A stretch of DNA of 64,000 nt from contig CAVROQ010000033.1 of NCBI GenBank assembly GCA_963722805.1, positions 198,619-262,618 of the forward strand. Reading direction: 5' to 3'. Below, one piece after another: positions 1 through 64,000 of the stretch (positions are counted from its first letter, which is position 1; each line of letters opens with the position of its first letter). The notes beneath the pieces were generated by a model. That model ran no database searches and was not told where the DNA came from. It was given only the letters and a program-made list of their open reading frames with translations. The stretch is from an uncultured Gammaproteobacteria bacterium (GTDB lineage Bacteria; Pseudomonadota; Gammaproteobacteria; Pseudomonadales; JAHEGP01). The position numbers were made by a program, and so were the translations under genes.

Positions 1-2205
1 CTCTTGTACCAGGCCGCTGTCGATCGCTGCCTGGCTGGTGGCAAAGCTGGCGCCGCCGGTAGTGCTCATATGGGCTTTACTGCTGGCGCCATCGTGGCAA
101 CTGCTGCACGCGGCGGCGATCGGTGTTACCACGGTATCGTCGCGTGGATCACTGAGGTCGGCGCCGGTATCCACCGTGGTGCCGAGCACAGAATCCGCCA
201 GCGGCAGCTGGAAGCCCTGCTCATTATGGCAGGCCAGGCAATTGCCCAGTTGTCCGGGGTAGTGCACTTCCTCTTCGTTGTAGACATAGGTGGTGAAGCC
301 ACTAAAGCCGACAATTTGCAGCGCCTGATCACGCATTGAAGCGGCATGAATACCGTGCACCATGGTCTTGAAATCGAGTGACTCCTCGTCCTTGCCATCG
401 GTCGGTGGCTGCGCGGCAACAGCGCGGACTTCACCATCGGTGTTGCGCGGGTTGTGACAACTGACACAACTGTCGATATTGTCGTTGCGATTGTTACCGT
501 GCAACACCAGGGTCTGGTGGCAGTGCAGGCAGTTATCAAGGATCACCGACTGGCGGCGGGGCACCGCCTGGCCGTCTACCTCGTCAATACTGTAGAAACC
601 GACGCTGTTGGTGAGCGGTATTTGCTGGAGCTCGCCGCTACCGTCAAGGTCGGCGGCGGGGTGGCCTTCAATCACCGCGACGCCCGAGCCGGTGGCCGGG
701 ATATTGGGTGCCAGGCTGCCGTCGGGAATAGCGGTTGACGAGGTCACCCGGTAGCTGCCGTCGCCATTGGCAACGGCGTTGGCGAGTGCGTCAATACTCA
801 CAGTACTGGCGTCTTCCTCGCCGTTGCCACTGTTGGTGTAATCGCTGGTCGACCAGCCGAGGGTGACCGCCAGCCGACTGGCACCATCATCCTGGGTCCA
901 TGGGCTGTCATTAAAAATATCGTAATCAGTGTCGTCTACGGGATTGAATACCCTGAAGCTGACCACCGGAAATTCTCCGGCTGCGGTATTCTCGATTGAC
1001 AATACCTCGGCGCCGAATTGTGCCCGGGCCTGGTCCACGGCAAGCGCATGGCTGGAAGCGATGGTGTCAGCGACGCCGCCGATGCCGTGGCAACTCATAC
1101 AATTCGAATCGTCACTCTGGCCGCCATAGTGCTGGTTGAAGTCGAGGTCGTCGTGGCAGCTGCCGCAGGCCGCGCGGCCGGCATGCTGGCTCCAGTTGTC
1201 GCCCTGGCTGGTGAGTTGAAGCGTGTCCTCGCCCGGGTCGGTACCGGTGCCGACGTGGCAATTGACACAGTTGCGAATATCCTGGGGATACTTGACCCCG
1301 GAGTAGTCGTGTTTGGTGTCGCTGAAGCCCCAGATGGCATATTCACCGCCGTCCTGTACGCTGGGCAATTGCGCGCCCATATGGATCTTGTGAATCATCA
1401 CCTTCATGTCGACGCTGTTGCCGCTATTGGCATCAGTGGAGCCGGGGTTGTGACAGGTCACGCAGTACTTGACCTCGGTGCGACCGCCGCCATGCAGTGC
1501 AAGTTGGTCGTGGCAGCGATTACAGTTGCTGGTGGCGGCGACATCGTAGTGAAAAATCGGGTCGGTTATGCCCGTTGCAGGTACCCAGTCATAGTAAGGA
1601 TTGGCGGGCTGCCGGGCATTGCTGAATTGCATCGCCACGCGATGACTGCGCTGGGGTTCATACGCCAAATTGAGCCCCTCAGTGTCGGCCTGGGCAGCAA
1701 TATCGGGAGCTACGACTTTGACGCTGGAAGCAAAGCGATAACGGTAGGTGCCATCGCCATTGTTGGTAAACTCCCCACGGCTGCCACTCTCAGTGGTAGC
1801 CTGCAGGGCGGCCTGGCTGCCGGGACCGACACCGGGTTGTTCGATCCGGTTGATATAGGATTGCCAATTGCCGGTCAGGTTACCGATGGGGCTGGATTCC
1901 AGCTTGCTGACAATCAGGCGAATATCGTTGGCTTGAAGATCGGTAATAGCGGTACTGTTTTGATCGGTCAGCTGGAACTCCACCACTGCCTGGCCATCAG
2001 CGGGAATCGTGGCGGCGGTGATAAACGGGAATATTTGCTCGGCATCGGCATAGGCTACGGCGGGCCGGGAGGGGTCGATGATCGCTCCACCCCCGCTCGG
2101 CGGTTGTGCGGGAGGTGGCGAGTCGTCGGAGCCGCCGCCACCGCCACAGCCCACCAGCAGGGCGATAGCGGCGCCAAAAAACAAAGAGTGCAGTCGCGCT
2201 TTCAT
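1..2205 (-). CDS. Outer-membrane decaheme c-type cytochrome lipoprotein, MtrC/OmcA family, second tandem paralog (3-prime end runs off the window)
   Basis: Absent from the ORF track because it has no in-window stop. Hand translation of the minus strand from ATG 2205 gives MKARLHSLFFGAAIALLVGC (lipobox). Nine CXXCH motifs follow (CNRCH, CVTCH, CVNCH, CGSCH, CMSCH, CLHCH, CVSCH, CLACH, CSSCH). The product is colinear with and clearly similar to the 2218..4638 product. GGAG lies upstream of the ATG. Confidence 0.8.
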   Translation of the reverse strand, partial: MKARLHSLFFGAAIALLVGCGGGGGSDDSPPPAQPPSGGGAIIDPSRPAVAYADAEQIFPFITAATIPADGQAVVEFQLTDQNSTAITDLQANDIRLIVSKLESSPIGNLTGNWQSYINRIEQPGVGPGSQAALQATTESGSRGEFTNNGDGTYRYRFASSVKVVAPDIAAQADTEGLNLAYEPQRSHRVAMQFSNARQPANPYYDWVPATGITDPIFHYDVAATSNCNRCHDQLALHGGGRTEVKYCVTCHNPGSTDANSGNSVDMKVMIHKIHMGAQLPSVQDGGEYAIWGFSDTKHDYSGVKYPQDIRNCVNCHVGTGTDPGEDTLQLTSQGDNWSQHAGRAACGSCHDDLDFNQHYGGQSDDSNCMSCHGIGGVADTIASSHALAVDQARAQFGAEVLSIENTAAGEFPVVSFRVFNPVDDTDYDIFNDSPWTQDDGASRLAVTLGWSTSDYTNSGNGEEDASTVSIDALANAVANGDGSYRVTSSTAIPDGSLAPNIPATGSGVAVIEGHPAADLDGSGELQQIPLTNSVGFYSIDEVDGQAVPRRQSVILDNCLHCHQTLVLHGNNRNDNIDSCVSCHNPRNTDGEVRAVAAQPPTDGKDEESLDFKTMVHGIHAASMRDQALQIVGFSGFTTYVYNEEEVHYPGQLGNCLACHNEQGFQLPLADSVLGTTVDTGADLSDPRDDTVVTPIAAACSSCHDGASSKAHMSTTGGASFATSQAAIDSGLVQE

Positions 2206-2217
2206 GCCCTGGCTCCG

Positions 2218-4638
2218 TTAACGGTTGTGCACTGTTTCGACACTGGCGCTGGCACTGCCGCGGTGGCAGACATCGCAGGTCTCAATCGCCCCCGTCGCCG
2301 TGGCATAGGGCGCTGCAAATAAACCACCCTGGCTTTGCATATGTTGCTTGCTGGCAGCGCTGTCATGGCAACTGCTGCAAACCGCAGTGACAGGCGTCGT
2401 TAACAGATCATCCCCAGGGTCGATGATGTCGGTGCCGGTGCCAACACTGGTGGCCAGCACCTCCGGCTCCAGTGGTAGTTGATAGCCGCGGCTGCCGTGG
2501 CAGGTCTGGCAGTTACTGAGGCGGCCGGGGTACTGCACATGTTGCAGGTCGTAGACGTGGGTGCTGAAACCACCGAAGCCGACGATTTGCAGCGGTGCCT
2601 CGCGGAAGGCCGCGGCATGGATGCCGTGGATCATGGTTTTGAAGTCCAGCGATTCTTCGGCTTTGCCATCCGTGGGTGGCTGGCTGGCAACTTCTCGCAC
2701 GCTGCGGTCGGTATTGCGTGGGTTGTGGCAGGTCACGCAGCCCTCGAGCTTGTCGGTGCGGTTGCCGTCATGCAATGACAGGCTCTGGTGGCAATCGAGG
2801 CAGTTATCCAGCACTGCCGACTCGCGCCGGGGGACCGGTCTGGGGTCTGTGATACCGAAATACTCAACAACATTGGTAAGCGGTACCTGGCTCGGCTCGT
2901 CTGCTGTGTCGAGATTCACCACCGGATGGCCCTCGATAGTCACAGCTCCCGAGCCGCTGGCAGCTATATCAGGTGCCAGGCTGCCATCGGGAATCGCCAC
3001 CGGCGAAGTCACGCTAAAGCTGCCGTCGCCGTTGCTGCTAGCGCTGGCCAGGGCATTGATCGAGACTGAACTGGCGCCGCTACTGTCTTCGGGTTTACTC
3101 CCGGCGTTGCCGGTGTTGGTGTAGTCCGAGGTCGACCAGGCCACAGTGACGGCAAGCCGGCTGGCACCCCCGCTGGCACCCCCGCCCTGGGTCCACTCAG
3201 GGTCGCTGAGAATGTTGTAGCTACTGTTGTTATTGTTGGGGTTGACGATACTGAACCTCACCGCGGGGTTTTGTCCCGGCGCTGTGTTACTGATTTCGAG
3301 TATTCTTGCTTCAAAGTTGGTGCTGGCTTCGGCAACCAGATTGCGGTGCGCCTGCTGCGGCCCTTTTGCCCTGCCGCCTTCAATATGGCAATTCATGCAG
3401 GGCTGTTCACCCCCTCCGCCATGCCGCAGTTTGTCGTCGTGGCAGGACTCGCAGGCAACTCGCCCGCCATAGGTGACCCAGTTGTGGCCATCTGTTGTCA
3501 GCACCGCGGTGGGTGCCGGCAGGTCATTGATTTCGGCGTAATCGACGTCTTCTTGCCCGGCGTGGCAGCGGGCGCAGTTGTTAATGACCCCGGGGTAGAT
3601 AATATCCGAGTAGTCGTGCTCACTATTGCTAAATCCCCAGATTTTATAGGGCGTACCATCTTCCACGCTGGGCAGGCTTGCGCCGCGGTGAATGCGGTGC
3701 GCCATGATTTTGAAATCGACCGAGTTTTCGCTATTGGCGTCTGTGCTGTCGGGGTTGTGGCAGCTTACGCAGTAATCCATTTCGGTGCGGCCCCCGCCAT
3801 GCAGGGCCAGATTTTCGTGACAGGTATTGCAGGTCGCGGTGGCGACCACCTGGCGACCTGGATAATTCTGGTAGAAGCCCTGGTCCAGCGAGGTTGCGCG
3901 CTCGCCGATGGCGGAATTGACCAGGTCCTCGGGCACAAAATCAATGCAGGCGTTGTTGGTTCTAGCCTCAAGTGAAAACTGGAAGCAGATACGATGGGTC
4001 TCTCCCAGGGTCGACGGGTCGCCGGGATTGGTAACCATGGTATAGGACCAACTGCCATCCTGGTTCAGCACCAACTCGCCACCGCTTTCGGTGGTGGCGT
4101 AGTTGCGGGCGACTTTGCCGGTGGCCACCGGGTCCTGTACTTTACGTGCGGAGTCGGGGATCGCATCTGGATCGGTGGTGCTGGTAAAGCTGGTGCATTG
4201 GTTGGCGCTGGCGCTGACATCGGAGGCGCTTCTGCACACCGGGTCCTCACTGCGGTTGATCAGGGATTCCCAGTCGCTGGTGTCAAACTCGGTACCGTCG
4301 ACAAGTTTGACAAAACTGGCGCGCAACGCACTGTTGTCCAACCCGGTTACCCGTTGCAGCTTATTCGCCACCAGGGTGAAGCTGACGGTCGGCGGACTAT
4401 CGAAGCGGATAGCAACAATATTCGCCTGCACGGTATCACTACTGGTTAATTGTGCGGCATCGATGCTGTCTGAGGGTAGCACCGGCGGCGGTGGCGTTAC
4501 CGGTCCGTCGGGCGGTGTAGGTCCGGGTTCGACGCCGGGCGCGCGGTCGCCGCCGCCCCCGCCACCGCAAGCGAATAGGGCAAGGCTGATCAGGCAGCTT
4601 GCCAGTCCAGTCCGAATTGTGGTCGTCATGGTTGTCAC
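2218..4638 (-). CDS. mtrC: Outer-membrane decaheme c-type cytochrome lipoprotein, MtrC/OmcA family
   Basis: 806-aa ORF. Lipobox LALFAC is followed by a Gly/Pro-rich linker. Exactly 10 CXXCH motifs (CNTCH, CVSCH, CARCH, CESCH, CMNCH, CLDCH, CVTCH, CQTCH, CSSCH, CDVCH). Lies directly downstream of the mtrA/mtrB-like genes. Confidence 0.85.
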   Translation of the reverse strand: MTTMTTTIRTGLASCLISLALFACGGGGGGDRAPGVEPGPTPPDGPVTPPPPVLPSDSIDAAQLTSSDTVQANIVAIRFDSPPTVSFTLVANKLQRVTGLDNSALRASFVKLVDGTEFDTSDWESLINRSEDPVCRSASDVSASANQCTSFTSTTDPDAIPDSARKVQDPVATGKVARNYATTESGGELVLNQDGSWSYTMVTNPGDPSTLGETHRICFQFSLEARTNNACIDFVPEDLVNSAIGERATSLDQGFYQNYPGRQVVATATCNTCHENLALHGGGRTEMDYCVSCHNPDSTDANSENSVDFKIMAHRIHRGASLPSVEDGTPYKIWGFSNSEHDYSDIIYPGVINNCARCHAGQEDVDYAEINDLPAPTAVLTTDGHNWVTYGGRVACESCHDDKLRHGGGGEQPCMNCHIEGGRAKGPQQAHRNLVAEASTNFEARILEISNTAPGQNPAVRFSIVNPNNNNSSYNILSDPEWTQGGGASGGASRLAVTVAWSTSDYTNTGNAGSKPEDSSGASSVSINALASASSNGDGSFSVTSPVAIPDGSLAPDIAASGSGAVTIEGHPVVNLDTADEPSQVPLTNVVEYFGITDPRPVPRRESAVLDNCLDCHQSLSLHDGNRTDKLEGCVTCHNPRNTDRSVREVASQPPTDGKAEESLDFKTMIHGIHAAAFREAPLQIVGFGGFSTHVYDLQHVQYPGRLSNCQTCHGSRGYQLPLEPEVLATSVGTGTDIIDPGDDLLTTPVTAVCSSCHDSAASKQHMQSQGGLFAAPYATATGAIETCDVCHRGSASASVETVHNR

Positions 4639-4683
4639 CTGTCTAGTACTCCCACCGCTAGTGCGTGTAGTAGCGGCTGTATA

Positions 4684-6999
4684 TCAGGGAAGTCGATAAA
4701 TGACCGACAACCCCAGGTAGTTGGTGGCCTCATCGGGGCTTTGTTCACCAAAGCTCAGCACTTTGTTGATGGTGTCTGGCGCAACATCGTCGATCGCCCA
4801 GTTGTCGCTTTGATAATAGAAATACTGGTAGTCAAGGTTCAGTGTCAGCTTGTCGCGCAGGTGGTATTGACCGCCAAGGCGCAATTGATGCTGGCGGGTT
4901 TTCCGGTCGGGAGTGGCGGTGGCAACGATGTAGGCCGCGCCATAGCTCACGTAATCGTTGTCGCCGACGGTTTCGATAAAGCTGTAATCGATTTCCAGAT
5001 CCAAACGGGGCATGGCGCGCCACTGCATGGCTATGCCAAGCGCCTGGACGGTGTCGTCGCTGTTGACATCCCAATCGCGGCTGGGGTCGCTGGCCTGGGG
5101 CAGGGGTGGAGTGACCGCGAAGGGGTTTTTCTCGACGCCACCCCGAAAAGCACGGCCCGATTGGGAGGCCGAGTAGCGGTTGTAATTCAGGTAGGCACTG
5201 ACATTGAGATCTTCATGGGCCTGGTAATTGGCGCTGAAGACATAGCTCTGAATGCGCTCGTCGGTCAGCCCCAGGGTGCTCTTGTCAAAGTCATCCTCGC
5301 GCCATAGCAGGTTTAGCCCCAGGCTCCAGCGGCTGGAGAGCAGGTAATTGAGGTCGACCTTGGCGCGCAGGCGCTCACGATTGGACAGCTGGTATTGACT
5401 CAGCAGTGGATGGTTGGAAAAGCGCTGGTTGTCGGGGGTTTCATTGATCAACTCGGTGTCGTAACGCGAATAGTAGGATTGTGACCATTGGTAGGTGTCG
5501 GCCGCGAGGTCGGCGTAGAGTAAATCGAGCCTCGCGCTTAGCGGCTGCCAGGTATTAATGGTCAGTTGCCCGCCAAGGCTGCTTTCATCGGTGTGCTCCA
5601 CTGCGGCATTACTGCGCTCAACCCGGTCGTAGGTATACTCAAGCAGAAGCTTGGTACGCTTGGGCAGGCGATAGCCGGCCTCAAAGGCGATGGTCTGCTT
5701 GCGGGTGTCGTGGGGCGCATTGTAGGCAGTATATTTTTCTGCGGGTTGGTCAGCACCGTCACCCCGCACATAAAGGTAGCCGTCCCGGGGGCTGTCGTTA
5801 GCGCGATCGGCGTAGCGATAGCGAGCCTCCAGCGTGAGGTTACGGGTGGCACGGGCATGTGCGCTGAGCATCAGGGTGGTGGTGGCGAGCTCGGCATCGA
5901 GGTCGCTGCGTGGCAGCCCCTGGGTGACAAATAATGCCGGGTTTATGGTGTAGTCGGGAAAGTCATCGTGTTGTTCAGTGATAGCGTAACTGCCGTCGAG
6001 CATCACCCTCAGGGTGGGTGACACGATCCAGTTTCCGGTCAGCCGCAGTCGTTGGTAGCGATTGTCCGGGGCGAGGGCAAGGGCGCCGATGCCGTTGGGA
6101 TAATCCACTGCCTGGCCGTAGCCGGCGATGTAGGGATTCTGCCAGCTGAGAAGATCTTCGTTGTTGGTAAAGTCGCTGAAGTGGTAACTGGCTGCCAAAT
6201 TCAGCGAGCGCCCTGTGTAATTAAAAGCGAGGTCAAAATCGGTTGTGCGCTGGTCCACCGGTTGTGGCAGTAGTGCAGCCAGTGGGCCGGCAGCATCATT
6301 GTAAATCGCGCCGCCAAGGTCGGTGGTGCCATTTTTCTGCTCGCTGCTGAATGTGGTTTGCAGGGCCCAGCCAGCCCCCAGAACGGTGTCAAATTGGAGG
6401 CCATATTCTTTGCGCTCCAACTTGCGTTCGAAGTTGTCCAGCGCAGGGTACAAAAGGCCCCAGTCGGAGGTGTTGGGGCCACCCTGCCAGCCCGGCGGTA
6501 GCACCAGAGTGGAATTCCCGGCACCGATAAAAGGTGTCTGGGCGGTGTTGTTTTTTACCTGTACCTGGTCGTTAAAAAACAATGCCAGGCGGCGCTCACC
6601 GGCCATACCCCATTCGAGCTTGCCCCTGCGGGTTTCAAGGCCGAGGTCACGGCCGTCAATCTGCCAATACTGGTTACTGCTGTCGCGCCATTTAAGCCAA
6701 TTGATATTGCCAATAAATACGGCACCGCGTTCATACAGGCCGTTGTACTGGCCGAACATAAAGTTGTCATCGCTAACATAACCGACGCCAGCCTCTACCT
6801 GGCCGCTGTAGTCAATTTCCCAGCGGCTGGCCAATGGCCTGGTTTCGGCTGCCAGGGCACTGTAGGGGTCGGACTGGGGAGGTGGATCAGAGCTTGCGTC
6901 GTCGGCGACGGCGCCCCCGGCCATAGCAGTTGCCAGCAGTGTCGGCAGCAGTTGCAAGCCGAGTAGGTAAAGCGCGCCGGAATGCTGTGTCTGTGCCAT
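4684..6999 (-). CDS. mtrB: MtrB/PioB-type outer membrane beta-barrel porin of a porin-cytochrome complex
   Basis: ORF 4684..7071 trimmed to ATG 6999, which has GGGAGGA upstream; the longer start overlaps the mtrA-like gene. Signal peptide ends ...LLATAMAGGAVA. About 770 aa, rich in Y/G/D/N with alternating strand-like pattern. Sits 14 bp after the periplasmic decaheme gene. Confidence 0.8.
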   Translation of the reverse strand: MAQTQHSGALYLLGLQLLPTLLATAMAGGAVADDASSDPPPQSDPYSALAAETRPLASRWEIDYSGQVEAGVGYVSDDNFMFGQYNGLYERGAVFIGNINWLKWRDSSNQYWQIDGRDLGLETRRGKLEWGMAGERRLALFFNDQVQVKNNTAQTPFIGAGNSTLVLPPGWQGGPNTSDWGLLYPALDNFERKLERKEYGLQFDTVLGAGWALQTTFSSEQKNGTTDLGGAIYNDAAGPLAALLPQPVDQRTTDFDLAFNYTGRSLNLAASYHFSDFTNNEDLLSWQNPYIAGYGQAVDYPNGIGALALAPDNRYQRLRLTGNWIVSPTLRVMLDGSYAITEQHDDFPDYTINPALFVTQGLPRSDLDAELATTTLMLSAHARATRNLTLEARYRYADRANDSPRDGYLYVRGDGADQPAEKYTAYNAPHDTRKQTIAFEAGYRLPKRTKLLLEYTYDRVERSNAAVEHTDESSLGGQLTINTWQPLSARLDLLYADLAADTYQWSQSYYSRYDTELINETPDNQRFSNHPLLSQYQLSNRERLRAKVDLNYLLSSRWSLGLNLLWREDDFDKSTLGLTDERIQSYVFSANYQAHEDLNVSAYLNYNRYSASQSGRAFRGGVEKNPFAVTPPLPQASDPSRDWDVNSDDTVQALGIAMQWRAMPRLDLEIDYSFIETVGDNDYVSYGAAYIVATATPDRKTRQHQLRLGGQYHLRDKLTLNLDYQYFYYQSDNWAIDDVAPDTINKVLSFGEQSPDEATNYLGLSVIYRLP

Positions 7000-7013
7000 T
7001 GCGCGTCCTCCCG

Positions 7014-7973
7014 CTACCTGGCCAGCACCGCCCCGGAGGGGTGGTTGGAACCATGGACCTGGCTGTGACAATTCAGGCAGTTCTTGCCCAGCATGTTCTG
7101 GTTGGCGTCACCGTTAGGCAGGCCACTGCCGCTATACAGGGTGCTGGGATGAAAAGCCGCCGAATGACACTGCTGGCAGAGGAACGGTCCCCGTGAGGTG
7201 AGTAGGTTATCGTTGACCGAGCCGTGGGGCTGGTGGCACAGGCTGCAGTCCTCGGCCGCCGGTGCATGTTCGAACAGGTAGGGTCCGCGCAGTTCGGCGT
7301 GGCAGCTGTAACAGTTGTCATTCAATGTAGGCTGGAGCAGGGCAAAGGGAGTTGCTGAGCCATGGCTGTTATGGCAATCGCTGCATACGGTGCGACCTTC
7401 CTTTATCGGGTGACGCGATGGCAGGTTGGCCTCGGTGCGTTGGCGCGGATGGCATTGGTAGCAAACGCCGGCCTGGGTCATATCATCCAGCAGCGGGTCC
7501 TGTTGTAAGTGCACCTGGTGACACTGGCTGCAACTGATGTCTTCGTCGTGGTGCACGCTGCCGGCCCAGAGCATTTGCTTACCACCCTGGTGGCATGCAA
7601 GGCAGGTGTTATCGCGCTGCCGCGCAGAGGAAGTCCAGCGTGGTCCAAAGCTTATCTGGGGTGCTTGCACCACGGGTGAGCGGCTGTGAGCAACACTGTT
7701 ACCGTGGCAACTGACACAGTTGCTATTGCCGCCCGTGTCCATCCTGCCGTGGACAGTATGTAAAATGGATTGCACCGGCACATCGGCGCTGGGCGCGTGG
7801 CAGCCCATGCAATCGGCAGCCTCTTCTGTCGCGGCAGTCTCGGTCGCAGCCAATGCCCCCGGTAGCACCAGCCAGGCGAACAAGCATACCAGCGTCAGGC
7901 GGCCAAGGCAGCGGCGGATGCCGGGCGGGCTGGCGCTGCGTGTTGCAATTGCTGCTGTCATTGCTACCTTCAT
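7014..7973 (-). CDS. mtrA: Periplasmic decaheme c-type cytochrome, MtrA/DmsE/PioA family
   Basis: 319 aa with an N-terminal signal peptide and 10 CXXCH motifs (CMGCH, CVSCH, CLACH, CSQCH, CYQCH, CSDCH, CYSCH, CSLCH, CQQCH, CLNCH). Size and heme density are typical of MtrA. Immediately precedes the porin gene. Confidence 0.9.
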   Translation of the reverse strand: MKVAMTAAIATRSASPPGIRRCLGRLTLVCLFAWLVLPGALAATETAATEEAADCMGCHAPSADVPVQSILHTVHGRMDTGGNSNCVSCHGNSVAHSRSPVVQAPQISFGPRWTSSARQRDNTCLACHQGGKQMLWAGSVHHDEDISCSQCHQVHLQQDPLLDDMTQAGVCYQCHPRQRTEANLPSRHPIKEGRTVCSDCHNSHGSATPFALLQPTLNDNCYSCHAELRGPYLFEHAPAAEDCSLCHQPHGSVNDNLLTSRGPFLCQQCHSAAFHPSTLYSGSGLPNGDANQNMLGKNCLNCHSQVHGSNHPSGAVLAR

Positions 7974-8021
7974 TACGGCTTTCGTTGCGCTTTGCGGCGG
8001 CTATTGGCGCGACAAGTGGAT

Positions 8022-9581
8022 TCAGGGTGCACTAAGGAAATCACTATCTTTGCTGGTAAGGCTGAACGTCATTGGCAGTGATACCCAGTGAGCGCCAGCA
8101 GCCTGGCCGGCCCCCTGCAGGGCGACACCAAAGGAATACTGTCCCTTGCGGGTGAAGCTCTTCTGGTTCGCTGTGCCCTGCAATGGCCGACTGAAATTCA
8201 CCGTCCAGCGACCGTCCTTGAAGTTGGCATTAGCGCTCAAGTTACTGTTTGCGACCCAGTCGATTCCTGCCAGAATGCTGGCGCTGCGGGCACTGGCGCC
8301 TTTGCTGAGGCCGAGCTTCCAGAGCTCAACATAGTTGCCCTCGGCCATCAGTTGGTCGAGCTCAGCAGGCGCGAGGGTTTGCACCGGCCTGCCAATTTGA
8401 TACGCCTGGTTACGAGATACCGCGAGGTATTTGTCGAGACCCTGGCCGCGGTCGCGCTTCATCCCGGGCATATCGCTATGGCAGGCAGCCCAACAGGCCC
8501 CGCGGCCAAATTCCTGGTTGCCGCCATCGCCCCACATAATGGCAATTTGTTGATCATCCGCCCCACCAAGCCAGCTGAGGCTGACCAGTAGTGCATCCTT
8601 TTGGCGCTTGAAGGCAATGCTGATATCACGCGCTGCTGTGGCGCCAGGCGCAGCCAGTTTCGCTCCCATGGTTTTCTCGTCACCCTGGTGGCAGGTTTCG
8701 CAGTCGAGACCCTGGCGCAGCGGCTGTGAACCGGGGTGCTCGCTTGTCAGCCATTCCCGATCTATTTGCCCCGGGCTAAAAAGGGTAATGGTTTTTCTGC
8801 TAACGGCAGTGGCTGGCAGCACTGGGGCCACGCTGTTGGCTGGGGCGTGAGCAATGCCGCTGTGGCAGTCGATGCAGGTTCGACCCGGCTGGGTCATAGT
8901 CTTGTGATAACTGGTAGCCTTGGCGCTAACCCTGGGGTCCTTTGCCATCGCGACCAAATTGTGACAGGAGTTACAGCCGGCGGAGCGATTGTTTCGCATC
9001 TGGCGCTCGGCGTCCGGATTGCCGTGGGGGTTGTGACAGCTGCTACAGGGAGGATTGTCGGCGATTTTTTCCGGCAGCGAGTGAATGCCGCTTTTCTGGG
9101 TTTTGTGGCACAGCAGGCAGATTTGGGCCTGGGTGTTGTTTTGCAGGGCTTTGTCGGCCTCGGCGTGGGCATCGTGACAGGTAGCGCAGCCTATGTTTTG
9201 TGTGGCGTGGACAGAGTCGTGCCATGCTTTGCCGACGTTAGCACTGTGGCATTCCAGGCACTGGGTATTCTGCTGTTCAATACCGCTGTTCCAGCGCGGT
9301 CCAAAACTTACCCCGGGGGAATTGATGGTAGGTGCGTTGGCATGGGCGGCGCTGGGGCCATGGCAGGACTCGCAGCCGCGTTCGGCCATCGGGCTACCCT
9401 GCTGCTGGGGGTCGCCGTGGGGTGTCGCCAGCAGCGGGTGTACCGGTGACTGGTCGCTATAGTCATGACAACCCAGGCATTGTTTTGCGCCATCAGTGGA
9501 GTAAGCATCGTTTGCGGCAGCGAGATAACCTGCGCCAAGACAGCAAACTATAAATGCAAGGTAGCGGAGTAGTTTTGCCAT
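8022..9581 (-). CDS. Secreted 9-heme c-type cytochrome with a C-terminal EB_dh/DOMON-like domain
   Basis: ORF 8022..9776 trimmed to ATG 9581 (MAKLLRYLAFIVCCLGAGYLAAA signal peptide); the longer form overlaps the cymA-like gene. Nine CXXCH motifs plus one CWAACH (CX3CH). The N-terminal half aligns by eye with the MtrA-like protein (SFGPRW block). The C-terminal ~200 aa (WGDGG...ACWAACH...LWKLG...DGRWTVNFSRPL...YSFGVAL) resembles the ethylbenzene-dehydrogenase-type heme domain. Confidence 0.75.
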   Translation of the reverse strand: MAKLLRYLAFIVCCLGAGYLAAANDAYSTDGAKQCLGCHDYSDQSPVHPLLATPHGDPQQQGSPMAERGCESCHGPSAAHANAPTINSPGVSFGPRWNSGIEQQNTQCLECHSANVGKAWHDSVHATQNIGCATCHDAHAEADKALQNNTQAQICLLCHKTQKSGIHSLPEKIADNPPCSSCHNPHGNPDAERQMRNNRSAGCNSCHNLVAMAKDPRVSAKATSYHKTMTQPGRTCIDCHSGIAHAPANSVAPVLPATAVSRKTITLFSPGQIDREWLTSEHPGSQPLRQGLDCETCHQGDEKTMGAKLAAPGATAARDISIAFKRQKDALLVSLSWLGGADDQQIAIMWGDGGNQEFGRGACWAACHSDMPGMKRDRGQGLDKYLAVSRNQAYQIGRPVQTLAPAELDQLMAEGNYVELWKLGLSKGASARSASILAGIDWVANSNLSANANFKDGRWTVNFSRPLQGTANQKSFTRKGQYSFGVALQGAGQAAGAHWVSLPMTFSLTSKDSDFLSAP

Positions 9582-9615
9582 GATAGCGATTCCTTTTATC
9601 CCCTGGTCTGCGCGT

Positions 9616-10221
9616 CTAGCCTTCCAGTGGAGGGTAAGCCGCAGCCGTTTGGCCTTCCGGGGTATGGGCAATGCCCCGGTGGCAGTCGATACAGGTTTTA
9701 TTCTTGTGTTCCACTGCCTGGTGATATTTTTGAGCTTTTTCTGTCTGCAACTCGAGAATAGTCTGCGACACCTCATGGCAATTGCGACACTCTGCCGAGT
9801 CGTTCGCCTTTAGCCGTGCAATCTCCCGTGCCTTCATTACCGGCGCGTGGGCGGCGTACTTTTCCGGGGTGTCGATTATGCCGGTAAAGTGACCCCACAC
9901 CTCGCGTGCGGCCTCAACCTTACGAATCATCTTGGGTATAAACGGTTGCGGAACATGGCAGTCAGAGCAGGTTGGTCGCACGCCGGTCTTATTATGAAAA
10001 TGGCTGGTACTTTCCAGCATTGCGTAGGAGTTATCGTACATTTCATGGCAGCTGGTGCAGAATGCCTCGGTGCTGGTTGCCTTCAGGCTCACTTCAAAAC
10101 CGACCGCCGACACAATGCCGATAATGATGCCCGTGCCCAGCAGGGCGGCCACTGACCAGCGCGCCGAGGGACTCATCAGTCGGCTCAAGAAGCCCTTTTT
10201 TTGATCCCCGGGATTAGTCAT
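9616..10221 (-). CDS. cymA: Membrane-anchored tetraheme quinol dehydrogenase, NapC/NirT/CymA family
   Basis: 201 aa. One N-terminal TM helix (WSVAALLGTGIIIGIVSAVGF). Four CXXCH motifs (CTSCH, CSDCH, CRNCH, CIDCH). First gene of the cytochrome operon. Confidence 0.8.
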   Translation of the reverse strand: MTNPGDQKKGFLSRLMSPSARWSVAALLGTGIIIGIVSAVGFEVSLKATSTEAFCTSCHEMYDNSYAMLESTSHFHNKTGVRPTCSDCHVPQPFIPKMIRKVEAAREVWGHFTGIIDTPEKYAAHAPVMKAREIARLKANDSAECRNCHEVSQTILELQTEKAQKYHQAVEHKNKTCIDCHRGIAHTPEGQTAAAYPPLEG

Positions 10222-10382
10222 TGTCTACCCTATGGATTAGCTTTTTTACTTGCCGCGGGCTTGCCGTGTGGGCAGTCACTTTTTGGCGCCATACGACAGT
10301 CCCGCGAACGAGGTCGCAGGGCAATGTTTCACTACCGAGCTTTTTTACAATACTGAGCCTTCACCAGCGCCTATCCGACTTA

Positions 10383-10399
10383 TGATAGTTTTACTATCA
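10383..10399. promoter_or_regulatory. Perfect 7-3-7 palindrome TGATAGT-TTT-ACTATCA upstream of the cytochrome operon (candidate operator)
   Basis: Read directly from the sequence. Lies 162-178 bp upstream of the cymA-like start codon in the 300-bp intergenic region. The arms match the Fur half-site TGATAAT at 6 of 7 positions, but the spacer is 3 nt rather than 1. Confidence 0.35.
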
Positions 10400-10522
10400 A
10401 GATGCGGTTCGCCGTCATCAATCTCTGGCCAACACTATGACACGGCTTTGGCGTCGGTAACATACCCTCCGGCTAGTTTATTTGATTTACAACAGCTTAT
10501 GGTGAGCTTAAGTCAAATTGAT

Positions 10523-11554
10523 TCAGGGCTTCGCATCTTCAGCGAGGGCATCTTCGGCAACTGGGCCGGAGCCAATCGTTGCCGGGCGCGCCGGGATAGA
10601 GCGCAGGCCACTGCCAAATACCTGCAGCAATCCCTTGGTTGCTGCGCCAATGCGGCGGTATCGCAAACCAAGCGCATAGGCATGAAAGGCATCGCCAAGA
10701 AGTTGGCGTTGCAGATAGTAGCTGCCGGCCGCGATGCATTGCCTGCCTATTCTCAGGCGCAATGCCCGCAGTTCTCGAGGTGTCAGCTGTTCGTCGTCAA
10801 AGGTTCGCAGGGTATCCAGTTTGACCACAGCGAGGCGCTGGTAATCGTATGTCAGGTTATGGTGATGCCGCCTGACTTCGGTTAGGGGGTCGTTGATAAA
10901 TGCTACCGGGGCGCGTCGGAATGCTCGCAAACAGAAATCCATATCCTCAATGAATTGACACTCGTTGCTAACCGCCACTGGATATCTGAAGCGCAGATCG
11001 GCAATAGCGCTGTGCCTGAAGAGCATGGTTTGGGTGTGGCCCGGAATCTCGGCGCACCGCAACAGCGCAGGAAATGCTTCTTCGTTGATGCGGTAGCCGC
11101 CACCGCCCAGGGTTGACCTGAGTCGCAGGAACTCAAGCTCTGGCAAGAAATAAAATTGATCCGGATAATAACTTTGGGCGGCATCAAAGCGGTCGAAATT
11201 GCTGAACACGGTGCCAATGTCCGGCTCAGAATCCAACACCGCCAGTTGCCGCCGCAGCTTCTCTGGATGCCAGCGGTCGTCGGCGTCAAGGAAAGCGATG
11301 TACTCGCCCCGGGCCCGCTCCAATCCCTCGTTGCGTGCCGCAGCAACGCCCTGATTGCGGGTGGTGATGACTTCAATGCCCCTGCCTGCGGGTCCTGCTA
11401 ATACCTCATCAGTGCCATCGCTTGATCCATCATCCACCACAATAAATTGTATATTGGGCACGTCCTGCTGCCATACACTATGGATCGCCTCTTCAATGTA
11501 TGCCACGGCGTTGTAAGCCGGAATAATGACGGTAACGCGAGGGAAAGTTGTCAT
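10523..11554 (-). CDS. Family 2 glycosyltransferase
   Basis: 343 aa. N-terminal VTVIIPAYNAVAYIEEAIHSVWQQ...FIVVDDGSSDGT and a later LDADD motif are typical of GT2. Confidence 0.8.
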   Translation of the reverse strand: MTTFPRVTVIIPAYNAVAYIEEAIHSVWQQDVPNIQFIVVDDGSSDGTDEVLAGPAGRGIEVITTRNQGVAAARNEGLERARGEYIAFLDADDRWHPEKLRRQLAVLDSEPDIGTVFSNFDRFDAAQSYYPDQFYFLPELEFLRLRSTLGGGGYRINEEAFPALLRCAEIPGHTQTMLFRHSAIADLRFRYPVAVSNECQFIEDMDFCLRAFRRAPVAFINDPLTEVRRHHHNLTYDYQRLAVVKLDTLRTFDDEQLTPRELRALRLRIGRQCIAAGSYYLQRQLLGDAFHAYALGLRYRRIGAATKGLLQVFGSGLRSIPARPATIGSGPVAEDALAEDAKP

Positions 11555-11652
11555 TTCCAGGTTGCTTTGCTGTTAGTTTTAGTCACAGCTTCCAGAGTAA
11601 AGGACTAAGGCCCAATGGCCAAGCTTTTGAAAGACTAAATTGTTGACATAGG

Positions 11653-13644
11653 TCATTCGATAACGCGTATTTTCTCGGCAACCAATTCGGCTACATCGTA
11701 GACTTTTCGCGACTCACTGTGCCTGCTCGCGCTGGACGTTAACATCAGGTTGCAGAAAGAACATGAGGTGGCAATTTTGTCGGCTCCGGTGTCAAACGCT
11801 TCCTGTACCCTAACGTCGCTGATATGAGCGGTACCACCCTGGCCCCCCCAGTAGTTGCCGCCGCCGGCGCCGCAACAAAAGCTGTTTTCTTTGTTGCGTG
11901 GCATTTCTATCAGCTTGCCGACTGCGGCTACCAGCTTGCGCGGCGCATCCACAATGCCATTGTGCCGCGCCAGGTAGCAGGGGTCGTGAAAGGTAATCTT
12001 GTCGCCCTCATCAAAGGCTATGCTGAGGGCGCCCTCCTCTATCAGCTGATCGATAAATACCGAATGGGGAATGGTCTGCCAATCGGCGCCAAGCTCCGGG
12101 TAATAGCGATCAAAACTGTTGTAGCAATGGGCGCATACGGTCAACACTTTTTGTATCTGCTGCTCGCGAAACTGCTCGATGTTGGCTTCGGCAGTTTCGA
12201 CGAACTGCATTTCGTTGCCCATCATCTTGGCCGGGTCGCCGGTGCAGCGGGCCTCCTCCAGAATGCCATAGGAAACCCCTGCTGCATTGAGTATTTTGAC
12301 CATGGCGCGGGCAATTTCCTGGGTTCGCTCTTCGTAGATTACCGAGCAGCCAATCCACAGCAGGTACTCAGTATTGCCGGCTTGAAAAAACGGTACATCA
12401 AGGCCCTTGCGCCAGTCATCGGGATTGGCGCTGGTACCCACAAAGGGGTGGCCGCGGTTTTCCAGGTTGCGGTTGGCGGCCGCCATGGTGTCTGGCATTT
12501 GCGCCAGGTCCATCACATAGTGGCGACGAAACTCAACAATAATCTCGGCCGGATTGTTGCTTACCGGGCAGGCCTCGACACAGGCGGCGCAGGTGGTGCA
12601 GTTGAACATGGCCTCCATGCCAAGTACCTGTAGCAGCGAGTCGTCGTCAAACCTTTCCTGCTCCAGGTATTCGGCGCAGTTTGCCATGACTGTTTTGGGC
12701 GAGAGGTCCTTCCCGGTCTGCGCTGCCGGGCACACCTCGTAGCAGCGACCACACCATAGGCAGGCCGACGCATCCAGCAGGTTTTTCTGGGTCAGCTCGG
12801 CGAGCTTGCTGGCGCCAAACACGGGTTCTTGGTCCGACTCATCATCGTCGTCAAACTCGAAGCTTATCGGAGGCAGGTTGATGCCGTCGCGACGATGGGC
12901 AAAGGCTGCGTTGGCTGGCCCCAACAGCATGTGGGAAAAAGCGCTGTGGGCAATCAGGGCAATAAATCCGCAACCCATCAGGCCGTGTATCCACCACATA
13001 ATCTGGAAGCCGAGAATCGAGCCTTGCTCAGTGAAGGCCCCCTGCAGGCCGGCAGCTAGGGTATTGCCAATAAACTCGGCATTGTCGCCCGAGGGTTCAA
13101 ATGCCAGCCGGAAGCCCTCGGTGATATAGCCGGCAATGACAATGAGTAGCAGCGCGATCTCGCCATGTTCAAAGCCATGCCGGGTTTTACCACCGGCGGT
13201 GAGCCGCTCTGGTGGTGACAGGCGACGCAACAGAAAGAACGCGACCCCGGTAAACAGCATAATGCCGCCCAGCTCGCGGCCGAGCTTGACAAACAGGTAA
13301 GCAAACCAGCCTTCGTAAACGTCAATGCCGACAAAGCTGAAAGCGAATACCGCGTGACCAAATATCAGTAGCAAAGCACCAATAAACATAATGCCGTGGA
13401 AGCTGCCTGCAACCGGCCGCTGCAACAGCCGCTCGGTCATCAGTCCGCGCAGGACAAAAGTTTTCAGGTTGAAGTGCCTGGCCAGGGAAGCTCTGGTGAC
13501 GCTGCCGTCCGGGTTAAACCAGGGTTTGCCACGGGAAATTCGTTGCCAGTAACGTTGCAGTCCCAGCCAGAGGCTGGCAAACGCGCCGACCAGCAGCAGG
13601 CCAAGCAACACGTAGCTCAGCGTTGATATGCTATCCATGGACAA
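11653..13644 (-). CDS. Membrane-bound FeS oxidoreductase (NarI-like TM domain + 2x[4Fe-4S] + CCG domains), candidate ETF:quinone oxidoreductase
   Basis: 663 aa. About 5-6 N-terminal TM helices. Ferredoxin motifs CLWCGRCYEVCP and CTTCAACVEACP. HdrD/GlpC-type cysteine-rich motifs (HDPCYL..., FCCGAGGG). Downstream of etfA in the same orientation. Confidence 0.75.
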   Translation of the reverse strand: MSMDSISTLSYVLLGLLLVGAFASLWLGLQRYWQRISRGKPWFNPDGSVTRASLARHFNLKTFVLRGLMTERLLQRPVAGSFHGIMFIGALLLIFGHAVFAFSFVGIDVYEGWFAYLFVKLGRELGGIMLFTGVAFFLLRRLSPPERLTAGGKTRHGFEHGEIALLLIVIAGYITEGFRLAFEPSGDNAEFIGNTLAAGLQGAFTEQGSILGFQIMWWIHGLMGCGFIALIAHSAFSHMLLGPANAAFAHRRDGINLPPISFEFDDDDESDQEPVFGASKLAELTQKNLLDASACLWCGRCYEVCPAAQTGKDLSPKTVMANCAEYLEQERFDDDSLLQVLGMEAMFNCTTCAACVEACPVSNNPAEIIVEFRRHYVMDLAQMPDTMAAANRNLENRGHPFVGTSANPDDWRKGLDVPFFQAGNTEYLLWIGCSVIYEERTQEIARAMVKILNAAGVSYGILEEARCTGDPAKMMGNEMQFVETAEANIEQFREQQIQKVLTVCAHCYNSFDRYYPELGADWQTIPHSVFIDQLIEEGALSIAFDEGDKITFHDPCYLARHNGIVDAPRKLVAAVGKLIEMPRNKENSFCCGAGGGNYWGGQGGTAHISDVRVQEAFDTGADKIATSCSFCNLMLTSSASRHSESRKVYDVAELVAEKIRVIE

Positions 13645-13740
13645 CCCCGATCTGTGGCCGATAGTCGACCATTGTTACTGGTCTCGCTGCTGGTGTGCAC
13701 CGGCTTCTGACGTCGCTCATCGATGGCGACGGCAGAGCCT

Positions 13741-14934
13741 TTACCGCTTCAATATGGCAGCAGTCGCGTTGCCACCCAGCCCGAGGGTCTGGGCCAATCC
13801 TACCCTGGCGTTGGGTACCTGGCGTCCGCCTGCCTCGCCGCGTAATTGCCAGGTAAGTTCGGCAATCTGGAAGACACCCATGGCGGTGGTGGCTTCGCCG
13901 AAGGAAACGAACCCGCCGGATGGATTGATGGGCATGCGGCCAGTGGGTGCGGTTGCGCCAGACTCCAGCAATGATTCCGACTCTCCGGCACTGCACAGGC
14001 CCCATTCTTCGGGAAATGCCAGCTCGTAGTAACAGGTGTTGTCCTGGAGCTCGGTCAGGCTGATGTCCCCCGGCCCTATGCCAGCCTGCTCAAATGCTCG
14101 GGTAACGGCGAGTTGGGCTTCGGTGTGCAGGTTGGGGCATTGGGTGATCGGGTCGGCGAGGCTGCGCGGCAGCATATCGTCAAAGGTCATGGTGGCGACA
14201 GTGCTGCTTGCCACGGTAATCGGCTTGCCGGTGAACTGGCGCGCTTTTTCCTTTGAGCATACTACCGCCGCAGCTGCACCGTTAGAAACCGGGCATATCT
14301 GGAACAAGCGCAGGGGGTTGCTGACATAGGGTGACTGCATTACCTGCTCGAGGGATATTTCCTTTTGAAAACGAGCGTAGGGATTGTGGACCGAATTTTT
14401 GCGTGCTTTTACTGCTACCTGGGAAAATTGCTCTTCCGTAGTGCCGTGCTCGTACATGCGTCGACGGGCCAGGGTTGACCAGAACGAAGGACCCGGCATG
14501 CCGACACAGCGCTGTCGCAAAAACTCTGGATCGGTGGTTTCTTCAAGGCCTGAAGTCTGGATCATACCTTTGGGCATGACCTCTCCACCAACCACCAACA
14601 CCATATCGTAAACGCCGCCGGCGACCAGAGCATAGCCAATATTGAAGGCATTGCCACCGGCGGCGCAGCCGGCTGAGAGGTTGTACACCGGAATGCCGGT
14701 GGAGCCCATGTCTTCGACCACATCATTGCCATTGAGACCCCAGCCCTTGCCGCCGGAAAATCGTGAGCTGGCCGCAGAAACAGCCTGGATATGCTTCCAG
14801 CTGACGCCGGCATCTGCGAGGGCGGCGTCTACCGCGTGGCGACACAGGGCCTTGACAGACTTGTGGCCAACGATATTGTCGCCGGTCTTGCCAAAGCGGT
14901 GCATGCCCACGCCCAATACCGCAACTTCACGCAT
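13741..14934 (-). CDS. Thiolase-like protein, SCP-x/nonspecific lipid-transfer type
   Basis: 397 aa. N-terminal REVAVLGVGMHRFGK and C-terminal GGNATAAILKR are typical of DUF35-associated thiolases. Starts 4 bp after the DUF35 gene. Confidence 0.8.
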   Translation of the reverse strand: MREVAVLGVGMHRFGKTGDNIVGHKSVKALCRHAVDAALADAGVSWKHIQAVSAASSRFSGGKGWGLNGNDVVEDMGSTGIPVYNLSAGCAAGGNAFNIGYALVAGGVYDMVLVVGGEVMPKGMIQTSGLEETTDPEFLRQRCVGMPGPSFWSTLARRRMYEHGTTEEQFSQVAVKARKNSVHNPYARFQKEISLEQVMQSPYVSNPLRLFQICPVSNGAAAAVVCSKEKARQFTGKPITVASSTVATMTFDDMLPRSLADPITQCPNLHTEAQLAVTRAFEQAGIGPGDISLTELQDNTCYYELAFPEEWGLCSAGESESLLESGATAPTGRMPINPSGGFVSFGEATTAMGVFQIAELTWQLRGEAGGRQVPNARVGLAQTLGLGGNATAAILKR

Positions 14935-14937
14935 CCG

Positions 14938-15381
14938 TTAGCTCCCGTCGCTTGCCATTTGTTTAAACTTCCAGGTGGTGAACGCACTGTCACCCTCGTG
15001 ATACAGGGTGTCGATAAGCAGTTCTACCGTGGCGCCCACGCTTACGCAGTCGGGTTTGTCGACCATCTGCCCGATCAGCCGCAGGCCGCATTCGAGGTCA
15101 ACGACGCCCATTGCATAAGGCGTAAAAGGCTCATCGTACTTGTGTGGAGGTGGAGGCGGAAAGTCGGCTACCGCATAGCTCCAGAGCACGCCACGACCGC
15201 CAAAATCGCAGTCTTGCATATTCGGTTTGACGCAGTCCGGGTTATGACAGAAATCAGCGCGCGGAAAATAGGGCGTGTTGCAACCGGCGCACCTGGAACC
15301 ATGCAGCCTGGCGCCGTCGCTCTCTGAAAACAGCCCGTCGATGCAGGGTTGGCGCCCCTGTGGTGCAGTGGATTCCGACAT
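14938..15381 (-). CDS. DUF35 OB-fold/zinc-ribbon protein (BbsA/ChsH2-C-like thiolase partner)
   Basis: 147 aa. Zn-ribbon CAGCNTPYFPRADFCHNPDC followed by an OB-fold-like segment. Paired with the thiolase gene. Confidence 0.75.
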   Translation of the reverse strand: MSESTAPQGRQPCIDGLFSESDGARLHGSRCAGCNTPYFPRADFCHNPDCVKPNMQDCDFGGRGVLWSYAVADFPPPPPHKYDEPFTPYAMGVVDLECGLRLIGQMVDKPDCVSVGATVELLIDTLYHEGDSAFTTWKFKQMASDGS

Positions 15382-15395
15382 GAAAATGGCTCCTT

Positions 15396-16370
15396 TTACG
15401 CTGTCGCTTGTTTCACCAACTCGGGCAATATTTCGACGCAGTCACCGACAATCCCATAGCGGGCATAGCGATAGATGGCGGCGTCGGGATCCTTGTTGAT
15501 GGCAACGATAGTTTCGGCGGCGGAACACCCTGCCATGTGCTGGCTGGCACCAGAAATACCTGCGGCAATGTAGAGGCCGGGGCGGGTAATTTTGCCGGTC
15601 AGGCCTACCTGGCGTGACGAATCGATCCAGCCGTCGTCGACAATTGCTCTGGATGCGCCGTGCATGCCACCCAGGGCCATCGCCAGTTGCTCTACCAGCC
15701 GGTAATTCTCCGCCGCGCCAAGGCCGCGCCCGCCAGCGACAATAATGTCGGCGTCTTCCAGTCTTGGGCCATCGGCGCTGGCCGCAGAAGTCACCGTGAA
15801 ACGTTCTTCGGTCTGCTCCAGATCTACCACGACCGAACGCGCCTGCGGCGCAGGAGTTGCGGCAGCCATCGCTGCGCCAGCCATCGCTGCGCCAGCCGGC
15901 GCTGCGGAGACCAGCGAAATAACATTGACCGCTGCGCCGAGGCGGTAAACAGCGTGAGTGTCGCCACCGTATGCGCTGGCGGTAACCAGGAGGGCGTCGC
16001 CATCGCGCTTCAGGTCAAACACATTCATGCTAACGGGTATGTTAAGCCGTCCTGCCAGTCGCGGTGCGATCAGTCGGGTGCTTGGGCTCTGGTTGAACAG
16101 CACCGTGGCCGGCGAATACTGCTGGCAGTATTGTGCCAGTGCTGCCACCATTTTGTCGGAGCCAAAGTCGACAAGGTCCGGGTGTTCGATGGTGTCGAGG
16201 TTCGCAACGCCGCAGCGTGCCGCCATTTCCTGTGCTGCCGCGGACAAGGCACCAATCACCAACCAGCTCAGTTCGGCGCCGATCGACTGACTGTAAGCCA
16301 GTGCCAGGCTGAGTGACTCTTCGGTTCCGGCCTCGATAGTGTCACCCCAGGAGCAGAGTACAACGGTCAT
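15396..16370 (-). CDS. etfA: Electron transfer flavoprotein alpha subunit
   Basis: 324 aa. C-terminal FAD-binding signature VGLTGKITRPGLYIAAGISGASQHMAGC. No etfB gene is adjacent. Confidence 0.85.
   Translation of the reverse strand: MTVVLCSWGDTIEAGTEESLSLALAYSQSIGAELSWLVIGALSAAAQEMAARCGVANLDTIEHPDLVDFGSDKMVAALAQYCQQYSPATVLFNQSPSTRLIAPRLAGRLNIPVSMNVFDLKRDGDALLVTASAYGGDTHAVYRLGAAVNVISLVSAAPAGAAMAGAAMAAATPAPQARSVVVDLEQTEERFTVTSAASADGPRLEDADIIVAGGRGLGAAENYRLVEQLAMALGGMHGASRAIVDDGWIDSSRQVGLTGKITRPGLYIAAGISGASQHMAGCSAAETIVAINKDPDAAIYRYARYGIVGDCVEILPELVKQATA
15865..15906. repeat. In-frame 15-bp tandem duplication (about 2.8 copies) in the EtfA inter-domain linker
   Basis: GCCATCGCTGCGCCA repeated at 15865 and 15880, with a degenerate third copy. 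Encodes AGAAMAGAAMAAA. Confidence 0.7.
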
Positions 16371-16457
16371 AGTGTGACTTCCTTCAATCTGTTGCAGGCG
16401 GTAGAACTGCAGAGAAGTTCAACAACCTGTCAGGGTGCGTACCTGTGTTTTCAAAAG

Positions 16458-16529
16458 AGTCTACTGGCAATGGCTGGACGCCTCCATCCGTGCTGGCATC
16501 AAATGCGGCCTTTGCCATCTCAAATTTGG
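16458..16529 (-). promoter_or_regulatory. Conserved promoter module, copy C: 33-bp motif, 33-bp spacer, TAGACT. Drives the etfA operon
   Basis: Minus strand reads CCAAATTTGAGATGGCAAAGGCCGCATTTGATG-N33-TAGACT. TAGACT lies 93 nt upstream of the etfA ATG. Spacing is identical to the copies at 17797 and 48297. Confidence 0.65.
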
Positions 16530-16709
16530 ACAGTAATATACCCGGCCATTGCTCCATGGGGCGGCTCGTTGGATGATGGGGGCAGTGTTCAATTTGCCCC
16601 TGTTCGGGAGGCTACCCGGGTGGCGTTTGCAGCGTGTTTACAGCTGGCGTTACTATACGGCTGCTCACTTTTGATCACCCACAAAACCCTATATAAAGAG
16701 GCGTGAAAG

Positions 16710-17678
16710 ATGGCGGACCAGGATTATTTCGTGGCACTTACCGAGTGTCATTTTATGAACCCCCAGACGATGTCGGAGATTGACTATTATCCCAATGTGC
16801 AGCGTTGGTGGGGCAGTGTAGATGGTGTGATGCGAGCGTGGTCCGGGCGTGATTTGCAGGGCGAGTGGCCGCATCCCATTGCTTCCGAATTAATCAAATA
16901 TATGGACATTGCCGGGGTCGATGTCACGTTTTGCCTGCGTGAGTCGATGCTGGATGTCACTGGTGGTGTCGTATCCTTGTCTACTAACGGATTCATGATG
17001 CAGCAAATCGAGCCCTATCCTGGTCGCATGTATCTCGAGGCCAATTGCGGCCCGGTTATCAAACGCGGTATCGAAGAGGCCAATTGGGAGCTTGAATACC
17101 TGGTCAAGGAGCGTGGTGCCAAGCTCTGCAAAGTCTACGCCCCGGAAGATGACGGCCCGCTCAACGATCGGCGGATGTGGCCATTTTATGAAAAGGCCTG
17201 CGAGTTGGGTGTACCGCTTACTGTTCATACCGGCCACAGCTATGTGGTGCCGCAGCCGGGCTCGTACTGTGATGTGCGGCAATTGGATGACATTTTGCTG
17301 GATTTTCCGGAGCTGCAGATTATTGCCTACCATGCGGGATGGCCGGATACCGAGCATTTGATTGGCCTGTGCGGCAAACATCGCAATTTGTATATGAGTT
17401 TGTCGGGTGTCATTGGTTGGTACGAGCGGGCTCCGTACCGGGGGTATCACGCGATAGGAACGGCGTTGCAGTGGATGCCTTCAGAGAAGATAGTGTTGGG
17501 CCTGGACTTGCCTTTCGATGATACCAAGCGGGTGGTGGACTATATTCGCAACCTGGACATGCCGGAGGAGCTTCAGGAAAAGTGGGGTTACCAGCAGCTG
17601 AGCAATAGTGACAAGGCCAATATCCTGGGCTTGAATCTGGCGCGGCTTACCGGCATTGAGCCCACCAAACGGGTATAG
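16710..17678 (+). CDS. Amidohydrolase-2 family metal-dependent hydrolase/decarboxylase (TIM barrel)
   Basis: 322 aa. LTVHTGH and IIAYHAGWP metal-ligand-like blocks. C-terminal NILGLNLARL is typical of PF04909-type proteins. Confidence 0.7.
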   Translation: MADQDYFVALTECHFMNPQTMSEIDYYPNVQRWWGSVDGVMRAWSGRDLQGEWPHPIASELIKYMDIAGVDVTFCLRESMLDVTGGVVSLSTNGFMMQQIEPYPGRMYLEANCGPVIKRGIEEANWELEYLVKERGAKLCKVYAPEDDGPLNDRRMWPFYEKACELGVPLTVHTGHSYVVPQPGSYCDVRQLDDILLDFPELQIIAYHAGWPDTEHLIGLCGKHRNLYMSLSGVIGWYERAPYRGYHAIGTALQWMPSEKIVLGLDLPFDDTKRVVDYIRNLDMPEELQEKWGYQQLSNSDKANILGLNLARLTGIEPTKRV

Positions 17679-17796
17679 CAAAGCTGCAGTTGAGCGGGCA
17701 ATCCGGCAGGGTTTTGGCAATCGTCTTGCCGGCCGCTGACATAAAGCGCTACAGCGGCAACGCCAGCATGAGTGCGTCAGCTAAAAGCGGTGGCGG

Positions 17797-17868
17797 CCAA
17801 ATTTGAGACGCTATAGGCCGCATTTGATGTTTGTCGTGCTAGAGGCACAAAAAATTTGTCTTTAGACT
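17797..17868 (+). promoter_or_regulatory. Conserved promoter module, copy A: 33-bp motif, 33-bp spacer, TAGACT. Drives the small-ORF/acyl-CoA ligase operon
   Basis: CCAAATTTGAGACGCTATAGGCCGCATTTGATG-N33-TAGACT. TAGACT lies 114 nt upstream of ATG 17977. Confidence 0.65.
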
Positions 17869-17976
17869 GCGTTGTAAGCAGGGCATGGGGTGCGAACGGA
17901 ACTGACAGTTCCTGTCCGACGACAATAGTGATCAGGTCCCGTTACAGACGAGCGGGCAGGCATAAGGTGAAAGCGT

Positions 17977-18285
17977 ATGACACAGTTAAAGGCAGGCAGC
18001 CGTATGCGCAGCTCGGTTTGCGCGACCGAGGTGATGGTGATTGCCGCTCCCGCTGCTGACACAGAAGTGAGTTGTGGTGGCGCGGTGATGATTGCCATGA
18101 CGGAGCAGCCCGCCGGTGGTGAAGTTGACGCCGAGCATGCCGGCGGGACCTTGCTGGGCAAGCGCTATGTTAACGAGGCCGGCGACCTGGAGTTACTCTG
18201 TACCAAGCCCGGGGACGGTTCTTTGTCGGCTAACGGTGTGACTTTGTTGCACAAAGAAGCCAAGCCCCTGCCGTCGTCGGATTAG
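17977..18285 (+). CDS. Small hypothetical protein (102 aa) with an internal two-fold repeat
   Basis: First ORF after promoter copy A. Two related segments (VCATEVMVIAAPAADTEVSCGGAVM and GDLELLCTKPGDGSLSANGVTLL). No recognisable family. Confidence 0.4.
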   Translation: MTQLKAGSRMRSSVCATEVMVIAAPAADTEVSCGGAVMIAMTEQPAGGEVDAEHAGGTLLGKRYVNEAGDLELLCTKPGDGSLSANGVTLLHKEAKPLPSSD

Positions 18286-18356
18286 TCCGGATACTGCAGG
18301 CGGTTACGCGTTTGCTGGTGCAGTATTGGGGCTGTGCGGTCCACGGGGACTTGAGC

Positions 18357-19856
18357 ATGAATATAATGATGTTGCTGGAGATGGCGTCCCAGGGTTTTGG
18401 CGAGCGTATTGCTTTTACCCACGGTGACGATTCACTCACATACAAGGAGTTGTATCACGCAGCCGGTGCTGCCGCTGCCTATATTCGTGAGTCGGGCTGT
18501 AGTTATGTGGCGATGCTGGATGTCAGCAGTCTGGCGGCGCCGGTGGCTTTGTTTGGCAGCGCCTGGGCGGGGGTCGCCTATGTGCCGATCAACTATCGCC
18601 TCGCCGGGCATGAAATCAAGGCTTTGTTGGAGCGGGTGGAACCGGCGCTATTGATTACCGGGGCCGATCAACAGCATGAATTCAGTGGTCACGCCAACAT
18701 CCATCCATTGCAGCGCGATAAGTTTCTCGCTCTGGCTCGCAACGGTAATCCGCCCGGGCCGGACTGGTCAATGGACGCTGAGGATACCGGGGTGTTGCTA
18801 TTCACCAGTGGCACTACCGGTGCCCCCAAGGCTGCGCTGCTGCGCCAGAAGCATCTGGTATCTTATATTCTTGGCTCCGTAGAATTCATGTCGGCGGCAG
18901 AAGACGATGCGGCGTTAGTGTGTGTGCCGCCCTATCATGTGGCGGGCATTTCTGCGATGTCGAGTTCTGTATATTCCGGGCGAAGGGTCGTACAGCTGTC
19001 CGATTTTGAGCCCCGCGCCTGGCTCGACCTGGTGCGGCAAGAACGCATCAGCAATGCTTTTGTGGTGCCGACTATGTTGGCGCACATTATCGAAACGGTT
19101 GAGCGCGACGGCGATACGGCGCTACCCAGCCTGCGTTCGCTGGCTTACGGTGGCGGCAAGATGCCGCTATCGGTTATTGAGCATGCGATGCGCCTGTTCC
19201 CCAATGCTGAATTCACTAACGCTTATGGTTTAACCGAAACCAGCTCTACGGTTGCGGTGCTGTGCCCGCAGGATCATCGCCTTGCCGCAGCCAGTGATAA
19301 CCCCGCCATCAGGCGACGTTTGGTGTCGGTGGGCCAGGCCTTACCGGGGGTTGAGGTGCAAATCCGGGATGATGACGGCACACCCCTGGGAGCGGGCCAG
19401 CGCGGCGAAATCTTTGTGCGTGGTGAGCAGGTTTCGGGTGAATATGTGGGGACTGGCAGTCTGCTCGATGCCGCAGGCTGGTTTCCTACCCGGGATGCGG
19501 GTTCGATGGACGCAGACGGTTACTTGTTTCTGGAGGGCCGGGCTGACGATGTCATTGTTCGCGGCGGTGAGAATATGTCGCCGGGTGAAATCGAGGATGT
19601 TTTGCTGGAACATCCGGGGGTTGCCGATGTGGCTATCGTCGGGATTCCGGACGAGCAGTGGGGTGAGGCGGTGGCAGCCGCGGTGGTGCTCAAACCCGGG
19701 CAGTGCGCCGATGCTGCTGCTTTGCAGCAATGGATTAAAGATCGTATGCGCAGCTCCCGGGTACCGAATGTGTTGATGTTCTGGCCGGAGCTTCCCTATA
19801 ACGAAACGGGTAAGTTGTTGCGACGGGTGGTGAAGGCTGAGTTGGCGAAAGCCTGA
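18357..19856 (+). CDS. AMP-dependent acyl-CoA synthetase/ligase
   Basis: ORF 18312..19856 trimmed to ATG 18357. AMP-binding motif LLFTSGTTGAPKAALL. Later YGLTETS, GWFPTRD and GKLLRR motifs of adenylate-forming enzymes. Confidence 0.85.
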   Translation: MNIMMLLEMASQGFGERIAFTHGDDSLTYKELYHAAGAAAAYIRESGCSYVAMLDVSSLAAPVALFGSAWAGVAYVPINYRLAGHEIKALLERVEPALLITGADQQHEFSGHANIHPLQRDKFLALARNGNPPGPDWSMDAEDTGVLLFTSGTTGAPKAALLRQKHLVSYILGSVEFMSAAEDDAALVCVPPYHVAGISAMSSSVYSGRRVVQLSDFEPRAWLDLVRQERISNAFVVPTMLAHIIETVERDGDTALPSLRSLAYGGGKMPLSVIEHAMRLFPNAEFTNAYGLTETSSTVAVLCPQDHRLAAASDNPAIRRRLVSVGQALPGVEVQIRDDDGTPLGAGQRGEIFVRGEQVSGEYVGTGSLLDAAGWFPTRDAGSMDADGYLFLEGRADDVIVRGGENMSPGEIEDVLLEHPGVADVAIVGIPDEQWGEAVAAAVVLKPGQCADAAALQQWIKDRMRSSRVPNVLMFWPELPYNETGKLLRRVVKAELAKA

Positions 19857-19910
19857 ATCTTGCAACCGGCAGAGTATTCCTTCATCTGTTCGATATTGAT
19901 TGTGGCGATT

Positions 19911-20738
19911 GGCCACTCCAAACCGTGACTCGCCGTGAACCCATCCATGGGGGCTCGGGCGCCGGGTCCTACCGGCGCACGGTCCCGGTCCGGAGCGGCC
20001 AATCGCTGGCGTGTATTTGAGTGTATTCCGGTATTTCATGCGGTTTGTTGTCGGACACTATGGGATTTGCGTAGTGCTGAATTGGCGCTGGGCCTCTCCA
20101 AACCGGGACTCGCCGTGAACCCATCCCTGGGGGCTCGGGCGCCGGGTCCCACCGGCGCACGGTCCCGGTCCGGAGCGGCCAATCGCTGGCGTGTATTTGA
20201 GTGTATTCCGGTATTTCATGCGGTTTGTTGTCGGACACTATGGGATTTGCGTAGTGCTGAATTGGCGCTGGGCCACTCCAAACCGTGACTCGCCGTGAAC
20301 CCATCCCTGGGGGCTCGGGCGCCGGGTCCCACCGGCGCACGGTCCCGGTCCGGAGCGGCCAATCGCTGGCGTGTATTTGAGTGTATTCCGGTATTTCATG
20401 CGGTTTGTTGTCGGACACTATGGGATTTGCGTAGTGCTGAATTGGCGCTGGGCCACTCCAAACCGTGACTCGCCGTGAACCCATCCCTGGGGGCTCGGGC
20501 GCCGGGTCCCACCGGCGCACGGTCCCGGTCCGGAGCGGCCAGTCGCTGGCGTGTATTTGAGTGTATTCCGGTATTTCATGCGGTTTGTTGTCGGACACTA
20601 TGGGATTTGCGTAGTGCTGAATTGGCGCTGGGCCACTCCAAACCGTGACTCGCCGTGAACCCATCCCTGGGGGCTCGGGCGCCGGGTCCCACCGGCGCAC
20701 GGTCCCGGTCCGGAGTGGCCAAGCGCTGCATGTATTTG
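19911..20738. repeat. Tandem array of a 180-bp unit, 4.6 copies, over 98 percent identical
   Basis: Units start at 19911, 20091, 20271, 20451 and 20631; the last is partial and decays after about 20738. Only about 5 substitutions across the full copies. Sits between two convergent genes. Confidence 0.95.
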
Positions 20739-20780
20739 TGCTTTCTGGCGCCTAGTTGCGGATGATCACCGCGGTGGAGG

Positions 20781-21548
20781 TTATTTTGGCTTGAGGTTGA
20801 TAAGACCTTTGATCAGGTCCTTGGCGGCTTCAGCAGGCGCGCCTTCCAGGTGTTTGTCAATAAATGCGTCTGCGCCTTGTTGCGAGGCGACTTTGGATAC
20901 CGCGTGGCTTAGTGCTGTAGTCACTTCTTTGCCGATTTCAGCTGGCGTCCCCCCTGATACACCGCCGAGGTCCGTCAGTTGCAATGCCGGCAGTTTTGCC
21001 TCATAGCGCTCTGCACCCAGGGCGGTCAGGTCGGCGGCAACGATCCCCTCTTGAAAGGTAAACTGGTCGATACGCAGGCGCTTGGCAGGAGTGCTGTTGG
21101 CAGGGGTGTCATCGGTGGGTTCAGTCCGGCCGCCCTTGGCTGAGCTTTTTGCATGTTTGCCAATAACGTCCATATTGGTTTTACCCTCGGTATTGGCCTC
21201 AAGGTTTACTTTAGGTCCAGTTACCAGCACTTGCCTGATAATAATCGGTTCGCCCGAGATTGAAGCCAATTCGATGGCCACCGTAAACTGCTCCAGCTCA
21301 AATGCCGTGCCGTCAGAGAACCCTGGAGGATTGGCGACCTTCAAGCCGCGGATGGTGCCTTCGCCGCTACGTGGTGAAATGCTGACGCTGGCTACCTCGA
21401 CCCGGGTGCCGGTGATCGCCGAGCCGTAGCTTTCAATGGCCTTTTTTACCAGCGGGTCGAGGTTGGATGAGAGGTAGTAGGCAGCTGCAACGACCAGGAG
21501 TATAACCAGGGCAATCGAGCCCAACACAATATTGCGAGTCTTCATCAA
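20781..21548 (-). CDS. Hypothetical membrane-anchored protein
   Basis: 255 aa. A single N-terminal TM helix (IVLGSIALVILLVVAAAYYL) followed by a soluble domain. No motif I can name. Confidence 0.5.
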   Translation of the reverse strand: MMKTRNIVLGSIALVILLVVAAAYYLSSNLDPLVKKAIESYGSAITGTRVEVASVSISPRSGEGTIRGLKVANPPGFSDGTAFELEQFTVAIELASISGEPIIIRQVLVTGPKVNLEANTEGKTNMDVIGKHAKSSAKGGRTEPTDDTPANSTPAKRLRIDQFTFQEGIVAADLTALGAERYEAKLPALQLTDLGGVSGGTPAEIGKEVTTALSHAVSKVASQQGADAFIDKHLEGAPAEAAKDLIKGLINLKPK

Positions 21549-21576
21549 AATTCCTTTAAAGGTTTGTATTCAGGCC

Positions 21577-22758
21577 TTAGTCGGTGTTGACGATGTTATC
21601 GATAAGCCCCCAATCGAGGGCGGTCCTGGCGTCTATCGCCTGCCCTGAAAGCGCCAGCCAGGCACAACGGTGTCTGCCGATACGTCGCAGGACGCTCACC
21701 GTACCTCCAGCGCCGGGTATCAGGCCGAAGGACACTTCAGGCAGTTTAAAAAAGCTGTCCGCCTGGGCTTGTATATGGTGACAGAAAGCCGGAAGTTCAA
21801 TGCCGGCGCCGATACAGGCGCCATGTACATGGCATTCGATGCGCTCGGCATTATCGTTTATCAGACGCCCGGCACTGCGCATCGAACGCACTGCATGGGC
21901 GCTGGCGGCGTCGGGCAGGGTGCCGAATTCGTCGAGGTCGCCACCGGCAGAAAAGTGTTTGCCATTGCCGCAGATAGTGGCAATGGTGATGCTGGTATCG
22001 GTTGCCAGCAGGTGCAGGGCCTCAACCAGGCCGTCGCGCATGGCAACGGAAAAGGCGTTGGCGCGGTCGGGCCGATTCAGCTCTATTGTCAGCCGCTTGT
22101 CCACGCGATGGTAGATTACTGCCGGCTGTGTTTGGTGTTCAGTGCCCGGCGGTTTTTTTTGTTTGATAAAGCGTCGGAACTCAGCCCCTCCTTGCAGTGT
22201 TGAATAGGCCAGCGATTCCGCCAGCAAGCCATCGCTGATAGATGCACGCTCATTGTGACGTAAGAGCTGCACCAGGGTCATGGCGGCGATGGGATTATTG
22301 CGAATGTTGCTACAAAGTGCCTCGGCATCCTCTGTGGTATTTACCGTGGTGTCGCACAGTGGCCCGGCGGTGTCTGGTATGGACCCCACGGCTATAACAG
22401 GACAACACAGCTGCGGCAGATATGCCTGTAACTGCCGCGCCTGGGATACAGTCACCGCCTGCAAATCCAGTAGCAGGAATGGCTGCTCCCCGAAGGGTGA
22501 AAAGTTCTCGCTGGCCGCTGGACTTGCCAGCTGTAACAAAATTTCGGCGGCGCTGTGTAAGTGATTGGGCATGGTCGGTGCGGATCTGTCCCGGGGGCTT
22601 TGTTTTGGATTCAGGTTGACGGTAACACAAAAGTGGGCATGCTCTAAGGCGCCTCGGGTGATTTTGCTATCACCTATCGGGTCGCTCGCTGAAGCTGCGG
22701 GGGCCAGAGCAGAGTAGGCTCTCACTGCCAGCTCTGCTGATGGGACACTAGCAGCCAT
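21577..22758 (-). CDS. Enoyl-CoA hydratase/isomerase family protein with a ~190-aa N-terminal extension (start uncertain)
   Basis: The C-terminal ~200 aa is crotonase-like (LTIELNRPDRANAF...GNGKHFSAGGDLDEFG...HGACIGAGIELPAFC). An alternative start at ATG 22572 is possible. Confidence 0.65.
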   Translation of the reverse strand: MAASVPSAELAVRAYSALAPAASASDPIGDSKITRGALEHAHFCVTVNLNPKQSPRDRSAPTMPNHLHSAAEILLQLASPAASENFSPFGEQPFLLLDLQAVTVSQARQLQAYLPQLCCPVIAVGSIPDTAGPLCDTTVNTTEDAEALCSNIRNNPIAAMTLVQLLRHNERASISDGLLAESLAYSTLQGGAEFRRFIKQKKPPGTEHQTQPAVIYHRVDKRLTIELNRPDRANAFSVAMRDGLVEALHLLATDTSITIATICGNGKHFSAGGDLDEFGTLPDAASAHAVRSMRSAGRLINDNAERIECHVHGACIGAGIELPAFCHHIQAQADSFFKLPEVSFGLIPGAGGTVSVLRRIGRHRCAWLALSGQAIDARTALDWGLIDNIVNTD

Positions 22759-22818
22759 CTTGGCGTGAAAATCGGATATTATTCAAACTCCTATTCACCT
22801 AACCAACCCTGACTTTCT

Positions 22819-23772
22819 ATGGATACTATCGATCAGCAAGTTCTTAGGCAGTTGCAGCATTGGCTGCAAGCGGGGCAGGCCTGCTGGCTGTGCACCATCG
22901 TTGGCACCTTGGGGTCGTCGCCGCGTCCGGTGGGCTCACTACTTGCCTGTAACGATGCCGGCCAATGGGTTGGATCCCTCTCGGGTGGTTGTGTTGAGGA
23001 TGATTTACTGGAGCGCCTCGCCCGCGGTGAGCTGGCCCGGGCTAAACCGGAGTTGGTCGAGTACGGTGTGACCGCCGAGGAGAACGAGCGCCTGGGCTTG
23101 CCCTGTGGCGGGCGGCTCGAGGTGCTGGTGGAAAGCATAGAGGCAGGACAGTTGCCGGCTTTTGACAGCATCATTGCATGTCTCGATCAACGGGTTTGCT
23201 GCCTGCGTGAGCTCGACCTGCAAAGTGGAGAAATACGGGTAAGCCCGACGGATACCTTCCAGCCCCTCGAATACGATTCAGAGTTTTTGCGCCAGGGTTT
23301 TGGCCCGCGCTTTCTGTTATTGCTGGTTGGTGCCGGCCAGTTGGCTCGCAGTTTGGCGCAGATGGCGATGATGCTCGATTATCGGGTGGTGGTTTGCGAT
23401 CCCCGACCCGCCATGATTGCCGATTGGAGCCTGCCCGGGGTGGAGTTGATCCAGGGGATGCCCGACGACGTGGTACGTGAGCGGGTGTTGGACAAGTTTT
23501 CGATAGTGATTACCCTGACCCACGATCCACGCATCGATGACATGGCCTTGATGGAAGCCCTCACTTCACCCGCCTGTTATATTGGCGCCCTGGGGTCGGT
23601 GCGCACCAGCGCCAAGCGACGCGAGCGCCTGCCGCAGTTGGGCTTGAGCCAGCAGCAGATTGATCGGCTGCATGCACCGGTAGGATTGAGTATCGGTAGC
23701 AAGACACCACCTGAAATTGCCATCGCTATTCTTGCAGAGTTGACCCGCATGCGGCGCCAGGGATTGGCGTGA
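22819..23772 (+). CDS. xdhC: XdhC/CoxI-family molybdoenzyme maturation factor
   Basis: 317 aa. N-terminal XdhC_CoxI-like block (TIVGTLGSSPRPVGSLL) and a Rossmann-like LLLVGAGQLARSLAQMA...VVVCDPRP. Confidence 0.8.
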   Translation: MDTIDQQVLRQLQHWLQAGQACWLCTIVGTLGSSPRPVGSLLACNDAGQWVGSLSGGCVEDDLLERLARGELARAKPELVEYGVTAEENERLGLPCGGRLEVLVESIEAGQLPAFDSIIACLDQRVCCLRELDLQSGEIRVSPTDTFQPLEYDSEFLRQGFGPRFLLLLVGAGQLARSLAQMAMMLDYRVVVCDPRPAMIADWSLPGVELIQGMPDDVVRERVLDKFSIVITLTHDPRIDDMALMEALTSPACYIGALGSVRTSAKRRERLPQLGLSQQQIDRLHAPVGLSIGSKTPPEIAIAILAELTRMRRQGLA

Positions 23773-24350
23773 AAGTTGGCGCATTATTGCTGGCAGCGGG
23801 CGCCTCGCGGCGCTTTGGCGCCGACAAGCGCTGTGTGCAGCTGAACTCTGGTGACACGCTGTTGGCGACCAGCTTGCAGCTCTACCTGGATGCTGTCGGC
23901 AGTTGCGTCGTGGTGATCGACCAAAGTGATGAGGCCTTGAAACCCGATTTAATAGCGCGGGGTGCGACCCTGGTCGAGGTGCCGGGTCGTAAACGCGGCT
24001 TGGGGATGGGTGATAGCCTGGCCTCTGGCATGGGCTATATTGCCGCTCAGGAGTACGATGCCTGCCTGGTTGCGCTAGCCGATATGCCCTGGGTCGCGCC
24101 GGCTACGCTGCTGGCGCTGGTCACTGCCCTTGCTGACGCGCCATTGGTGGTGCCGGTGTGGCAGGGTCGCCGGGGTCATCCGGTAGGTTTTCGAGCGTGT
24201 TATTTTCCTGAGTTGTGTCAACTCAGTGGCGATAGTGGGGCTCGCGCGGTGCTCCAACGCCATCGTTCATCGTTGTTGCAGCTGCCGGTAGACGACCCGG
24301 CAGTGCTGCGTGACGTGGATACCGTCGTCGACCTGCTGCGCCAGCCATAA
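23769..24350 (+). CDS. MobA-like NTP transferase, probable molybdenum cofactor cytidylyl/guanylyltransferase (MocA/MobA type)
   Basis: 193 aa. GTG start overlaps the xdhC stop by 4 nt. N-terminal GALLLAAGASRRFGADKR nucleotide-binding signature. Confidence 0.7.
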   Translation: MKVGALLLAAGASRRFGADKRCVQLNSGDTLLATSLQLYLDAVGSCVVVIDQSDEALKPDLIARGATLVEVPGRKRGLGMGDSLASGMGYIAAQEYDACLVALADMPWVAPATLLALVTALADAPLVVPVWQGRRGHPVGFRACYFPELCQLSGDSGARAVLQRHRSSLLQLPVDDPAVLRDVDTVVDLLRQP

Positions 24351-24395
24351 CGCCATCGTGTCCGGTCTCGACGCCGCGTCGCTCAGCGTCATACA

Positions 24396-24410
24396 ATAGT
24401 CGACTATAAT
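24396..24410 (+). promoter_or_regulatory. 12-bp perfect palindrome ATAGTCGACTAT overlapping a consensus TATAAT, upstream of the AraC-family gene
   Basis: Read directly. Palindrome at 24396-24407 and TATAAT at 24405-24410, 43 nt upstream of ATG 24453. Confidence 0.35.
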
Positions 24411-24452
24411 TGTCGGAAAACAACGTGTCGGAAAATATGAACCCGCCCACTG

Positions 24453-25454
24453 ATGTCTAGCCCAACCCAATCCACCAATAAAATCACTTTCTATATTGCC
24501 CGTATGGCACAGCGGGGTTTTAGCAGTGAGCAAGTGCTGGAGGGTTCGGGGCTGGCGCTGGATGAGGTGCAGGGGGAGCAATACCGCCCCTCGCCAGATC
24601 AATACCGGGTCATTATTGGCAATATGTTGCGCCTCTCTGGCGACCGCTTTCTGGGTATCGGCATCGGTTCAGAATTTAAAATCAGCGAGCTGGGTGTGCT
24701 GGGCTATGCGGCGCTGAGCAGCGCCAATCTCGCTCAGTCGCGTGAGCTGTTTATTAAGTACGACGCGCTGGTTGAGCACATACTGACCCCGAATACTGAG
24801 GTCGGCAACGGCAAATGGGTGACCGAATTGGTGGAGACCTTCCCGCTGGGGGAGATCCTGCCATTTGCAGTGGAGGAGTTTGTCAGTCGCACCGTGGGCC
24901 TGGCGTCGAGCCTGACCAATCGCCCTTTTCCGGTGCTGGAGTTGCGCCTTAGCTATCCGCCACCCCCGGAGCTGGACGCCTATCGCCGTGCATTTGACTG
25001 CCCCATGCTGTTTAACCAGCCGCGCAACCTGGTGTACTGGGACATCAACTGTCTTGCGGACCCGATAAGCCTCGCCAACCAAGATGTGTTCAAGCTGTGT
25101 GAACAGCAGTGCCAGATGTTGGTGAATAAGCTGGCCGACGGCAGCTTGCTGTCGAGCAATATTCGGGACGCGCTGGTGAAAACACCTGGCGAATTTCCTT
25201 CACTGGAGGCCATGGCGCGGCGGCTGAAAATGGGCTCTCGCACACTGCGTCGCAGACTGGTGAAAGAAAACCTGACCTATCAGCAGATTCTTGACGACAC
25301 CCGCAAAGACCTTGCCATCCAGTATCTGGAGTATACCTCGCTGACACCCAAGGAGATCGGCTACCTGCTGGGCTATAACAGCGTCAGCAATTTTCGCCGT
25401 GCGTTCAAGGGCTGGACCGGTAAGAAACTGACCGACTATCGCCAGAATGGCTAG
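24453..25454 (+). CDS. AraC-family transcriptional regulator
   Basis: 333 aa. C-terminal double-HTH region (SLEAMARRLKMGSRTLRRRL...YLLGYNSVSNFRRAFKGWTG). N-terminal ligand/dimerisation domain. The only regulator gene in the window. Confidence 0.85.
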   Translation: MSSPTQSTNKITFYIARMAQRGFSSEQVLEGSGLALDEVQGEQYRPSPDQYRVIIGNMLRLSGDRFLGIGIGSEFKISELGVLGYAALSSANLAQSRELFIKYDALVEHILTPNTEVGNGKWVTELVETFPLGEILPFAVEEFVSRTVGLASSLTNRPFPVLELRLSYPPPPELDAYRRAFDCPMLFNQPRNLVYWDINCLADPISLANQDVFKLCEQQCQMLVNKLADGSLLSSNIRDALVKTPGEFPSLEAMARRLKMGSRTLRRRLVKENLTYQQILDDTRKDLAIQYLEYTSLTPKEIGYLLGYNSVSNFRRAFKGWTGKKLTDYRQNG

Positions 25455-25645
25455 CTGAATTATTCTGCAACACATACGGTTGGCCTGAGAGAGCCAGCGG
25501 TGCAGCGGCCCGCGCTACACCTGATGCACGATGCGGGAGGCACGCGGCGCGGCGTCCTCGTATTACCAGCGCCCCCTGATACACCCCCGCATCGCTCAGG
25601 TCTTTTATTCCCACGCTTGAAGTGCCGCTAGCACCACTGCTGAAA

Positions 25646-27040
25646 TCAGTGATGGAAGCCGCCACCCTCCTGATCTGTAAGCGGCGTCTCGGCAGGATGT
25701 TTTTCCAAATGCTCCATCGCCGCTTTTATGTCGCTCACCAGTAGCGAAACCAGATCACGGCTCACGCCGTGCCGGGCGAGAATGCGCTGGATGGATAGAT
25801 CCTGTCGGTTAGCCGGCAGGGCATAGGCCGGCACCTGCCAGCCGCGGGTCCGCAGGCGGTCCGCCAGGTCGTAGAGGGTGAAACCGGGGTCGGTACCTTC
25901 CTTGATCTTCCAGCACAGCGCTGGAATACCGCGATCCATCTCGCCGCTGTAGATCATTTCGAAGGGGCCCAGTTTTTCGATTTCTTTGGCAACGTACTGT
26001 GCGGCTTGATAGCAGGCGGTGTGGATTTTGCGGTAGCCCTCGAACCCCAGTCGCAGGAAGTTGTAGTACTGGCATACAATCTGCCCACCCGGACGGGAAA
26101 AATTCAGCGCAATGTCGCGCATGTTGCCACCCAGATAGTTGACCCAGAATACCAGCTGTTCGGGCAGATCCTGCTCTTCGCGCCAAATGACCCAGCCCAC
26201 CCCGAGTGGTGCAAGGCCGAATTTGTGTCCCGAAGAGTTGATCGATTTAACCCGTGGCAGGCGGAAGTCCCACACCAGATCGGGCGCGCAGAACGGAGCC
26301 AGGAAGCCGCCGCTAGCGCCGTCGACATGGATCGGTATATCAATACCCGTTTCCTTCTGGAGTTGATCCAGCGCATCCGATACTGCCTGCACCGGTTCAT
26401 ATTCGCCGGTAAAGGTTACGCCCAGCGTGGGCACCACTCCGATTGTGTTTTGGTCGCAGCGTTTGAGCACTTCTTCCGGCGTCATCAGCAGTCTGCCGTT
26501 TTCCATCGGGATCTCGCGATGCTCAATATCCCAATAGCGGGTAAACTTATGCCAGCAGATCTGTACCGGGCCAGTGATCAGGTTCGGCTTGTCTGTCGGG
26601 AGTCCTGCGGCCTTCTGGCGAGCTTCCCAGCGCCGTTTCATCGCCATCCCTCCGAGCATCGCGGCTTCGCTTGACCCGGTAGTCGAGGTGCCGACAGCGT
26701 GTTTGGCCGGCGAGTGCCAGAGGTCCGCCAGCATGTTGACACAGCGCGCTTCGATCTCGGCGGTCTGCGGATACTCATCCTTGTCGACCATATTCTTGTC
26801 GATGCATTCGTCCATCAGCTTGTGCACTTCTGGCTCGGTCCAGGTTTGGCAGAAAGTTGCCAGATTCTGGCGCGAGTTGCCGTCCAGCATGAGCTCATCA
26901 TGGACGCAGGCATAGGCATGCCTGGGATCCTGTTCGTGGGAAGGGAAATGCTTCTTTGGCACGCTCGTTGAGAGATCGCCGGAGGCATAGAGCTCCTCAT
27001 CTGGGCCGCCGTTAAGTGAGCTTTTATCACGTTTGGTCAT
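25646..27040 (-). CDS. gad: Glutamate decarboxylase (PLP-dependent, GadA/GadB type)
   Basis: ORF trimmed to ATG 27040 (AAGGAG 7 nt upstream). PLP-lysine block [22 protein letters not shown] matches the GAD signature. About 464 aa. Confidence 0.9.
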
Positions 27041-27196
27041 TATGCTGCTCCTTATTAAGTCCAATGTTTGGCAAATCGTGGTTGGAGCAGGTTTATGATC
27101 TGCTCCGCTATAATGGCTGTCGGGCTTTCACCTGGCTTTTGCGACGGCCGCTGCCGTATTACGTGAGTCCGTGGCATTGGCCGTGGTGATTTATAT

Positions 27197-27416
27197 TCAC
27201 TCTCCTGAAAACTCCAAGGATTGTTCGATATCCCAGCCGACGCCCGGCGCCTTGTAAGGGGCAATGAGATCGACCAGAGTTTGCGCCTGTGTGAGAATCA
27301 GCTGTTCCTGCCGGGAAGTCAGGTTTCTCTGTTCCGCTATCTTTTCCGGATAGATATGTCTCTTGATGATTCCAAGGATGTTCGTGATGACAGAGCGCAG
27401 CAATCTCGATTTTCAT
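27197..27416 (-). CDS. Small hypothetical protein (~73 aa) with an apparent frameshift near codons 5-8
   Basis: ATG 27416 has a good SD (AAGGA, 9-nt spacer), but its frame reads like junk. The protein-like frame (LRSVITNILGIIKRHIYPEKIAEQRNLTSRQEQLILTQAQTLVDLIAPYKAPGVGWDIEQSLEFSGE) starts only at TTG 27403, in another frame. Confidence 0.3.
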
Positions 27417-27457
27417 AATGTAGTGTCCTTCGACAGCACTGCTGAGTGCCGCTTTGT

Positions 27458-28180
27458 CTATTCGTTGGGTTGGTTTTGTAGACGGGTCGCAATTTCGAGT
27501 CCGACCAGTCGGGCGATAATGATGGCTAGATAAAGTTGTGAAACCATAGCTTCAAAAGTGGCGAGAGCACGGGCGGCTGGCGCTACAGGAAGAATGTCGC
27601 CATAACCCAGGGTGGTCATGGTGACCAGGCTGAAGTAGACCAAATCGAACTCTAATGATTGCTGCCCCAAATTGCTGTGGGCAGTTTTTGCCAGGTCCGG
27701 GATATAAAAAGCTCCGGGGACGAACCATTCCAGCAAGATGAATGTTGATCCGAACGCCAGGCCAAGCATAACAAAAATGCAGCTTGCTCCCAATACCGTA
27801 TCTTTCGAAACATGTTTGCTTTGCATGATACTGACGAAGATCATGACGATCATTTGACTGAAAAACAGAACCCGCAGTGCTGCGGCATAGGGGTAGGCTG
27901 CTGCTACCGCAAACGACCGACTGAGCAGCTCTGCCAGGATAAAAGCAAAGCCCAGCAGTAGGGTTAAGAAGTAAGCAGTCCCCCGCCCGTGTGAAGCACG
28001 CAGTGCAGATGCAACCACGCCCATTGAGGTCAGGGTGAAAAGCCAGCTTAGATATTTGTGGTAGCCCAGGAAGGGGTAGATCAACAGTAGCGCGAACAGA
28101 ACGATCAGCAGTAGACCGTAGCGACTTTCCCCGGTCTTGATGGCTGATTCCAAGGCTCCTCGCCGCTTCATGGGGTTCAT
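27458..28180 (-). CDS. Potassium channel family protein (pore-loop TTLGYGD)
   Basis: 240 aa, multiple TM helices. The canonical K+ selectivity filter LVTMTTLGYGDILP sits between the last two helices. Confidence 0.7.
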   Translation of the reverse strand: MNPMKRRGALESAIKTGESRYGLLLIVLFALLLIYPFLGYHKYLSWLFTLTSMGVVASALRASHGRGTAYFLTLLLGFAFILAELLSRSFAVAAAYPYAAALRVLFFSQMIVMIFVSIMQSKHVSKDTVLGASCIFVMLGLAFGSTFILLEWFVPGAFYIPDLAKTAHSNLGQQSLEFDLVYFSLVTMTTLGYGDILPVAPAARALATFEAMVSQLYLAIIIARLVGLEIATRLQNQPNE

Positions 28181-28620
28181 CCTCTGCCGGGTGTCAGCTC
28201 AATAGGTCGAGTGCAAAGGTAGTCGTTTTGTCCATATGATTTCATTACTGGCCAGCTGCGCATGTAGGCCTGGCATTGCGTGAATATCCAGTGAAAAAAT
28301 AGCACCTCGTTGCCACGCGCCTCGGCGACAGCCAGCTGATGTTATCTGCCACTGGGTATTAAATGTTATTAACCAGAGGTGCCGTAAATCAAAATATCGT
28401 ATTTCATAGCGTTGACGATACCCAGCATAAAGCGCACTAACGCAGAAGTCGACATCTATCAGGTTTACCTTGAGCGAGAACTTGCGGTTGGCCCATACGG
28501 AAAGTCTCTGGAGTTGTCGGGCCGGCTGCGATTAAAGGTATACTGGAGTGCGTAAAAAGACTGCCAGCGAAATACAAACTATCTGCAGACCACAAAAAAA
28601 CAAGGTATAACGGACAATAT

Positions 28621-31059
28621 ATGGTGCTGAGTAAGGGCGCGCTTGCCGGCATCAGGGTGCTGGAGGTCGTCGATGAAACTGCGTCCTGGTGTGGCAAGTT
28701 ATTTGCTGACATGGGTGCTGAGGTCATCCGGATCGAGCCGCCCGGCGGTGTCGCCGAGCGCAAGCGTGCGCCTTTCCTCGAAGGCATTGAGGGCGCTGAT
28801 CGCAGTCTGGCGTTTCTCAATAACAATACCAATAAGAAAAGCCTGAGCCTTGAGCTGGCGTCCGCCGCTGGAGCACAAACCTTTCGCCAGCTCGCCCGTA
28901 CTAGCGAGCTGGTGATCGAGAGTCTGCCTGTGGGTCAGCTCGCTGCGTGGCAGCTGGATTACCATCGTCTGAGAATCGACAACCCGGCGCTGGTCATGAC
29001 CTCAATCACCGGCTTTGGCCAAACCGGGCCCCACTGCCACTTTCGCAGTGCCGATATCGTGGCGGCGGCCATGGGTGGGGCCATGGCAGTTACCGGCGCG
29101 GCGCAAGATCCTCCGGTAGTGCTGGCCGGCTCCCAGTCGTATATCGCCAGCTCGACCCTGGCCGCGGTGAGCAGCATGATCGCCTTGCACCACAGTGCCG
29201 TCAGCGGCTGTGGCCAGCATGTGGATATCTCGATGCAAGAGGCCATGCTGATGGTAGGCAGCATCTGCGGGGTGGGCAAATGGCTGGAGGACGGGATGGT
29301 CCCGGCACGGTTTGGCACTGGCTTGTTTGCCTCGGTGCCCTCCGGCGCCTATGCCTGCAGTGATGGCAGCATTTACCTGATGATCAATCGACCGCGGCAC
29401 TGGCAGGCGCTGGCGCGTTGGGTAAACGAGATGACCGGCAACCGCGAAATTCTCGATCCGATGTTCGAAGGTCCATCTTCAAAGCGCCAGCCCTACCGGG
29501 AAATGCTCGACCTGTTTATCGGCGAGTTGAGCGCTGCTTATACGGTGGCTGACTTTTATCGTGAGGGTCAGCGCCGCCACCTTGCCGTTGCCCCGGTCAA
29601 TACCGGGCACAGTATTGTTGGCGATGGACACTTGCAACAACGCCAGTTCTTTGTCGAGCTGCAACATGGTGGGCATAGCCTGCGCTATCCCGGGCCGCCT
29701 TATCGCATGTCGGCGAGCCCCTGGCGCATCGCCGCTGGTGCACCGACTATCGACGAGCACAAGCCCGCCCTGGAGCAGTTGTTGCAGCGCGTGCGTGTGC
29801 CCCGCAGCAAAGCTTCGCAAGGGCGGCGACCAGCGCCGCGGGAGCGGGCTCTTGCCGGGCTGCGGGTGGTGGAGTTTACGACCGGTATGGCGGGGCCCTG
29901 GATTGGCCGGATTATGGCTTGCTGTGGCGCCGAGGTGATTAAGGTTGAGTCCCGCGACTACCCGGATGTTACCCGCCTCTATGTGCCGCCTCGCAACCCG
30001 GAACTGGGGGTGCAGTCGCAGTTGTCGCCGTGGCTGACCGACTGGAATGCCGGCAAGCGATTCGTAGGTTTGGATTTGAACCAGCCCGCAGGGCTTGAAC
30101 TGGCAAAGCAGTTGGTCGCCGCCAGCGATGTGGTGATCGACAACAATGCCAATGGCGTGCTGGACAAACTCGGACTGGGATTTGCCGAGCTACAACGCGA
30201 AAACCCCGCCCTTATCCTGCTCAGTAGTACTGGCTATGGCAGGCACGGTCCAGACTCCAATTATATCTCCTGGGGGCCGAATATTGAGGCCTTGTCGGGG
30301 CTCTCGCATTGGTCTGGCTTTGACCATCGACACTGCACCATGACCCAGTTTGCCTATCCCGACCCACTCAGCGCGCTGTATGGATTATTCGCGATCCTGT
30401 GCGCACTGCAACAGCGGAATCAAACCGGGTCTGGCCAGTGCATTGAGCTGTCGCAGCTCGAGGTGATGCTGGCCAGCCTGGGAGAACCGCTGATGAACGT
30501 TATGGCGCATGGCCGCGAGCCTGAAAAGTTGGGCAATAGCTCACTAAATTATGCGCCCCACGGTTGCTATCCCTGCGCCGGTATTGACCGTTGGTGCGTG
30601 ATTGTTGCAGCAGACCAGCAGCAATGGCGCGCCGTGTGCGAGGTATTGCAGCGCAGCGAGTGGCTGACCGATAGCCGCTTTGTCGAGCTGGCCTCAAGGT
30701 TGCGCTATCGCGATACCCTGGACGAGCTCATCGCCAGTGCCACGCATAGCTGGTGCGACTACGATTTGATGCAGGCCTTGCAGCGGCGCGGGGTGGCAGC
30801 CGGCGTGGTCCAGAATGCGGCAGATCAATACCAGCGCGATCCCCAGCTGGCTGCGCGCCACTACTTCGAAACGCTTGCCCATGCGCGCAAAGGTGAGGTG
30901 GTGGCTCCGGGTATTGCCCTGGGTCTGACGGTCACTGAGGTAAAATCGGGAGAAGCCGGGCGGGGGCCCGGGGCCGACAACAAAGCGGTTTTTTGTGGGC
31001 TTCTAGGAATAAGTCCTGCGCGCTATCGGCAATTGCGGGCAGCCGGCGTTATCCACTAA
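28621..31059 (+). CDS. Fusion of two family III (CaiB/BaiF) CoA-transferase domains, DddD-like architecture
   Basis: 812 aa. Domain 1 starts LAGIRVLEVVDETASWCGKLFADMGAEVIRIEPPGG. Domain 2 starts LAGLRVVEFTTGMAGPWIGRIMACCGAEVIKVESRD. Each is a full-length CaiB-like unit. Confidence 0.85.
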   Translation: MVLSKGALAGIRVLEVVDETASWCGKLFADMGAEVIRIEPPGGVAERKRAPFLEGIEGADRSLAFLNNNTNKKSLSLELASAAGAQTFRQLARTSELVIESLPVGQLAAWQLDYHRLRIDNPALVMTSITGFGQTGPHCHFRSADIVAAAMGGAMAVTGAAQDPPVVLAGSQSYIASSTLAAVSSMIALHHSAVSGCGQHVDISMQEAMLMVGSICGVGKWLEDGMVPARFGTGLFASVPSGAYACSDGSIYLMINRPRHWQALARWVNEMTGNREILDPMFEGPSSKRQPYREMLDLFIGELSAAYTVADFYREGQRRHLAVAPVNTGHSIVGDGHLQQRQFFVELQHGGHSLRYPGPPYRMSASPWRIAAGAPTIDEHKPALEQLLQRVRVPRSKASQGRRPAPRERALAGLRVVEFTTGMAGPWIGRIMACCGAEVIKVESRDYPDVTRLYVPPRNPELGVQSQLSPWLTDWNAGKRFVGLDLNQPAGLELAKQLVAASDVVIDNNANGVLDKLGLGFAELQRENPALILLSSTGYGRHGPDSNYISWGPNIEALSGLSHWSGFDHRHCTMTQFAYPDPLSALYGLFAILCALQQRNQTGSGQCIELSQLEVMLASLGEPLMNVMAHGREPEKLGNSSLNYAPHGCYPCAGIDRWCVIVAADQQQWRAVCEVLQRSEWLTDSRFVELASRLRYRDTLDELIASATHSWCDYDLMQALQRRGVAAGVVQNAADQYQRDPQLAARHYFETLAHARKGEVVAPGIALGLTVTEVKSGEAGRGPGADNKAVFCGLLGISPARYRQLRAAGVIH

Positions 31060-31232
31060 GCGTTTTGGGGCTATGACCCGGGTTCCCACCTGTGCTGGCC
31101 GATGAAGCCTCTGCTGGCCCCAAATGATATCGCAACGGCCGCTACAGCATTTTGCCTATCCCGGCCAACATGCGGCTGATGGCTTATCGTGGCAGGCCAC
31201 CGTGTTATTCCGCTGAGTCGAGGAAGTGCTGC

Positions 31233-32471
31233 ATGACTGCAAATCGCCCACCGCTGGAAGGCCTTCGTATAATTGAAAGCTCGCTGCTGGGCGCGGCGGC
31301 GATTTCCACCACGTTTGCCGATCTCGGTGCCGAGGTGATCAAGGTGGAGTCACCGGCGGGTGATTATATTCGTGAAATGACCTGGCCGATCATCGAGGGC
31401 GTTTCGCTGATGCACTATCACCTGAATCGCGGCAAGAAGAGTATCACCCTCGATCTCAAAACCGCCAGGGGCGTTGAGATTTATCGCGAGTTGGCGAAAG
31501 ATGCAGACGTGGTGATCGAAACCATGCGCCCGGGAACGCTCGCTAAACTCGGGCTGGGTTTTGCCGACCTGAAAAAAATAAATCCCAAAATTGTGTTCTG
31601 TACGGTGTCGGGTTATGGCTCCAGCGGGCCCTACCAGGCGATGCCGTCCCACGGCATCGCCTACGATACCTGGTCGGGTGTGGTTACCCCGGCATACGAT
31701 GACGAAGGCTTTTGCTATATTCCCGAGCATGTGTCCATTGGTATCAACGCTGCGCCACTGGTGGGCGGCCTGGCCATTCTGGCCGGTGTGTTGCGAGCCC
31801 GGGAAACCGGCGAGGGCTGTGAAATGGAATTGGGCCAGAGCGATGCCGCGGCTTATTTCGACTGGTATCGCAGCGAAAGCCATATGGCTTATGCGCGACC
31901 CGAAAACGAAGTCACCGGCAACAAGGCCGATGGCTACAAACGGCGTCCAGTCGCCACTGCGGGCATGCGGCATGGTGTGCGCTACCAGCTGTATGAAGCC
32001 AGCGATGGTCATGTGCTGTTTATGGCGTCGGAGCAGGCCTTCTGGAAAAACTTCTGTGCCGGGGTCGAGCGCATGGATCTGTTCGACAAATGGCCTGGTT
32101 CAAAGTATGCCGACCATGCCCCGGGTAATCGGCAGCTGCAGGCCGAATTGCGGGCCATATTTAAAACCCGGACCTCGGCCGGCTGGATAGCATTCAGCAA
32201 CGAGTTCAATACCCCTATAGCGCCGGTCAACACGCCGGCCACCGTGGTCGATGACCCGCAGTTCAAAGCCCGTATCAAGGTATTGCCGCACCAGCGCCAC
32301 GGTGCGGATATGCTGGCATTTCCGGTGCACTTTATGGGTGAGGAATTGCCCGAGCCCGAGAGAGCGCCGACCGCCGGCGAGCATACCGAAGAAGTGCTGC
32401 GAAATGTACTGGGTTATGAAGCTACCACTATCAATAAGCTGCGAGAGGAGGGGGTTTTCGGCGCAGGCTAG
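31233..32471 (+). CDS. Family III CoA-transferase
   Basis: ORF trimmed to ATG 31233 (GAGGAAG upstream). LEGLRIIESSLLGAAAISTTFADLGAEVIKVESPAGD and a later TGEGCE block. Confidence 0.8.
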   Translation: MTANRPPLEGLRIIESSLLGAAAISTTFADLGAEVIKVESPAGDYIREMTWPIIEGVSLMHYHLNRGKKSITLDLKTARGVEIYRELAKDADVVIETMRPGTLAKLGLGFADLKKINPKIVFCTVSGYGSSGPYQAMPSHGIAYDTWSGVVTPAYDDEGFCYIPEHVSIGINAAPLVGGLAILAGVLRARETGEGCEMELGQSDAAAYFDWYRSESHMAYARPENEVTGNKADGYKRRPVATAGMRHGVRYQLYEASDGHVLFMASEQAFWKNFCAGVERMDLFDKWPGSKYADHAPGNRQLQAELRAIFKTRTSAGWIAFSNEFNTPIAPVNTPATVVDDPQFKARIKVLPHQRHGADMLAFPVHFMGEELPEPERAPTAGEHTEEVLRNVLGYEATTINKLREEGVFGAG

Positions 32472-32709
32472 GACACTGTCTGCAGCCATTTTCGTGCATC
32501 CATTTCTCGGCTTTCTTCCCCTTGTGGCCGCGTCAACCAGGGCCCACCCGACCCAAAGCTATTGGCTAAAAAGCTGTCCTCTTCTGATATTCTTTAGGCC
32601 GCTATCGCTGCGTCGCCTGGATCAAAATTTGTCGCTATCTCGCTAGAATCTCAGTCTCCCGGTGGTCTTAACGAGCTGTGGAAAGACCTGCAGTCGGAGG
32701 TGTCACGCC

Positions 32710-33891
32710 ATGAATTTTGAATTTGCCGAGAAGGAACGGGAATTTATCCGCGAAGTGGACGAGTTTCTGGAGCAGAATCGTCACATTGATGTGATGGATG
32801 TGACTCGAGAGAACATGGCGCAAGTGTGTGACACGCCCGAGCGCCGGGCGTTTATGAAAAAGCTGGCCGATCGTGGCTGGCTGGGTATTACCTGGCCCGC
32901 GGAGCACGGTGGTCAGGAAGGCGATGGCATCTACGAATACCTGCTCAATGAAAAGCTGTCCTCGGTGGGAGCGCCGGGTATCGGCAAAGGCGTAGGCATT
33001 GTCGGCAAAACCCTTATTCGGGTCGGATCTGAAAAGCTCAAAAAGGAATTTCTGCCAAAAATCATTAACGCGCAAGTCGAGTTCGCTGTCGGCTACTCCG
33101 AGCCGAGTGCCGGTTCCGACTCGGCAGCCATGCGACTCAAGGCCGAGCGCGTCGAGGGCGGTTGGGTACTTAACGGGCAAAAGATATTTACCACTTCGGC
33201 GCACTTTGCCGACTGGTACTGGGTGGGCGCGCGCACCGATCCCGAGGCACCCAAGCACCATGGCATCAGCTTGTTCCTGGTGCCCATGGATCACCCGGGC
33301 CTGACCATACACCCCATGCCCACCATGGGCGGTGAGCGCACTAACGGGGTATTTTTTGATGATGTGTTCGTACCTGAAGATTATCTCGTCGGTGAGCTCA
33401 ACAAGGGCTTTCAATACATTGCCGAGGCGCTGGATATTGAGCGCTTTACCATGTTTACCTTTGCGCCCATTCGAGGTCGGGTTGAGCTGCTGGCGGACTA
33501 TGTGAAAAACACGGTGCGCGATGGCGTGCCCCTGAAAGACGACCCGGTGATTCGCCAGCGAGTGGCACAGTTGGTTACCGAGTGCGAGGTTGCTCGCCTG
33601 CTCGGGGTTAAGTTTGTCGACGCTGCCATCAATAGCGATAAAACGCCTACGGCTGAGGCATCCTTCTACAAGTTGTTTGCTACCGAGCTGTCCTTGCGGG
33701 TTGCCAATGCGACGATGGATATTATTGGTCCGGGTGCCCAGCTGGCTCTGGGTACTGAGGGGGCGCCACTGAATGGTCGCGCCGAGAGTTGTTACACCTA
33801 TACCGTCATCGATACCATCGGTGGCGGTTCGTCCGAGGTTCAGCGCAATATTATCGCGCGGCGCCATCTCGGCTTACCGAAAAACTTCTGA
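32710..33891 (+). CDS. Acyl-CoA dehydrogenase
   Basis: ORF trimmed to ATG 32710. GYSEPSAGSDSAAMRLKAERVEGGWVLNGQKIFTTSA and C-terminal GGGSSEVQRNIIARRHLGLP are typical ACAD blocks. Confidence 0.85.
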   Translation: MNFEFAEKEREFIREVDEFLEQNRHIDVMDVTRENMAQVCDTPERRAFMKKLADRGWLGITWPAEHGGQEGDGIYEYLLNEKLSSVGAPGIGKGVGIVGKTLIRVGSEKLKKEFLPKIINAQVEFAVGYSEPSAGSDSAAMRLKAERVEGGWVLNGQKIFTTSAHFADWYWVGARTDPEAPKHHGISLFLVPMDHPGLTIHPMPTMGGERTNGVFFDDVFVPEDYLVGELNKGFQYIAEALDIERFTMFTFAPIRGRVELLADYVKNTVRDGVPLKDDPVIRQRVAQLVTECEVARLLGVKFVDAAINSDKTPTAEASFYKLFATELSLRVANATMDIIGPGAQLALGTEGAPLNGRAESCYTYTVIDTIGGGSSEVQRNIIARRHLGLPKNF

Positions 33892-33899
33892 TTGTCGCC

Positions 33900-35060
33900 A
33901 TGGACTTCCTTCAGGGTTTAACAGTGCTTGATCTGGCCAGCGTGGGCCCGGCGGCACGAGCCTCGAGGATTCTGGCCGACTACGGGATGGAGGTGATAAA
34001 GCTGGCGCCGGTGACGGCCCATGGCGCCAAGCAGATAGACCCGGTATTTCACGCCTATGGTGCCGGGCGCGGCATGCGCAGGATTCGTCTCGATCTTAAA
34101 TCGTCAGAGGGCATAGCGGCGCTGGCTAAACTGGTTGCCGGAGTCGATGTGGTGATAGAGAGTTTTCGACCCGGCGTGGCCGAGCGCCTCGGCATCGCTT
34201 ATCAAGACTTGAAGCCGCACAATCGCCAACTTGTTTATTGTTCGACCAGTGGCTATGGCCAACAAGGTCCTTATTCACAGTGGGCGGGACACGACATCAA
34301 CTACCTGGCAGCGACCGGTTTTCTCGACTGTAGCGGCCGCGATGGCGAGGGCGTACCCGCCATGCCGGGAGTCACGGTCGCCGACAGTGCGGGCGGCGGT
34401 ATGCATGCCGCCATGGCCATTATTGCGGCGCTGCTAAACCGCTGTCGGCACAACGAGGGCGCTTATCTCGATGTCGCCGCCACCGACGGCGTGCTCAGCA
34501 TGATGTCATTATACCTTGACCAATACACCGCCACCGGCTTCGAAACCCAGTCTGGCAATGCCCTGCTGACCGGCCAGTATGCCTGGTATGGCGTGTACCC
34601 GACCGCCGACGGTAAAGCCGTGTCAGTGGGAGCCATTGAGCCGCATTTCTTTCGCAGGCTGTGTCGTCTTTTGGATCTTGGCCAATTTAGCGACAGCCAA
34701 TATGACCACGCCCGACAAGCGGACATGAAGGCAGCGTTTACCCGGGTATTCCTGACTCGCAGTCGCGACCAGTGGACTGAACGCCTGGCAGCTGAAGATA
34801 CCTGTATGGCGCCGGTGCTGAGTATTGCTGAAGTCGCGGGTGATCCCCACTACCGTGCACGCTCCAGCTTTATGACCGCACATCACCCTGAGCATGGCGA
34901 GTTCGCGCAGCTTGCACCGGTGCTGGCAGGATGTAAGCGCCAGCAGCCAGTATTCGAAATGCCCGCCACGGCCGAGACCGATAGCGACGCGGTATTTATG
35001 GCTGCCGGATTCAGCGAAGCCGAAATAGAGCATTTACGCTTGGCCGGCGTACTGGAATAG
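33900..35060 (+). CDS. Family III CoA-transferase fold protein, alpha-methylacyl-CoA racemase-like
   Basis: ORF trimmed to ATG 33900. LTVLDLASVGPAARASRILADYGMEVIKL. The WAGHDINYLAATGFL block matches the GHDINYLA signature I associate with AMACR/Mcr. An Asp-containing VTVADSAGGG block follows. Confidence 0.7.
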   Translation: MDFLQGLTVLDLASVGPAARASRILADYGMEVIKLAPVTAHGAKQIDPVFHAYGAGRGMRRIRLDLKSSEGIAALAKLVAGVDVVIESFRPGVAERLGIAYQDLKPHNRQLVYCSTSGYGQQGPYSQWAGHDINYLAATGFLDCSGRDGEGVPAMPGVTVADSAGGGMHAAMAIIAALLNRCRHNEGAYLDVAATDGVLSMMSLYLDQYTATGFETQSGNALLTGQYAWYGVYPTADGKAVSVGAIEPHFFRRLCRLLDLGQFSDSQYDHARQADMKAAFTRVFLTRSRDQWTERLAAEDTCMAPVLSIAEVAGDPHYRARSSFMTAHHPEHGEFAQLAPVLAGCKRQQPVFEMPATAETDSDAVFMAAGFSEAEIEHLRLAGVLE

Positions 35061-35065
35061 TTTTT

Positions 35066-35602
35066 ATGGAGCAGCCGATGACAAACGATATTTTGGCTAT
35101 TCCCCCGGAGGTGGAGGCGCTGATCGGTGTGGTGCAATATCGTGAGCAAAGCACGTTTCCCATCGAGATGGCCTACGTCTATAACACCTGCGCTGCGGTG
35201 CAAAATGGCAATCCCTTGTTTTGGGACAGCACGGTAGCCGAGCAACTAACGGGAGGCCAGATCGCTCCGCCGACCATGATGTCAGTGTGGTTCAGGCCTC
35301 ACTATTGGGAGCCGGGTGCGGTGGGCGAGCAAAAGGCCCTGCAGGCGCACTTCGATTTAAAGGTCTTGCTGCAATTGCCCGAGGCGATCATATCTGGCAA
35401 CGAAATGGTTTTTGGTGAGCCGGTTCGACCGGGCGACATTTTGACTACCCAGCAAATCCTGCGCTCTATCAGTGAGGTGAAAACAACCCGGGTGGGACGG
35501 GGGCGTTTTTGGGTTATCGATGTTGAGTGTTACAACCAGGATGGCGGTTTTGTCGGTCGTGACATCTATTCATGCCTCGGTTACCGGAGGGAAGCCGCTT
35601 GA
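35066..35602 (+). CDS. Hotdog-fold protein, non-catalytic partner of a MaoC-type (R)-hydratase pair
   Basis: 178 aa. Adjacent to and overlapping the MaoC-like gene. The arrangement resembles heteromeric ChsH1/ChsH2-type hydratases. Confidence 0.55.
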   Translation: MEQPMTNDILAIPPEVEALIGVVQYREQSTFPIEMAYVYNTCAAVQNGNPLFWDSTVAEQLTGGQIAPPTMMSVWFRPHYWEPGAVGEQKALQAHFDLKVLLQLPEAIISGNEMVFGEPVRPGDILTTQQILRSISEVKTTRVGRGRFWVIDVECYNQDGGFVGRDIYSCLGYRREAA

Positions 35603-36087
35603 GCACTATAGCGCAGCCGACACTGACTGCCGAAACGGTCAGTGTCGGCCAGCAATTGCCACCCCTGGAGCACGATGTGACGGCGACCACGGTGGTGCTG
35701 GGTGCGCTCGCCAGTCGCGACTGGCGGCCGATGCATCACGACAAGGAATTTGCCATACAGCGAAACGGCGTTGCCGATATTTTCATCAACACCCCCAACA
35801 ATGCAGCATGGTTTGAACGTTATATTACCGACTGGACCGGACCGACGGGTCGGCTGGGAAGAATGAAGTTCAAGATGAGCTCGTCGGTGTTTCCCGGCGA
35901 TCGCATGCTGTTTGCCGGCACGGTCAAGAGCATCACCAGCGATGCCGGCGGATGCTGTTGGCTGGAACTGGATATTGCAGTCACCGTCGCCGGCGAAGTC
36001 TCCACCCGCTGTCTTGCCCGGGTAGCGATACCCGCGCATGCCGACGACAACCCCTGGCAGCGACGCGGAGAAAATTGGTTGCCTTAG
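35599..36087 (+). CDS. MaoC-like (R)-specific enoyl-CoA hydratase, hotdog fold
   Basis: ORF 35572..36087. The likely start is TTG 35599, overlapping the upstream TGA (TTGA). SRDWRPMHHDKEFA hydratase motif. Confidence 0.65.
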   Translation: MSTIAQPTLTAETVSVGQQLPPLEHDVTATTVVLGALASRDWRPMHHDKEFAIQRNGVADIFINTPNNAAWFERYITDWTGPTGRLGRMKFKMSSSVFPGDRMLFAGTVKSITSDAGGCCWLELDIAVTVAGEVSTRCLARVAIPAHADDNPWQRRGENWLP

Positions 36088-36187
36088 TTGACGCAGTGTA
36101 GTTGACGCAGTGTAACTGACGCAGTGTAACTGACGCAGTGTAACTGGCGCAGTGCAGCTGGCGCAGTGCAAACACGCAGTGCAAAGG
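36088..36187. repeat. 14-bp tandem repeat: 7 copies of the core CGCAGTG in an intra-operon gap
   Basis: TTGACGCAGTGTAG / TTGACGCAGTGTAAC / TGACGCAGTGTAAC x2 / TGGCGCAGTGCAGC / TGGCGCAGTGCAAACA / CGCAGTGCAAAGG. Cores at 36092, 36106, 36120, 36134, 36148, 36162 and 36175. Confidence 0.9.
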
Positions 36188-36215
36188 CGTGAAGCAAACA
36201 TATAGAGAGGCTGGC

Positions 36216-37382
36216 ATGGATCTACAGTTTACTGAAGAACAGAATATGCTGCGCGATATGGTCAGGAGCCTGTGTGAAAAATCCAGCAGTATCAGTGTTG
36301 TGCGCGAATTGGAAAACGACCCTGTAGGCGTGCCGGCCGAACTGTGGGGTCAGCTCGCCGATACCGGCATTCTGGGTATGCTGCTGCCGGAGGAATATGG
36401 CGGCCTGGGACTCACTATGGTCGATGCTGCGGTGGTCTACGAAGAGCTGGGTCGAGCACTCGCACCGGGACCGCAGTTTGTGAGTGCGGTCATGGTGCTG
36501 TTGGCGATTAAAGCCGCCGGCACCGCTGAGCAAAAGAGGACACATCTGCCCGCGCTTGGCAGGGGCGATCTTATTGCTACCCCGGCCTGGCTGGAGCCCG
36601 ACAATGGCTATGGCCCCGAAGGTGTGCAGCTGCGCGCCAGCGTTAATGCCGACGGCTATGTGCTGAGTGGCGTCAAACGCCATGTGTTTTATGCAGCTGC
36701 AGCACACAAGCTTTTAGTGCTGGTGCGTACCGGTGACGCCGTCGATGCCATCGACTTGTTACTGCTTGATACCGAGGCGTCGGGAGTAGAGCTGCAACAA
36801 CAGTTGTCGATGGCGTCAGATACCCAGTACCTGGTCACTTTCGACAACGTTCAGATACCCGCTGCCAATCGTATAGGCGCACCGCACAGTGGCTGGCACA
36901 CTTGGCACGCCTGCATGCTGGAGGGGATTATCCTGTTGGCGGCGGCGGCCGTTGGCGGCGCCGAGCGAGCCCTCGACATGACCGTCAAGTACTCCATGGA
37001 ACGCGAGCAGTTCGACAAGCCGATAGGCGCTTTTCAGTCGCTGGCCCACTATATGGCGGATGCGGCAACGGCCATCGCTGGTGCCAAAACCCTGGTACTG
37101 GAGGCGGCCTGGGTGCACGCCCAGGGTGGGTCGGTGGCGCGATTGGCGCCGATGGCAAAGCTGTTCGCCTGCGATACTTTTCGCAATACCACGGCGAAAT
37201 GCGAACAAATCCACGGTGGTTACGGTTTTTGCCTGGAGTACGATATCCAGCTGTTCTACCGTCGTGCCAAGCAACAGCAGCTGAACTGGTGGGATTCCCG
37301 CTATCTCGAACAACGGGTCGCGGCTGATGTCTTTGACGGCGCCGATACGCAGCGAACCGTGGCAGATCCGTTTACCGCTTGA
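36216..37382 (+). CDS. Acyl-CoA dehydrogenase
   Basis: ORF trimmed to ATG 36216. N-terminal FTEEQNMLRDMVRSLCEK and C-terminal QIHGGYGFCLEYDIQLFYRRAK are typical ACAD blocks. Confidence 0.85.
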   Translation: MDLQFTEEQNMLRDMVRSLCEKSSSISVVRELENDPVGVPAELWGQLADTGILGMLLPEEYGGLGLTMVDAAVVYEELGRALAPGPQFVSAVMVLLAIKAAGTAEQKRTHLPALGRGDLIATPAWLEPDNGYGPEGVQLRASVNADGYVLSGVKRHVFYAAAAHKLLVLVRTGDAVDAIDLLLLDTEASGVELQQQLSMASDTQYLVTFDNVQIPAANRIGAPHSGWHTWHACMLEGIILLAAAAVGGAERALDMTVKYSMEREQFDKPIGAFQSLAHYMADAATAIAGAKTLVLEAAWVHAQGGSVARLAPMAKLFACDTFRNTTAKCEQIHGGYGFCLEYDIQLFYRRAKQQQLNWWDSRYLEQRVAADVFDGADTQRTVADPFTA

Positions 37383-37480
37383 ATGGACGGTGATAGTGCC
37401 GCGCCTCAAGGGATGATATTAAGCGATGTCGATGCAGCATTGTCGGCACAATGATGCAAAGCCTTATGCAAGGAGATCCT

Positions 37481-38692
37481 ATGGCCAATGGTGCCCTGGC
37501 AGGAATCAAGGTGGTGGACTTTGGCCAGATGGTGTCGGCGCCCTATTGCGCCAAACTGTTCAGTGATTTTGGTGCCGATGTGATCAAGGTTGAAGCTCCG
37601 GGTGGTGATGCCGCCCGCCGGATGGGGCCGTTTCCCGGCGACATACCCGCAGCGGAAAAAAGTGGTCTCTTTTTCATCAACAATACCAACAAGCGCGGTA
37701 TTACCTGCGATGTTGCAACGGCTGCCGGGCGCGAGCTGTTCCTGCGCTTGCTGGAGTGGGCCGACGTACTGATTGAGAACAACTTGCCCCAGCAGATGCA
37801 AGCCTGGAAACTCGATTATCCAAGCCTGCAGCGCGTCAACCAGAGGCTGGTAGTTATCTCGATTACCCCGTTTGGCCAGACTGGCCCCTACAGTGGCTGG
37901 AACGCCTACGACCTCAATGCCTATCACCTTTCAGGTGCCAGTAACCGCTACTGTGGTCGTCCGGGAGAAATGCCGCTGGAGCACGGTACCTTCGCCGCCG
38001 ACTATTTCGGTGCCGTAACCGCGGCGAGCTGGGGCCTTGGCGCGTACTATGGCCGCGAAGCTGTGGGCAGCGGGCAGTGTGTAGATGTGTCCTGTGCAGA
38101 AGCTATCGCCGCTACCTTTGTTGGCGGCCAGACTATCGGTGGTTTTGCCCAGGACGGCGTTTTCGACAAGCGCACCGGGGTTGGGCTGCCCCAGGGCGCG
38201 CCCGCGACCATTGTGCCTTGTCGCGACGGTCATGTATGGATGCTGGCGTTGGAGCCGGGGCAGTGGAACGGTCTGCGGGAGGTCATGGGAAACCCTGAAT
38301 GGGCCGAGCTGGAATTGTTCCAGGATATGCGGGCGCGGGCCCAGAACGCGGATTTAATCTACCCGTTTATCGAAGAGTGGGCGCTGCAACACGACAAGAT
38401 GGAGATCATGGAAAAATGCCAGGCGGCCGGCTGCCCGATAACCGCGGTGTTTACCATTGCTGAAGCTGCCGAGCATCCCCATTTAGCCGCGCGGGATTAC
38501 TTTGTCGATATCGAGCATCCGCAACTCGGTCGGGTGAAGAATCTTGGTGTCCCGTTCAAACTGCCGGCATCGCCCGGTGGGCCGTGCCGACCGGCCCCAC
38601 TGCTGGGGCAGCACAATGTCGAGGTCTATGGTGCTATTCACGGTTTGTCTCCGGAGCAGCTGGACGAGTATCGGGCTCAAGGCGCGATCTAA
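37481..38692 (+). CDS. Family III CoA-transferase
   Basis: ORF trimmed to ATG 37481 (AAGGAG upstream). LAGIKVVDFGQMVSAPYCAKLFSDFGADVIKVEAPGGD. Conserved Asp block GTFAADYFG...VGSGQC. Confidence 0.8.
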   Translation: MANGALAGIKVVDFGQMVSAPYCAKLFSDFGADVIKVEAPGGDAARRMGPFPGDIPAAEKSGLFFINNTNKRGITCDVATAAGRELFLRLLEWADVLIENNLPQQMQAWKLDYPSLQRVNQRLVVISITPFGQTGPYSGWNAYDLNAYHLSGASNRYCGRPGEMPLEHGTFAADYFGAVTAASWGLGAYYGREAVGSGQCVDVSCAEAIAATFVGGQTIGGFAQDGVFDKRTGVGLPQGAPATIVPCRDGHVWMLALEPGQWNGLREVMGNPEWAELELFQDMRARAQNADLIYPFIEEWALQHDKMEIMEKCQAAGCPITAVFTIAEAAEHPHLAARDYFVDIEHPQLGRVKNLGVPFKLPASPGGPCRPAPLLGQHNVEVYGAIHGLSPEQLDEYRAQGAI

Positions 38693-38714
38693 AAAAATAT
38701 CGAATTCGAGGTCC

Positions 38715-39956
38715 ATGAGTCAGGAGAATCTGCCGATGCCACAGACATTGCCGCTACAGGGAATCCGGGTTGTCAATTTTGGCTGGGTCTGGGCGGGCCC
38801 GGTCACAGGGCAAACACTGGCCTTTATGGGAGCCGAGGTTTTCAAGGTTGAGTCCCATGCCCGGGTAGATATGACCCGCAACCTGCCGCCCTTTGCCGGC
38901 GGCGAGCACGGCCCCAATCGCAGTCTTTCCAACCATGCCTGCTGGGCGGGCAACGGCTCGGTCTCGCTCAACCTGAAGAAGCCCGAGGCGTTGGAGCTGG
39001 TACTGCAGCTCATCGCCCGGTCCGATGTGGTGATCGAGAATTTTGGGCCCGGGGTGATGGGAAAAATGGGTCTCGGCTACGAGGTGCTGCGCGGGGTAAA
39101 AGACGACATCATAATGTTCTCGATGCCAGCGACCGGTTTGTATGGGCCGCTGAAAGAAGTGCGTACCTACGGTTTAAGCCTCACCTCAATGACCGGTTTA
39201 GACAGCCTTGTGGGATATAAGAACGGTGGCCCGATCCCGGTTGAAAACGCCTTCTCAGACCCTTTTGCCGGAATTTTCGGCTCCTTTGCGATCATCGCTG
39301 CTCTCAATCATCGGCGTAATACCGGCGTGGGCCAGCACATCGATTTCTCCCAGCAGGAAGCGATTATGCAAATGGTCGGGCCCGCCTATATGGATTACGT
39401 TTTCAACCAGCGCTGCGGTGGTCCCAAGGGCAATGAGCATCCGCTGGCAATGGCGGCGCCCCACGGTGTGTTTCCCTGTGCCGGAGACGACCGCTGGATT
39501 AGTATTGCGGTACCCGACGAGGCGCAATGGCAGCAGTTAACGCAGGCGATGGGAGATCCACAGTGGGCTGGGGAAGAGGCGTTCGCCAGCCTTGCGCAGC
39601 GGCTGGAAAACATTGATCTACTGCACCGCCGGATTGCCGCCTGGACGGCCGGTTTTGACGATCGGGAACTGGCCGATCGACTGCAGGCCCATGGCGTGGC
39701 GGCCGCGCCGGTACTGGATGTCTCCGACCTGCTCAACGACCCCCACTATCGTGCAAGAGGCACCTTCATCGAGGTGCAGCACCCACTGGGTTTTGGCGAA
39801 ACGATTTACGGCGCCTATGTAAAAAACAGTGGCTACCAGCCAGCGGTTGCGCCCGGCCCCGTGATTGGTCAGGACAACGACTACGTATTCAAGAATCTGC
39901 TCGGGCTTTCCGCGGCGCGCTACCAGCAGTTACAAGACGAGCAGGTTATCTACTAG
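38715..39956 (+). CDS. Family III CoA-transferase
   Basis: ORF trimmed to ATG 38715, 22 bp after the previous CoA-transferase gene. LQGIRVVNFGWVWAGPVTGQTLAFMGAEVFKVESHAR. Asp block NAFSDPFAG...TGVGQH. Confidence 0.8.
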   Translation: MSQENLPMPQTLPLQGIRVVNFGWVWAGPVTGQTLAFMGAEVFKVESHARVDMTRNLPPFAGGEHGPNRSLSNHACWAGNGSVSLNLKKPEALELVLQLIARSDVVIENFGPGVMGKMGLGYEVLRGVKDDIIMFSMPATGLYGPLKEVRTYGLSLTSMTGLDSLVGYKNGGPIPVENAFSDPFAGIFGSFAIIAALNHRRNTGVGQHIDFSQQEAIMQMVGPAYMDYVFNQRCGGPKGNEHPLAMAAPHGVFPCAGDDRWISIAVPDEAQWQQLTQAMGDPQWAGEEAFASLAQRLENIDLLHRRIAAWTAGFDDRELADRLQAHGVAAAPVLDVSDLLNDPHYRARGTFIEVQHPLGFGETIYGAYVKNSGYQPAVAPGPVIGQDNDYVFKNLLGLSAARYQQLQDEQVIY

Positions 39957-40009
39957 CAGCTATATGCCAGCCATGGCGAAAGCGACCGTCAGCGCGCTAC
40001 ACTGGGCTA

Positions 40010-41068
40010 GTGGAATTCATTGGCAAGGCCTATTGCAGGATGCGGTACCTGAAATTAGCGAAGCGCAGACGTCGTCATCCCGCAGCGAGGGGTGCTGGAT
40101 GTTATGCACCGACAGCGGCAAGTGTCGTGTCGTTATTGCAGCTGCTACGACGGCTGATATTATCTTCGCTGGCCTTATCGGTGCTGTGCCATCCCATGGC
40201 CAGCCGGGCCACTGTGCCGGCTGCTGAAGCGGAAAAGCTGTCAGAGTTTCAGCAGTTGGCACTGAACCTGCGTCAGACTCCACGGGATATCAGGGCCGAC
40301 TTTGCCGCTGTGGCCATAGCCGAAACCGCGGCGATGTATCGCGTGGAGTATGCGCGGGCGCAAGCCTATACCGGTAGCAGCTCGAGCCTGGCCGCATGGG
40401 CAAGGGGGGTGGAAGACTATGCCGCTCGGCTGGCGGCTCTGGGCACCAGTATTACCCCGCATAGCTCGATTAGTATTCAGCGCGGTATGGACTCACACAT
40501 TCACCTGCAGGCACGGGGTGAAGTGGCTATACTCAGCGCGCCGCGGATGCACCAGCAGCGAATGCTGGAGGAGCGGATTACCCGACATTTTTGCAGCCAG
40601 TATCCCTGTGACAGTTTGATAGAGGGTTACTCTCCGGGCTCGGATCGAGGCATCGAAACCTTGCCCCATTGGACCTTCAGGCTCAGTCCGGTTCCCTCCT
40701 GCAATAGTGGTGATGGACTTGAGCTGATGTTCAGCAGTGATGCATCGCTGCTGAAAAAGCGCAGCCTATGCAAGCAATTGTTTAGCGAGTTCGCGAGGCT
40801 GGCAGCCGCCCTCGCAGAACAGTCAGGCAAGGGGGTAGAGCTTGACTGGCAGCGGCTGGCGGTGCGCCCGGGCACGGCAGGTGGCAAGGAACGTGTGCTT
40901 CTGAATGACCGCGATAGTCTCGAACTCTCGCTACCTGCCTGTGGCGCCAGCCCACAACTGCTGGCCCGGGTAATGCCCTGGTTGCGAACCAAAGCTGAAC
41001 GCCAGGGCAATCACGGGATCATGCTGGTGGTTACCAATACCGAGGGCCTGGTGGCCGCGCTGTTATAG
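40010..41068 (+). CDS. Hypothetical protein, probably secreted (start uncertain)
   Basis: 352-aa ORF. Signal-peptide-like LLRRLILSSLALSVLCHPMASRA about 40-65 aa in, so the true start may be an internal GTG/TTG near 40127. No recognisable domain. Confidence 0.4.
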   Translation: MEFIGKAYCRMRYLKLAKRRRRHPAARGAGCYAPTAASVVSLLQLLRRLILSSLALSVLCHPMASRATVPAAEAEKLSEFQQLALNLRQTPRDIRADFAAVAIAETAAMYRVEYARAQAYTGSSSSLAAWARGVEDYAARLAALGTSITPHSSISIQRGMDSHIHLQARGEVAILSAPRMHQQRMLEERITRHFCSQYPCDSLIEGYSPGSDRGIETLPHWTFRLSPVPSCNSGDGLELMFSSDASLLKKRSLCKQLFSEFARLAAALAEQSGKGVELDWQRLAVRPGTAGGKERVLLNDRDSLELSLPACGASPQLLARVMPWLRTKAERQGNHGIMLVVTNTEGLVAALL

Positions 41069-41368
41069 TGCATTAGCGGGATAGTTCGGCGGCGAGTCTG
41101 GAACAGATATATAGCACTGCAGACTACCGCTACAATCTCCATGGCTAACAGGGTTTCGCCAAAGGGTGGTGGCTCTGCGCGGATCTTGCCCCCTCCCTGT
41201 CGACTCCGGCCGGTTCCGCGCCCGGCCCGGAGGTGACACTTTGCAATCGAAACTCAAGCCGGCCAATGCCTGGGTGTTAGCACCACAAGGGCCCTGGTCG
41301 GTGTGCTGGTGCATTATTCGGGTTAAAATCCAGACCACTGCAAAACAGCCGCTAAAGGAAGCTCGGTC

Positions 41369-42199
41369 ATGGCTATTGAAGACAACGGGGTGTTGTTTCG
41401 CGTCGAGGACAATGTCGGCATCATTACTCTCAACCGTCCGGACAAACTGAATGCGGTGAGTTGGGAGTTGGCTGAAGAACTGGCTGCGCTGTTCTACTCA
41501 CTGAGGTTTAAAGATGAGGTGCGGGCCATTGTTCTCACCGGGGCAGGGCGCGCCTTCTGTGCCGGTGGCGATGTCGATTTTCTCACCGGCGACAGTGATC
41601 GGCCGATGCCGGGCACCTCCGATGCATCGCGGCCGATTCCGCGTTCGCAACGCAAAACCCCGGGCGGACCATTTGTCGATGTGGTGCGCCAGATTGTAGC
41701 GGTCGACAAGCCGGTGATCGCCGCAATCCATGGTCCCGCTGTAGGCGCTGGCCTGGGTTACTCGATAGCCTGCGACCGCCGCTTTGGCGATACCACAACC
41801 AAAATGTCAGCCATCTTTACCAATATCGGAGTATCACCCGACTGCGGTGTGTCGTGGTTTTTACCGCGACTGGTCGGTTTCTCCAACGCCCTGATGATGG
41901 TGGAAACAGGCCGCATTCTAAAGGCCGAAGAGTGCAAGTCGATAGGACTGCTGGATGAGTTGGTGCCCGAGGGCGAGGCATTCCAGGCGGCACTGGACTA
42001 CGCAAAAATGATCGCCCAGCGTGCCAGTGTAGCGGTGGATATGGCGCGCCGTTTGATTCATATGTCACAGGTTTGCACGCTGGAAGAAATTCTCGACTAC
42101 GAGGCGGTGGCCGGTACGATGGTGGCATCGGCCCGGGACGCGAAAGAAGGCACCCTGGCGTTTATGGAAAAGCGCAAACCGGTATTCAAGGGTTTCTAA
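41369..42199 (+). CDS. Enoyl-CoA hydratase/isomerase (crotonase)
   Basis: 276 aa. ITLNRPDKLNAV...LTGAGRAFCAGGDV...AAIHGPAVGAGLGYSIACD...FMEKRKPVFKG. Confidence 0.85.
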   Translation: MAIEDNGVLFRVEDNVGIITLNRPDKLNAVSWELAEELAALFYSLRFKDEVRAIVLTGAGRAFCAGGDVDFLTGDSDRPMPGTSDASRPIPRSQRKTPGGPFVDVVRQIVAVDKPVIAAIHGPAVGAGLGYSIACDRRFGDTTTKMSAIFTNIGVSPDCGVSWFLPRLVGFSNALMMVETGRILKAEECKSIGLLDELVPEGEAFQAALDYAKMIAQRASVAVDMARRLIHMSQVCTLEEILDYEAVAGTMVASARDAKEGTLAFMEKRKPVFKGF

Positions 42200-42256
42200 G
42201 CCGGATGTTGCATCATGCAGGCCAGGGGACGCCGCTGAGCGGACGGCAATAGCCGG

Positions 42257-43156
42257 CTAGGAAAACTTGCTGATGACGTCGTCGGCAAAGCGGCGTATAG
42301 CATCTTGCTTGATCGCAAGCGAGGGTTGTTGTTGCATGATCGCGCCGACGCCCATCTCGGCCAATATGCGCTCGCTCCAGGGTGTCACCTGAAGATCGGT
42401 CACTCCTGCATCTTCCAGCCACCGGATATCGTCTATGCTCTCGGCGTCGGGGCAATGCATCATCACATCGAAGGGCTCGTTTTCACGGCCGTACTCCCGC
42501 AGGTAGCCCTTAAGCTCGGCCATCAGAGTCTCCACCTCACTCATCGAATGGATGACGCTGACCCAGCCGTCACCATGACGTGCAGCGCGGCGCAGTGCTG
42601 GCCTGGTGGTGCCGCCGACATAAATGGGTATGCGCTTTTTCGGTACCGGCGCCATGATCAGCCTGTCGAAGTCGTAGTATTTGCCATGGAACTCAACCAT
42701 CCCGCCCTGCAGTAACAGGCGGATTATTTCAATGGCTTCGTCCTGCCGTGCGCCACGGGTCTTTTTGTCCTGGCCCAGCCACCTAAACTCTTCGGGCATC
42801 CACGCCAGACCTACACCCAGGGCAACCCGGTCGTTGGAGACCGCTGCAACCGAGCACAGACTCTTGGCTTCCAGTAGCGGCTGGCGCACCGCCAGTCGCA
42901 GCACCGAGGGTAAAAATCGAATGCGTGTGGTGACAGTGGCCATGGCAGTAATCGCCACCCAGGGGTCTAGCACCGGAAGGTCCAGGGGCCAGAAGCGTTT
43001 GCCGTCAGGAGTGTAGGGGTAGGGTACCGAAATCTGCTCCGGAAAAAACGGTGCATCGGCTACCTGGATACTATCCCAGCCGCAGTCATCTGCGGTCCGG
43101 GCAAGCGCCTGGTGCTCCGAGGGATCTACCATAAACAGGTGAAAGCCGAATCTCAT
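42257..43156 (-). CDS. Luciferase-like monooxygenase (LLM) class flavin/F420-dependent oxidoreductase
   Basis: 299 aa. RIRFLPSVLRLAVRQPLLEAK...ALGVGLAWMPEEF...IPIYVGGTTRPALRRAARHGDGW resembles the Rv2161c-type LLM subgroup (from memory). Confidence 0.7.
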   Translation of the reverse strand: MRFGFHLFMVDPSEHQALARTADDCGWDSIQVADAPFFPEQISVPYPYTPDGKRFWPLDLPVLDPWVAITAMATVTTRIRFLPSVLRLAVRQPLLEAKSLCSVAAVSNDRVALGVGLAWMPEEFRWLGQDKKTRGARQDEAIEIIRLLLQGGMVEFHGKYYDFDRLIMAPVPKKRIPIYVGGTTRPALRRAARHGDGWVSVIHSMSEVETLMAELKGYLREYGRENEPFDVMMHCPDAESIDDIRWLEDAGVTDLQVTPWSERILAEMGVGAIMQQQPSLAIKQDAIRRFADDVISKFS

Positions 43157-43198
43157 GGCGCCATGCTCCCAATCGTGTTCTCTATATCCTGGCCGGGT

Positions 43199-45196
43199 CT
43201 AAATCGCGAGGCCGACACTGGCGCCGTGCCGGGTAGCTTCGGCCATATGGCGTGGTATCCAGGCCGAGCCGGCGATATACAGTTGGGCTATGCTGGCCTC
43301 GGCCTTGAGTTGGTCATAGAGGCCGTTTTCCGGCACCGAGCCACAAACCAGCACCACGCTATCGAAACCTTGCTGGCGGTAGGTTCTGGTCCCGAATGCC
43401 GAGACCAAATCAAAACCATCAGCCTGCACCGCGCTTAGTAGCAGGTTGGGGTGAACCACCACATTGCACTGTTCCATCCGCGCAAGCAGCATGCCGATAG
43501 AGTAGCGGGGCACATCAGAACCGATGTGGGTAGATTTGTGGAATACCTCCACCTGCTTGCCTTGCTCGCTCAGGTACTCGGCGATGGTCGGTGTCTCGTA
43601 ATAGTCTTCCATCGAGATAATGGCAACGCGCTGGCCCACCGTGGCACGGCCGCGCATCAGGTCCCAGCCCTGCACCACATGAGGCAAGTCGATGCCGGGT
43701 ATATCGGCGGGGACGCGGGGTATCGACCCGGTGGCAATCACCACCGCATCAGGGGCGTGGGCTTTGATTGCCGCGATATCTGCGGCGCTGTTGAGGTGGA
43801 CATCGACCCCGAGGCGAACCATTTCGTTTTCTTCGAAGTAGATCTGGTCCTCGAAGTCGTCGCGCCCCGGGCACTTTGCGGCCAGTAGCAATTGGCCGCC
43901 CATGCGCGCGCCCTGCTCCAGCAGGATGACCTGGTGGCCGCGCATAGCGGCGACCCTTGCGGCTTCTGCACCGGCAAGGCCGCCGCCAACCACCACCACG
44001 CGCTTGCTGCGGGCGGCAGGCTTACATTCTTGCTGCCAGCGGAGTTCGTTGCCGATCACCGGATTGATCGAACAGGTGGGTGTATAGGGAAAGGTCTTCG
44101 GCTCCGAGGCTTCATCGATGCAGCGGGTGCAGCTGATGCAGCGGCGGATCTCGTTGAGGCGTCCCTCTTTGGCTTTGATCGCGAAGTTCTCATCGGCAAT
44201 GCCGGCGCGCACCATGCCCACCAGGTCGCAGTAGCCTTGTTTGAGAATCTCCTCCGCCAATACCGGGTCGTTGATGCGACCGGTAAACAGTACCGCGGGC
44301 TTTGGGCTCATCTCGGCCAGGTCGGCTTTTGCCGCTTTGCCAAATTCCTTGAACTGGGCGTGGCCATAGAAGGAATTGGGTACATAGGACGGAGCGCCCC
44401 AGCAGTGTCCGGCATCGATATCGACAAAATCCAGCAGCCCGGTTTCTGCGATAGCATACAGCATCTCCCGCATTTCCATATTGTCGAATCCGCCCTGGCG
44501 AAATTCCCGTCCACTGATGCGAATGCCCAGCGCCAGTGACTTGCCAACCCGGTCACGAATACGCTGCAGTGCTGCCACCACAAAACGCACTCTCTGCTGC
44601 GGCCCGCCGCCCCAGCGGTCGGTGCGCCTATTGGTGACCGGAGATAAAAAGCTGTGTCCGAGGGTTTCGTGGGCGCAGTGAATTTCCAGTCCGTCGGCGC
44701 CGGCATCTTTTGCCACCGCAGCGGCATCGGCATAGGTATTGATACAAAATTCGATGTCATCCTCGCCCAGCACATGGGGGGTATAATCTTGCGCCCCGAT
44801 CACCGGTACCGCTGAAGGCGACCAAACCGAACTGAGGTGAGTGAGCTGCACCACTGCCACCGAGCCGCTGGCGTGAACTTCGGCATAAAATTTCTTCAGA
44901 TCTTCGGCAAATGCGGGATCCTGGTAGGCAGCCTGGTGAGAGGCAAAGCCCACGGACAAACCAATCTCGTCCGGCGTTTCGGGCGGGAAGGGAAAATTCA
45001 ACAGCCAGGTTTCGCTACCAATCCAGCCGGTGCCGCCGCGGGCCTTGGCGCCGTGGTGAGCGATAAAATTGGCGTCGAGCCTGCCCGGCACCATCGATGA
45101 ATTAATGGTGTTGGTGGTTTCACAAATGCGGTTGGGTACTGTCATGGGCCCGACTTGCAGGGGCTCAAAAAGATGGTCGAAGTGGGCTTTAGTCAC
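43199..45196 (-). CDS. NADH:flavin oxidoreductase with FeS and FAD/NAD(P) domains (2,4-dienoyl-CoA reductase FadH / BaiCD / OYE-fusion family)
   Basis: 665 aa. N-terminal OYE-like TIM barrel, a CISCTRCIDE cluster motif, then VVVVGGGLAGAEAARVAAMRGHQVILLE dinucleotide fold. Confidence 0.85.
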   Translation of the reverse strand: MTKAHFDHLFEPLQVGPMTVPNRICETTNTINSSMVPGRLDANFIAHHGAKARGGTGWIGSETWLLNFPFPPETPDEIGLSVGFASHQAAYQDPAFAEDLKKFYAEVHASGSVAVVQLTHLSSVWSPSAVPVIGAQDYTPHVLGEDDIEFCINTYADAAAVAKDAGADGLEIHCAHETLGHSFLSPVTNRRTDRWGGGPQQRVRFVVAALQRIRDRVGKSLALGIRISGREFRQGGFDNMEMREMLYAIAETGLLDFVDIDAGHCWGAPSYVPNSFYGHAQFKEFGKAAKADLAEMSPKPAVLFTGRINDPVLAEEILKQGYCDLVGMVRAGIADENFAIKAKEGRLNEIRRCISCTRCIDEASEPKTFPYTPTCSINPVIGNELRWQQECKPAARSKRVVVVGGGLAGAEAARVAAMRGHQVILLEQGARMGGQLLLAAKCPGRDDFEDQIYFEENEMVRLGVDVHLNSAADIAAIKAHAPDAVVIATGSIPRVPADIPGIDLPHVVQGWDLMRGRATVGQRVAIISMEDYYETPTIAEYLSEQGKQVEVFHKSTHIGSDVPRYSIGMLLARMEQCNVVVHPNLLLSAVQADGFDLVSAFGTRTYRQQGFDSVVLVCGSVPENGLYDQLKAEASIAQLYIAGSAWIPRHMAEATRHGASVGLAI

Positions 45197-45377
45197 GTCA
45201 TTGTGCTCCTGTTATGTGCGGTCTTTTGTCTTCTCGGGAACCGGGCAAGCCGGGAACCAAAACAGTCATTGTTTCAAACAAGATTCTGAGCATTTGTTTA
45301 GCAAAACCTTGCCGCGCCGGCCGGGGGGATGCAAGGTTTACAATGCGGTGAAACTGCCCGGTATTGCCCCACAGTTT

Positions 45378-45897
45378 TCAGGCTGGCTTAGTCGGTGACA
45401 GAATAATCACTGCAAAAGGACGATCAGTCTGGTCCTGGAAATAGCCCCAGGGCGGAAACATGGCAACCAGCTTGGGCCACAAGTCTGCGCGCTCTTCAGC
45501 TGTTTGCGCTGCGAGCCCTTGCCTTTATTACCCGGCGGTCACATTGTACCTCGCAATCGGGATTGGCGTTGACATTCAGTACCCAGGCCGGATGCGAGTC
45601 GTAGCCGGCCAGGGACCCAACCACAATCATGTCCTCGCCGTGCTGCATAAATACCAATGGTGTGGTGCGCATTTCGCCGGATTTGCGTCCCCGGGCTTTC
45701 AGTAGCAGAGTGGGCAGTCCTGAGGGTGAGCCCTTGCCGGTAGACCAGCCATCGGGGTTGGCCAGATAGCGCTCAACGTCGGCATGGGCGTCGCCCTTGA
45801 TCCGTTCCAGCGACTCAGTCGCCTGCTGCATTGCCGCCCATTGCTCATCGTCCATGAAATCCGGCTTTTGCATTTTGTCGCGGTTAGTGTCGGCCAT
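45378..45897 (-). pseudogene. Deazaflavin-dependent nitroreductase (DDN/DUF385) family gene interrupted by a 1-nt frameshift
   Basis: ORF 45496..45897 ends ...VIKARARSANS*. The expected family C-terminus (AAQTAEERADLWPKLVAMFPPWGYFQDQTDRPFAVIILSPTKPA*) continues in the adjacent frame to the stop at 45378-45380. Core block GRKSGEMRTTPLVF...HPAWVLNVNANP. Confidence 0.55.
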
Positions 45898-45936
45898 AAT
45901 CGATCTCTCTTGTCATTGTTTTCCAGGCTTGCCTTA

Positions 45937-46734
45937 TTAAAGCGTGCGATCAGCCCGCAACCTGGCAAATAATTGCTTTGCGACTTCGGCAGGCGAGCCT
46001 TGCAGAAATTCACAGTTGCCCTGCAACTCGGGTACAAATTGTCTCACCAGTATCGCTTGCGGTTGCAGTTGCTCTGCGCCAAGGCCCAGCTCATCGGGAG
46101 AGATTATCGAGGGTTTCTTTTTTCGCGCTGCCATTTTCGCCTTGGCGCCAGGAAAGCGGGGTTCGCCGAGTTCATTGCTCACCGTGACAACCGCCGGCAA
46201 CAGGCCCTCTACAATCTCATCGCCTTCAGATGTGGCGCGGGTAACCCGCAACACATCGCCGTTCATCTCTACTGCACGGGCCAGGGAAACCACGGCAATG
46301 CCAAGCTTTTCTGCCAGCAGTGCCGGCACCACGCCCTGGTCGTCGTCTGAGGCCTGGCGGCCACACAGCACCAGGTCTGCACCACCGCTACTGTTGATGT
46401 AGGCGGCAAGCATAGTGGCGATAATCTGGCCATCGAGCTGGGTCGGGTCGGCTGTAATACCCACCAGTTCATCTGCTCCCAGGGCAGCGCAGTGCTTGAG
46501 CAGCGCTGCCGGGTCCTCGCCGATGGACACCGTGCTGATAGTGCATTCAATGCCGGCATCGCGAAGCCTGAGTGCTGCCTCCAGCGCCTGCTCGTCGTAG
46601 GCGTTAATAAGCCTTGGAATCGCCGCTACTTGCGGCGTTTTACCGTCGGCAGCCATGTGCAATTTACCCGCCAATACGTAGTTGTTGACTGCATCCGGGT
46701 CGAGCACTTCCTTGGCACAGATTACAATTCGCAT
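45937..46734 (-). CDS. etfB: Electron transfer flavoprotein beta subunit
   Basis: ORF trimmed to ATG 46734 (AGGAGA 8 nt upstream). MRIVICAKEVLDPD... and LVLCGRQASDDDQGVVPALLAEKLG signature. No etfA gene is adjacent. Confidence 0.85.
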   Translation of the reverse strand: MRIVICAKEVLDPDAVNNYVLAGKLHMAADGKTPQVAAIPRLINAYDEQALEAALRLRDAGIECTISTVSIGEDPAALLKHCAALGADELVGITADPTQLDGQIIATMLAAYINSSGGADLVLCGRQASDDDQGVVPALLAEKLGIAVVSLARAVEMNGDVLRVTRATSEGDEIVEGLLPAVVTVSNELGEPRFPGAKAKMAARKKKPSIISPDELGLGAEQLQPQAILVRQFVPELQGNCEFLQGSPAEVAKQLFARLRADRTL

Positions 46735-46796
46735 GGGGTGGCTCTCCTGCAACTGGTGATCCGGTTTGCGCTGTTCATCGCCGCAACCACAGGATG

Positions 46797-47084
46797 TTAT
46801 TTGTCATCGAAAAATTCCAGGCTGTTTTCGTCGCACCAAACGGCCTCATGGATAAACCCCTGGGGCTTAAGGGTGAGCTGGTTCATCAGGTACCAGCGCC
46901 AGGGATAGTCACCAAAATCCCGGTAGTCTCCGGTAAGCGTTCCGGCAAAATCCTGACGCCCTGCAAACTTGCTATTGGGCTGGCGCCCACCGCCGTCGCA
47001 CTCTGCCCGGCGTCCGCAATAGTCGGCATTGAAACCGCTTCTGTAAGGCAATTCTTGTGACTCCTGGCGGGTGCTGGGGGTCAT
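46797..47084 (-). CDS. Small hypothetical protein (95 aa)
   Basis: ATG 47084 is preceded by AGGAG (8-nt spacer), 12 nt after the NMO stop. Wedged between the NMO and etfB genes. No recognisable family. Confidence 0.45.
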   Translation of the reverse strand: MTPSTRQESQELPYRSGFNADYCGRRAECDGGGRQPNSKFAGRQDFAGTLTGDYRDFGDYPWRWYLMNQLTLKPQGFIHEAVWCDENSLEFFDDK

Positions 47085-47096
47085 GGCAGCCACTCC

Positions 47097-48203
47097 TTAT
47101 TCTGGTTCGTCATCGGCGAAACGGTCGAATACATCGAGAGCCTCCTCGACGAGGTCGGAGAGCACCTGGCGGGCGGGCTTCATCTCGGTAACATAGTGAA
47201 TGCCCTGGCCGGCGGCCTCGGTCATGAGATCCTTGCGCTGGTAATCGAGGGAGCCCTGGATATAGTCCGATGACAGCATCATCTGCAGCGGCGGTTTGAG
47301 GACGGGCGGCGCATCGGGTCGACTCCATTCGTCGTGCCAGGGGCTGCGGGTGGTGCGCATGGTATAGCCGGAGATACAGTCGGAGAAGACTGCATCTTCG
47401 GTCTCGGCCTCAATCAGTCGCTCCTTCAGAGCCTGCCCGAGGTCGGATTCCCGGGAGGTGAGCCACAGCGAGCCGGTCCAGACCCCGTCGGCGCCCAGCG
47501 CCAGCGCCGCAGCGAGGTGGCGGCCGGTGGTAATCCCGCCGGCAGCGATCACCGGTACACCGCTGCCGCGGGCGGCGTCTACCACCTGGGGCACAATAGA
47601 GAAGGTTCCGATGGTGCCGGTATGACCGGCCGCATCATAACCCTGGGCAATAATGACATCGGTGCCGGCGGCTATCTGGCGCTGTGCCTGGCGCGGTTTG
47701 CCGACCAGTCCCCACACCTGCATGCCCTGCTGGTGGGCGCGGTCGAGGATAAAGGCGGGGGAGCCGAGCCCGGATGCAAACACCGGCACCCGCTCATCAA
47801 ATACTACGTCGAGCTGGTTGAGGGCGCGTTTCTGGTCGAGGCCGCCCCAGGTATAGAGGTCGGGGGCCTGCTTGGGATCGGGCACCTGATACTTGTGCTT
47901 GATGGCGCGCTCAAACTCCCGCTGTTGTGGAGGAATCATGGCCATCAGTTCTTCCACGCTCTTGTCCTCGGGCACCGAGGCCGGCAGCACCAGGTCGATA
48001 CCGAAGGGCTTGCCGCCGACCCGCTCGCGGATCCATTGGATATCGGCGGCGATATGGTCGGGGGTGTGCATGGCCTCGCCGAGTACGGCAAAGCCGCCGG
48101 CGTTGATGACCGCGACGGCGACATCCTTGCAGTGGGTAAAGGCGACGATGGGATATTCGATGCCGAGCTTTTCACACAGCTGGGTATGCAATGGATCACT
48201 CAT
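47097..48203 (-). CDS. Nitronate monooxygenase / 2-nitropropane dioxygenase-like FMN enoyl reductase family
   Basis: 368 aa. TIM-barrel FMN blocks (IIAQGYDAAGHTG, VPVIAAGGITTGRHLAAALALGADGVWTGS). Confidence 0.8.
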   Translation of the reverse strand: MSDPLHTQLCEKLGIEYPIVAFTHCKDVAVAVINAGGFAVLGEAMHTPDHIAADIQWIRERVGGKPFGIDLVLPASVPEDKSVEELMAMIPPQQREFERAIKHKYQVPDPKQAPDLYTWGGLDQKRALNQLDVVFDERVPVFASGLGSPAFILDRAHQQGMQVWGLVGKPRQAQRQIAAGTDVIIAQGYDAAGHTGTIGTFSIVPQVVDAARGSGVPVIAAGGITTGRHLAAALALGADGVWTGSLWLTSRESDLGQALKERLIEAETEDAVFSDCISGYTMRTTRSPWHDEWSRPDAPPVLKPPLQMMLSSDYIQGSLDYQRKDLMTEAAGQGIHYVTEMKPARQVLSDLVEEALDVFDRFADDEPE

Positions 48204-48296
48204 GGTACTACTCTCGCAGGGATGCCCGGGAGCATCGAAATTTACCCGCTTGGCCTGACAAAATAAACGCCTCCGCGCGCCGCTGTCGCCAGATGT

Positions 48297-48368
48297 CCAA
48301 ATTTGAGATGCCGTAGGCCGTAATTGAGTCCTGCACCGGTAGGAAGCACCCCTGATAGTTATTAGACT
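48297..48368 (+). promoter_or_regulatory. Conserved promoter module, copy B: 33-bp motif, 33-bp spacer, TAGACT. Drives the nine-gene CoA-transferase operon
   Basis: CCAAATTTGAGATGCCGTAGGCCGTAATTGAGT-N33-TAGACT. TAGACT lies 117 nt upstream of ATG 48480. Confidence 0.65.
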
Positions 48369-48479
48369 GAGGCGTCGCTGAGTAGTTAATTTCCCTCGGG
48401 CAGGGTGCTGTCCGGGGGATAAAAGCAGGCTCCGCTAGCTGCGCTGCTCTTCACGATTGATTGGCCGAAGGACCGTAGC

Positions 48480-49670
48480 ATGGGCACAGTGCTCGATGAT
48501 GTTGTCGTACTGGATTTGACGAACAGTTTCTCTGCCGCGCTGACTGCCGCATTCCTGGCAGATTTTGGCGCCCAGGTGATCCGCCTCGATCGCATACCCC
48601 AGGCGCCGCGGCCGGCCGGGGACACTGGCTGGAATTGCCAGGCAGACCTGATTCACCGCAACAAACAAAGTCTGGCACTGGATATCAGCGCTGCGCAGGG
48701 CCGCAAGCTATTGCTTGAAACCGCATTGCGGGCCGATGTCTTGCTGACCGATTGGTCGCTGCAGGAATTACAGTCACTGGGGCTGGATTATCCCAGCCTG
48801 GAGGGCCCGCGTCCCGATCTGGTCTATGCGCGGGTTTCCGGATTTGGTCCGCAGGGGCCAGACAGTGAGCTGCCCCTGATCGATGAATTAGCGGCCGCGC
48901 GCACCGGCATGATGCCGATTCTGCCCCAGCCCGGTGAACCGCCGGTGTATACCGGGGCTGGTGCCATGCATGCCACGGTGTTACTGGGCTTTGGGGTTGT
49001 CACCGCGCTGCTGTATCGCCAGCTCAGCGGTGAGGGGCAGTGTGTGGATACCTCCCTGTTTGCGGCGAATATGTACGGCGCCAGCCTGGATTTACAGGCC
49101 TTTCTTGCTATCGGCCATGGCGATCGCCTGCTCAACCCGATTTCACGGCTGGATGTATCCAACCCCATGTCTGGCGCGCTTTACCACAGCGCTGATGGGC
49201 GCTGGGTAACCCTCACGATGCCGGATACCGATCGTTGGTGGCCCGACCTCGCCGAGGCGCTGGGGCTTGCGGTTGACGATGAGCGCTTCAATTCCCACGA
49301 CAAACGCTGTGAGCACAATCGAGTCGCCCTGATTAATACCCTGGAGGAGGGGTTTGCCAAACAGCCCGCCAGTCACTGGCGCAAGCTATTCCAGCACAAG
49401 CAGATGTCGGCGGATGTGATCGAGCAGTTTGACTATCCTGCCAATGATCCCCAGGTGCGGGACAATCGCTATATCGTCGAACTCGATCATCCCAGCTTTG
49501 GAAAAATCGACAGCCTCGGTTTTCCACTTTATATGAGCGAAACACCGGCCCGGCTTGAAAGCCTGGCGCCCTGCGTTGGCCAGCACAGCCAGAAGGTGTT
49601 GCAGGAACTTCTGGGTTATTCGCTGGACCAGATACACCAATTTAAAAGTAGCGGCGTAGTCGCGTTATAA
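48480..49670 (+). CDS. Family III CoA-transferase paralog lacking the conserved catalytic Asp
   Basis: 396 aa. VVVLDLTNSFSAALTAAFLADFGAQVIRLD. The segment aligned to the Asp block reads YTGAGAMHATVLLGFGVV...SGEGQC, with Ala at the Asp position. Confidence 0.8.
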   Translation: MGTVLDDVVVLDLTNSFSAALTAAFLADFGAQVIRLDRIPQAPRPAGDTGWNCQADLIHRNKQSLALDISAAQGRKLLLETALRADVLLTDWSLQELQSLGLDYPSLEGPRPDLVYARVSGFGPQGPDSELPLIDELAAARTGMMPILPQPGEPPVYTGAGAMHATVLLGFGVVTALLYRQLSGEGQCVDTSLFAANMYGASLDLQAFLAIGHGDRLLNPISRLDVSNPMSGALYHSADGRWVTLTMPDTDRWWPDLAEALGLAVDDERFNSHDKRCEHNRVALINTLEEGFAKQPASHWRKLFQHKQMSADVIEQFDYPANDPQVRDNRYIVELDHPSFGKIDSLGFPLYMSETPARLESLAPCVGQHSQKVLQELLGYSLDQIHQFKSSGVVAL

Positions 49671-49685
49671 CCCAGGAGAGGTGCG

Positions 49686-50897
49686 GTGACTAAAAAAGCT
49701 CTGGAAGGGGTCAGGGTGCTGGATCTTACGGTTTGGTTTCAGGGGCCGGTAGCGGCGCAATACCTGGCGGACTTTGGCGCAGACGTGATCAAGGTTGAGC
49801 GGCCCAAGGGTGGTGACCAGGCCCGCGGCGTTCGCAGTATCAAGGCACTGGAAATTGGTGATTGGAATCAGTACTTTCTGGTGATCAACCGCAACAAAAA
49901 GAGCATTGCGATCGATCTCAAAAAGCCTGAAGGCCAGCAAATCATGTATCGGCTGGTGGAAAAATCGGATGTGTTCCTGTCGAACCTGGCGCCGGAAATG
50001 CTCGTGGCCTGGGGCTTGTCCTACGACAAGCTGAAGGAGGTAAATCCCGGGATTATATACGCCACCAATACCGGCTACGGCCGCTTTGGCGGTGTATCCA
50101 AGCCGTCATTCGACATGACCGTGCAGGCGCTAACCGGCATTATGGCGCGGCTCGGCGAGCCGGGGCAGCCGCCTATCTATCTCGGTATGGGTTCAGGGGA
50201 TGCCTTTGGCGGCATACTGGCGGCTTTCGGTATTTTGCTGGCCTTGTATAAGCGCAATCGCAGCGGCGAGGGCCAGTGCCTGGACGCTTCGCTGTACGGC
50301 GCCCAGCTCTATCTTGCGGCACCCATGTTGCAGTCCTTTCTGGCGGGTAATAAAGGCGCTGCCCTGCAGCAGTCGCGCAGGGACGTTGCCAACCCCTTGT
50401 GGAATCTCTATCCCGCTGCTGACAAGTGGGTTTATATCTGCGAGCCCAACCAGGACCAGCGATTTGAGGCGCTGTGCACAGCGCTGGATGCCCCGGGACT
50501 TGCCAGCGACCGGAATTTTGACAGCAGTGAGAAACGGGCCGTTAACAATCGCGCTCTAATCGCAGTTTTAGATGAGCTAACAAGAAAACAAAGTTGCGAA
50601 GAGCTAATGTCGGCGCTGACGTCGCAGGAGCTTGTTGCCCAACCGATAAATAACCTGGCGGATGTTATTGCCGACGAGCAGGCCTGGCAGAACAACTATT
50701 TTATGAAGGCCTATTGCGAAGAGGTTAAACGCGAAGTTGATGTACGCGGCCTGCCTGTGACCCTGTCAAAAACACCCGGTCAAATTAATACCCTGGGGCC
50801 GCAATTGGGCCAGGATACTGAAATACTGATGATGGAATTATTGCAATACGAGTGGGAAGAAATCGAAGCCTTGAAAGCGGTGGGCGCAATTCCCTGA
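49686..50897 (+). CDS. Family III CoA-transferase
   Basis: 403 aa, GTG start with AGGAGAG upstream. LEGVRVLDLTVWFQGPVAAQYLADFGADVIKVERPKGGD. Asp block GMGSGDAFGG...SGEGQC. Confidence 0.85.
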   Translation: MTKKALEGVRVLDLTVWFQGPVAAQYLADFGADVIKVERPKGGDQARGVRSIKALEIGDWNQYFLVINRNKKSIAIDLKKPEGQQIMYRLVEKSDVFLSNLAPEMLVAWGLSYDKLKEVNPGIIYATNTGYGRFGGVSKPSFDMTVQALTGIMARLGEPGQPPIYLGMGSGDAFGGILAAFGILLALYKRNRSGEGQCLDASLYGAQLYLAAPMLQSFLAGNKGAALQQSRRDVANPLWNLYPAADKWVYICEPNQDQRFEALCTALDAPGLASDRNFDSSEKRAVNNRALIAVLDELTRKQSCEELMSALTSQELVAQPINNLADVIADEQAWQNNYFMKAYCEEVKREVDVRGLPVTLSKTPGQINTLGPQLGQDTEILMMELLQYEWEEIEALKAVGAIP

Positions 50898-50918
50898 TGG
50901 CAGAGGAATGAGAATAAT

Positions 50919-51809
50919 ATGAGTTGGAGTGATTGGAATGAGGTGGTCGGAGACGGCCTCGATAATTTCAAGGAGATTCAATACCAAAAGAAAAGCCATC
51001 TGCAGCTGGGCGGCGCAATAGCGCGGATCTCCTTGAATAAGCCTGAAAAGATGAACACCCTGACCCTGGCAACCGTGGACGAGATGTTTCGTGCTTTTTA
51101 CGATGCCAATCACGATCCGCTGATCGGGGTGATTGTTATTGCAGCCAAGGGCAAGCACTTCGGTGCCGGTGGCGATGTCGATTGGGAGCGCTGGGGTTTG
51201 CGCGAAGCATTTTACAATCGCTATCCGCACAATCGGCTGATGCGTATGTCGCGCAAGCCTGTCATTGCCCAGGTGCAGGGCTATTGTATTGCCGGTCATA
51301 ATCATATGGCCTATTGCTGCGATTTTACGATTGCCGCCGACAATGCGATTTTTGGCCAGGCCGGCCCGCGAGTGTCATCGCCGGCAGACGGGTTTTTTGT
51401 GCCCTACCTGACCAAAGTGGTGGGGGCGAAAAAGGCCCGGGAATTATGGATGCTCTGTCGCAAGTACCAGGCAGATGAAGCACTCGCCATGGGGCTGGTC
51501 AATACCGTGGTGCCGCTGTCCCAGCTGGAGGCAGAAGTTGACCAGTGGTGTGAGGAAATGCTGTCCCTCAGCCCGGGTTGCCTTGAGGTACTCAAGGCCG
51601 CTTTTGACCAGGAGATGGATGGCTATAAGGAGTCCTGTGTGACCTCGGCGGCAATGTATCCCGACTGGTTCGATATGCCCGAGGGTAAGGAAGGTGGCGC
51701 GGCTTTTGTTGCCAAGCGCAGGCCCGAGTTTTGGGATATCCGCCAGCGCGAGTCCCAGATGAGGCAGCAGTTGCTGGACGAATACGATGTGCTGCATGGT
51801 GGGGAATAG
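50919..51809 (+). CDS. MenB/BadI-subfamily crotonase (1,4-dihydroxy-2-naphthoyl-CoA synthase-like)
   Basis: 296 aa. DFTIAADNAIFGQAGPRVSSPADG and KKARELWMLCRKYQADEALAMGLVNTVVPL closely track the MenB signature blocks as I recall them. Confidence 0.75.
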   Translation: MSWSDWNEVVGDGLDNFKEIQYQKKSHLQLGGAIARISLNKPEKMNTLTLATVDEMFRAFYDANHDPLIGVIVIAAKGKHFGAGGDVDWERWGLREAFYNRYPHNRLMRMSRKPVIAQVQGYCIAGHNHMAYCCDFTIAADNAIFGQAGPRVSSPADGFFVPYLTKVVGAKKARELWMLCRKYQADEALAMGLVNTVVPLSQLEAEVDQWCEEMLSLSPGCLEVLKAAFDQEMDGYKESCVTSAAMYPDWFDMPEGKEGGAAFVAKRRPEFWDIRQRESQMRQQLLDEYDVLHGGE

Positions 51810-51853
51810 CTGTTGGCTGCAATGCCCTAATTTGTTCTCACCCGGGGGTTTCA

Positions 51854-53017
51854 GTGTTTAAAGACAAGGCGTGTATTGTGGGCATTGGCGAGACAGCCTA
51901 CTGTCGCAAACCCGGCTCGGGAATGTCTGAGGAGGCTTTGCAGTTACGCGCCTCGGTGGCGGCCTTGATTGACGCCGGTCTTACCGGGCAGCAAATTGAC
52001 GGCATATTGGCGTTTCCCAATGTGGGCAAATCCGAGGCATTCGCCGCTAGCCTGGGTTGTGACAATTTGCGCTTCGCCGCCACTATCCACATGGGCGGCG
52101 CTGCACCGCTGGCCTCGCTGCGGATGGCGGCCATCGCTGTGGCTTCAGGCGCTGCCAACTATGTGTTGATTCCCGGGGGTTGGAATGGCTATTCGGGTGC
52201 CCGGGTGCGGCAGACAGTGTCTAACGATAAAAACTCGATTCCGGGAGGCGCCATTGCCTGGGATTACTATATGCCGCAGGGCCTGACTGCACCGCCCCAG
52301 TGGTATGCGCTGATGGCCCGGCGCCATATGCACGATTTCGGGACTAGCCACGAGCAGTTAGGCGCGGTTGCGGTGGCGATGCGCAAACATGCCCAGCTCA
52401 ACCCCGCTGCCTTAATGTACGGCAAGCCCCTGGATATCGAACAGTACCTCGCCTCCCCGATGCTGGCCGACCCCTATCGTATTAATGACTGCTGTCTGGA
52501 AACCGATGGCGCTGCCGCATTTATTGTGACCACAGTAGAGCGGGCCAATGATCTTGGCCGGCAGCCAATCTATATTATGGGCGCCGCCGCGGGACAGCCC
52601 TACCCGGCAGACGATTTTACCAACCGTCGAGATTTTCACCGCAACGGTTTGTCGATTGCCGCCCCCGAAGCATTTGCAATGGCCGGTATCAAACCGGGCG
52701 ATGTCGATTTTGCCCAGATCTATGACTGCTTTACCTTTGAGGTGATCCAGCAACTCGAGGAAGCGGGTTTCTGTGAGCGCGGTGACGGTGGCGCTTTTGT
52801 CGAGAATGGCGGGATTGAACTCAAGGGCCAGCTACCGGTGAATACCCACGGAGGACTGCTTTCTGAAGCCCACTCCCTCGGCATAGGTCATGTGGTCGAG
52901 GCCGTAAAACAGCTGCGCGGAGATTGCGGCCAACGCCAGGTGTTAAATGCCGAGATCGGCGTTGTCACCGGCTGGGGCGATTTTGGCGACGGCAGTATTG
53001 CTATTTTAAGGCGTTGA
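51854..53017 (+). CDS. Thiolase-like protein (SCP-x type), second copy
   Basis: ORF trimmed to GTG 51854. ACIVGIGETAYCRKPG...NTHGGLLSEAHSLGIGHVVEAV. Followed by a DUF35 gene. Confidence 0.8.
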   Translation: MFKDKACIVGIGETAYCRKPGSGMSEEALQLRASVAALIDAGLTGQQIDGILAFPNVGKSEAFAASLGCDNLRFAATIHMGGAAPLASLRMAAIAVASGAANYVLIPGGWNGYSGARVRQTVSNDKNSIPGGAIAWDYYMPQGLTAPPQWYALMARRHMHDFGTSHEQLGAVAVAMRKHAQLNPAALMYGKPLDIEQYLASPMLADPYRINDCCLETDGAAAFIVTTVERANDLGRQPIYIMGAAAGQPYPADDFTNRRDFHRNGLSIAAPEAFAMAGIKPGDVDFAQIYDCFTFEVIQQLEEAGFCERGDGGAFVENGGIELKGQLPVNTHGGLLSEAHSLGIGHVVEAVKQLRGDCGQRQVLNAEIGVVTGWGDFGDGSIAILRR

Positions 53018-53031
53018 AAAAGGTGGGCAAA

Positions 53032-53445
53032 ATGGACCGGGAATATGACAAGCCACTACCGGGGCTCGACGGTTTAAACGGGCAGTTTTATGCCTTTTGC
53101 AAACAGCAGGATCTGCATTTCCAGCGCTGCAGCAACTGTCAACACTTTCGCCACGTTCCGCGGGAAGTCTGCGCGGTATGCAACTCCTTCGAGTGGGATT
53201 GGGTGCGCGCCAGTGGCAGAGGCAAGGTATACAGCTGGACCGTTATCGAGCGAGCGTTGCACCCGGCGTTTGTTGCTGACACGCCGCTGGCGCCGGTGAT
53301 CGTTGAAATGGAAGAGGGTGTGCGCTTGCTGGCAAATATGCTCGATTGCCCGCCGGCTGAACTCGCTATCGATATGCCGGTGACCATTGCCTACGAGGCG
53401 GTCACTGAAGACCTGACGCTGCCGCGCTTCCGGCGCATTGAGTAA
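53032..53445 (+). CDS. DUF35 OB-fold/zinc-ribbon protein, second copy
   Basis: ORF trimmed to ATG 53032. Zn-ribbon CSNCQHFRHVPREVCAVCNS followed by an OB-fold segment. Confidence 0.75.
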   Translation: MDREYDKPLPGLDGLNGQFYAFCKQQDLHFQRCSNCQHFRHVPREVCAVCNSFEWDWVRASGRGKVYSWTVIERALHPAFVADTPLAPVIVEMEEGVRLLANMLDCPPAELAIDMPVTIAYEAVTEDLTLPRFRRIE

Positions 53446-53462
53446 ATGGACGGAGCATTGCT

Positions 53463-54242
53463 ATGGATTTGAAACTGCCAGAAACTTTTAGTTACGAGAA
53501 GCGCGGGCATATCGCCATTATGACGATCAATCGTCCCCAGGCGATGAATGCCTTCACCGCTGAAATGCTGGCGGCCATGGATGCCTGCTTTGAAGATTTC
53601 CAGCACGATGATGAACTGTGGGTAGCGATACTGACCGCCACTGGCGATAAATCGTTTTGTTCCGGCATGGACCTGGGGGAGGCTATTCCGCTGCTCAATG
53701 CCGGCGATGAAATGGGCTATGAGGATCATACCAAGCGCCCGTTTTCTGATGTATTCAAGCCCATCATTGCCGCCGTAAACGGTTTTTGCATCGCCGGCGG
53801 TATGGAGTTTATGCAGGGAACTGACATTCGTATTGCCGTCGAACACGCCACTTTCGGGCTCGGCGAAGTGCGCTTCGGATTGATTCCCACCGGCGGTACC
53901 CACGTACGGCTGCCACGCCAAATACCCTGGGCGGTGGCCATGGAATTGCTGTTGACCGGCGAGAATATATCAGCCCAGCGCGCATATGATATTGGCTTGA
54001 TCAACAAGATTGTGGCAGCGGAAGAGCTGCTGGAGGAGGCGCTGAAGTTGGCCGAAAAAATCTGCCGCAATAGCCCGCTGGCAGTGCGCACCGCCAAGGA
54101 AATAGCCGTGCGCCAGGCCAATCTTGAACCCGGTTTCGTGTTGGAAAAAGCCATTGGCGCAAGGGTATTCGGTTCCTATGACGCCCAGGAAGGACCCAAA
54201 GCATTTATGGAAAAGCGCAAACCTGAATTCAAGGGCCGCTAG
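53463..54242 (+). CDS. Enoyl-CoA hydratase/isomerase (crotonase)
   Basis: 259 aa. IAIMTINRPQAMNAF...TATGDKSFCSGMDL...AAVNGFCIAGGMEF...FMEKRKPEFKG. Confidence 0.85.
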   Translation: MDLKLPETFSYEKRGHIAIMTINRPQAMNAFTAEMLAAMDACFEDFQHDDELWVAILTATGDKSFCSGMDLGEAIPLLNAGDEMGYEDHTKRPFSDVFKPIIAAVNGFCIAGGMEFMQGTDIRIAVEHATFGLGEVRFGLIPTGGTHVRLPRQIPWAVAMELLLTGENISAQRAYDIGLINKIVAAEELLEEALKLAEKICRNSPLAVRTAKEIAVRQANLEPGFVLEKAIGARVFGSYDAQEGPKAFMEKRKPEFKGR

Positions 54243-54282
54243 CGCCGCCAATGCTTACCATTGATATAGGGCGTAGGGCACT

Positions 54283-55545
54283 ATGACTGAAACGACTGCA
54301 AGCGGGCCATTGGCCGGGCTGCGAGTGCTGGACCTGTCAACCATGCTGGCTGGACCGTATGGCGCAACCTTGCTGGGAGACCTTGGCGCCGATGTGATTC
54401 GCATCGAATCGCACTACGGCGATGAGAGTCGTCATCTGGGGCCCAGGCGTGGCACTGAGCGGGGCCCTTATTTGAGCCTCAATCGCAGCAAGCGCGCCAT
54501 GGTGCTTGACCTGCAGCAGCCGGGCGGACGGGAAGCCTTCGCCAGGATTGCGAAAACCGCCGACGTGCTGATTACCAATATCCGTGAGCCGGCGCTGAGC
54601 AAGCTGGGTTTGGATTACGAAAAAGTACTGGCCATAAAGCCCGATATCATCTGGATCAGGGTCACTGCATTCGGACCCGATGGTCCCTATGCCGGTCGGC
54701 CGGGGATCGACTTTCTTGCCCAGGGCTATACCGGCGTGCTGGCATTAAACGGCGAGCCGGATGGGGAGCCTGTGCGCACCGGTTTTCCCGCGGTGGATGT
54801 AATGACCTCATTGTTGGTGAGCAACGGAGCGTTGGCGGCATTGCGGGAGCGCGACGCCAGCGGCAAAGGGCAGCGTATTGAAATTTCCCTGCTTGATGCC
54901 CTGATGCACGCCCAGGCCAGTTCGATCGGTACTTACCTTGCGACCGGAGAGGCGCCGGCTAGAACCGGCAATCGCAGTTTGTATTTTGCACCCTCGGGAG
55001 TCTACCCAACCCGCGATAACCAGTACGTGGTGATTACCACGCCCGCGGAAAAATTTTTCGTTAAGCTGTGCCAGGCACTGGAAACCGATTGGTATCAGGA
55101 TACTCGCTTCCATTCCATTACCGCCCGGCTGGACAACCAGGATGAGCTCGACAGACTGTTGGGCGCGCGCACTGCCCACTTTAGCCGGGTGGAGCTGGTG
55201 GATCGCTTGATCGCGGCGGATGTGCTGACGGCGCCCATTAATAAGGTCGAAGACGTGGTGCGGGACCCGCAGATTCTGCACAACCGGATGATTACCCAGG
55301 TACAGCATCCCACCCTGGGTGAAGTCGGGGTTACCGGGGTGCCCATCCGGTTTTATGGTACTCCCTGTGAAGTGCGAAAACATCCGCCGTTGCTGGGTGA
55401 GCACACCCGGGAATTACTGCTTGAAGCCGGCTACACCGAAGCGGAGATCACTGAACTGATAGCATCGGGCCTGGCTGCCGATCATGCCGAGATCGAGCGT
55501 CAGCGCGCCGCACGCCGGGCGCGTAAAGCGCCCCGGAGCCCTTAA
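54283..55545 (+). CDS. Family III CoA-transferase
   Basis: 420 aa. LAGLRVLDLSTMLAGPYGATLLGDLGADVIRIESHYGDE. Asp block GFPAVDVMTS...SGKGQR. Confidence 0.85.
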   Translation: MTETTASGPLAGLRVLDLSTMLAGPYGATLLGDLGADVIRIESHYGDESRHLGPRRGTERGPYLSLNRSKRAMVLDLQQPGGREAFARIAKTADVLITNIREPALSKLGLDYEKVLAIKPDIIWIRVTAFGPDGPYAGRPGIDFLAQGYTGVLALNGEPDGEPVRTGFPAVDVMTSLLVSNGALAALRERDASGKGQRIEISLLDALMHAQASSIGTYLATGEAPARTGNRSLYFAPSGVYPTRDNQYVVITTPAEKFFVKLCQALETDWYQDTRFHSITARLDNQDELDRLLGARTAHFSRVELVDRLIAADVLTAPINKVEDVVRDPQILHNRMITQVQHPTLGEVGVTGVPIRFYGTPCEVRKHPPLLGEHTRELLLEAGYTEAEITELIASGLAADHAEIERQRAARRARKAPRSP

Positions 55546-55550
55546 GTCGG

Positions 55551-57068
55551 ATGGGTGCAGCAAATGTCTTTCGTCCCCTCGCGGGCTGGCAGTTATCAAT
55601 GCCGGCCCCGGAGTCGGTTGCCGATGCATATGCAAACCAATTATTGCGTGACCTGGGTGCCGGACTACCCGATCCCGTCATTGGCAATACCGTTGACGCG
55701 GCATTGGCCTGGGCCGACTCGGGCTTAATGTTCCTCTGTGGTGAGCTGAACCAGCCCCCACGACAGGGGCCCGGTGCGATTCCCTCCTGTGCCCGCGGGG
55801 TGATCAGTGCCATTCGAATGTTGGCGCCGCAAACCTTGTCCTCGGATATCGATGGTGCACTTTTACTGAGCGAACGAGCGGCCATGCTGGGCTTGCATGC
55901 CAGGGGCTCGATGTCGCCGAATCAAAGCTGCCGCGTGTTGCCCAGCCTGGATGGCTGGCTGGCGCTGAACCTGGCGCGTCGAGAAGATTGGCTCTCGTTG
56001 GCGGCATGGTTACAAGCTGATAAGCCGATAGATAATTGGGATAGCGTCCGCCAGGCCGTGGCGCAGCGATACACCAATGAACTGGTCGAGCGTGGCCGAT
56101 TATTGGGTTTGCCCCTCGCGGCGGCCAAGGTCACCACCAAAACTGCAAAGCCCTGGTTCAGGCTGCAGCAGCGCGGATGGCAGCGACCGCCACCTGCCGC
56201 AACAACCGGGCCGCTGGTAATCGATTTGTCATCACTGTGGGCTGGCCCACTGTGCAGCCACTTACTGCAGCAGGCAGGTGCGCGGGTGATCAAGGTTGAG
56301 AGTTTGCAACGACCCGACGGGGCCCGGCCCAGCGGGGTGCCGCCCGACGGGGCCCGGCCCGGCGGGGCCCGGCCCGGCGGGGTGCCGCCCAGCGGGGTGC
56401 CGCCCAGCAGGATGCACCCCGACGAGTCGCAAGCAGATCTTACCGGTTATAGCGATTTCTATCATTTGCTCAATGCCGGAAAATCCTCTGTGGCCCTGGA
56501 TTTCTCCCGTCCCGAGGGAGTGCGTCAATTGCAGGCGCTGCTGCGCCATGCAGATATCGTTATCGAGGGGTCGCGCCCGCGGGCGCTGCAGCAACTGGGT
56601 ATCGACGCCGGGGCCATCGTGCAGTCGAAACCCGGCCTGGTCTGGCTGGGAATCAGTGGCTACGGGCGCAGCCAGCCTGAAGCCAATTGGGTGGCCTTTG
56701 GTGACGATGCGGCGATGGCGGCGGGTGTCGCCAATACCGGGGCCAGCTCGCCGCTGTTTGTGGGTGATGCCCTGGCTGACCCGCTCTGTGGTGTGCATGC
56801 TGCGCTACTGGCGTTGGCCTGTTGGCGCGCGGGTGAAGGCGCTCTGCTGGACATATCACTGCACGACGTGGCGGCACATTGCCTGGCCTATGCCCCGAGC
56901 ATTGTGCAAGGAGATGTTGTTGCCGGCCCTGGACAGCAATGGCAGTTTGCCATTGCCGGACACAGCACCCAAATAAGAAAACCACAGGCGCGCCGCCCCT
57001 TGCAACTGGCTGCCAGGCTGGGCGCAGATACTCGCACTGTGCTGCGGGAGTTTGCGATTCCATGTTAA
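55551..57068 (+). CDS. Atypical family III CoA-transferase-like protein with rearranged domain order and a pentapeptide-repeat insertion
   Basis: 505 aa. The N-terminal ~200 aa align by eye to the distal large-domain plus small-domain part of a CaiB unit (SGLMFLCGELNQPP..., LPSLDGWLALNLARREDWLSLAAWL). The C-terminal ~280 aa start with the normal head (LVIDLSSLWAGPLCSHLLQQAGARVIKVES) and keep the Asp block (FVGDALADP...AGEG), but lack a small domain. Confidence 0.65.
   Translation: MGAANVFRPLAGWQLSMPAPESVADAYANQLLRDLGAGLPDPVIGNTVDAALAWADSGLMFLCGELNQPPRQGPGAIPSCARGVISAIRMLAPQTLSSDIDGALLLSERAAMLGLHARGSMSPNQSCRVLPSLDGWLALNLARREDWLSLAAWLQADKPIDNWDSVRQAVAQRYTNELVERGRLLGLPLAAAKVTTKTAKPWFRLQQRGWQRPPPAATTGPLVIDLSSLWAGPLCSHLLQQAGARVIKVESLQRPDGARPSGVPPDGARPGGARPGGVPPSGVPPSRMHPDESQADLTGYSDFYHLLNAGKSSVALDFSRPEGVRQLQALLRHADIVIEGSRPRALQQLGIDAGAIVQSKPGLVWLGISGYGRSQPEANWVAFGDDAAMAAGVANTGASSPLFVGDALADPLCGVHAALLALACWRAGEGALLDISLHDVAAHCLAYAPSIVQGDVVAGPGQQWQFAIAGHSTQIRKPQARRPLQLAARLGADTRTVLREFAIPC
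56316..56420. repeat. In-frame 15-bp tandem repeat, 7 units, inside the CoA-transferase-like gene
   Basis: GACGGGGCCCGGCCC / AGCGGGGTGCCGCCC / GACGGGGCCCGGCCC / GGCGGGGCCCGGCCC / GGCGGGGTGCCGCCC / AGCGGGGTGCCGCCC / AGCAGGATGCACCCC. Encodes DGARP-SGVPP-DGARP-GGARP-GGVPP-SGVPP-SRMHP. Confidence 0.9.
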
Positions 57069-58501
57069 TAAAGTCAGCGGAGTTGGCAGGGGAGCTGGTC
57101 GATCTGCGAGTCGCGCAAGGTCTGATTGCCGAGCTGGGAAAAAACCTGGTACCACGGCCGCAGGAGCGGATCATCGATGCCGCTGGCGGCGCAGTTTTAC
57201 CGGGCCTGCACGATCACCATATACATTTGTTTGCACTTGCTGCCGCCCGTAGCTCAGTGATGTGCGGTCCACCTGAAATAAATAACCGGGCGGAGTTGGC
57301 TGAGGCTTTGCTAAAGCAGCCGGGTAGCGGTTGGCTGCGGGGTGTGGGCTACCACGACTCGGTGGCCGGCTCGCTTGATCGCTGGCAGCTGGATAAATTG
57401 TTGCCGAACCGGCCGTTACGTATTCAGCATCGCAGCGGCAAGATGTGGATTTTGAACAGCCTGGCAATGGCGCATTTGGGGTTAGATATCGAGAGCGAGC
57501 TTCCTGGTATTGAACGCGACGCCGCAGGTCGGGCGAGCGGTCGCTTGTTTCGTATGGATGACTGGCTTGCTTCGAAGCTGGTGCGCCAGCCGCCACCCGG
57601 GCTTGGTGTGCTGTCCCGTGAGCTGGCGAGCTACGGCTTGACCGGCCTTACCGACACCAGCGCAAGTAATTCAAGCGCTGCGATGGCAGCGCTACAGCAG
57701 GCCCTGGAGCGGGGAGAGTTGCTGCAGCGTTTGCTGGTAATGGGTACCCTCGAACTACCCGCAGGTTCACACCCCTTGCTGCAGCGCGGTGCAGTAAAAA
57801 TCTTACTGGATGATCATCACCTGCCCGACTACGACCAACTGCTTGCGACCGTGTCACAGGCGCATCGCCAGCAGCGCGCAGTCGCCATCCATTGCATCAC
57901 CCCCACTGAGCTGGTGTTCGCTGCCACTGCCCTGCTGGAAGCGGGAGCGGTTGCTGGTGATCGGATTGAGCACGCCTCGATAGCCCCGGATGAGACACTG
58001 CCATTGCTGTATAGGGCCGGCGCAACCGTGGTGACCCAGCCGGGATTCCTGTGGCAGCGTGGTGAGCAGTACCTGCGCGATGTCGCTGTTGCTGAACAGC
58101 CCTTGTTGTACCGCGGCCAGGCATTTCTCAATGCGGGTATTCCGCTGGCGGGTAGCAGCGATGCGCCCTATGGTGATGCCGACCCATGGCTTGCCATCAG
58201 GGCGGCGGTGCAGCGGCAGACTGCTGGCGGTGTTGAAATTGGCGCGGCGGAAAAACTGTCGCCGGAGCGGGCCCTGGCATTGTTTACCACCCCGGCCACT
58301 GCGCCCGGAAGTACCCCCCGGGCGATTGAGGTGGGAGCCATTGCCGACCTCTGTCTACTGGATCGTCCCTGGCAAAAAGCCAGGCAACGTCTTTGTAGTG
58401 CCGACGTATTTGCCACAGTGCGCAGCGGTGAGTTGATATACCAGCGTGAGCCCTCATGCCGCGGATGCAATATCCTGGCTAGCAAAGGGCAGATAGTCTG
58501 A
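57062..58501 (+). CDS. Amidohydrolase-3 family metal-dependent hydrolase
   Basis: ORF trimmed to ATG 57062, overlapping the upstream stop by 7 nt. VLPGLHDHHIHLF metal-binding HxH motif. About 479 aa. Confidence 0.7.
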   Translation: MLIKSAELAGELVDLRVAQGLIAELGKNLVPRPQERIIDAAGGAVLPGLHDHHIHLFALAAARSSVMCGPPEINNRAELAEALLKQPGSGWLRGVGYHDSVAGSLDRWQLDKLLPNRPLRIQHRSGKMWILNSLAMAHLGLDIESELPGIERDAAGRASGRLFRMDDWLASKLVRQPPPGLGVLSRELASYGLTGLTDTSASNSSAAMAALQQALERGELLQRLLVMGTLELPAGSHPLLQRGAVKILLDDHHLPDYDQLLATVSQAHRQQRAVAIHCITPTELVFAATALLEAGAVAGDRIEHASIAPDETLPLLYRAGATVVTQPGFLWQRGEQYLRDVAVAEQPLLYRGQAFLNAGIPLAGSSDAPYGDADPWLAIRAAVQRQTAGGVEIGAAEKLSPERALALFTTPATAPGSTPRAIEVGAIADLCLLDRPWQKARQRLCSADVFATVRSGELIYQREPSCRGCNILASKGQIV

Positions 58502-58543
58502 ATTTATTGTGGCTACACTTTGGCAGGCGCATAGCCTTCAGGA

Positions 58544-60250
58544 TCAGGCCTGGTCCTGGTAATCGTTGATATGCTTGGCAGCCTGGTAGGCAAAGGTCAT
58601 CGCCGGGCCGAGGGTGGCGCCTGGACCGGGGTAGCTGGGCAGTACCGGTGCACTGCAATTCCCAGTGGCGTAAAGACCCTCTATGGCGCTGCCGTCCTGC
58701 CGTAACACCTGGGCATTGGGGTTGGTGCGCAAGCCGCCACTGGTGCCGAAATCGCCAAGGTACAGGCGAATCGCGTAATAGGGCGCACGCTCCAGCGGTG
58801 CCAGGCAATTGTTGGGGCTTACCGTAGGGTCGCCATAGTATCGGTCGTAGGCAAAGCTGCCACGCTTGAATTCCAGGTCGTCACCGCTGCGGGCGTAGTC
58901 ATTCATATTGGCGATGCTGGAAGCCAGTCCCTGCGGGTCGATTCCCACTTTGGCCGCCAGCTCCTCAACGCTATTGGCGATGGTCAGAAAACTGGCGTCA
59001 AAAAAGTGTTTGGGGAGTCGTTTATCCGGCAGCATCTTGCTGGTCATCAGTGGTCCCACCAGATATTTGGCGCGGAAGCGGCCGTCGAAGACATGCCATA
59101 GCTCGTCCACCGGAATCCCACGCTGCTGCGCTTTGAAGCACTCCTGCACATATTTCTGGTAGTTCATCGACTCGTTGGCAACCCGCTTGCCCTGGCGATT
59201 AACCACCATACTGCCGGGGTAGGACTTTTCCATGATTGAAAGCCGTGGCAGGTCTTCGCCGGGCACCTTGATCATGGTGCACCACCAGGCTCCATCCATA
59301 CCACTGACCGCGGCGCCGCAAGCGATGGCTTTTTCTATTGGCAGCCCGGTGTTGCCGGCGTTGCCCGAACTCCAGGCCGCATTGGTCGGTTTGGGCAGGT
59401 ATTGCTCACGCATTTCCTGGTTGTGCTCAAAGCCACCGGAGGCCAGTACCACGGCCTTGCGGCCGCGAATAAACAACTCCCGACCTTCTTTCCTGGCCCG
59501 AATGCCAACAACCCGGTCGCCTTCCGTTATCAGTTCGGTCATTTCGGTGTTGAGCCAGATCGGGATGTTGCGCTCCTCTACCGACAGCGCCAGTCGCGCT
59601 ACCCCGGCCTGGCCGCAGGTAGAACGGCGCGAGCGCTGGCGCCGCAGTCGGCGTGGCAGGTCGAGCAGGTGGCCAAATATCAGTTTTGCGGCGATGCCCA
59701 TCCAGCCCTTGAGTTGGGCGACAAAGATATGGGCTTCCTGCTGGGTGATCGGCACCATATTGAGCATCAACATCATCTGGTGGCCACTGCGCAGTAAATC
59801 ACCACCCTGGCTGAGGCGAGTAATGTCCATGGGCTCGGGCTCTACCGAGCGATGTCCCAGTCGTGCGCCGGGTTCGTCTGAGTAATAATCGGGATATTCG
59901 CCCAGGGAGATATAGCTTGCGTGGGTGCGATCAGCCAGAAAGCGCAGCATTCTCGGGCCATTTTCCAGCAGGGTGCGATGCATCTCCTGCGGCACCGCGC
60001 CCTCCGGCACGGTATTCTGTAAGTAAGTCATCGCATCTTCGATGTTATCTTCGGCGCCTACCGCCATGGCGTAATGATTGCAAGGTATCCACACGCCACC
60101 GCCACCAATGGCGCTGGTGCCGCCATACTGGGCAGTTTTTTCAATCACCAGTAGATCCTTGCTGCCCATTTCGTAATTGCACAGCGCATTGCTTAAAGCG
60201 CCGTTGCCCGAACCGACAATAACGACATCGACCGTTTTATCCCACTTCAT
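58544..60250 (-). CDS. FAD-dependent oxidoreductase of the 3-ketosteroid-delta1-dehydrogenase / fumarate-reductase flavoprotein family
   Basis: 568 aa. VDVVIVGSGNGALSNA...VIEKTAQYGGTSAIGGGGVWIP N-terminal FAD fold. C-terminal GLYATGNCSA block. Confidence 0.8.
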   Translation of the reverse strand: MKWDKTVDVVIVGSGNGALSNALCNYEMGSKDLLVIEKTAQYGGTSAIGGGGVWIPCNHYAMAVGAEDNIEDAMTYLQNTVPEGAVPQEMHRTLLENGPRMLRFLADRTHASYISLGEYPDYYSDEPGARLGHRSVEPEPMDITRLSQGGDLLRSGHQMMLMLNMVPITQQEAHIFVAQLKGWMGIAAKLIFGHLLDLPRRLRRQRSRRSTCGQAGVARLALSVEERNIPIWLNTEMTELITEGDRVVGIRARKEGRELFIRGRKAVVLASGGFEHNQEMREQYLPKPTNAAWSSGNAGNTGLPIEKAIACGAAVSGMDGAWWCTMIKVPGEDLPRLSIMEKSYPGSMVVNRQGKRVANESMNYQKYVQECFKAQQRGIPVDELWHVFDGRFRAKYLVGPLMTSKMLPDKRLPKHFFDASFLTIANSVEELAAKVGIDPQGLASSIANMNDYARSGDDLEFKRGSFAYDRYYGDPTVSPNNCLAPLERAPYYAIRLYLGDFGTSGGLRTNPNAQVLRQDGSAIEGLYATGNCSAPVLPSYPGPGATLGPAMTFAYQAAKHINDYQDQA

Positions 60251-60522
60251 GCTTGCCAGTTGAACCCCGTTGTATGCTGTGCTGCAGGCCTGAATACTGG
60301 CCCAGGTGTGGCGGTCGGGTCAATCACCTGACGACTTTGTAATGCTGTGCGACGAGTTACCGAGCAGGCGCGGACATTAGCGCTGATAGCAGGAGGAAGA
60401 TCTATCCCCGCTATTGTCGAGGCTGAAAGCTTTATTGCCTTCGCAGCATAACGGGCTGAGCCCCTGGAGTAAGGGATGGGGCGCTTACAAACCTATTGAG
60501 TGGGAGAGCACTGCTGGCGAGG

Positions 60523-60551
60523 CCACGCAGGGAAAATCACCCCCTGCGTGG
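60523..60551 (-). terminator. 10-bp perfect stem-loop just downstream of the rhodanese gene (possible terminator; no U-tract)
   Basis: CCACGCAGGG-AAAATCACC-CCCTGCGTGG read directly. Lies 22 nt after the rhodanese stop on the minus strand. Confidence 0.35.
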
Positions 60552-60572
60552 TGCACTGTACCCAGTCACGAT

Positions 60573-60923
60573 CTAACTGTTTTGGGCTTTGCTTATGGCC
60601 TCCAATGGGCAGGAGATCACGCTGACCCGGGTGTAGCCGATGCGCTGCAATTGCTCCGCCGCCAAGATGGCGCGGGCGCTGGTGGCGCAATGGATAAAAA
60701 CCGGCGTGTCGGCATCGGAGCAGTGCTCCGTTATTTTCATTTCGAGTACACCACGGGGAATGTTAACCGAACCGGGAATGGCGTGCTCTGCCACCTCGCC
60801 CGGTTCTCGCACATCAATAAACCAACTGGGTTGGTCGCGACCCTCCGTATACGCGGTAATGGCATCAATGCGGCGTACATTCTGTGAAGCCTGTTGAATA
60901 AGCTCGGGTAGACTCAATAACAT
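60573..60923 (-). CDS. Rhodanese-domain sulfurtransferase
   Basis: 116 aa. Active-site loop HCATSAR (CX4R). Confidence 0.75.
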   Translation of the reverse strand: MLLSLPELIQQASQNVRRIDAITAYTEGRDQPSWFIDVREPGEVAEHAIPGSVNIPRGVLEMKITEHCSDADTPVFIHCATSARAILAAEQLQRIGYTRVSVISCPLEAISKAQNS

Positions 60924-60971
60924 ATTTACCCTCCTTTAGGCGGCGATTACGGTAAAAACGGCCCGTCGATT

Positions 60972-61166
60972 CTAGACTTTGTCGGGCAGGCCGGCTTTAC
61001 GCAATATTGTCATCATCGGACACCACTTGGTGAAAGATGATTGCAGTAGGTTCAGCCCGATGAACCCGGTGAACCAAAGCCAGTTGATATTGACGTATAC
61101 AGCCAGTGCAATCGATATCAAAATCATGATGCCGGCGATCAGGCGAAGTGCTTCGTTTACTGTCAT
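60972..61166 (-). CDS. DUF2892 (YgaP C-terminal-like) small membrane protein
   Basis: 64 aa, two TM segments, LLQSSFTKWCPMMTIL motif. Adjacent to the rhodanese gene, together resembling a split YgaP. Confidence 0.65.
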   Translation of the reverse strand: MTVNEALRLIAGIMILISIALAVYVNINWLWFTGFIGLNLLQSSFTKWCPMMTILRKAGLPDKV

Positions 61167-61552
61167 GTTGAAAACCTCTGGTAATGGTGAGGATAGACAC
61201 TATATTAGAATATCATTATATATAGTTGCAGGGCAACTGTCACAGCACCTTATGCCACCACAGGCAAAGACTAGCAGGTGGCAGCAGGACTTGTGGCACA
61301 CTGGAACCGGTTCACAAAATCGAGTAAGTACAATTGCTGGTATTTGTTCAGGCTGTAGATTTAAACCAAACAAAATCAGTGCCTTACAGGCGTGAAGCAG
61401 CGCAATAGCAACCCCCGGCGAGGGCGTCGAGGCGCTGGAGGTCCCGTTGCCAGCTGTGTTGGTGGTTGTATTCACGTTATAATTTGTAATCCGATGAGTA
61501 GTCGGCGCTGGTATATTCGCCCTACGCACAGACAATTAGTCCGAGATTATGC

Positions 61553-62964
61553 ATGCTTAAAGTTCGCTGGCCGGGTTTCCCCGGCGCGTCGTCACCGGCG
61601 CTTGTTCTCAAAGGCCTCTTCCTGACATCTATTCTCACTCTTGCTGCTTGCGGCGGGGGAGGCGGTGGATCGGATGACACGGGCGTCGTGGAGCCGACGC
61701 AACCGCCCGTCGTACCGCCCGCAGTGCCCGTGGAGCCGACGCAACCGCCCGTCTTGCCGCCCGTAGTGCCCCCCGAGCCCGATCCGGTGTTTGAAGTGGG
61801 CGATCCGCTGATTTCCCCTGCCCCCTCGGGGCTGGATTTCTACCAGCCGCCGTCACCATTACCCGGGCGCAACGGCGATGTGATCTGGGCAAAACAGCTT
61901 GCATCGGTGGCGAATGGCCGAATCTGGCAGGTGCTGTATCGTTCCCAATCGACTAACGGTGAACCCATAGCCGTCTCCGGTTGGCTCGGCGTGCCCGACA
62001 GTCCGCAGCCGTCAGGTGGTTTCCCGATGGTGGCTTTTGGTCACGGCACTACCGGGCTGGGTGATCAATGTGCACCTACCAGGCGCTCCAACCCTACAGA
62101 AACCATTGCCTTGCTAGGGGATTTTCTGGCGCGCGGGTATGCGGTGGCGGCGACCGATTACCAAGGGCTCGGCACGCCTGGCCTGCACCAATACCTGGTG
62201 GGTCCGAGCCAGTCTTATAGCCTGCTGGATTCTGCCCGCGCTGCCCAGCGCTTTGCTGGCGCAGGGAACCAGCTGATTCTGTTTGGTCACTCACAGGGTG
62301 GCCATGCCGTCATCCTGGCTAGCGAAACGGCGCCGAGCTATGCCCCAGAGTTGAACGTGGTGGGAACCATTGGCTCCGGTTCCGGTGTCATCGACGATTC
62401 CGGGGATATATTGTCGGCCCTGAAGCAATCATATTATAAAGGCTATGTGGTGATGACTGCCTGGGCCCAACGCGCGGCATACGGTGGCGAAGCCCATTAC
62501 CCGGCGACGGCGCTGCACCACTGTCACTATGGTTAACCGAATATGGTATTCAATGATCGGAGGAAAATAATTTGATATGCAATGTGTGGGTGAGATCATT
62601 GATGACTACAGCAGTGTCGACGGTAGACTTGCTGTTTGTTCCGGGCGCGCCTCTGCCCAAGACCGGGATTGACGTTGACTACGCCGATTCCATTCCTGGG
62701 CTCAAGTCTGGGGCTTCGCCGCTGTTGATGATTCACGGTCGCCGGGATGACCAGATACCGCCAGCCGGGGTAATTCTCTGGGTTGAACAGACCTGTGACA
62801 ACCCCGACGTGGAGATGGCGATCCAGCTGGAATGGTTTGATACCGGTCACCGGGTGCCCTATGAGGATCCCGAGGGTGCAGCCGATGTGATATTCCCCTG
62901 GATCGATGCCCGCTTTGCAGGAAGTCCGGCACCCTCCAGTTGTGGCAATGTGCCGCGGCCTTGA
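61553..62964 (+). pseudogene. Secreted alpha/beta-hydrolase (lipase-like) lipoprotein gene disrupted by several frame breaks
   Basis: ORF 61553..62536 carries the lipobox LTLAAC, a Pro-rich linker and the nucleophile elbow GHSQGG. ORF 62572..62964 carries the acid/His part (IHGRRDDQIP...FDTGHRVP). All three frames have stops between 62534 and 62572. Protein-like sequence switches frame again near 62615. Confidence 0.5.
61688..61771. repeat. In-frame 42-bp tandem duplication in the lipase linker
   Basis: GTGGAGCCGACGCAACCGCCCGTC(G/T)T(A/G)CCGCCCG(C/T)AGTGCCC x2. Encodes VEPTQPPVVPPAVP / VEPTQPPVLPPVVP. Confidence 0.85.
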
Positions 62965-63067
62965 GCGCCGGGCCTGTTACCGTCGCCATTGAAAATGCCG
63001 GAGAGGCTTGAGCCGCGCGATAAAATCGGTAACATGCGCAGTCAAAGCCCCCAGGTGAAATTCTCTC

Positions 63068-63781
63068 GTGGTTGCGAAGTTTTTCTATTGTGCGCTGTTC
63101 AACCGGTTTACCCCGTGGCCGGGTGCGTGCGTTGGTATGCTGCTGGTGCTGTGCATAAGCGCCTGCACGGCCAGCAATGTGGCTGTGGAGGAACGCAGTA
63201 AAACCGCATATCGTCCTGACTCCCAGGACGGCAATGTATACCTGGTAAAACGCGGTGATACCTTGTCGAGCGTTGCCCGGCGCTTTGATGTCAGCGTCGG
63301 CGCGCTGCAGTCCGTCAATCGCTTATCCCAGCCCGACCAGCTCGACGTCGGCGATCGCTTGGCGCTACCTCCGGGTGCTCGCCTGACGCCGCCCGGGGCA
63401 CACTCCTTGATATGGCCGCTGACGGGTTTTACTCTCACCTCTGCTTTTGGCAGTAGAAACGGCAGGCATAAAGGTGTTGATTTATATGCTGTAAAAGGCA
63501 CGCCAATAAGAGCGGTAGCCGATGGTGTGGTGCATTTTTCTGGGCGCCAAAGCGGCTATGGCCGGGTGGTCATCGTGCAGCATGCCAATAACGTTAGAAC
63601 CCTGTACGCTCATAATCATAGAAACAAGGTCAAAGCAGGCCAGCGCGTGGTGCGCGGGCAGACAATCGCCACTGTCGGCAAGTCGGGCAACGCCTCTGGC
63701 TATCACCTGCATTTTGAATATATCCGCGCCGGTCGCCCGCTTGACCCTCAGTTATATCTACCCCGCGTCGCCATGCGCTAG
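63068..63781 (+). CDS. LysM-domain M23 metallopeptidase lipoprotein (NlpD-like)
   Basis: 237 aa. Lipobox LCISAC. LysM block YLVKRGDTLSSVARRFDVSVGALQSVNRL. M23 blocks HKGVDLYAVKGTPIRAVADG and GYHLHFEY. Confidence 0.85.
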   Translation: MVAKFFYCALFNRFTPWPGACVGMLLVLCISACTASNVAVEERSKTAYRPDSQDGNVYLVKRGDTLSSVARRFDVSVGALQSVNRLSQPDQLDVGDRLALPPGARLTPPGAHSLIWPLTGFTLTSAFGSRNGRHKGVDLYAVKGTPIRAVADGVVHFSGRQSGYGRVVIVQHANNVRTLYAHNHRNKVKAGQRVVRGQTIATVGKSGNASGYHLHFEYIRAGRPLDPQLYLPRVAMR

Positions 63782-63833
63782 CCAGAATGTTGCATTATCC
63801 GGGCCCGCTGGCCAGGCCTGAAGCTGGCGGGGC

Positions 63834-64000
63834 TTAGAACGGATGGCCGACCATAACCCAGGCGTTAGTGCCCTCGTCGGAATGGGCCATGTCAAAGCGC
63901 ACGACTACACCTGCGGTTAAGGCTCGCAGTGAAAAGCCAATGTCTGATTTCCAGTCTTTGAGCAAGTCGCCGGAAGTGTAAGAGGGGCCGACACGGCCAC
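63834..64000 (-). CDS. C-terminal fragment of an outer membrane beta-barrel protein (possibly Omp85/surface-antigen family)
   Basis: Hand translation of the minus strand ends ...VVRFDMAHSDEGTNAWVMVGHPF* with a terminal aromatic residue. The gene continues beyond the window. Confidence 0.3.
   Translation of the reverse strand, partial: GRVGPSYTSGDLLKDWKSDIGFSLRALTAGVVVRFDMAHSDEGTNAWVMVGHPF

Follow-up and report, generated by a model that had tools for sequence, protein, structure and literature searches.

The acyl-CoA island at positions 28621-58501 of the window (the whole 64-kb stretch of DNA analysed) most likely, at a probability of roughly 0.65, belongs to a gene supercluster of about 49 kb that serves to break down the steroid nucleus without oxygen via the 2,3-seco route, and makes up its CoA-thioester section. 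Substrate and step assignments were derived from synteny and homology. The initial annotation had treated the island as self-contained, but it comprises two syntenic modules within the supercluster (11.6-60.3 kb), and functionally linked genes are located outside its limits: etfA, an EMO-like oxidoreductase, a ring-A hydrolase homologue, an AMP-ligase, XdhC/MobA and a KstD-like gene. At 0.55-0.62, its GC content hardly differs from the 0.54-0.61 measured elsewhere in the window, thus the island is not a compositional one. Outside 28621-58501 the following features were identified, by Pfam unless another basis is given:

11653..13644, -, membrane Fe-S/CCG oxidoreductase, like ETF:menaquinone oxidoreductase (EMO; two CCG domains, 4Fe-4S dicluster, N-terminal hydrophobic segments)
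13741..14934, -, thiolB, SCP-x-type thiolase keeping the nucleophilic Cys (Thiolase_N, Thiolase_C)
14938..15381, -, DUF35 partner of thiolB (OB_ChsH2_C, zf-ChsH2)
15396..16370, -, ETF alpha subunit, etfA (ETF, ETF_alpha)
16710..17678, +, Amidohydro_2 protein
18312..19856, +, AMP-forming acyl-CoA ligase
21577..22758, -, ECHlong, crotonase with N-terminal extension
22819..24350, +, XdhC and MobA, molybdenum-cofactor maturation
24453..25454, +, AraC-family regulator
58544..60250, -, AcmB-like/KstD-like 3-ketosteroid Δ1-dehydrogenase (PDB 7P18)

The second half of the island contains module 2 and a set of redox genes on the opposite strand:

42257..43156, -, F420-type luciferase-like oxidoreductase, LLM (TIGR03619, 196.9 bits, cut-off 166.9)
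43199..45196, -, FadH/BaiCD/NCR-type Fe-S flavoenzyme of the OYE family (Pfam; C353-x2-C-x2-C-x15-C motif present)
45378..45897, -, PF04075 protein (F420H2_quin_red, FDOR-A)
45937..46734, -, ETF beta subunit, etfB
46797..47084, -, 95-aa ORF, conserved, flanked by etfB and the NMO gene, without family
47097..48203, -, NMO/FabK-type FMN enzyme, enoyl reductase or dehydrogenase (domain search)
48480-49670 and 49686-50897, +, CT6 (His for Asp) and CT7 (Asp172), family III CoA-transferases (Pfam, alignment)
50919..51809, +, MenB/BadI-like crotonase
51854-53017 and 53032-53445, +, Sal/Ltp2-like retro-aldolase (thiolase fold) and DUF35 (best PDB match 6OK1 Ltp2, 1.4e-70)
53463..54242, +, EchA19-like enoyl-CoA hydratase (282.7 bits, cut-off 400)
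54283..55545, +, CT8, SUGCT-like family III CoA-transferase (Asp172)
55551..57068, +, CT9, degenerate N-terminal half and partial C-terminal domain keeping Asp (Pfam, alignment)
57062..58501, +, Amidohydro_3 hydrolase, paired with CT9

The substrate had been regarded as not deducible, with steroids among the candidates; a syntenic 2,3-seco cluster in Thauera terpenica 58Eu, a cultured denitrifier that degrades androgens anaerobically and has atcABC-like genes (PMC5554518), speaks for the steroid nucleus. At this locus (L065), FDOR-OYE is followed by CT6 (69 % identity), CT7 (74 %), the MenB-like crotonase (83 %) and the aldolase-like gene (79 %), next by DUF35, the EchA19-like hydratase (64 %) and the Amidohydro_2 gene (78 %), then by CT8 (77 %) and an AtcA-like molybdoenzyme gene. 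The string from CT6-CT7 to the hydratase continues there directly into the ring-A hydrolase gene. CoxM-S-L, Amidohydro_2, aldolase-like, DUF35 and EchA19-like genes form a single co-directional string in L014, and CoxMSL is linked with OYE, CT6, CT7 and CT8 in L036 and L016. Module 2 is kept at 60-90 % amino acid identity in Halieaceae, Steroidobacteraceae, Rhodocyclaceae/Sterolibacterium and 'delta' MAGs. Its MenB/BadI-like crotonase, conserved more strongly than any other gene of the cluster (83-90 % in relatives), exceeds 80 % identity in S. sediminis and P. lutimaris, gammaproteobacteria named as putative steroid degraders with SRAH-like enzymes (PMC11780191). A mere neighbourhood of unrelated operons is refuted by the synteny of both modules in many genomes.

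The Amidohydro_2 protein is probably a homologue of the steroid ring-A β-diketone hydrolase (SRAH) described in PMC11780191. It shares 81 % identity with a 339-aa amidohydrolase of Sterolibacterium sp.; all its identities refer to Sterolibacterium and T. terpenica homologues, not to the characterised WP_154715975.1. The gene is situated directly 3' of CoxMSL in L014 and L036; one Sterolibacterium copy has an unrelated context, which was counted against the 2,3-seco reading. The product of 58544..60250 matched the 3-oxosteroid 1-dehydrogenase 7P18 over its full length (8.8e-134) and scored below the cut-offs of the NCBIfam KstD models. In S. sediminis (L039), the XdhC/MobA genes adjoin the KstD-like gene and ECHlong adjoins CT6/CT7 and CoxLMS. 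The AMP-ligase (63-72 % identity) is co-located with ECHlong and with the OYE or CT1 genes in L016, L051, L052 and L056. Six genes had a match among solved structures, and five of these best matched a steroid enzyme (AcmB, Ltp2, ChsH1/2, MCR, plus the SRAH-like hydrolase). Several results count against the 2,3-seco reading: the sixth gene, OYE, has 2-naphthoyl-CoA reductase as best solved homologue, no homologue of AtcABC (CoxLMS-type) or CoxL was found in the 64-kb window, although the maturation genes XdhC and MobA occur there without a molybdo-hydroxylase gene, module 2 has no acyl-CoA dehydrogenase (ACAD) of its own, and none of the transferases, crotonases, KstD-like or BaiCD-like proteins reached a curated NCBIfam cut-off. 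SRAH-like genes without 1-TDH have been deemed insufficient for the pathway (PMC11780191).

Module 1 consists of the AraC, CT1, CT2, ACAD, MCR-type racemase, ChsH-like MaoC pair, ACAD, CT4, CT5 and crotonase genes. The first half of the island contains:

28621..31059, +, CT1, fused two-domain family III CoA-transferase, 812 aa (Pfam, alignment)
31233..32471, +, CT2, family III domain with Asn for the catalytic Asp (Pfam, alignment)
32662..33891, +, acyl-CoA dehydrogenase 1 (Pfam; 80-83 % identity to L043-L047)
33900..35060, +, CT3, MCR/AMACR-type alpha-methylacyl-CoA racemase (best PDB match 1X74 MCR, 1e-59)
35066-35602 and 35572-36087, +, MaoC-fold hydratase pair, overlapping genes (Pfam)
36089..36168, no strand, intergenic 14-bp tandem repeat, 5.7 copies (TGACGCAGTGTAAC)
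36189..37382, +, acyl-CoA dehydrogenase 2 (Pfam)
37481-38692 and 38715-39956, +, CT4 and CT5, transferase pair, both with Asp (Pfam, alignment)
40010..41068, +, secreted protein, 352 aa, without family (signal-peptide-like hydrophobic segment)
41369..42199, +, crotonase ECHa, last gene of module 1 (Pfam; 77-82 % identity to L043-L047)

The nine family III CoA-transferase (PF02515) genes with eleven domains were recovered by Pfam at the coordinates first annotated, and the count of four domains without the catalytic Asp held in a MAFFT alignment anchored on His126/Asp156 of M. tuberculosis MCR and on SUGCT. The replacements are in the N-terminal half of CT1 (Tyr174; Asp581 is kept in the C-terminal half), CT2 (Asn or gap; the Asn is kept in four of four orthologues), CT6 (His) and the N-terminal half of CT9 (Ser). 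A GxD motif is easily mistaken for the catalytic Asp, the true column being about 30 residues downstream. The halves of CT1 are separate genes in L052 and paralogous to CT4 and CT5 (29 % for the N-terminal half with CT4, 36 % for the C-terminal half with CT5). CT6 and CT7 probably constitute a heteromeric CoA-transferase with one catalytic subunit. CT3 was rejected as a transferase: besides its PDB match, both catalytic residues of MCR are aligned and conserved in orthologues. CT9 carries a Pro/Gly-rich coding repeat at 56313-56405, and in L001 the gene is split by a 5-nt indel in this repeat; the pair with Amidohydro_3 is kept in L052 (54 % and 45 % identity).

The interleaved inventory was likewise found as listed before, i.e., two ACADs, three crotonases (one MenB/BadI-like), the MaoC pair, the thiolase-fold protein with DUF35, Amidohydro_3, etfB, the FadH/BaiCD-like Fe-S flavoenzyme, the NMO/FabK-like protein and the F420-type LLM. 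A CoA-thioester catabolism of an alicyclic substrate with ring-opened acids needing (re)activation had been rightly proposed; the suggested analogy to bbs/bns/thn pathways is unsupported. The island contains neither a transporter nor, by HMM check, an adh_short or 3HCDH protein, in accordance with the first reading, and no SDR was present in the whole 64-kb window. The protein of 51854-53017 was rejected as a true thiolase: it has no nucleophilic Cys and scored 108 bits against the BbsB model (cut-off 750). Conserved in its orthologues are an Ile at the nucleophile column and a YDCF motif, read as a Sal-type Tyr/Cys dyad on the basis of PMC12329534. The missing hydroxyacyl-CoA dehydrogenase is explained by this Sal/Ltp2-like nature, and none would be needed since the predicted C-C cleavages are hydrolytic or aldolytic, not thiolytic. 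The best structures, too, are mostly steroid enzymes. ThiolB has an AGC motif at the nucleophile column and is 78-84 % identical to loci adjoining an OYE gene.

In the proposed route, the AcmB-like enzyme would introduce the Δ1 double bond into ring A, and the BaiCD/FadH-type flavoenzyme with its FDOR partner would reduce Δ4. A molybdo-hydratase/dehydrogenase, absent from the window, and the Amidohydro_2 hydrolase would then open ring A, giving the seco-acid DSAO. The CT6/CT7 heteromer, with its single catalytic Asp, may form the CoA ester without ATP. A flavin dehydrogenase (ACAD or NMO protein) would yield the 4-ene, its electrons passing via ETF alpha/beta to the EMO-like oxidoreductase. 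Acetate could be released in a retro-Claisen hydrolysis by the MenB/BadI-like crotonase, a candidate C-C hydrolase, followed by water addition by the EchA19-like hydratase and retro-aldol release of acetyl-CoA by the Sal/Ltp2-like aldolase with DUF35. The repeated CoA-transferases might re-activate each newly freed acid. These enzyme types agree with those listed as unassigned in PMC11780191 (CoA ligase/transferase, dehydrogenase, acetate-releasing hydrolase, hydratase, acetyl-CoA-releasing aldolase), where genes for such steps sit in SRAH/1-TDH clusters.

Large OYE-family Fe-S flavoenzymes include known steroid Δ4 (de)hydrogenases (PMC8399759). The flavoenzyme of 43199..45196 is a candidate 3-oxosteroid Δ4 reductase, its homologues (67-79 % identity) adjoining CoxLMS and SRAH-like genes. 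FDOR and OYE genes are paired in 30 of 37 loci; in this assembly a 1-nt insertion at 45498 causes a frameshift and truncation of FDOR, also counted against the 2,3-seco reading. The only etfA of the window is 30 kb away from its partner etfB in the island, which supports the unity of the supercluster; this split recurs in relatives. The EMO-like gene (62-67 % identity) is syntenic with thiolB, DUF35 and etfA in L034, L043 and L047. The LLM gene is absent from the close relative L040.

Module 1 is a conserved block in L043, L044, L046 and L047 (58-83 % identity), preceded by AraC, an SRAH-like gene and an etfA-DUF35-thiolase-EMO unit. It was not seen at the T. terpenica locus within 10-kb flanks, a further point against the 2,3-seco reading. 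Its substrate is probably a further methyl-branched seco-acid from ring B, a later ring or the side chain; the MaoC pair best matched the steroid side-chain hydratases ChsH2/ChsH1 (1.6e-13). A dedicated regulator had been reported missing, which literally applies to 28621-58501; however, the AraC gene is directly 5' of CT1 in L041-L046, L050 and L051 (60-75 % identity), here parted from it by two inserted genes, and its product is probably the regulator of module 1. The 14-bp tandem repeat occurs once in the window; four matches were reached in none of 100 shuffles. Three genes had been overlooked: PF04075, the secreted protein and the 95-aa ORF. Sequence searches of Pfam, NCBIfam and the PDB gave no match for the secreted protein, nor did Foldseek against the PDB at E<=0.001; its AF2 model has a pLDDT of 86 and its family 383 members in a representative search. 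The 95-aa ORF is conserved at 49-63 % identity in L005, L007, L013, L039 and L040.

Nine ORFs of the island (28621-58501) carry the family III CoA-transferase domain PF02515, with scores of 140-562 bits against a Pfam gathering score of 23.3. ORF list and Pfam agreed with the initial annotation on the number and the positions of these genes, named CT1 to CT9 in window order:

28621-31059: CT1, 812 aa, two full PF02515 domains (halves CT1N and CT1C)
31233-32471: CT2, PF02515
33900-35060: CT3, PF02515
37481-38692: CT4, PF02515
38715-39956: CT5, PF02515
48480-49670, plus strand: CT6, PF02515
49686-50897, plus strand: CT7, PF02515
54283-55545, plus strand: CT8, PF02515
55551-57068: CT9, a degenerate N-terminal half and a partial PF02515 domain (CT9N and CT9C)

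The count of about 11 domains, four of them without the catalytic aspartate, was reproduced in a MAFFT alignment of the 11 domains with SUGCT. The N-terminal half of CT9 (about 215 aa) is below Pfam detection, yet alignable to the other domains, and the C-terminal domain covers profile positions 4-206 only.

The interleaved genes described for the island were recovered by Pfam and NCBIfam: two acyl-CoA dehydrogenases (ACADs), a MaoC-fold pair, a thiolase-fold (aldolase-like) protein with a DUF35 partner, an Amidohydro_3 protein, etfB, three crotonases including a MenB/BadI-like one, a 665-aa Fe-S flavoenzyme of FadH/BaiCD type (OYE), an NMO/FabK-like FMN enzyme and an LLM oxidoreductase, which passes TIGR03619 (196.9 bits, cut-off 166.9). 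Three genes had been overlooked: a PF04075 (F420H2_quin_red) gene beside the flavoenzyme (FDOR), a conserved 95-aa ORF between the NMO gene and etfB, and a 352-aa secreted protein. Pfam detected no short-chain dehydrogenase (SDR, adh_short) in the whole 64-kb window and neither a transporter nor a regulator within 28621-58501, as the initial annotation had stated for the island. At the curated NCBIfam cut-offs no transferase, crotonase, KstD-like or BaiCD-like protein was recognized, and the Amidohydro_2 protein had no model, thus curated profiles name none of these proteins. With tblastn of all window proteins against fetched loci of relatives as basis for synteny, two modules were distinguished:

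Module 1: CT1, CT2, ACAD1, CT3, MaoCa, MaoCb, ACAD2, CT4, CT5, a variable gene, the crotonase ECHa
Module 2, minus strand: NMO, 95-aa ORF, etfB, FDOR, OYE, LLM
Module 2, plus strand: CT6, CT7, MenB-like crotonase, aldolase-like protein, DUF35, ECH19, CT8

Further features used below are:

11653-16370: etfA, DUF35, thiolase (13741-14934) and an EMO-like Fe-S/CCG oxidoreductase, with etfA at 15396-16370
16710-17678: Amidohydro_2 protein, homologue of the steroid ring-A hydrolase SRAH
22819-24350: XdhC and MobA
24453-25454: AraC-type regulator
25646-28180, minus strand: PLP-dependent decarboxylase and two-pore-type K+ channel
40010-41068: secreted protein
43199-45196, minus strand: OYE
45378-45897, minus strand: FDOR
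45937-46734, minus strand: etfB
50919-51809, plus strand: MenB/BadI-like crotonase
53463-54242, plus strand: ECH19, an EchA19-like hydratase
58544-60250: KstD/AcmB-like dehydrogenase

The best solved homologue of the cluster proteins is usually a steroid enzyme, the exceptions being OYE and the MenB-, FabK- and SUGCT-like proteins. The KstD/AcmB-like protein matches the 3-oxosteroid 1-dehydrogenase 7P18 over its full length (8.8e-134) and is below the NCBIfam KstD cut-off (518 vs 789); for MaoCb, ChsH2/ChsH1 was the best solved match. A scan of genome collections with the flavoenzyme yielded 36 loci of 60-79% identity, affiliated to Halieaceae, Steroidobacteraceae, Sterolibacterium, Rhodocyclaceae as well as Geobacter-labelled and 'delta' MAGs. 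Module 2 recurs in relatives at 60-90% identity.

Judged from sequence and gene order, the locus of Thauera terpenica 58Eu, an anaerobic androgen degrader (PMC5554518), appears decisive for a role in steroid degradation. Its gene order is FDOR-OYE, then CT6-CT7-MenB-like-aldolase-like-DUF35-ECH19-Amidohydro_2-...-MFS, then CT8-AtcA-like large subunit-Fer2. Identities to the window proteins are 67% for OYE, 69% for CT6, 74% for CT7, 83% for the MenB-like crotonase, 79% for the aldolase-like protein, 64% for ECH19, 78% for Amidohydro_2, 77% for CT8 and 52% for DUF35, and overall 62-83% for the others. Among the organisms in which Jacoby et al. (PMC11780191) located SRAH are Seongchinamella sediminis and Pseudohalioglobus lutimaris. 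In S. sediminis (L039), module 2 wraps a CoxLMS-type molybdoenzyme, a KstD-like gene and XdhC/MobA, and orthologues of the MenB-like crotonase with more than 80% identity are present in S. sediminis, P. lutimaris, Steroidobacteraceae and Thauera terpenica/butanivorans. Two further loci combine these genes: L014 has CoxM-S-L, Amidohydro_2, aldolase-like protein, DUF35 and ECH19 in one string, and in L036 OYE, CT6, CT7, CT8 and the MenB-like gene adjoin CoxM-S-L and Amidohydro_2. The SRAH homologue of the window is 81% identical to a Sterolibacterium sp. protein; no AtcABC gene was located beside this copy (locus of P0147), which neither supports nor refutes the assignment.

We assign the supercluster to the CoA-dependent part of anaerobic steroid-nucleus degradation with a probability of roughly 65%. 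The region is, by homology, largely a counterpart of the 2,3-seco clusters of denitrifying steroid degraders and would work like these. An SRAH homologue (78-81% identity), an AcmB homologue and synteny to the cluster of a cultured degrader, including the gene string, CT8 and the OYE/FDOR pair, are shared, whereas tblastn revealed no CoxL/M/S (AtcABC) homologue in the 64-kb window. The window differs also in an SRAH gene that is not fused to the string but 30 kb distant from it, in a further module of 14 kb (module 1), which adds five family III genes, and in a Halieaceae-like host with an MtrCAB-type cluster. XdhC and MobA lack a structural gene in the window, in contrast to S. sediminis, L016 and T. 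terpenica with structural genes within the cluster; their presence implies a molybdo-hydroxylase elsewhere in the genome. The T. terpenica locus has DUF1302 and DUF1329 outer-membrane genes, a Ferric_reduct-family gene and an MFS transporter (L065 2553-7219 and 15569-16804), none of which is present in the window cluster. Uptake genes have thus to be seen as a variable accessory of this cluster type.

The same chemistry, that is a beta-diketone hydrolase, CoA transfer, retro-Claisen and retro-aldol cleavage, may serve to degrade an alicyclic or terpenoid substrate other than a steroid (for instance a naphthenic acid, a diterpenoid or a cyclic 1,3-dione) in an organism that is no steroid degrader. 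Organisms having SRAH-like genes without 1-TDH were judged non-degraders, such genes being insufficient (PMC11780191), and the KstD family includes also cyclohexanone-carboxylate desaturases. Several findings argue against it: a proven androgen degrader has a cluster that matches gene for gene at 64-83% identity, the AcmB-like gene matches 7P18 over its full length, XdhC and MobA are present, and the characterised SRAH exhibits virtually no conversion of simple cyclic diketones (PMC11780191). We consider a non-steroid substrate unlikely; it keeps a small share of the probability because AtcABC is absent in the window, the steroid-specific cut-offs were missed, OYE is nearest to naphthoyl-CoA reductase (NCR) and the Sterolibacterium copy stands in another context.

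For the steroid pathway, five enzymes acting after ring opening are unassigned, namely a CoA ligase/transferase, an acyl-CoA dehydrogenase, an acetate-releasing hydrolase, an enoyl-CoA hydratase and an acetyl-CoA-releasing aldolase; candidate genes were placed in SRAH/1-TDH clusters, and the enzymes of ring B are unknown (PMC11780191). The plus-strand operon of module 2 would map one-to-one onto these ring-A steps. CT6 and CT7 are predicted to convert DSAO to DSA-CoA, the MenB/BadI-like crotonase would release acetate from DSA-4-en-CoA in a retro-Claisen reaction, ECH19 would hydrate the product to 5-OH-SDA-CoA, and the aldolase/DUF35 pair would form acetyl-CoA and STA, the three-ring ketone. 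The dehydrogenase step could be catalysed by a module 1 ACAD or by the NMO-type enzyme, and the electrons would be transferred via ETF alpha/beta to the membrane Fe-S/CCG oxidoreductase.

OYE and its FDOR partner are proposed as delta-4 reductase because OYE has a CxxCxxC-x15-C motif and the BaiCD/5-beta-delta-4-KSTD architecture, is, of all neighbours of the molybdoenzyme, the most tightly conserved one and comes from a family in which steroid delta-4 (de)hydrogenases are known (PMC8399759). The Oxidored_FMN domain, the CxxCxxC...C motif and the Pyr_redox domain are common to OYE, BaiCD, 5-beta-delta-4-KSTD, FadH and NCR. OYE stays below the cut-offs for BaiCD (316 vs 825) and mycofactocin-OYE (439 vs 793), NCR is its best solved relative, and, unlike the BaiCD group, it is paired with the PF04075 FDOR in 30 of 37 loci and often also with a TIGR03619 LLM protein.

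Module 2 may also belong to a steroid pathway and act on later rings (B or C/D, HIP-type) instead of the ring-A remnant, with the MenB-like crotonase as EchA20-like ring hydrolase and NMO as IpdC-like reductase. IpdC is an NMO-type enzyme and the ring-D hydrolase a crotonase, both types present in the cluster together with several transferases and a second hydrolase (Amidohydro_3), and the ring-B position is vacant in the literature. We regard this assignment as improbable: in the T. terpenica locus and L014 the string lies directly beside and co-directional with the ring-A hydrolase and the AtcA-like genes, and its five activities correspond to exactly the five unassigned ring-A steps.

The aldolase-like protein of the ring-A string has a YDCF motif with Tyr and Cys and an Ile at the column of the thiolase nucleophile; both features are kept in orthologues, and the upstream thiolase (13741-14934) keeps the nucleophilic Cys. 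Its best PDB match is Ltp2 (6OK1, 1.4e-70). Tyr and Cys of the YDxF/Y motif form the catalytic dyad defined for CtSal (PMC12329534), and aldolytic cleavage has been reported for the steroid side-chain degradation of these denitrifiers (PMC6208644). Lacking the nucleophilic Cys and having the Sal-type dyad, the protein should be incapable of thiolysis, and a retro-aldol cleavage of a 3-hydroxyacyl-CoA is expected; the SDR sought by the initial annotation becomes unnecessary. Thiolase fold, missing nucleophile and DUF35 partner are shared with Sal-Shy and Ltp2-ChsH2, and the Y-D-C-F motif with Tyr as base and Cys as acid with CtSal and TbSLP, so that by sequence the protein has the features of a Sal/Ltp2 retro-aldolase. 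In contrast to these systems, DUF35 is a stand-alone protein of 137 aa and not the C-terminus of a MaoC hydratase, the position of Ltp2 Tyr344 is occupied by His, and the predicted substrate is a ring-A remnant (5-OH-SDA-CoA) and not a side chain.

The island had been likened to the bbs/bns-type beta-oxidation of aryl- or alkyl-succinates or to the breakdown of alicyclic dicarboxylates after naphthalene (thn). Paired transferases, thiolase fold with DUF35, crotonases and ACADs resemble indeed BbsEF, BbsAB, BbsH and BbsG, BbsEF chains are among the PDB matches, and OYE resembles NCR. But the analogy did not hold. A BbsCD-type SDR is absent, the thiolase-fold protein scores 108 bits with the BbsB model (cut-off 750) and has no nucleophilic Cys, the window contains no gene for a glycyl-radical, fumarate-adding or carboxylating enzyme, and the syntenic partners are steroid genes. 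Such a function is very improbable. The observation behind the initial annotation was confirmed, its interpretation only in part.

Module 1 occurs as one block with 58-83% identity in four metagenome contigs (L043, L044, L046, L047). Directly before it these contigs encode an AraC regulator, 60-75% identical to that of the window; upstream of AraC follow an Amidohydro_2 gene (77-81% identical to 16710-17678), then etfA-DUF35-thiolase-Fe-S/CCG oxidoreductase as in window 11653-16370, a COXG gene and a KstD-like gene. The claim that the island has no regulator is correct for 28621-58501 and fails functionally, with AraC directly upstream of the CT1 block in relatives. In the window, the PLP-dependent decarboxylase and the K+ channel separate AraC from CT1. 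Both genes are lacking at this position in the relatives, where AraC and CT1 adjoin, and are thus a lineage-specific insertion. The genes at 18.3-24.4 kb of the window, namely the AMP-ligase, the long crotonase and XdhC/MobA, are neighbours of module 2 genes in L016, L039 and L052. The genes etfA and etfB are 30 kb apart in different operons, and etfA is the only partner of etfB in the window; this split recurs in relatives, with etfA beside DUF35, thiolase and the EMO-like gene and etfB beside the NMO gene and an ORF of 91-95 aa. Because of the syntenic upstream genes and the split etfA/etfB, the functional unit spans about 11.6-60.3 kb. That unrelated neighbouring operons rich in one paralogous family merely adjoin here, as at least three transcription units, lineage insertions (the decarboxylase and K+ channel genes; IS110, a sulfatase and a missing LLM gene in L040) and the separation of modules 1 and 2 in some genomes might suggest, is hardly tenable against the recurrence of both modules and their adjacency (L046, L040; L008 with CT2 beside module 2) and the division of etfA/etfB between the upstream unit and the island.

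A scan for promoters and terminators was uninformative on operon limits since matches did not exceed the shuffled expectation. A horizontally acquired or compositional island was dismissed: the GC content of the island (0.55-0.62) is close to that of the remaining window (0.54-0.61), and the window has neither an integrase nor an IS element; IS110 is present only in the relative L040.

By its gene content, a racemase, a ChsH-like hydratase, two ACADs and four transferase genes, module 1 seems suited to methyl-branched acyl-CoA. Ring B, later rings or the side chain as its target is a guess. Most of the 101 bp that separate the MaoC pair from ACAD2 are taken up by a 14-bp tandem repeat, TGACGCAGTGTAAC (36089-36168; 5.7 copies, 92% matches), and the motif is present nowhere else in the window. 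The secreted protein (352 or about 320 aa) belongs to a family of 383 representatives with three invariant residues, one Trp and two Cys; its AF2 model is confident, with a pLDDT of 86, and no match was obtained in Pfam, NCBIfam, PDB sequences or PDB folds. At its position relatives have an LLM-like gene.

The catalytic column of the transferases, Frc Asp169 or MCR Asp156, was anchored by aligning CT3 to Mycobacterium tuberculosis MCR. The GxD motif was rejected as site of the catalytic Asp: it corresponds to MCR His126, and the Asp is located about 30 residues further on. Asp occupies the column in seven of the 11 domains (CT1C, CT3, CT4, CT5, CT7, CT8, CT9C) and is replaced in the other four, by Tyr in CT1N, Asn or a gap in CT2, His in CT6 and Ser in CT9N. 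Orthologues from other genomes never have Asp at the positions of CT1N (F/G/Y/C/W/H), CT2 (always Asn) and CT6 (His, Gln or Tyr), and invariably have Asp in CT1C, CT4, CT5, CT7 and CT8. The losses are not decay. The nearest paralogues in the MAFFT alignment are CT4 for CT1N and CT5 for CT1C, and in L052 the halves of CT1 are two separate genes. Together with the conserved Asp losses, this points to a pattern of heteromeric or fused pairs with one member supplying the active site; the formation of heterodimers we infer from the interlocked-dimer architecture of family III. The transferase domain of CT9 has an insert rich in Pro, Gly, Ala and Arg, encoded by a 30-bp repeat (56313-56405; 3.1 copies); in L001, the gene is split in two by a 5-nt indel at this repeat.

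BbsEF, the benzylsuccinate CoA-transferase, consists likewise of adjacent paralogous genes of one family and activates an acid from an earlier C-C reaction, as predicted for the cluster. The cluster differs in the fusion of two units and may also differ in that one partner of each of three units (CT1N, CT6, CT9N) conserves the Asp loss. CT3 is probably an alpha-methylacyl-CoA racemase and not a transferase: MCR and Far are the best solved relatives, and in the alignment to MCR (1X74, 1e-59) His126 and Asp156 are present and kept in four of four orthologues. The setting in a transferase-rich operon distinguishes CT3 from MCR. The analysis adds a gene-to-step proposal, a second conserved module and a conserved pattern of Asp-less partners and fusions among nine family III genes. 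Conserved Asp-less partner domains and fusions make the cluster a case for the evolution of family III transferases into heteromers.

Steroid hormones and sterols are long-lived in anoxic sediments and wastewater. The pathway has gaps at the delta-4 reductase, the five enzymes from DSAO to STA and all action on ring B. Synteny provides a short, testable list of candidates, whose conservation extends from Thauera to Gammaproteobacteria of the sea and of sediments and to 'delta' MAGs: the Fe-S OYE with FDOR, the single-Asp CoA-transferase pair, the MenB-like C-C hydrolase, the EchA19-like hydratase and the Sal-like aldolase with DUF35, with module 1 flagged alongside. As markers, they could complement atcA and SRAH when anaerobic steroid removal is monitored.

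At a distance of about 1.4 kb from the EMO-like oxidoreductase of the supercluster, window 2218-10221 holds the genes of an MtrB/PioB porin (795 aa), of an MtrC-like multihaem cytochrome of the outer membrane (806 aa), of a CymA-like cytochrome (NapC/NirT) and of two more multihaem cytochromes, one of which has an EB_dh domain. These genes point to extracellular electron transfer in this organism. A rather unlikely, wider combination would have the oxidation of the steroid nucleus respire via this adjacent MtrCAB/CymA conduit, with ATP-free activation by single-Asp heterodimeric CoA-transferases and module 1 as ring-B route from STA to HIP. The split ETF alpha/beta would hand the electrons of the ACADs on to the EMO-like oxidoreductase, and dedicated transferases instead of ligases for each seco-acid would save ATP. 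If true, the 2,3-seco pathway would extend beyond denitrifiers, and steroid loss under iron-reducing conditions without detected atcA would be accounted for.

The source is a metagenome-derived contig of a Halieaceae-like gammaproteobacterium, and the window is 99.6% identical to the metagenome contig L001. In comparison with L001, the FDOR gene has a 1-nt insertion at 45498, which shortens its product to 133 aa (172 aa in L001 and L040) and represents either an assembly error or a strain-level pseudogene. The LIP/alpha-beta-hydrolase (61553-62964), one 468-aa gene in L001, is split in the window into ORFs of 327 aa and 130 aa by indels around 62491-62625. The close relative L040 (about 91% nucleotide identity) keeps the overall gene order with three changes: an IS110 transposase between CT4 and CT5, the loss of the LLM gene, and a sulfatase (621 aa) with a 645-aa protein of no family ahead of the last module 1 crotonase (L040 12176-21236). 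The sulfatase may indicate the use of sulfated steroids.

Follow-up and report, generated by a model that had tools for sequence, protein, structure and literature searches.

The stretch of DNA analyzed here (the window; 64,000 nucleotides from an uncultured gammaproteobacterium) was annotated with Pfam and NCBIfam, covering 53 ORFs. Nine genes on the forward strand, beginning at 48480, encode four family III CoA-transferases, two enoyl-CoA hydratases, a thiolase-like/DUF35 pair, and an amidohydrolase_3 protein, and orthologs of this operon were identified in Denitratisoma, Sterolibacterium denitrificans, and the locus L021. An earlier reading made from the sequence alone had described the genes as one tightly packed operon with gaps of no more than 44 nt and a single 7-nt overlap, a description that was upheld using start codons at 51854 (GTG), 53032 (ATG), and 57062 (ATG). 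Upstream of the operon lies CCAAATTTGAGATGCCGTAGGCCGTAATTGAGT (positions 48297 to 48329, forward strand), here termed the box, which is followed after 33 nt by TAGACT (48363 to 48368). This hexamer begins 117 nt before the ATG at 48480, the distance that had been proposed. An operon encoding an NMO-family flavoenzyme and the beta subunit of an electron transfer flavoprotein (ETF) reads away from the other side of the box, and two further copies of the module precede an etfA operon and an acyl-CoA ligase operon (Table 1). Also located near the copies were genes for a KstD-like 3-ketosteroid dehydrogenase, a BaiCD-like OYE flavoenzyme, XdhC, and MobA. The first gene behind copy 2 (17977 to 18285, forward strand) encodes a 102-amino-acid protein with no Pfam match; proteins of 67 to 69% identity occupy the same position in L016 and Pseudohalioglobus lutimaris, and it is a candidate pathway component.

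Table 1. Features of the window, and box positions estimated relative to predicted transcription start sites
Feature	Position	Strand	Description
etfA operon	11653..16370	-	etfA, DUF35, thiolase-like, Fe-S/CCG ETF:quinone oxidoreductase; behind copy 1
Module copy 1	16458..16529	-	Box 16497-16529, TAGACT 16458-16463; precedes etfA; orthologous copies in L016, L017, L018, L025
Amidohydrolase_2 protein, likely SRAH ortholog	16710..17678	+	Divergent from etfA across copy 1
Module copy 2	17797..17868	+	Box 17797-17829, TAGACT 17863-17868; precedes 102-aa gene and CoA ligase; ortholog in L016
Ligase operon	17977..19856	+	102-aa conserved protein and AMP-forming acyl-CoA ligase; behind copy 2
AraC-family regulator, candidate box binder	24453..25454	+	Arabinose_bd (1.5e-33), HTH_18 (3e-15), HTH_AraC (Pfam)
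Divergent NMO-etfB operon	45937..48203	-	NMO-family flavoenzyme 47097-48203; ETF beta subunit 45937-46752
-10 TAAATT, NMO-etfB promoter	48239..48244	-	TAGATT in L003 and Denitratisoma
-35-like TTTATT, NMO-etfB promoter	48262..48267	-	29 nt from box edge; conserved in window, L003, L009, L010, L021
Half-site 1, ATGTCCAAATTTGA	48293..48306	+	Copy 3; unit wrGKCC-NN-A-WW-TGA
Box copy 3	48297..48329	+	Common to CoA-transferase promoter (right) and NMO-etfB promoter (left); predicted regulator-binding site; orthologous copies in L003, L009
Half-site 2, TAGGCCGTAATTGA	48314..48327	+	Copy 3; 21 bp after half-site 1
Putative weak -35-like hexamer TAGGAA	48340..48345	+	17 nt before TAGACT
-10 hexamer TAGACT, CoA-transferase operon promoter	48363..48368	+	Predicted start site near 48375; invariant at N33 in nine modules
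Nine-gene operon	48480..58501	+	CoAT, CoAT, ECH, thiolase-like, DUF35/ChsH2-OB, ECH, CoAT, CoAT, amidohydrolase_3
Box centre, TAGACT promoters	-62		Estimated from predicted start sites
Box centre, Denitratisoma Mo-hydroxylase	-74		Estimated from predicted start sites
Box centre, NMO	About -81		Estimated from predicted start sites
Box centre, L010 / L005 Mo-hydroxylase	-83 / -85		Estimated from predicted start sites
Box centre, Denitratisoma NMO	-93		Estimated from predicted start sites

A degenerate 33-mer derived from the three copies matched the window at exactly three sites with no mismatches (16497 to 16529 on the reverse strand; 17797 to 17829 and 48297 to 48329 on the forward strand) and had no match in 100 dinucleotide-preserving shuffles. 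TAGACT was found exactly 33 nt past the box in all three, and the proposed third copy, spaced like the other two, stood at its exact coordinates. The hexamer itself is rare in the window, with nine occurrences on both strands compared with ∼20 expected, and three of the nine are inside modules. When the three module regions were aligned, similarity was confined to the box and TAGACT, and the unrelated spacers and flanks indicate that the copies are not recent duplications. A position weight matrix (PWM) scan of the whole window revealed no weaker fourth copy; the next-best score of 8.8 bits was below the shuffle maximum of 13.4 bits, and the gene block starting at 28621 is therefore without a copy, as the sequence-only reading had suspected.

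In structure, the box consists of a 14-bp unit, wrGKCC-NN-A-WW-TGA, repeated directly in tandem with a period of 21 bp. Ten occurrences of CCNNAWWTGA were identified in the window, six of which form three same-strand pairs exactly 21 bp apart, and strict pairs at this distance on one strand were present in 12 of the 15 boxes examined. The second repeat deviated from the strict pattern by at least one base in the L016 box at 5198 and in both boxes of Denitratisoma (L018). Within boxes, the two 14-bp units were identical to each other at 7 to 10 of 14 positions. Binding to head-to-tail repeats of this 21-bp period is classical for regulators of the AraC/XylS family. Reading CAAATTTG as a palindrome was discarded, as other genomes carry CCAAAAATGA, CCGCAAATGA, or CCGGTTTTGA at this point, by which the direct repeat is kept and the palindrome is lost.

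TAGACT conforms to the σ70 −10 form TAnnnT. The sequence 17 nt upstream of it is TGGAGG, TAGAGG, or TAGGAA in the window copies, and TGGAGG, TAGAGG, TGGGCA, TGGGAA, and TGGAGG were found at the −35 position in other copies, giving a general form TrGrrr that is a poor match to a −35 hexamer. Scanning the region for consensus σ70 promoters called none, which, together with the weak −35, fits dependence on an activator. Taking TAGACT as the −10 of a predicted start site, the box would extend from approximately −78 to −46 with its centre near −62, and the conserved core stops ∼10 bp upstream of the putative −35 hexamer. Several other elements were sought and dismissed: a σ54 promoter (no GG-N10-GC), an ECF-type promoter (no GGAAC on either strand), an FNR/CRP site (palindrome absent), an IHF site (none present), and TAGACT as a −35 (no conserved −10 at 17 nt downstream). 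Searching the window with Rfam, including the ∼105-nt leaders, identified no RNA family. A σ70-like promoter directed toward the Amidohydrolase_2 gene (TTGCCA-N16-TAATAT, 16512 to 16539, forward strand), which overlaps copy 1, was taken as a chance occurrence and is not conserved in L016 or L017.

Whether the divergent NMO-etfB operon shares the site had been raised as a question by the sequence-only reading, and the alignment of NMO upstream regions indicates that it does. A conserved promoter, TTTATT-N17-TAAATT/TAGATT, keeps a distance of exactly 29 nt to the opposite box edge in five loci (the window, L003, L009, L010, and L021), and this distance was 41 nt in Denitratisoma. At L021 the CoA-transferase operon has been relocated and is boxless, and the box has been kept with NMO alone. 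From the predicted start sites, the box centres at the different promoters (Table 1) are roughly in helical phase, which would be compatible with contact between an activator and RNA polymerase on a single face. Sharing of the box with NMO-etfB makes functional sense: ETF works as a heterodimer of alpha and beta subunits, of which copy 1 would control the first (etfA) and copy 3, by way of NMO, the second (etfB). The two subunit genes (alpha, 15396 to 16370; beta, 45937 to 46752) are in separate operons 30 kb apart, and they are also split in Denitratisoma and in L016/L021; a shared box offers an explanation for how they could stay in step.

Of the 15 loci retrieved by motif scans of genome and metagenome collections, four (L003, L005, L009, and L010) were true relatives; the others were rejected as chance matches from unrelated taxa, with no TAGACT and unrelated gene contexts. 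In addition, the neighborhoods of regulator, CoA-transferase, and etfA orthologs were scanned using PWMs that excluded the genome under test. True sites scored 20 to 37 bits, and the next-best match in ∼20 kb was below 8 bits. L003 and L009 represent the orthologous NMO/CoA-transferase locus (NMO 91 to 92% identical), and both carry the box, N33, and TAGACT. The same arrangement was identified in L016, where the regulator is 75% identical, before etfA and before the 102-amino-acid protein and ligase genes (30.4 and 20.9 bits; next best, −1.1), in P. lutimaris (L017) before etfA (32.4 bits), and in Denitratisoma before etfA (27.3 bits), the last in an intergenic region common to etfA and the divergent regulator gene. 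Outside the window, TAGACT at N33 thus reappeared independently in L003, L009, L016 (twice), L017, and L018. The etfA box of a Sterolibacterium MAG (L025; 23.7 bits) has TACAAT at N35 in place of TAGACT, and the box at NMO in L021 reached 37.1 bits. In L005 and L010 the box precedes CoxM/S/L-like Mo-hydroxylase genes with CATAAT as the −10 at N56 and N54, respectively, and a weaker box with TAGACT at N45 lies between the AtcABC-like genes and NMO-etfB of Denitratisoma, so the distance from box to promoter varies at Mo-hydroxylase promoters (N45, N54, and N56), a point that counts against the activator reading given below. The variants TACAAT, CATAAT, and TAAATT imply that TAGACT is an ordinary −10 hexamer.

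By these comparisons, the box qualifies as a phylogenetic footprint spanning gamma- and betaproteobacteria, and very probably it is a functional regulatory site. The tie that had been proposed of the CoA-transferase operon to the promoters of etfA and the ligase is sustained at the level of the site by the common box and by the presence of the module at orthologous promoters elsewhere. Copy 3 before the CoA-transferase operon is kept only in the close relatives L003 and L009. Scans of the CoA-transferase operons of L021 and S. denitrificans found no box, and that of Denitratisoma has a degenerate one, scoring 13 bits and followed by TATTCT at about N44; whether this operon belongs to the regulon thus appears to depend on the lineage. 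Syntenic orthologs of the regulator, CoA-transferase, and etfA with 60 to 70% identity were found in Denitratisoma oestradiolicum, S. denitrificans, Aromatoleum, and Thauera, and the Halieaceae P. lutimaris and Seongchinamella sediminis also carry orthologs of all three.

[quoted passage not shown] Judging by their content, the operons behind the boxes appear to belong to this oxygen-independent pathway: the window encodes an SRAH-like hydrolase, a KstD-like dehydrogenase (58544 to 60250), ETF, and an ETF quinone reductase, and synteny with the proven anaerobic steroid degraders D. oestradiolicum and S. denitrificans includes the CoA-transferase operon, the etfA operon, and the regulator. The Amidohydro_2 protein encoded at 16710 to 17678 is 79% identical to a syntenic P. 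lutimaris protein and 77% identical to a Denitratisoma protein, and it is likely the SRAH ortholog. Both P. lutimaris and Denitratisoma are among the carriers of SRAH-like genes, and P. lutimaris and S. sediminis (Halieaceae) have been named as putative steroid degraders (PMC11780191). A Halieaceae/Cellvibrionales genome equipped with the oxygen-independent steroid pathway is therefore the most likely source of the window. No structural genes for AtcABC (1-testosterone hydratase/dehydrogenase, xanthine-oxidase family) were found in the window, which carries only the XdhC and MobA maturation genes. Since CoxM/S/L-like genes lie behind a box in L005, L010, and Denitratisoma, the source genome probably encodes an AtcABC-like enzyme outside the window, most likely following a fourth box, and the regulon in relatives would also take in an AtcABC-like Mo-hydroxylase.

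The sole transcription factor among the 53 annotated ORFs of the window is the AraC-family protein encoded at 24453 to 25454. In L016, L017, and L018, boxes are found no more than 10 kb from the orthologous gene, a Halieaceae JGI contig displays the same synteny of the regulator according to gene calls alone, and the Denitratisoma gene is divergent from etfA across the box. Both helix-turn-helix (HTH) segments are near-invariant among the orthologs. Two observations count against this protein as the binder. Around three AraC homologs with 58 to 59% identity (L022, L023, and L024), the 10 kb on either side contained no box, although this says little, since the HTH segments of these homologs are conserved and the genes they control may sit elsewhere. 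In addition, no AraC gene was found within 10 kb of the Sterolibacterium etfA locus (L025). An extra single half-site, CCAGATATGA, was identified at 9932 of L018 (reverse strand), between etfA and the Denitratisoma regulator gene and ∼70 bp upstream of the latter, where it may serve in autoregulation.

In relatives, the regulator gene is located directly before the fused CoA-transferase gene that opens the 28621 block, abutting or overlapping it in L016, L017, and the JGI contig, and in P. lutimaris it is also in line with the genes for SRAH, the 102-amino-acid protein, and the ligase. Hence, in these genomes, transcription of the box-less block probably continues from promoters farther upstream. 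In the window, a PLP-dependent decarboxylase gene and an ion-channel gene on the opposite strand (25646 to 28180) lie between the regulator and the fused 812-amino-acid CoA-transferase, and this pair looks like an insertion that has cut the block off from its upstream promoters. The XdhC and MobA-like molybdenum cofactor maturation genes (22819 to 24350, forward strand) are found just upstream of the regulator.

Taken together, the preferred interpretation, to which a probability of roughly 55% is given, is that the box is an AraC-type activator operator bound by the AraC ortholog encoded at 24453 to 25454, and that it activates a steroid regulon in both directions; the protein is assigned by association, namely synteny. 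An AraC/XylS-family activator, most likely this gene product and presumably responding to a steroid-derived inducer, would bind with its two DNA-binding domains placed head to tail on the 14-bp repeats, which are 21 bp, or two helical turns, apart. The site would be centred near −62 of a σ70 promoter with a poor −35 (TAGGAA) and TAGACT as −10, from where the bound protein could recruit RNA polymerase for transcription of the nine-gene CoA-transferase/hydratase/aldolase operon. The same bound protein would serve the divergent NMO-etfB promoter, with the box centre near −81. Copies 1 to 3 and the Mo-hydroxylase copies of relatives would make up one regulon, in which ring A/B enzymes would be co-induced with both electron-acceptor halves, etfA (copy 1) and etfB (copy 3).

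The proposed mechanism, an AraC-type activator with a tandem-repeat operator, is conventional. It resembles AraC (araI1-I2) and XylS (Pm sites) in having two head-to-tail repeats 21 bp apart, centre to centre, upstream of a weak −35, in a regulator with an N-terminal ligand/dimerization domain and a C-terminal double HTH, and in the control of a catabolic pathway. It differs in that the proximal sites of AraC and XylS overlap the −35, whereas the core here ends ∼10 bp upstream of the putative −35, which counts against the reading; one site here appears to serve two divergent promoters, at approximately −62 and −81; the recognition sequence is unrelated; and the N-terminal domain is PF12625 rather than the AraC cupin. 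That domain, combined with HTH_18, is the architecture of CdpR, VqsM, and GliR of Pseudomonas aeruginosa. CdpR (PDB 5chh) is the closest solved relative of the regulator, and its nearest NCBIfam models are GliR, the best match, QhpR, and CypR, all far under their cut-offs; with 132 bits against a cut-off of 570, the protein is not a GliR ortholog. The published motifs of this subfamily are RGWYNNNWNCGGCCA for CdpR, GGATSNNNTYGGCCA for VqsM, and ...YSGMC / GGAYA... for GliR, which activates from sites upstream of and overlapping the −35 (PMC8151288). GGMC or CGGCCA closes these 15-bp motifs and also the half-site when it is read as its reverse complement, TCAWWTNNGGMCA, and in this form the GGMC element is present in every half-site here (motifs from PMC8151288). 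In contrast, the AWWTGA element and the strict 21-bp tandem are unreported for these proteins, and the target pathway is different. An operator shared by dispersed steroid degradation operons is also a feature of the KstR and KstR2 (TetR), TesR/TeiR (LuxR), and EdcR (TetR) systems, but these regulators are from other families, are mostly repressors with palindromic operators, and control aerobic 9,10-seco or 4,5-seco pathways.

The box could be genuinely regulatory and yet be bound by another protein encoded outside the window, or its binder could be a repressor or anti-activator. Taken together, the two versions are considered somewhat unlikely. The AraC gene is linked to the box by synteny only, box loci exist with no AraC gene nearby (L025 and L021), as do AraC homologs with no boxes nearby, and a TetR gene lies close to the Sterolibacterium loci; however, no second regulator recurs beside the boxes. 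TetR, IclR, GntR, and LysR dimers use inverted repeats, so the head-to-tail 21-bp repeats seen here are typical of AraC/XylS and not of those families, and an FNR or CRP-like palindrome is missing. The GGMC that the half-site has in common with the CdpR/VqsM/GliR motifs also speaks for an AraC-type binder, and location upstream of a weak −35, the position of an activator, argues against repression.

Two accounts dispense with such an activator, and very little credence is given to either. If the box were mainly a recombination site or mobile repeat, a point of operon exchange that plays no part in transcription, sequence breaks at its edge would be accounted for. One such break was observed between two metagenome contigs, in which L009 (1 to 984) and L010 (1651 to 2634) share 99.2% identity over 984 nt across NMO, its promoter, and the box, until homology stops exactly at the box 3′ edge, L009 continuing into the CoA-transferase operon and L010 into CoxM/CoxS; moreover, nucleotide-level similarity of L005 and L010 is limited to the 39-bp box. 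Either the contigs represent paralogous loci of a single genome or operators have recombined with each other at this junction, and ordinary homologous recombination between dispersed identical operators is enough to account for it. The annotation of the window has no integrase or transposase nearby, the distance from the box to the promoter hexamers is fixed on both sides, and the box is kept at orthologous promoters in two proteobacterial classes while its flanks have diverged, all of which weigh against a mobile repeat. Recognition of the module by an alternative sigma factor, for which the box would be an upstream extension of the promoter and no activator would be needed, would suit the unusual invariance of TAGACT in nine modules and the lack of a consensus σ70 call in the region. 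Yet the 33 nt that separate the box from the hexamer greatly exceed the spacing of a −35/−10 pair, neither GG-N10-GC (σ54) nor GGAAC-N16-TCT (ECF) is present, and TACAAT, CATAAT, or TAAATT replaces TAGACT at other box-linked promoters.

In the searchable literature on anaerobic steroid degradation, no mention of AraC, a regulator, or a promoter was found. The AraC-type operator could accordingly represent the first cis-regulatory code, together with its regulator, for oxygen-independent steroid catabolism: one AraC-family sensor on an asymmetric tandem operator would fire two divergent promoters together and co-induce ring-degrading enzymes, Mo-hydroxylase, and the two ETF subunits from their separate operons. 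Marine Halieaceae and denitrifying Rhodocyclales would have this system in common, and horizontal transfer, operator included, has probably carried it between them. This wider picture is tentative, its chances being put a little short of even. As a conserved operator, the box offers a sequence-based means to delimit the 2,3-seco regulon. It could nominate missing ring A/B enzymes (the CoA-transferase/aldolase operon, the NMO-family enzyme, and the 102-amino-acid protein) and flag cryptic steroid degraders in metagenomic data from marine and sediment environments, and the module could supply parts for a steroid-responsive biosensor.

Genes related to electron transfer were also observed in the window. 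An MtrC/MtrB/MtrA-like outer-membrane cytochrome conduit, a further multihaem cytochrome, and a NapC/CymA-like quinol dehydrogenase are encoded at 2218 to 10221 (reverse strand), with a single glycosyltransferase gene between this group and the ETF:quinone oxidoreductase of the steroid cluster; in a member of the Halieaceae, the oxidation of steroids may in this way be coupled to electron acceptors outside the cell (metals). The cluster also contains a gene for an F420H2-dependent quinone reductase family protein (45496 to 45897). F420 biosynthesis genes (CofC/D/E/H-like) are present by the homologous clusters of Aromatoleum anaerobium and S. denitrificans (L024, 2717 to 7805; L020, 16056 to 20549), and these F420-related genes hint at a deazaflavin-dependent step in proteobacterial anaerobic steroid degradation.

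Follow-up and report, generated by a model that had tools for sequence, protein, structure and literature searches.

A family III CoA-transferase-like protein with a rearranged domain order and a translationally coupled amidohydrolase gene in an uncultured gammaproteobacterium

Gene layout of the locus

The window analyzed here is a stretch of 64,000 nucleotides from contig CAVROQ010000033.1 of an uncultured Gammaproteobacteria bacterium. The ORF list confirmed the ORF given in a preliminary description of this DNA: it lies at 55551-57068 on the + strand, runs from ATG to TAA in an intact reading frame, and encodes 505 amino acids. CTL is the name used here for this two-half CoA-transferase-like protein. 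The features of the locus are as follows, with the evidence in brackets.

54283-55545, + strand: canonical 420-aa family III CoA-transferase, upstream of the CTL gene by a 5-nt gap (Pfam profile)
55551-57068, + strand: CTL gene (ORF; homologs of 45-97% identity over >90% of the length; AF2 model with pLDDT 91 and pTM 0.92)
55566-55706, + strand: residues 6-52, probably left over from a first Rossmann head (beta1-alpha1-beta2) (HHalign, HMMER, AF2)
55695-56138, + strand: second copy of the Asp-flanking helices, then a linker and the small domain, residues 49-196 (HHalign, Pfam, Foldseek)
55785-55787, + strand: Ser79 codon, the position of the N-terminal half that matches the catalytic Asp (HHalign alignment, column composition)
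56211-56894, + strand: large domain of the C-terminal half, with the CoA-binding Rossmann head and the Asp block, residues 221-448 (Pfam, HHalign, PDB profile matches)
56313-56408, + strand: 15-bp tandem repeat, 5.5 copies (TRF)
56778-56780, + strand: Asp410 codon, counterpart of the catalytic Asp, D169 of Frc (HMMER, HHalign, chain numbering)
56895-57065, + strand: C-terminal tail of the large domain, residues 449-505, joined straight to the Asp block (HHalign)
57062-57068, + strand: ATGTTAA overlap of the CTL stop codon and the amidohydrolase start codon
57062-58501, + strand: Amidohydro_3 (YtcJ-like) metal-dependent hydrolase gene (Pfam PF07969; HDHHIH motif)

The 7-nt overlap with the downstream amidohydrolase gene, which had been noticed earlier, is real, with the start codon at 57062. 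The identical overlap was found in the loci L001, L003, L005, L087, and L088 and in the P0036 locus, and the amidohydrolase alignment begins at offset -3 in many loci. The upstream CoA-transferase matches Pfam positions 1-366 with 394 bits, and this upstream arrangement is repeated in L005 and the P0036 locus. The 15-bp repeat encodes a Pro/Gly-rich insertion right behind a conserved RPDGAR motif. The insertion is predicted to be disordered (pLDDT <50 for residues 263-289 in the AF2 model) and is lineage-specific: it is missing in distant homologs, its copy number varies, and its length differs in P0001-P0004.

The C-terminal half retains the head, the Asp block, and the tail

Pfam CoA_transf_3 (PF02515) matches CTL at residues 221-448 only, in one stretch corresponding to profile positions 4-206 of 366, and with 140.6 bits (cut-off 23.3) the protein falls into the family. 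By HHalign, the C-terminal half (C-half) maps to residues 11-214 of the canonical paralog at 49686 with a probability of 99.9%, and the C-half profile matches Frc, YfdW, YfdE, and SUGCT in the PDB at E-values of 1e-24 to 1e-29. The tail (LGADTRTVLRE) aligns weakly to residues 366-389 of the paralog. Neither Pfam nor HHalign found a small-domain match between the Asp block and the tail (residues 449-505). Thus, a normal head, an intact Asp block, and a tail without an intervening small domain, as originally described, were borne out by these comparisons.

D410 is Asp in all of the 110 aligned sequences, and both HMMER and HHalign align it with D169 of Frc, which is the Asp of the G-D-x-x-x-G block in PDB chain numbering. 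In the AF2 model it lies at the N-terminus of a long helix (residues 409-426), the position expected of the catalytic Asp. The preliminary description had placed the catalytic Asp in the same block, in agreement with the Frc numbering. The Asp of the F-D-M-T-V-Q block was also considered as the catalytic residue and was dropped, since the Frc numbering and the Mct paper (PMC9196870) both point to the G-D-x-x-x-G Asp; the invariant G384 of CTL occupies the F-D-M-T-V-Q Asp position.

CTL has W230 where Frc has Q17, and D385, D386, and D406 are family-specific in comparison with the canonical enzymes. Since these residues differ from the canonical ones, the chemistry of CTL may not be CoA transfer. 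CTL reached the cut-off of none of the NCBIfam equivalogs for succinate-glutarate CoA-transferase, formyl-CoA transferase, YfdE, mesaconate CoA-transferase, and CaiB; the best score was 75.8 bits against a cut-off of 750, and the matches were partial (residues ~290-446).

The N-terminal half contains a displaced small domain

A 110-sequence profile of the N-terminal half (N-half) was compared by HHalign with a profile of 20 canonical sequences, which was built from paralogs in the fetched loci. Residues 49-196 align with residues 143-325 of the 49686 paralog, at a probability of 91% and an E-value of 9.3e-7. The probability was 6-13% against three window paralogs only, and significance came with the 20-sequence canonical profile. 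HHalign recovered exactly the register that had been proposed by inspection, in which SGLMFLCGELNQPP corresponds to TGIMARLGEPGQPP and LPSLDGWLALNLA to YPAADKWVYICEP. When N-halves were scanned alone, 18 of the 26 gave sub-threshold matches to profile positions 127-177 and 207-278 of CoA_transf_3, the best with an E-value of 1.7e-4. CoA_transf_3 was the sole Pfam family to recur among the 26, and CTL's own N-half scanned alone gave no Pfam match. A Foldseek search of the PDB with the N-half AF2 model gave family III CoA-transferases as all of the best 50 matches, with a best E-value of 3.3e-7. BLASTP of the N-half against the paralogs remained below significance (E 0.13-0.14), with the SGLM block still in the correct register, and the two HMMER matches of the N-half profile to PDB sequences were marginal (E 0.21 and 1.5), both being collinear and to family III. 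HHalign, Foldseek, and Pfam thus uphold the earlier assignment of residues ~40-200 to the part of the paralog that begins shortly ahead of the Asp block and extends to the end of the small domain.

CTL departs from the canonical large-small-large order in that its small-domain homolog (residues ~107-196) precedes the head. At the position facing the catalytic Asp, the N-half has S79, in a column of 64 Ser, 32 Thr, 13 Ala, and 1 Cys among the 110 sequences; Asp never occurs there, as expected from the earlier remark that the Asp is replaced in this part. Ahead of this region, residues 6-52 align with residues 2-47 of the paralog (HHalign, E 2.9e-4, probability 41%), while HMMER aligns residues 3-54 with residues 4-55 of formyl-CoA transferase at 2.1 bits only. 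The AF2 models have a helix at residues 23-34 with flanking strands, and the predicted strand-helix-strand fits beta1-alpha1-beta2, whereas BLAST gives a competing register for residues 10-70. Residues 6-52 are probably a remnant of the first head, the remainder of which (canonical ~48-142) is missing.

Conservation and distribution

More than 100 full-length homologs share the architecture of CTL, at 45-97% identity to it. The N-half profile matched 1,212 protein clusters (50% identity) at E <= 1e-10, and relatives of CTL occur in at least 587 species genomes. Across both halves, 42 columns are invariant; they include G58 and G64 in the N-half, E108, R143, and D146 in its small domain, and W230, K248, E250, R342, R344, D406, D410, and H416 in the C-half. 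Databases label these proteins as 'CoA transferase' or 'hypothetical', and half of the protein is left without annotation. The PDB searches made here gave no solved structure of the family, and no description of a fused, monomeric, or permuted family III enzyme was found in the literature searched. Going by the sequence comparisons, CTL is an undescribed, widespread variant of family III CoA-transferase.

Matches of 150-320 aa to the N-half profile were considered as stand-alone N-halves and rejected, since they are fragments or frameshifts that run into the C-half motif and then stop or leave the frame; one short match sits on a 2-kb contig. A covariation analysis of the contacts between the N-half and the C-half (mean-field DCA, 202 sequences, Neff 156) was dominated by gap and indel artefacts.

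The amidohydrolase partner and the gene context

The downstream partner (57062-58501) matches profile positions 1-472 of PF07969 with 140.8 bits, where the cut-off is 29.7, and is thus a member of Amidohydro_3; its translation carries HDHHIH, an N-terminal HxH metal motif. It reached no NCBIfam equivalog at its cut-off, and its closest solved structures are labeled 'uncharacterized metal-dependent hydrolase'. An Amidohydro_3 homolog lies immediately downstream of CTL in 65 of the 80 loci with room for it, mostly overlapping it by the 7 nt seen here, and is absent from this position in the other 15. When the literature was searched for a pairing of a CoA-transferase with an amidohydrolase, PMC11780191 was the one directly relevant paper.

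A crotonase (enoyl-CoA hydratase-family) gene is present in 31-35 loci and an AMP-ligase gene in 30. As an AMP-forming CoA ligase is encoded in many loci, a plain CoA-activating transferase would be partly redundant there. In the window, the cluster also has a MenB/BadI-like crotonase at 50919; a KstD-like flavoprotein and an SCPx-thiolase with DUF35 belong to the context as well. Both the window (at 16710-17678) and L003 have an Amidohydro_2 gene, and L087 encodes a Mo enzyme of the xanthine-oxidase family. Among the taxa that carry CTL, Sterolibacterium, Steroidobacteraceae, Aromatoleum, Azoarcus, and Seongchinamella are shared with the degraders that break steroids down along the 2,3-seco route (PMC11780191). 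This context suggests that steroid or alicyclic acyl-CoA compounds are catabolized independently of oxygen.

Predicted structure and origin

AF2 models full-length CTL as a compact monomer with high confidence, while the pTM of the N-half alone is 0.52. The small-domain loop (residues 111-130), which is aligned with the region holding the glycine loop of Frc, has a pLDDT of 57-67 in the N-half alone and of 96 in the full model. In the canonical enzymes, an active site is formed by one subunit's large domain together with the other subunit's small domain, and helices alpha5-alpha8 from both subunits make up the center of the dimer (PMC9196870). It is plausible, going by the models, that a chain of the CTL type would thread differently from the interlocked ring, as was suggested at the outset.

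The preliminary description had left it open whether CTL is a circular permutation or the remnant of a two-domain fusion. Profile positions ~127-206, the Asp-flanking helices, occur in both halves of CTL, which is not what a single-copy permutant would show. The doubled block and the remnant of the first head favor a fusion of two protomers over a clean circular permutation. In addition, two family III units are fused in tandem in an intact 812-aa protein encoded at 28621-31059, so the type of ancestor postulated here is present in the same window. Of the two options proposed, the fusion remnant is the one favored. CTL itself does not contain two complete units: its N-half lacks canonical ~48-142 and the tail, and its C-half lacks the small domain.

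Most likely, two family III protomers would have been fused and reciprocal deletions would then have yielded CTL. The C-half has the complete CoA-binding Rossmann large domain, Asp410, and its own tail, with the small domain excised. The N-half has lost nearly all of the CoA-binding head, and its Asp is replaced with Ser, Thr, or Ala. What the N-half retains are the helices of the canonical dimer center and a well-conserved small domain, which probably lies over the active site of the C-half as the small domain of the partner subunit does in the canonical dimer. One CTL chain would then mimic half of an interlocked dimer and contain a single active site, without forming a ring or an interlock, although CTL may still oligomerize. 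For the reading of CTL as a fusion-derived, single-chain derivative of the interlocked dimer with a rebuilt active site, I estimate a probability of about 0.62.

All functional assignments of CTL are drawn from the gene context, and the following steps are tentative. CTL may be an active catalyst that transfers CoA by means of its Asp or carries out a related reaction of CoA thioesters, and the translationally coupled amidohydrolase (YtcJ-like) may be its stoichiometric partner. For example, the amidohydrolase could open or cleave a substrate to a carboxylate, which CTL could turn into a CoA ester, possibly in a pathway that degrades steroid or alicyclic acyl-CoA compounds independently of oxygen. 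Among the steps of the 2,3-seco pathway, PMC11780191 leaves unassigned the one for a CoA ligase or transferase, the one for a hydrolase that releases acetate, the aldolase step, and ring B opening. That a de-interlocked CTL and the YtcJ-type amidohydrolase form an obligate complex catalyzing an unassigned step of oxygen-independent steroid degradation is a long shot. The step may be the acetate-releasing hydrolysis of DSA-4-en-CoA to SDA-CoA; alternatively, ring B may be opened by hydrolysis and the product then re-activated with CoA.

Alternative readings

Could the architecture be an artefact? Nine CoA_transf_3 paralogs in the window and the 15-bp tandem repeat inside the gene might favor the view that two paralogs were joined, either by misassembly, a risk pointed out from the beginning, or in a decaying pseudogene. 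However, the ORF is intact, 42 columns are invariant across the halves, and the same architecture is kept in hundreds of genomes (>100 full-length homologs, ~1,200 clusters, at least 587 species genomes), so this idea can practically be dismissed. The N-terminal 215 residues could also be an unrelated domain whose motifs resemble those of CoA-transferases by chance, which would fit the insignificant pairwise BLAST, the lack of a Pfam match for the query's own N-half, and the E-value of 0.21 in the profile search of PDB sequences. Such a coincidence is very improbable, because HHalign (E 9e-7), Foldseek (E 3e-7), and the Pfam matches of 18 of the 26 N-halves agree in one collinear register; the N-terminal 200 aa, for which the earlier description had considered that they might be unrelated to CoA-transferases, are related to them. 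A true circular permutant, in which the small domain of a protomer moved to the N-terminus but kept its own position in space and a non-interlocked dimer completes the sites, is a more serious rival. The two halves together cover the canonical profile once except for positions 127-206, and duplication intermediates, which commonly precede permutations, leave such overlaps. Yet the doubled block is strongly conserved and not decaying, a probable head remnant precedes it, and the AF2 monomer is tightly packed, with the small-domain loop ordered only when the C-half is present. Moreover, the small domain of a canonical protomer serves the other active site rather than its own (PMC9196870), and a permutant therefore seems rather improbable.

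A different rival concerns the function, namely that CTL is a non-catalytic acyl-CoA-binding subunit which positions a CoA thioester for the coupled amidohydrolase, for example for C-C or C-N hydrolysis. Tight translational coupling and the 81% co-occurrence with Amidohydro_3 are in line with such a role, as are the CoA ligases that already perform the activation in many operons and the unassigned hydrolase steps on CoA esters in the 2,3-seco pathway (PMC11780191). But Asp410, D406, and H416 are invariant in 110 of 110 sequences, which would be unusual for a pure binding module, and I regard this role as unlikely. The preferred reading remains that of a fusion-derived single chain with a rebuilt active site.

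Comparison with known family III enzymes

The C-half of CTL shares the Rossmann large domain, the CoA-binding head motifs, and the Asp position with Frc/YfdW, CaiB, YfdE, and SUGCT (1p5h, 1pt5, 1xa3, 4hl6, and 9br6), and the N-half shares their small-domain fold and Asp-flanking helices. The canonical enzymes have the large-small-large order in one chain of ~400 aa, and their interlocked homodimers have two active sites. In contrast, the small domain of CTL is N-terminal, as part of a degenerate second unit; the C-half is devoid of one, and there is one Asp site per chain. In heterodimeric family III enzymes such as the benzylsuccinate CoA-transferase BbsEF (9fn0), two different units cooperate, as they would in CTL, and for each half of CTL the chains of BbsEF rank among the best structural matches. 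However, BbsEF and the adjacent paralog pairs in the window (48480/49686 and 37451/38544) consist of two complete, separate subunits of ~400 aa, whereas CTL is one chain with two incomplete units.

The tandem 812-aa protein resembles CTL in having two family III units in one polypeptide, and a tandem double protein of this kind is likely to be the ancestral state of CTL. Both of its units are complete, each matching a full ~400-aa paralog, whereas CTL lacks most of the first head and the second small domain. Rv1866 of Mycobacterium tuberculosis has the same tandem double family III layout. CoA esters can also be isomerized or racemized with the family III fold and its conserved Asp, as mesaconyl-CoA C1-C4 transferase (Mct) and alpha-methylacyl-CoA racemase show. 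Unlike CTL, these enzymes have the canonical domain order and form interlocked dimers, and CTL scores far under the cut-offs of their NCBIfam models.

The CTL clusters resemble the 2,3-seco pathway clusters (PMC11780191) in having an Amidohydro_2 gene, a Mo enzyme, a KstD-like flavoprotein, enoyl-CoA hydratases, and a thiolase-like/DUF35 pair. SRAH (WP_154715975.1), the hydrolase of steroid ring A, belongs to Amidohydro_2 and has a size of ~40 kDa (PMC11780191), whereas the partner of CTL belongs to Amidohydro_3; the Amidohydro_2 protein of the window and SRAH are likened by family only.

Implications

The classic feature of family III CoA-transferases is the interlocked ring-through-ring dimer, and CTL touches on the structural question of how an interlocked topology evolves, folds, and can be escaped. 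If the proposed geometry is true, the CTL family would be a natural escape from the interlock, with one chain, one active site, and no need for threading. The window appears to show three stages together: pairs of separate subunits, an intact 812-aa fusion, and CTL as a reduced fusion. Because of their fixed partnership, CTL and the amidohydrolase would be concrete candidates for enzymes still missing from the anaerobic degradation of steroids.

Domain anatomy of the CTL protein

The ORF at 55551-57068 encodes CTL, a two-half CoA-transferase-like protein (N-half, residues 1-215; C-half, residues 221-505). It is listed here with the related features.

55551-57068 (+): CTL gene, ORF of 505 aa
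54283-55545: canonical family III CoA-transferase, 420 aa, directly upstream of CTL
57062: start ATG of the Amidohydro_3 gene downstream of CTL, in a 7-nt overlap with the CTL stop codon (ATGTTAA)
28621-31059 (+): 812-aa protein with two complete CoA_transf_3 units in tandem

In Pfam, the CoA_transf_3 match is confined to residues 221-448 (profile positions 4-206 of 366), and NCBIfam models of named transferases gave only partial matches with scores far below threshold. The N-half is unannotated: it has no Pfam match, BLASTP against the paralogs gave E 0.13-0.14, and its profile matched PDB sequences marginally (E 0.21). Using HHalign with an N-half profile of 110 sequences and 20 canonical sequences, it was found that residues 49-196 align with residues 143-325 of the canonical paralog at 49686 (probability 91%, E 9.3e-7). 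When the N-halves of 26 homologs were scanned alone, 18 matched CoA_transf_3 over profile positions 127-177 and 207-278, with a best E of 1.7e-4, and no other family recurred. Modelled by itself with AF2 (pLDDT 83), the N-half retrieved only family III CoA-transferases among its top 50 Foldseek matches in the PDB (best E 3.3e-7). Since these sensitive methods concur on a single collinear register, the kinship is confirmed well beyond chance. Thus, the preliminary description was right to match this region to the canonical segment that starts just ahead of the Asp block and runs through the small domain; both motif pairings that it quoted were recovered in the alignment of residues 49-196, and the concordant matches dispose of the possibility that the N-terminal 200 aa are unrelated to CoA-transferases.

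HHalign places the C-half on canonical residues 11-214 (probability 99.9%), and its last ~25 residues weakly match the canonical C-terminal tail; a normal head, Asp block and tail with no small domain between them had been described, and the alignment agrees. The family's catalytic Asp, D169 of formyl-CoA transferase (Frc; PDB numbering), lies in a G-D-x-x-x-G block at the start of a long helix; Asp165 of mesaconyl-CoA C1-C4 transferase, which opens alpha7, fits this placement (PMC9196870). D410 of CTL aligns with Frc D169 and is invariant (110/110 sequences). Its N-half counterpart is S79, a position occupied by S, T, A or C and never by D in the CTL family, so the Asp is indeed replaced in one half and intact in the other. 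A second, weaker HHalign match (E 2.9e-4, probability 41%) links residues 6-52 to the opening strand-helix-strand of the head, canonical residues 2-47, and the AF2 secondary structure agrees. From the two N-half alignments, therefore, the N-half looks like a protomer lacking canonical residues ~48-142 and the tail; judged likewise by alignment, the C-half looks like a protomer lacking its small domain.

Some local features of CTL were also observed. CTL and the three relatives closest to it carry Val at residue 404 (56760-56762), where 106 of 110 family members have Cys (P-x-F-C-G-D-A). Through an in-frame 15-bp tandem repeat of 5.5 copies (56313-56408), the conserved RPDGAR motif is duplicated to give a disordered loop rich in Pro and Gly; its copy number varies across the four closest relatives, and no more distant homolog has the insertion.

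Origin of the two-half architecture

Circular permutation and the remnant of a two-domain fusion had both been proposed. Profile positions ~127-206 occur twice in CTL, which rules out a clean permutation; the earlier interpretation is thus partly supported, since its second option, a fusion remnant with reciprocal loss, fits. The 812-aa protein, whose halves most resemble two separate genes lying side by side (37451-38692 and 38544-39956), looks like a fused heterodimer. Thus, the separate pair, the fusion and the reduced fusion are visible in one locus.

In canonical family III enzymes, an active site combines one subunit's large domain with the other's small domain, and the dimer core consists of helices alpha5-alpha8 of both subunits (PMC9196870). 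For one active site, the C-half of CTL would supply the full large domain with the Asp, and the N-half would supply the second core-helix copy and the small domain. CTL thus probably retains exactly the parts that one canonical-type active site needs. The full-length AF2 model is a compact single chain (pLDDT 91, pTM 0.92; N-half alone, pTM 0.52). For loop 111-130, which aligns with the region holding the Frc glycine loop, pLDDT is 57-67 when the N-half is modelled by itself and 96 in the full-length model, suggesting that the loop packs on the C-half. I infer that CTL may be a "single-chain half-dimer", lacking both ring and interlock.

Distribution of CTL

Most of the best 120 matches listed are 440-500 aa long; their coverage of the query is 80-100% and their identity 42-97%. 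An N-half profile search retrieved 1,212 clusters (50% identity) with E <= 1e-10, a count that rises to 1,485 with the cut-off relaxed to E <= 1e-3. Among the 150 listed N-half matches, proteins of ~440-600 aa have the N-half at or near the N-terminus, as in CTL; the shorter ones are fragments or frameshifts. Relatives are encoded in at least 587 species-level genomes, including Spongiibacteraceae, Halieaceae, Steroidobacteraceae, Sterolibacterium, Aromatoleum/Azoarcus, Nevskiales and Myxococcota, and 42 invariant columns are spread over both halves. This conservation rejects an artefact, including the misassembly of two paralogs that had been considered. No solved structure turned up in PDB searches, and no description was found in the searchable literature. 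CTL, widespread and conserved, represents a new architecture within a known enzyme family.

Gene neighbourhood

In 65 of the 80 loci with room for it, CTL is directly followed on its own strand by an Amidohydro_3 homolog, usually with the same overlap as in the window. In locus L004, the pair stands by itself amid unrelated genes. The nearest solved structures to this partner are uncharacterised hydrolases. The C-terminal Cys505 (57063-57065) is kept in 100/110 homologs; its TGT codon provides the TG of the amidohydrolase ATG (57062-57064), and the gene overlap rather than protein function may be the cause.

A crotonase (enoyl-CoA hydratase-family) gene lies near CTL in 31-35 loci and an AMP-forming CoA ligase in 30. 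Their window homologs (the ligase and one hydratase) are ~35 kb away, adjoining Amidohydro_2, ETF and Fe-S/CCG oxidoreductase genes; in L003, Amidohydro_2, AMP-ligase, ETF and Fe-S/CCG genes are directly beside the CTL-amidohydrolase pair. The window block (11653-19856), with Amidohydro_2 at 16710-17678 (+) beside AMP-ligase, ETF-alpha, thiolase and Fe-S/CCG oxidoreductase genes, has its counterpart there. The wider clusters include a MenB/BadI-like crotonase (window 50919), KstD-like flavoproteins, an SCPx-thiolase/DUF35 pair, acyl-CoA dehydrogenases, many family III transferases and, in L087, a xanthine-oxidase-family Mo enzyme (large subunit, accompanied by CoxG, at 1-2742, ~8 kb upstream of the CTL homolog). 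No molybdoenzyme was found within the window despite XdhC and MobA-like molybdenum-cofactor maturation genes (22819-24350, +).

Nine CoA_transf_3 genes lie within ~29 kb (28621-57068), starting at 28621, 31152, 33789, 37451, 38544, 48480, 49686, 54283 and 55551. Genes for acyl-CoA dehydrogenases, enoyl-CoA hydratases and flavoproteins, as well as a thiolase-like/DUF35 pair, are interspersed among them. Where the window has its 48480/49686 pair, other loci have short CoA_transf_3 calls of 241-287 aa directly adjoining full-length ones (L001 1368-2126, L003 1431-2156, L088 2540-3403); either their starts are mis-called or the subunits may be truly truncated. An outer-membrane electron-conduit cluster (2218-9776, -) adjoins the catabolic island, with an MtrC/MtrF-like decahaem cytochrome, an MtrB/PioB-like porin and a multihaem NapC/NirT-type cytochrome with an EB_dh domain.

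In the oxygen-independent 2,3-seco steroid pathway, the ring A hydrolase, an Amidohydro_2, was recently identified, while the CoA ligase/transferase, acetate-releasing hydrolase, aldolase and ring B steps have no assigned enzyme (PMC11780191). The CTL clusters resemble this pathway in gene content and taxa, a link by context only. The best guess at a role is in alicyclic or steroid catabolism, where CTL would use its Asp for a CoA-thioester reaction coupled to the amidohydrolase.
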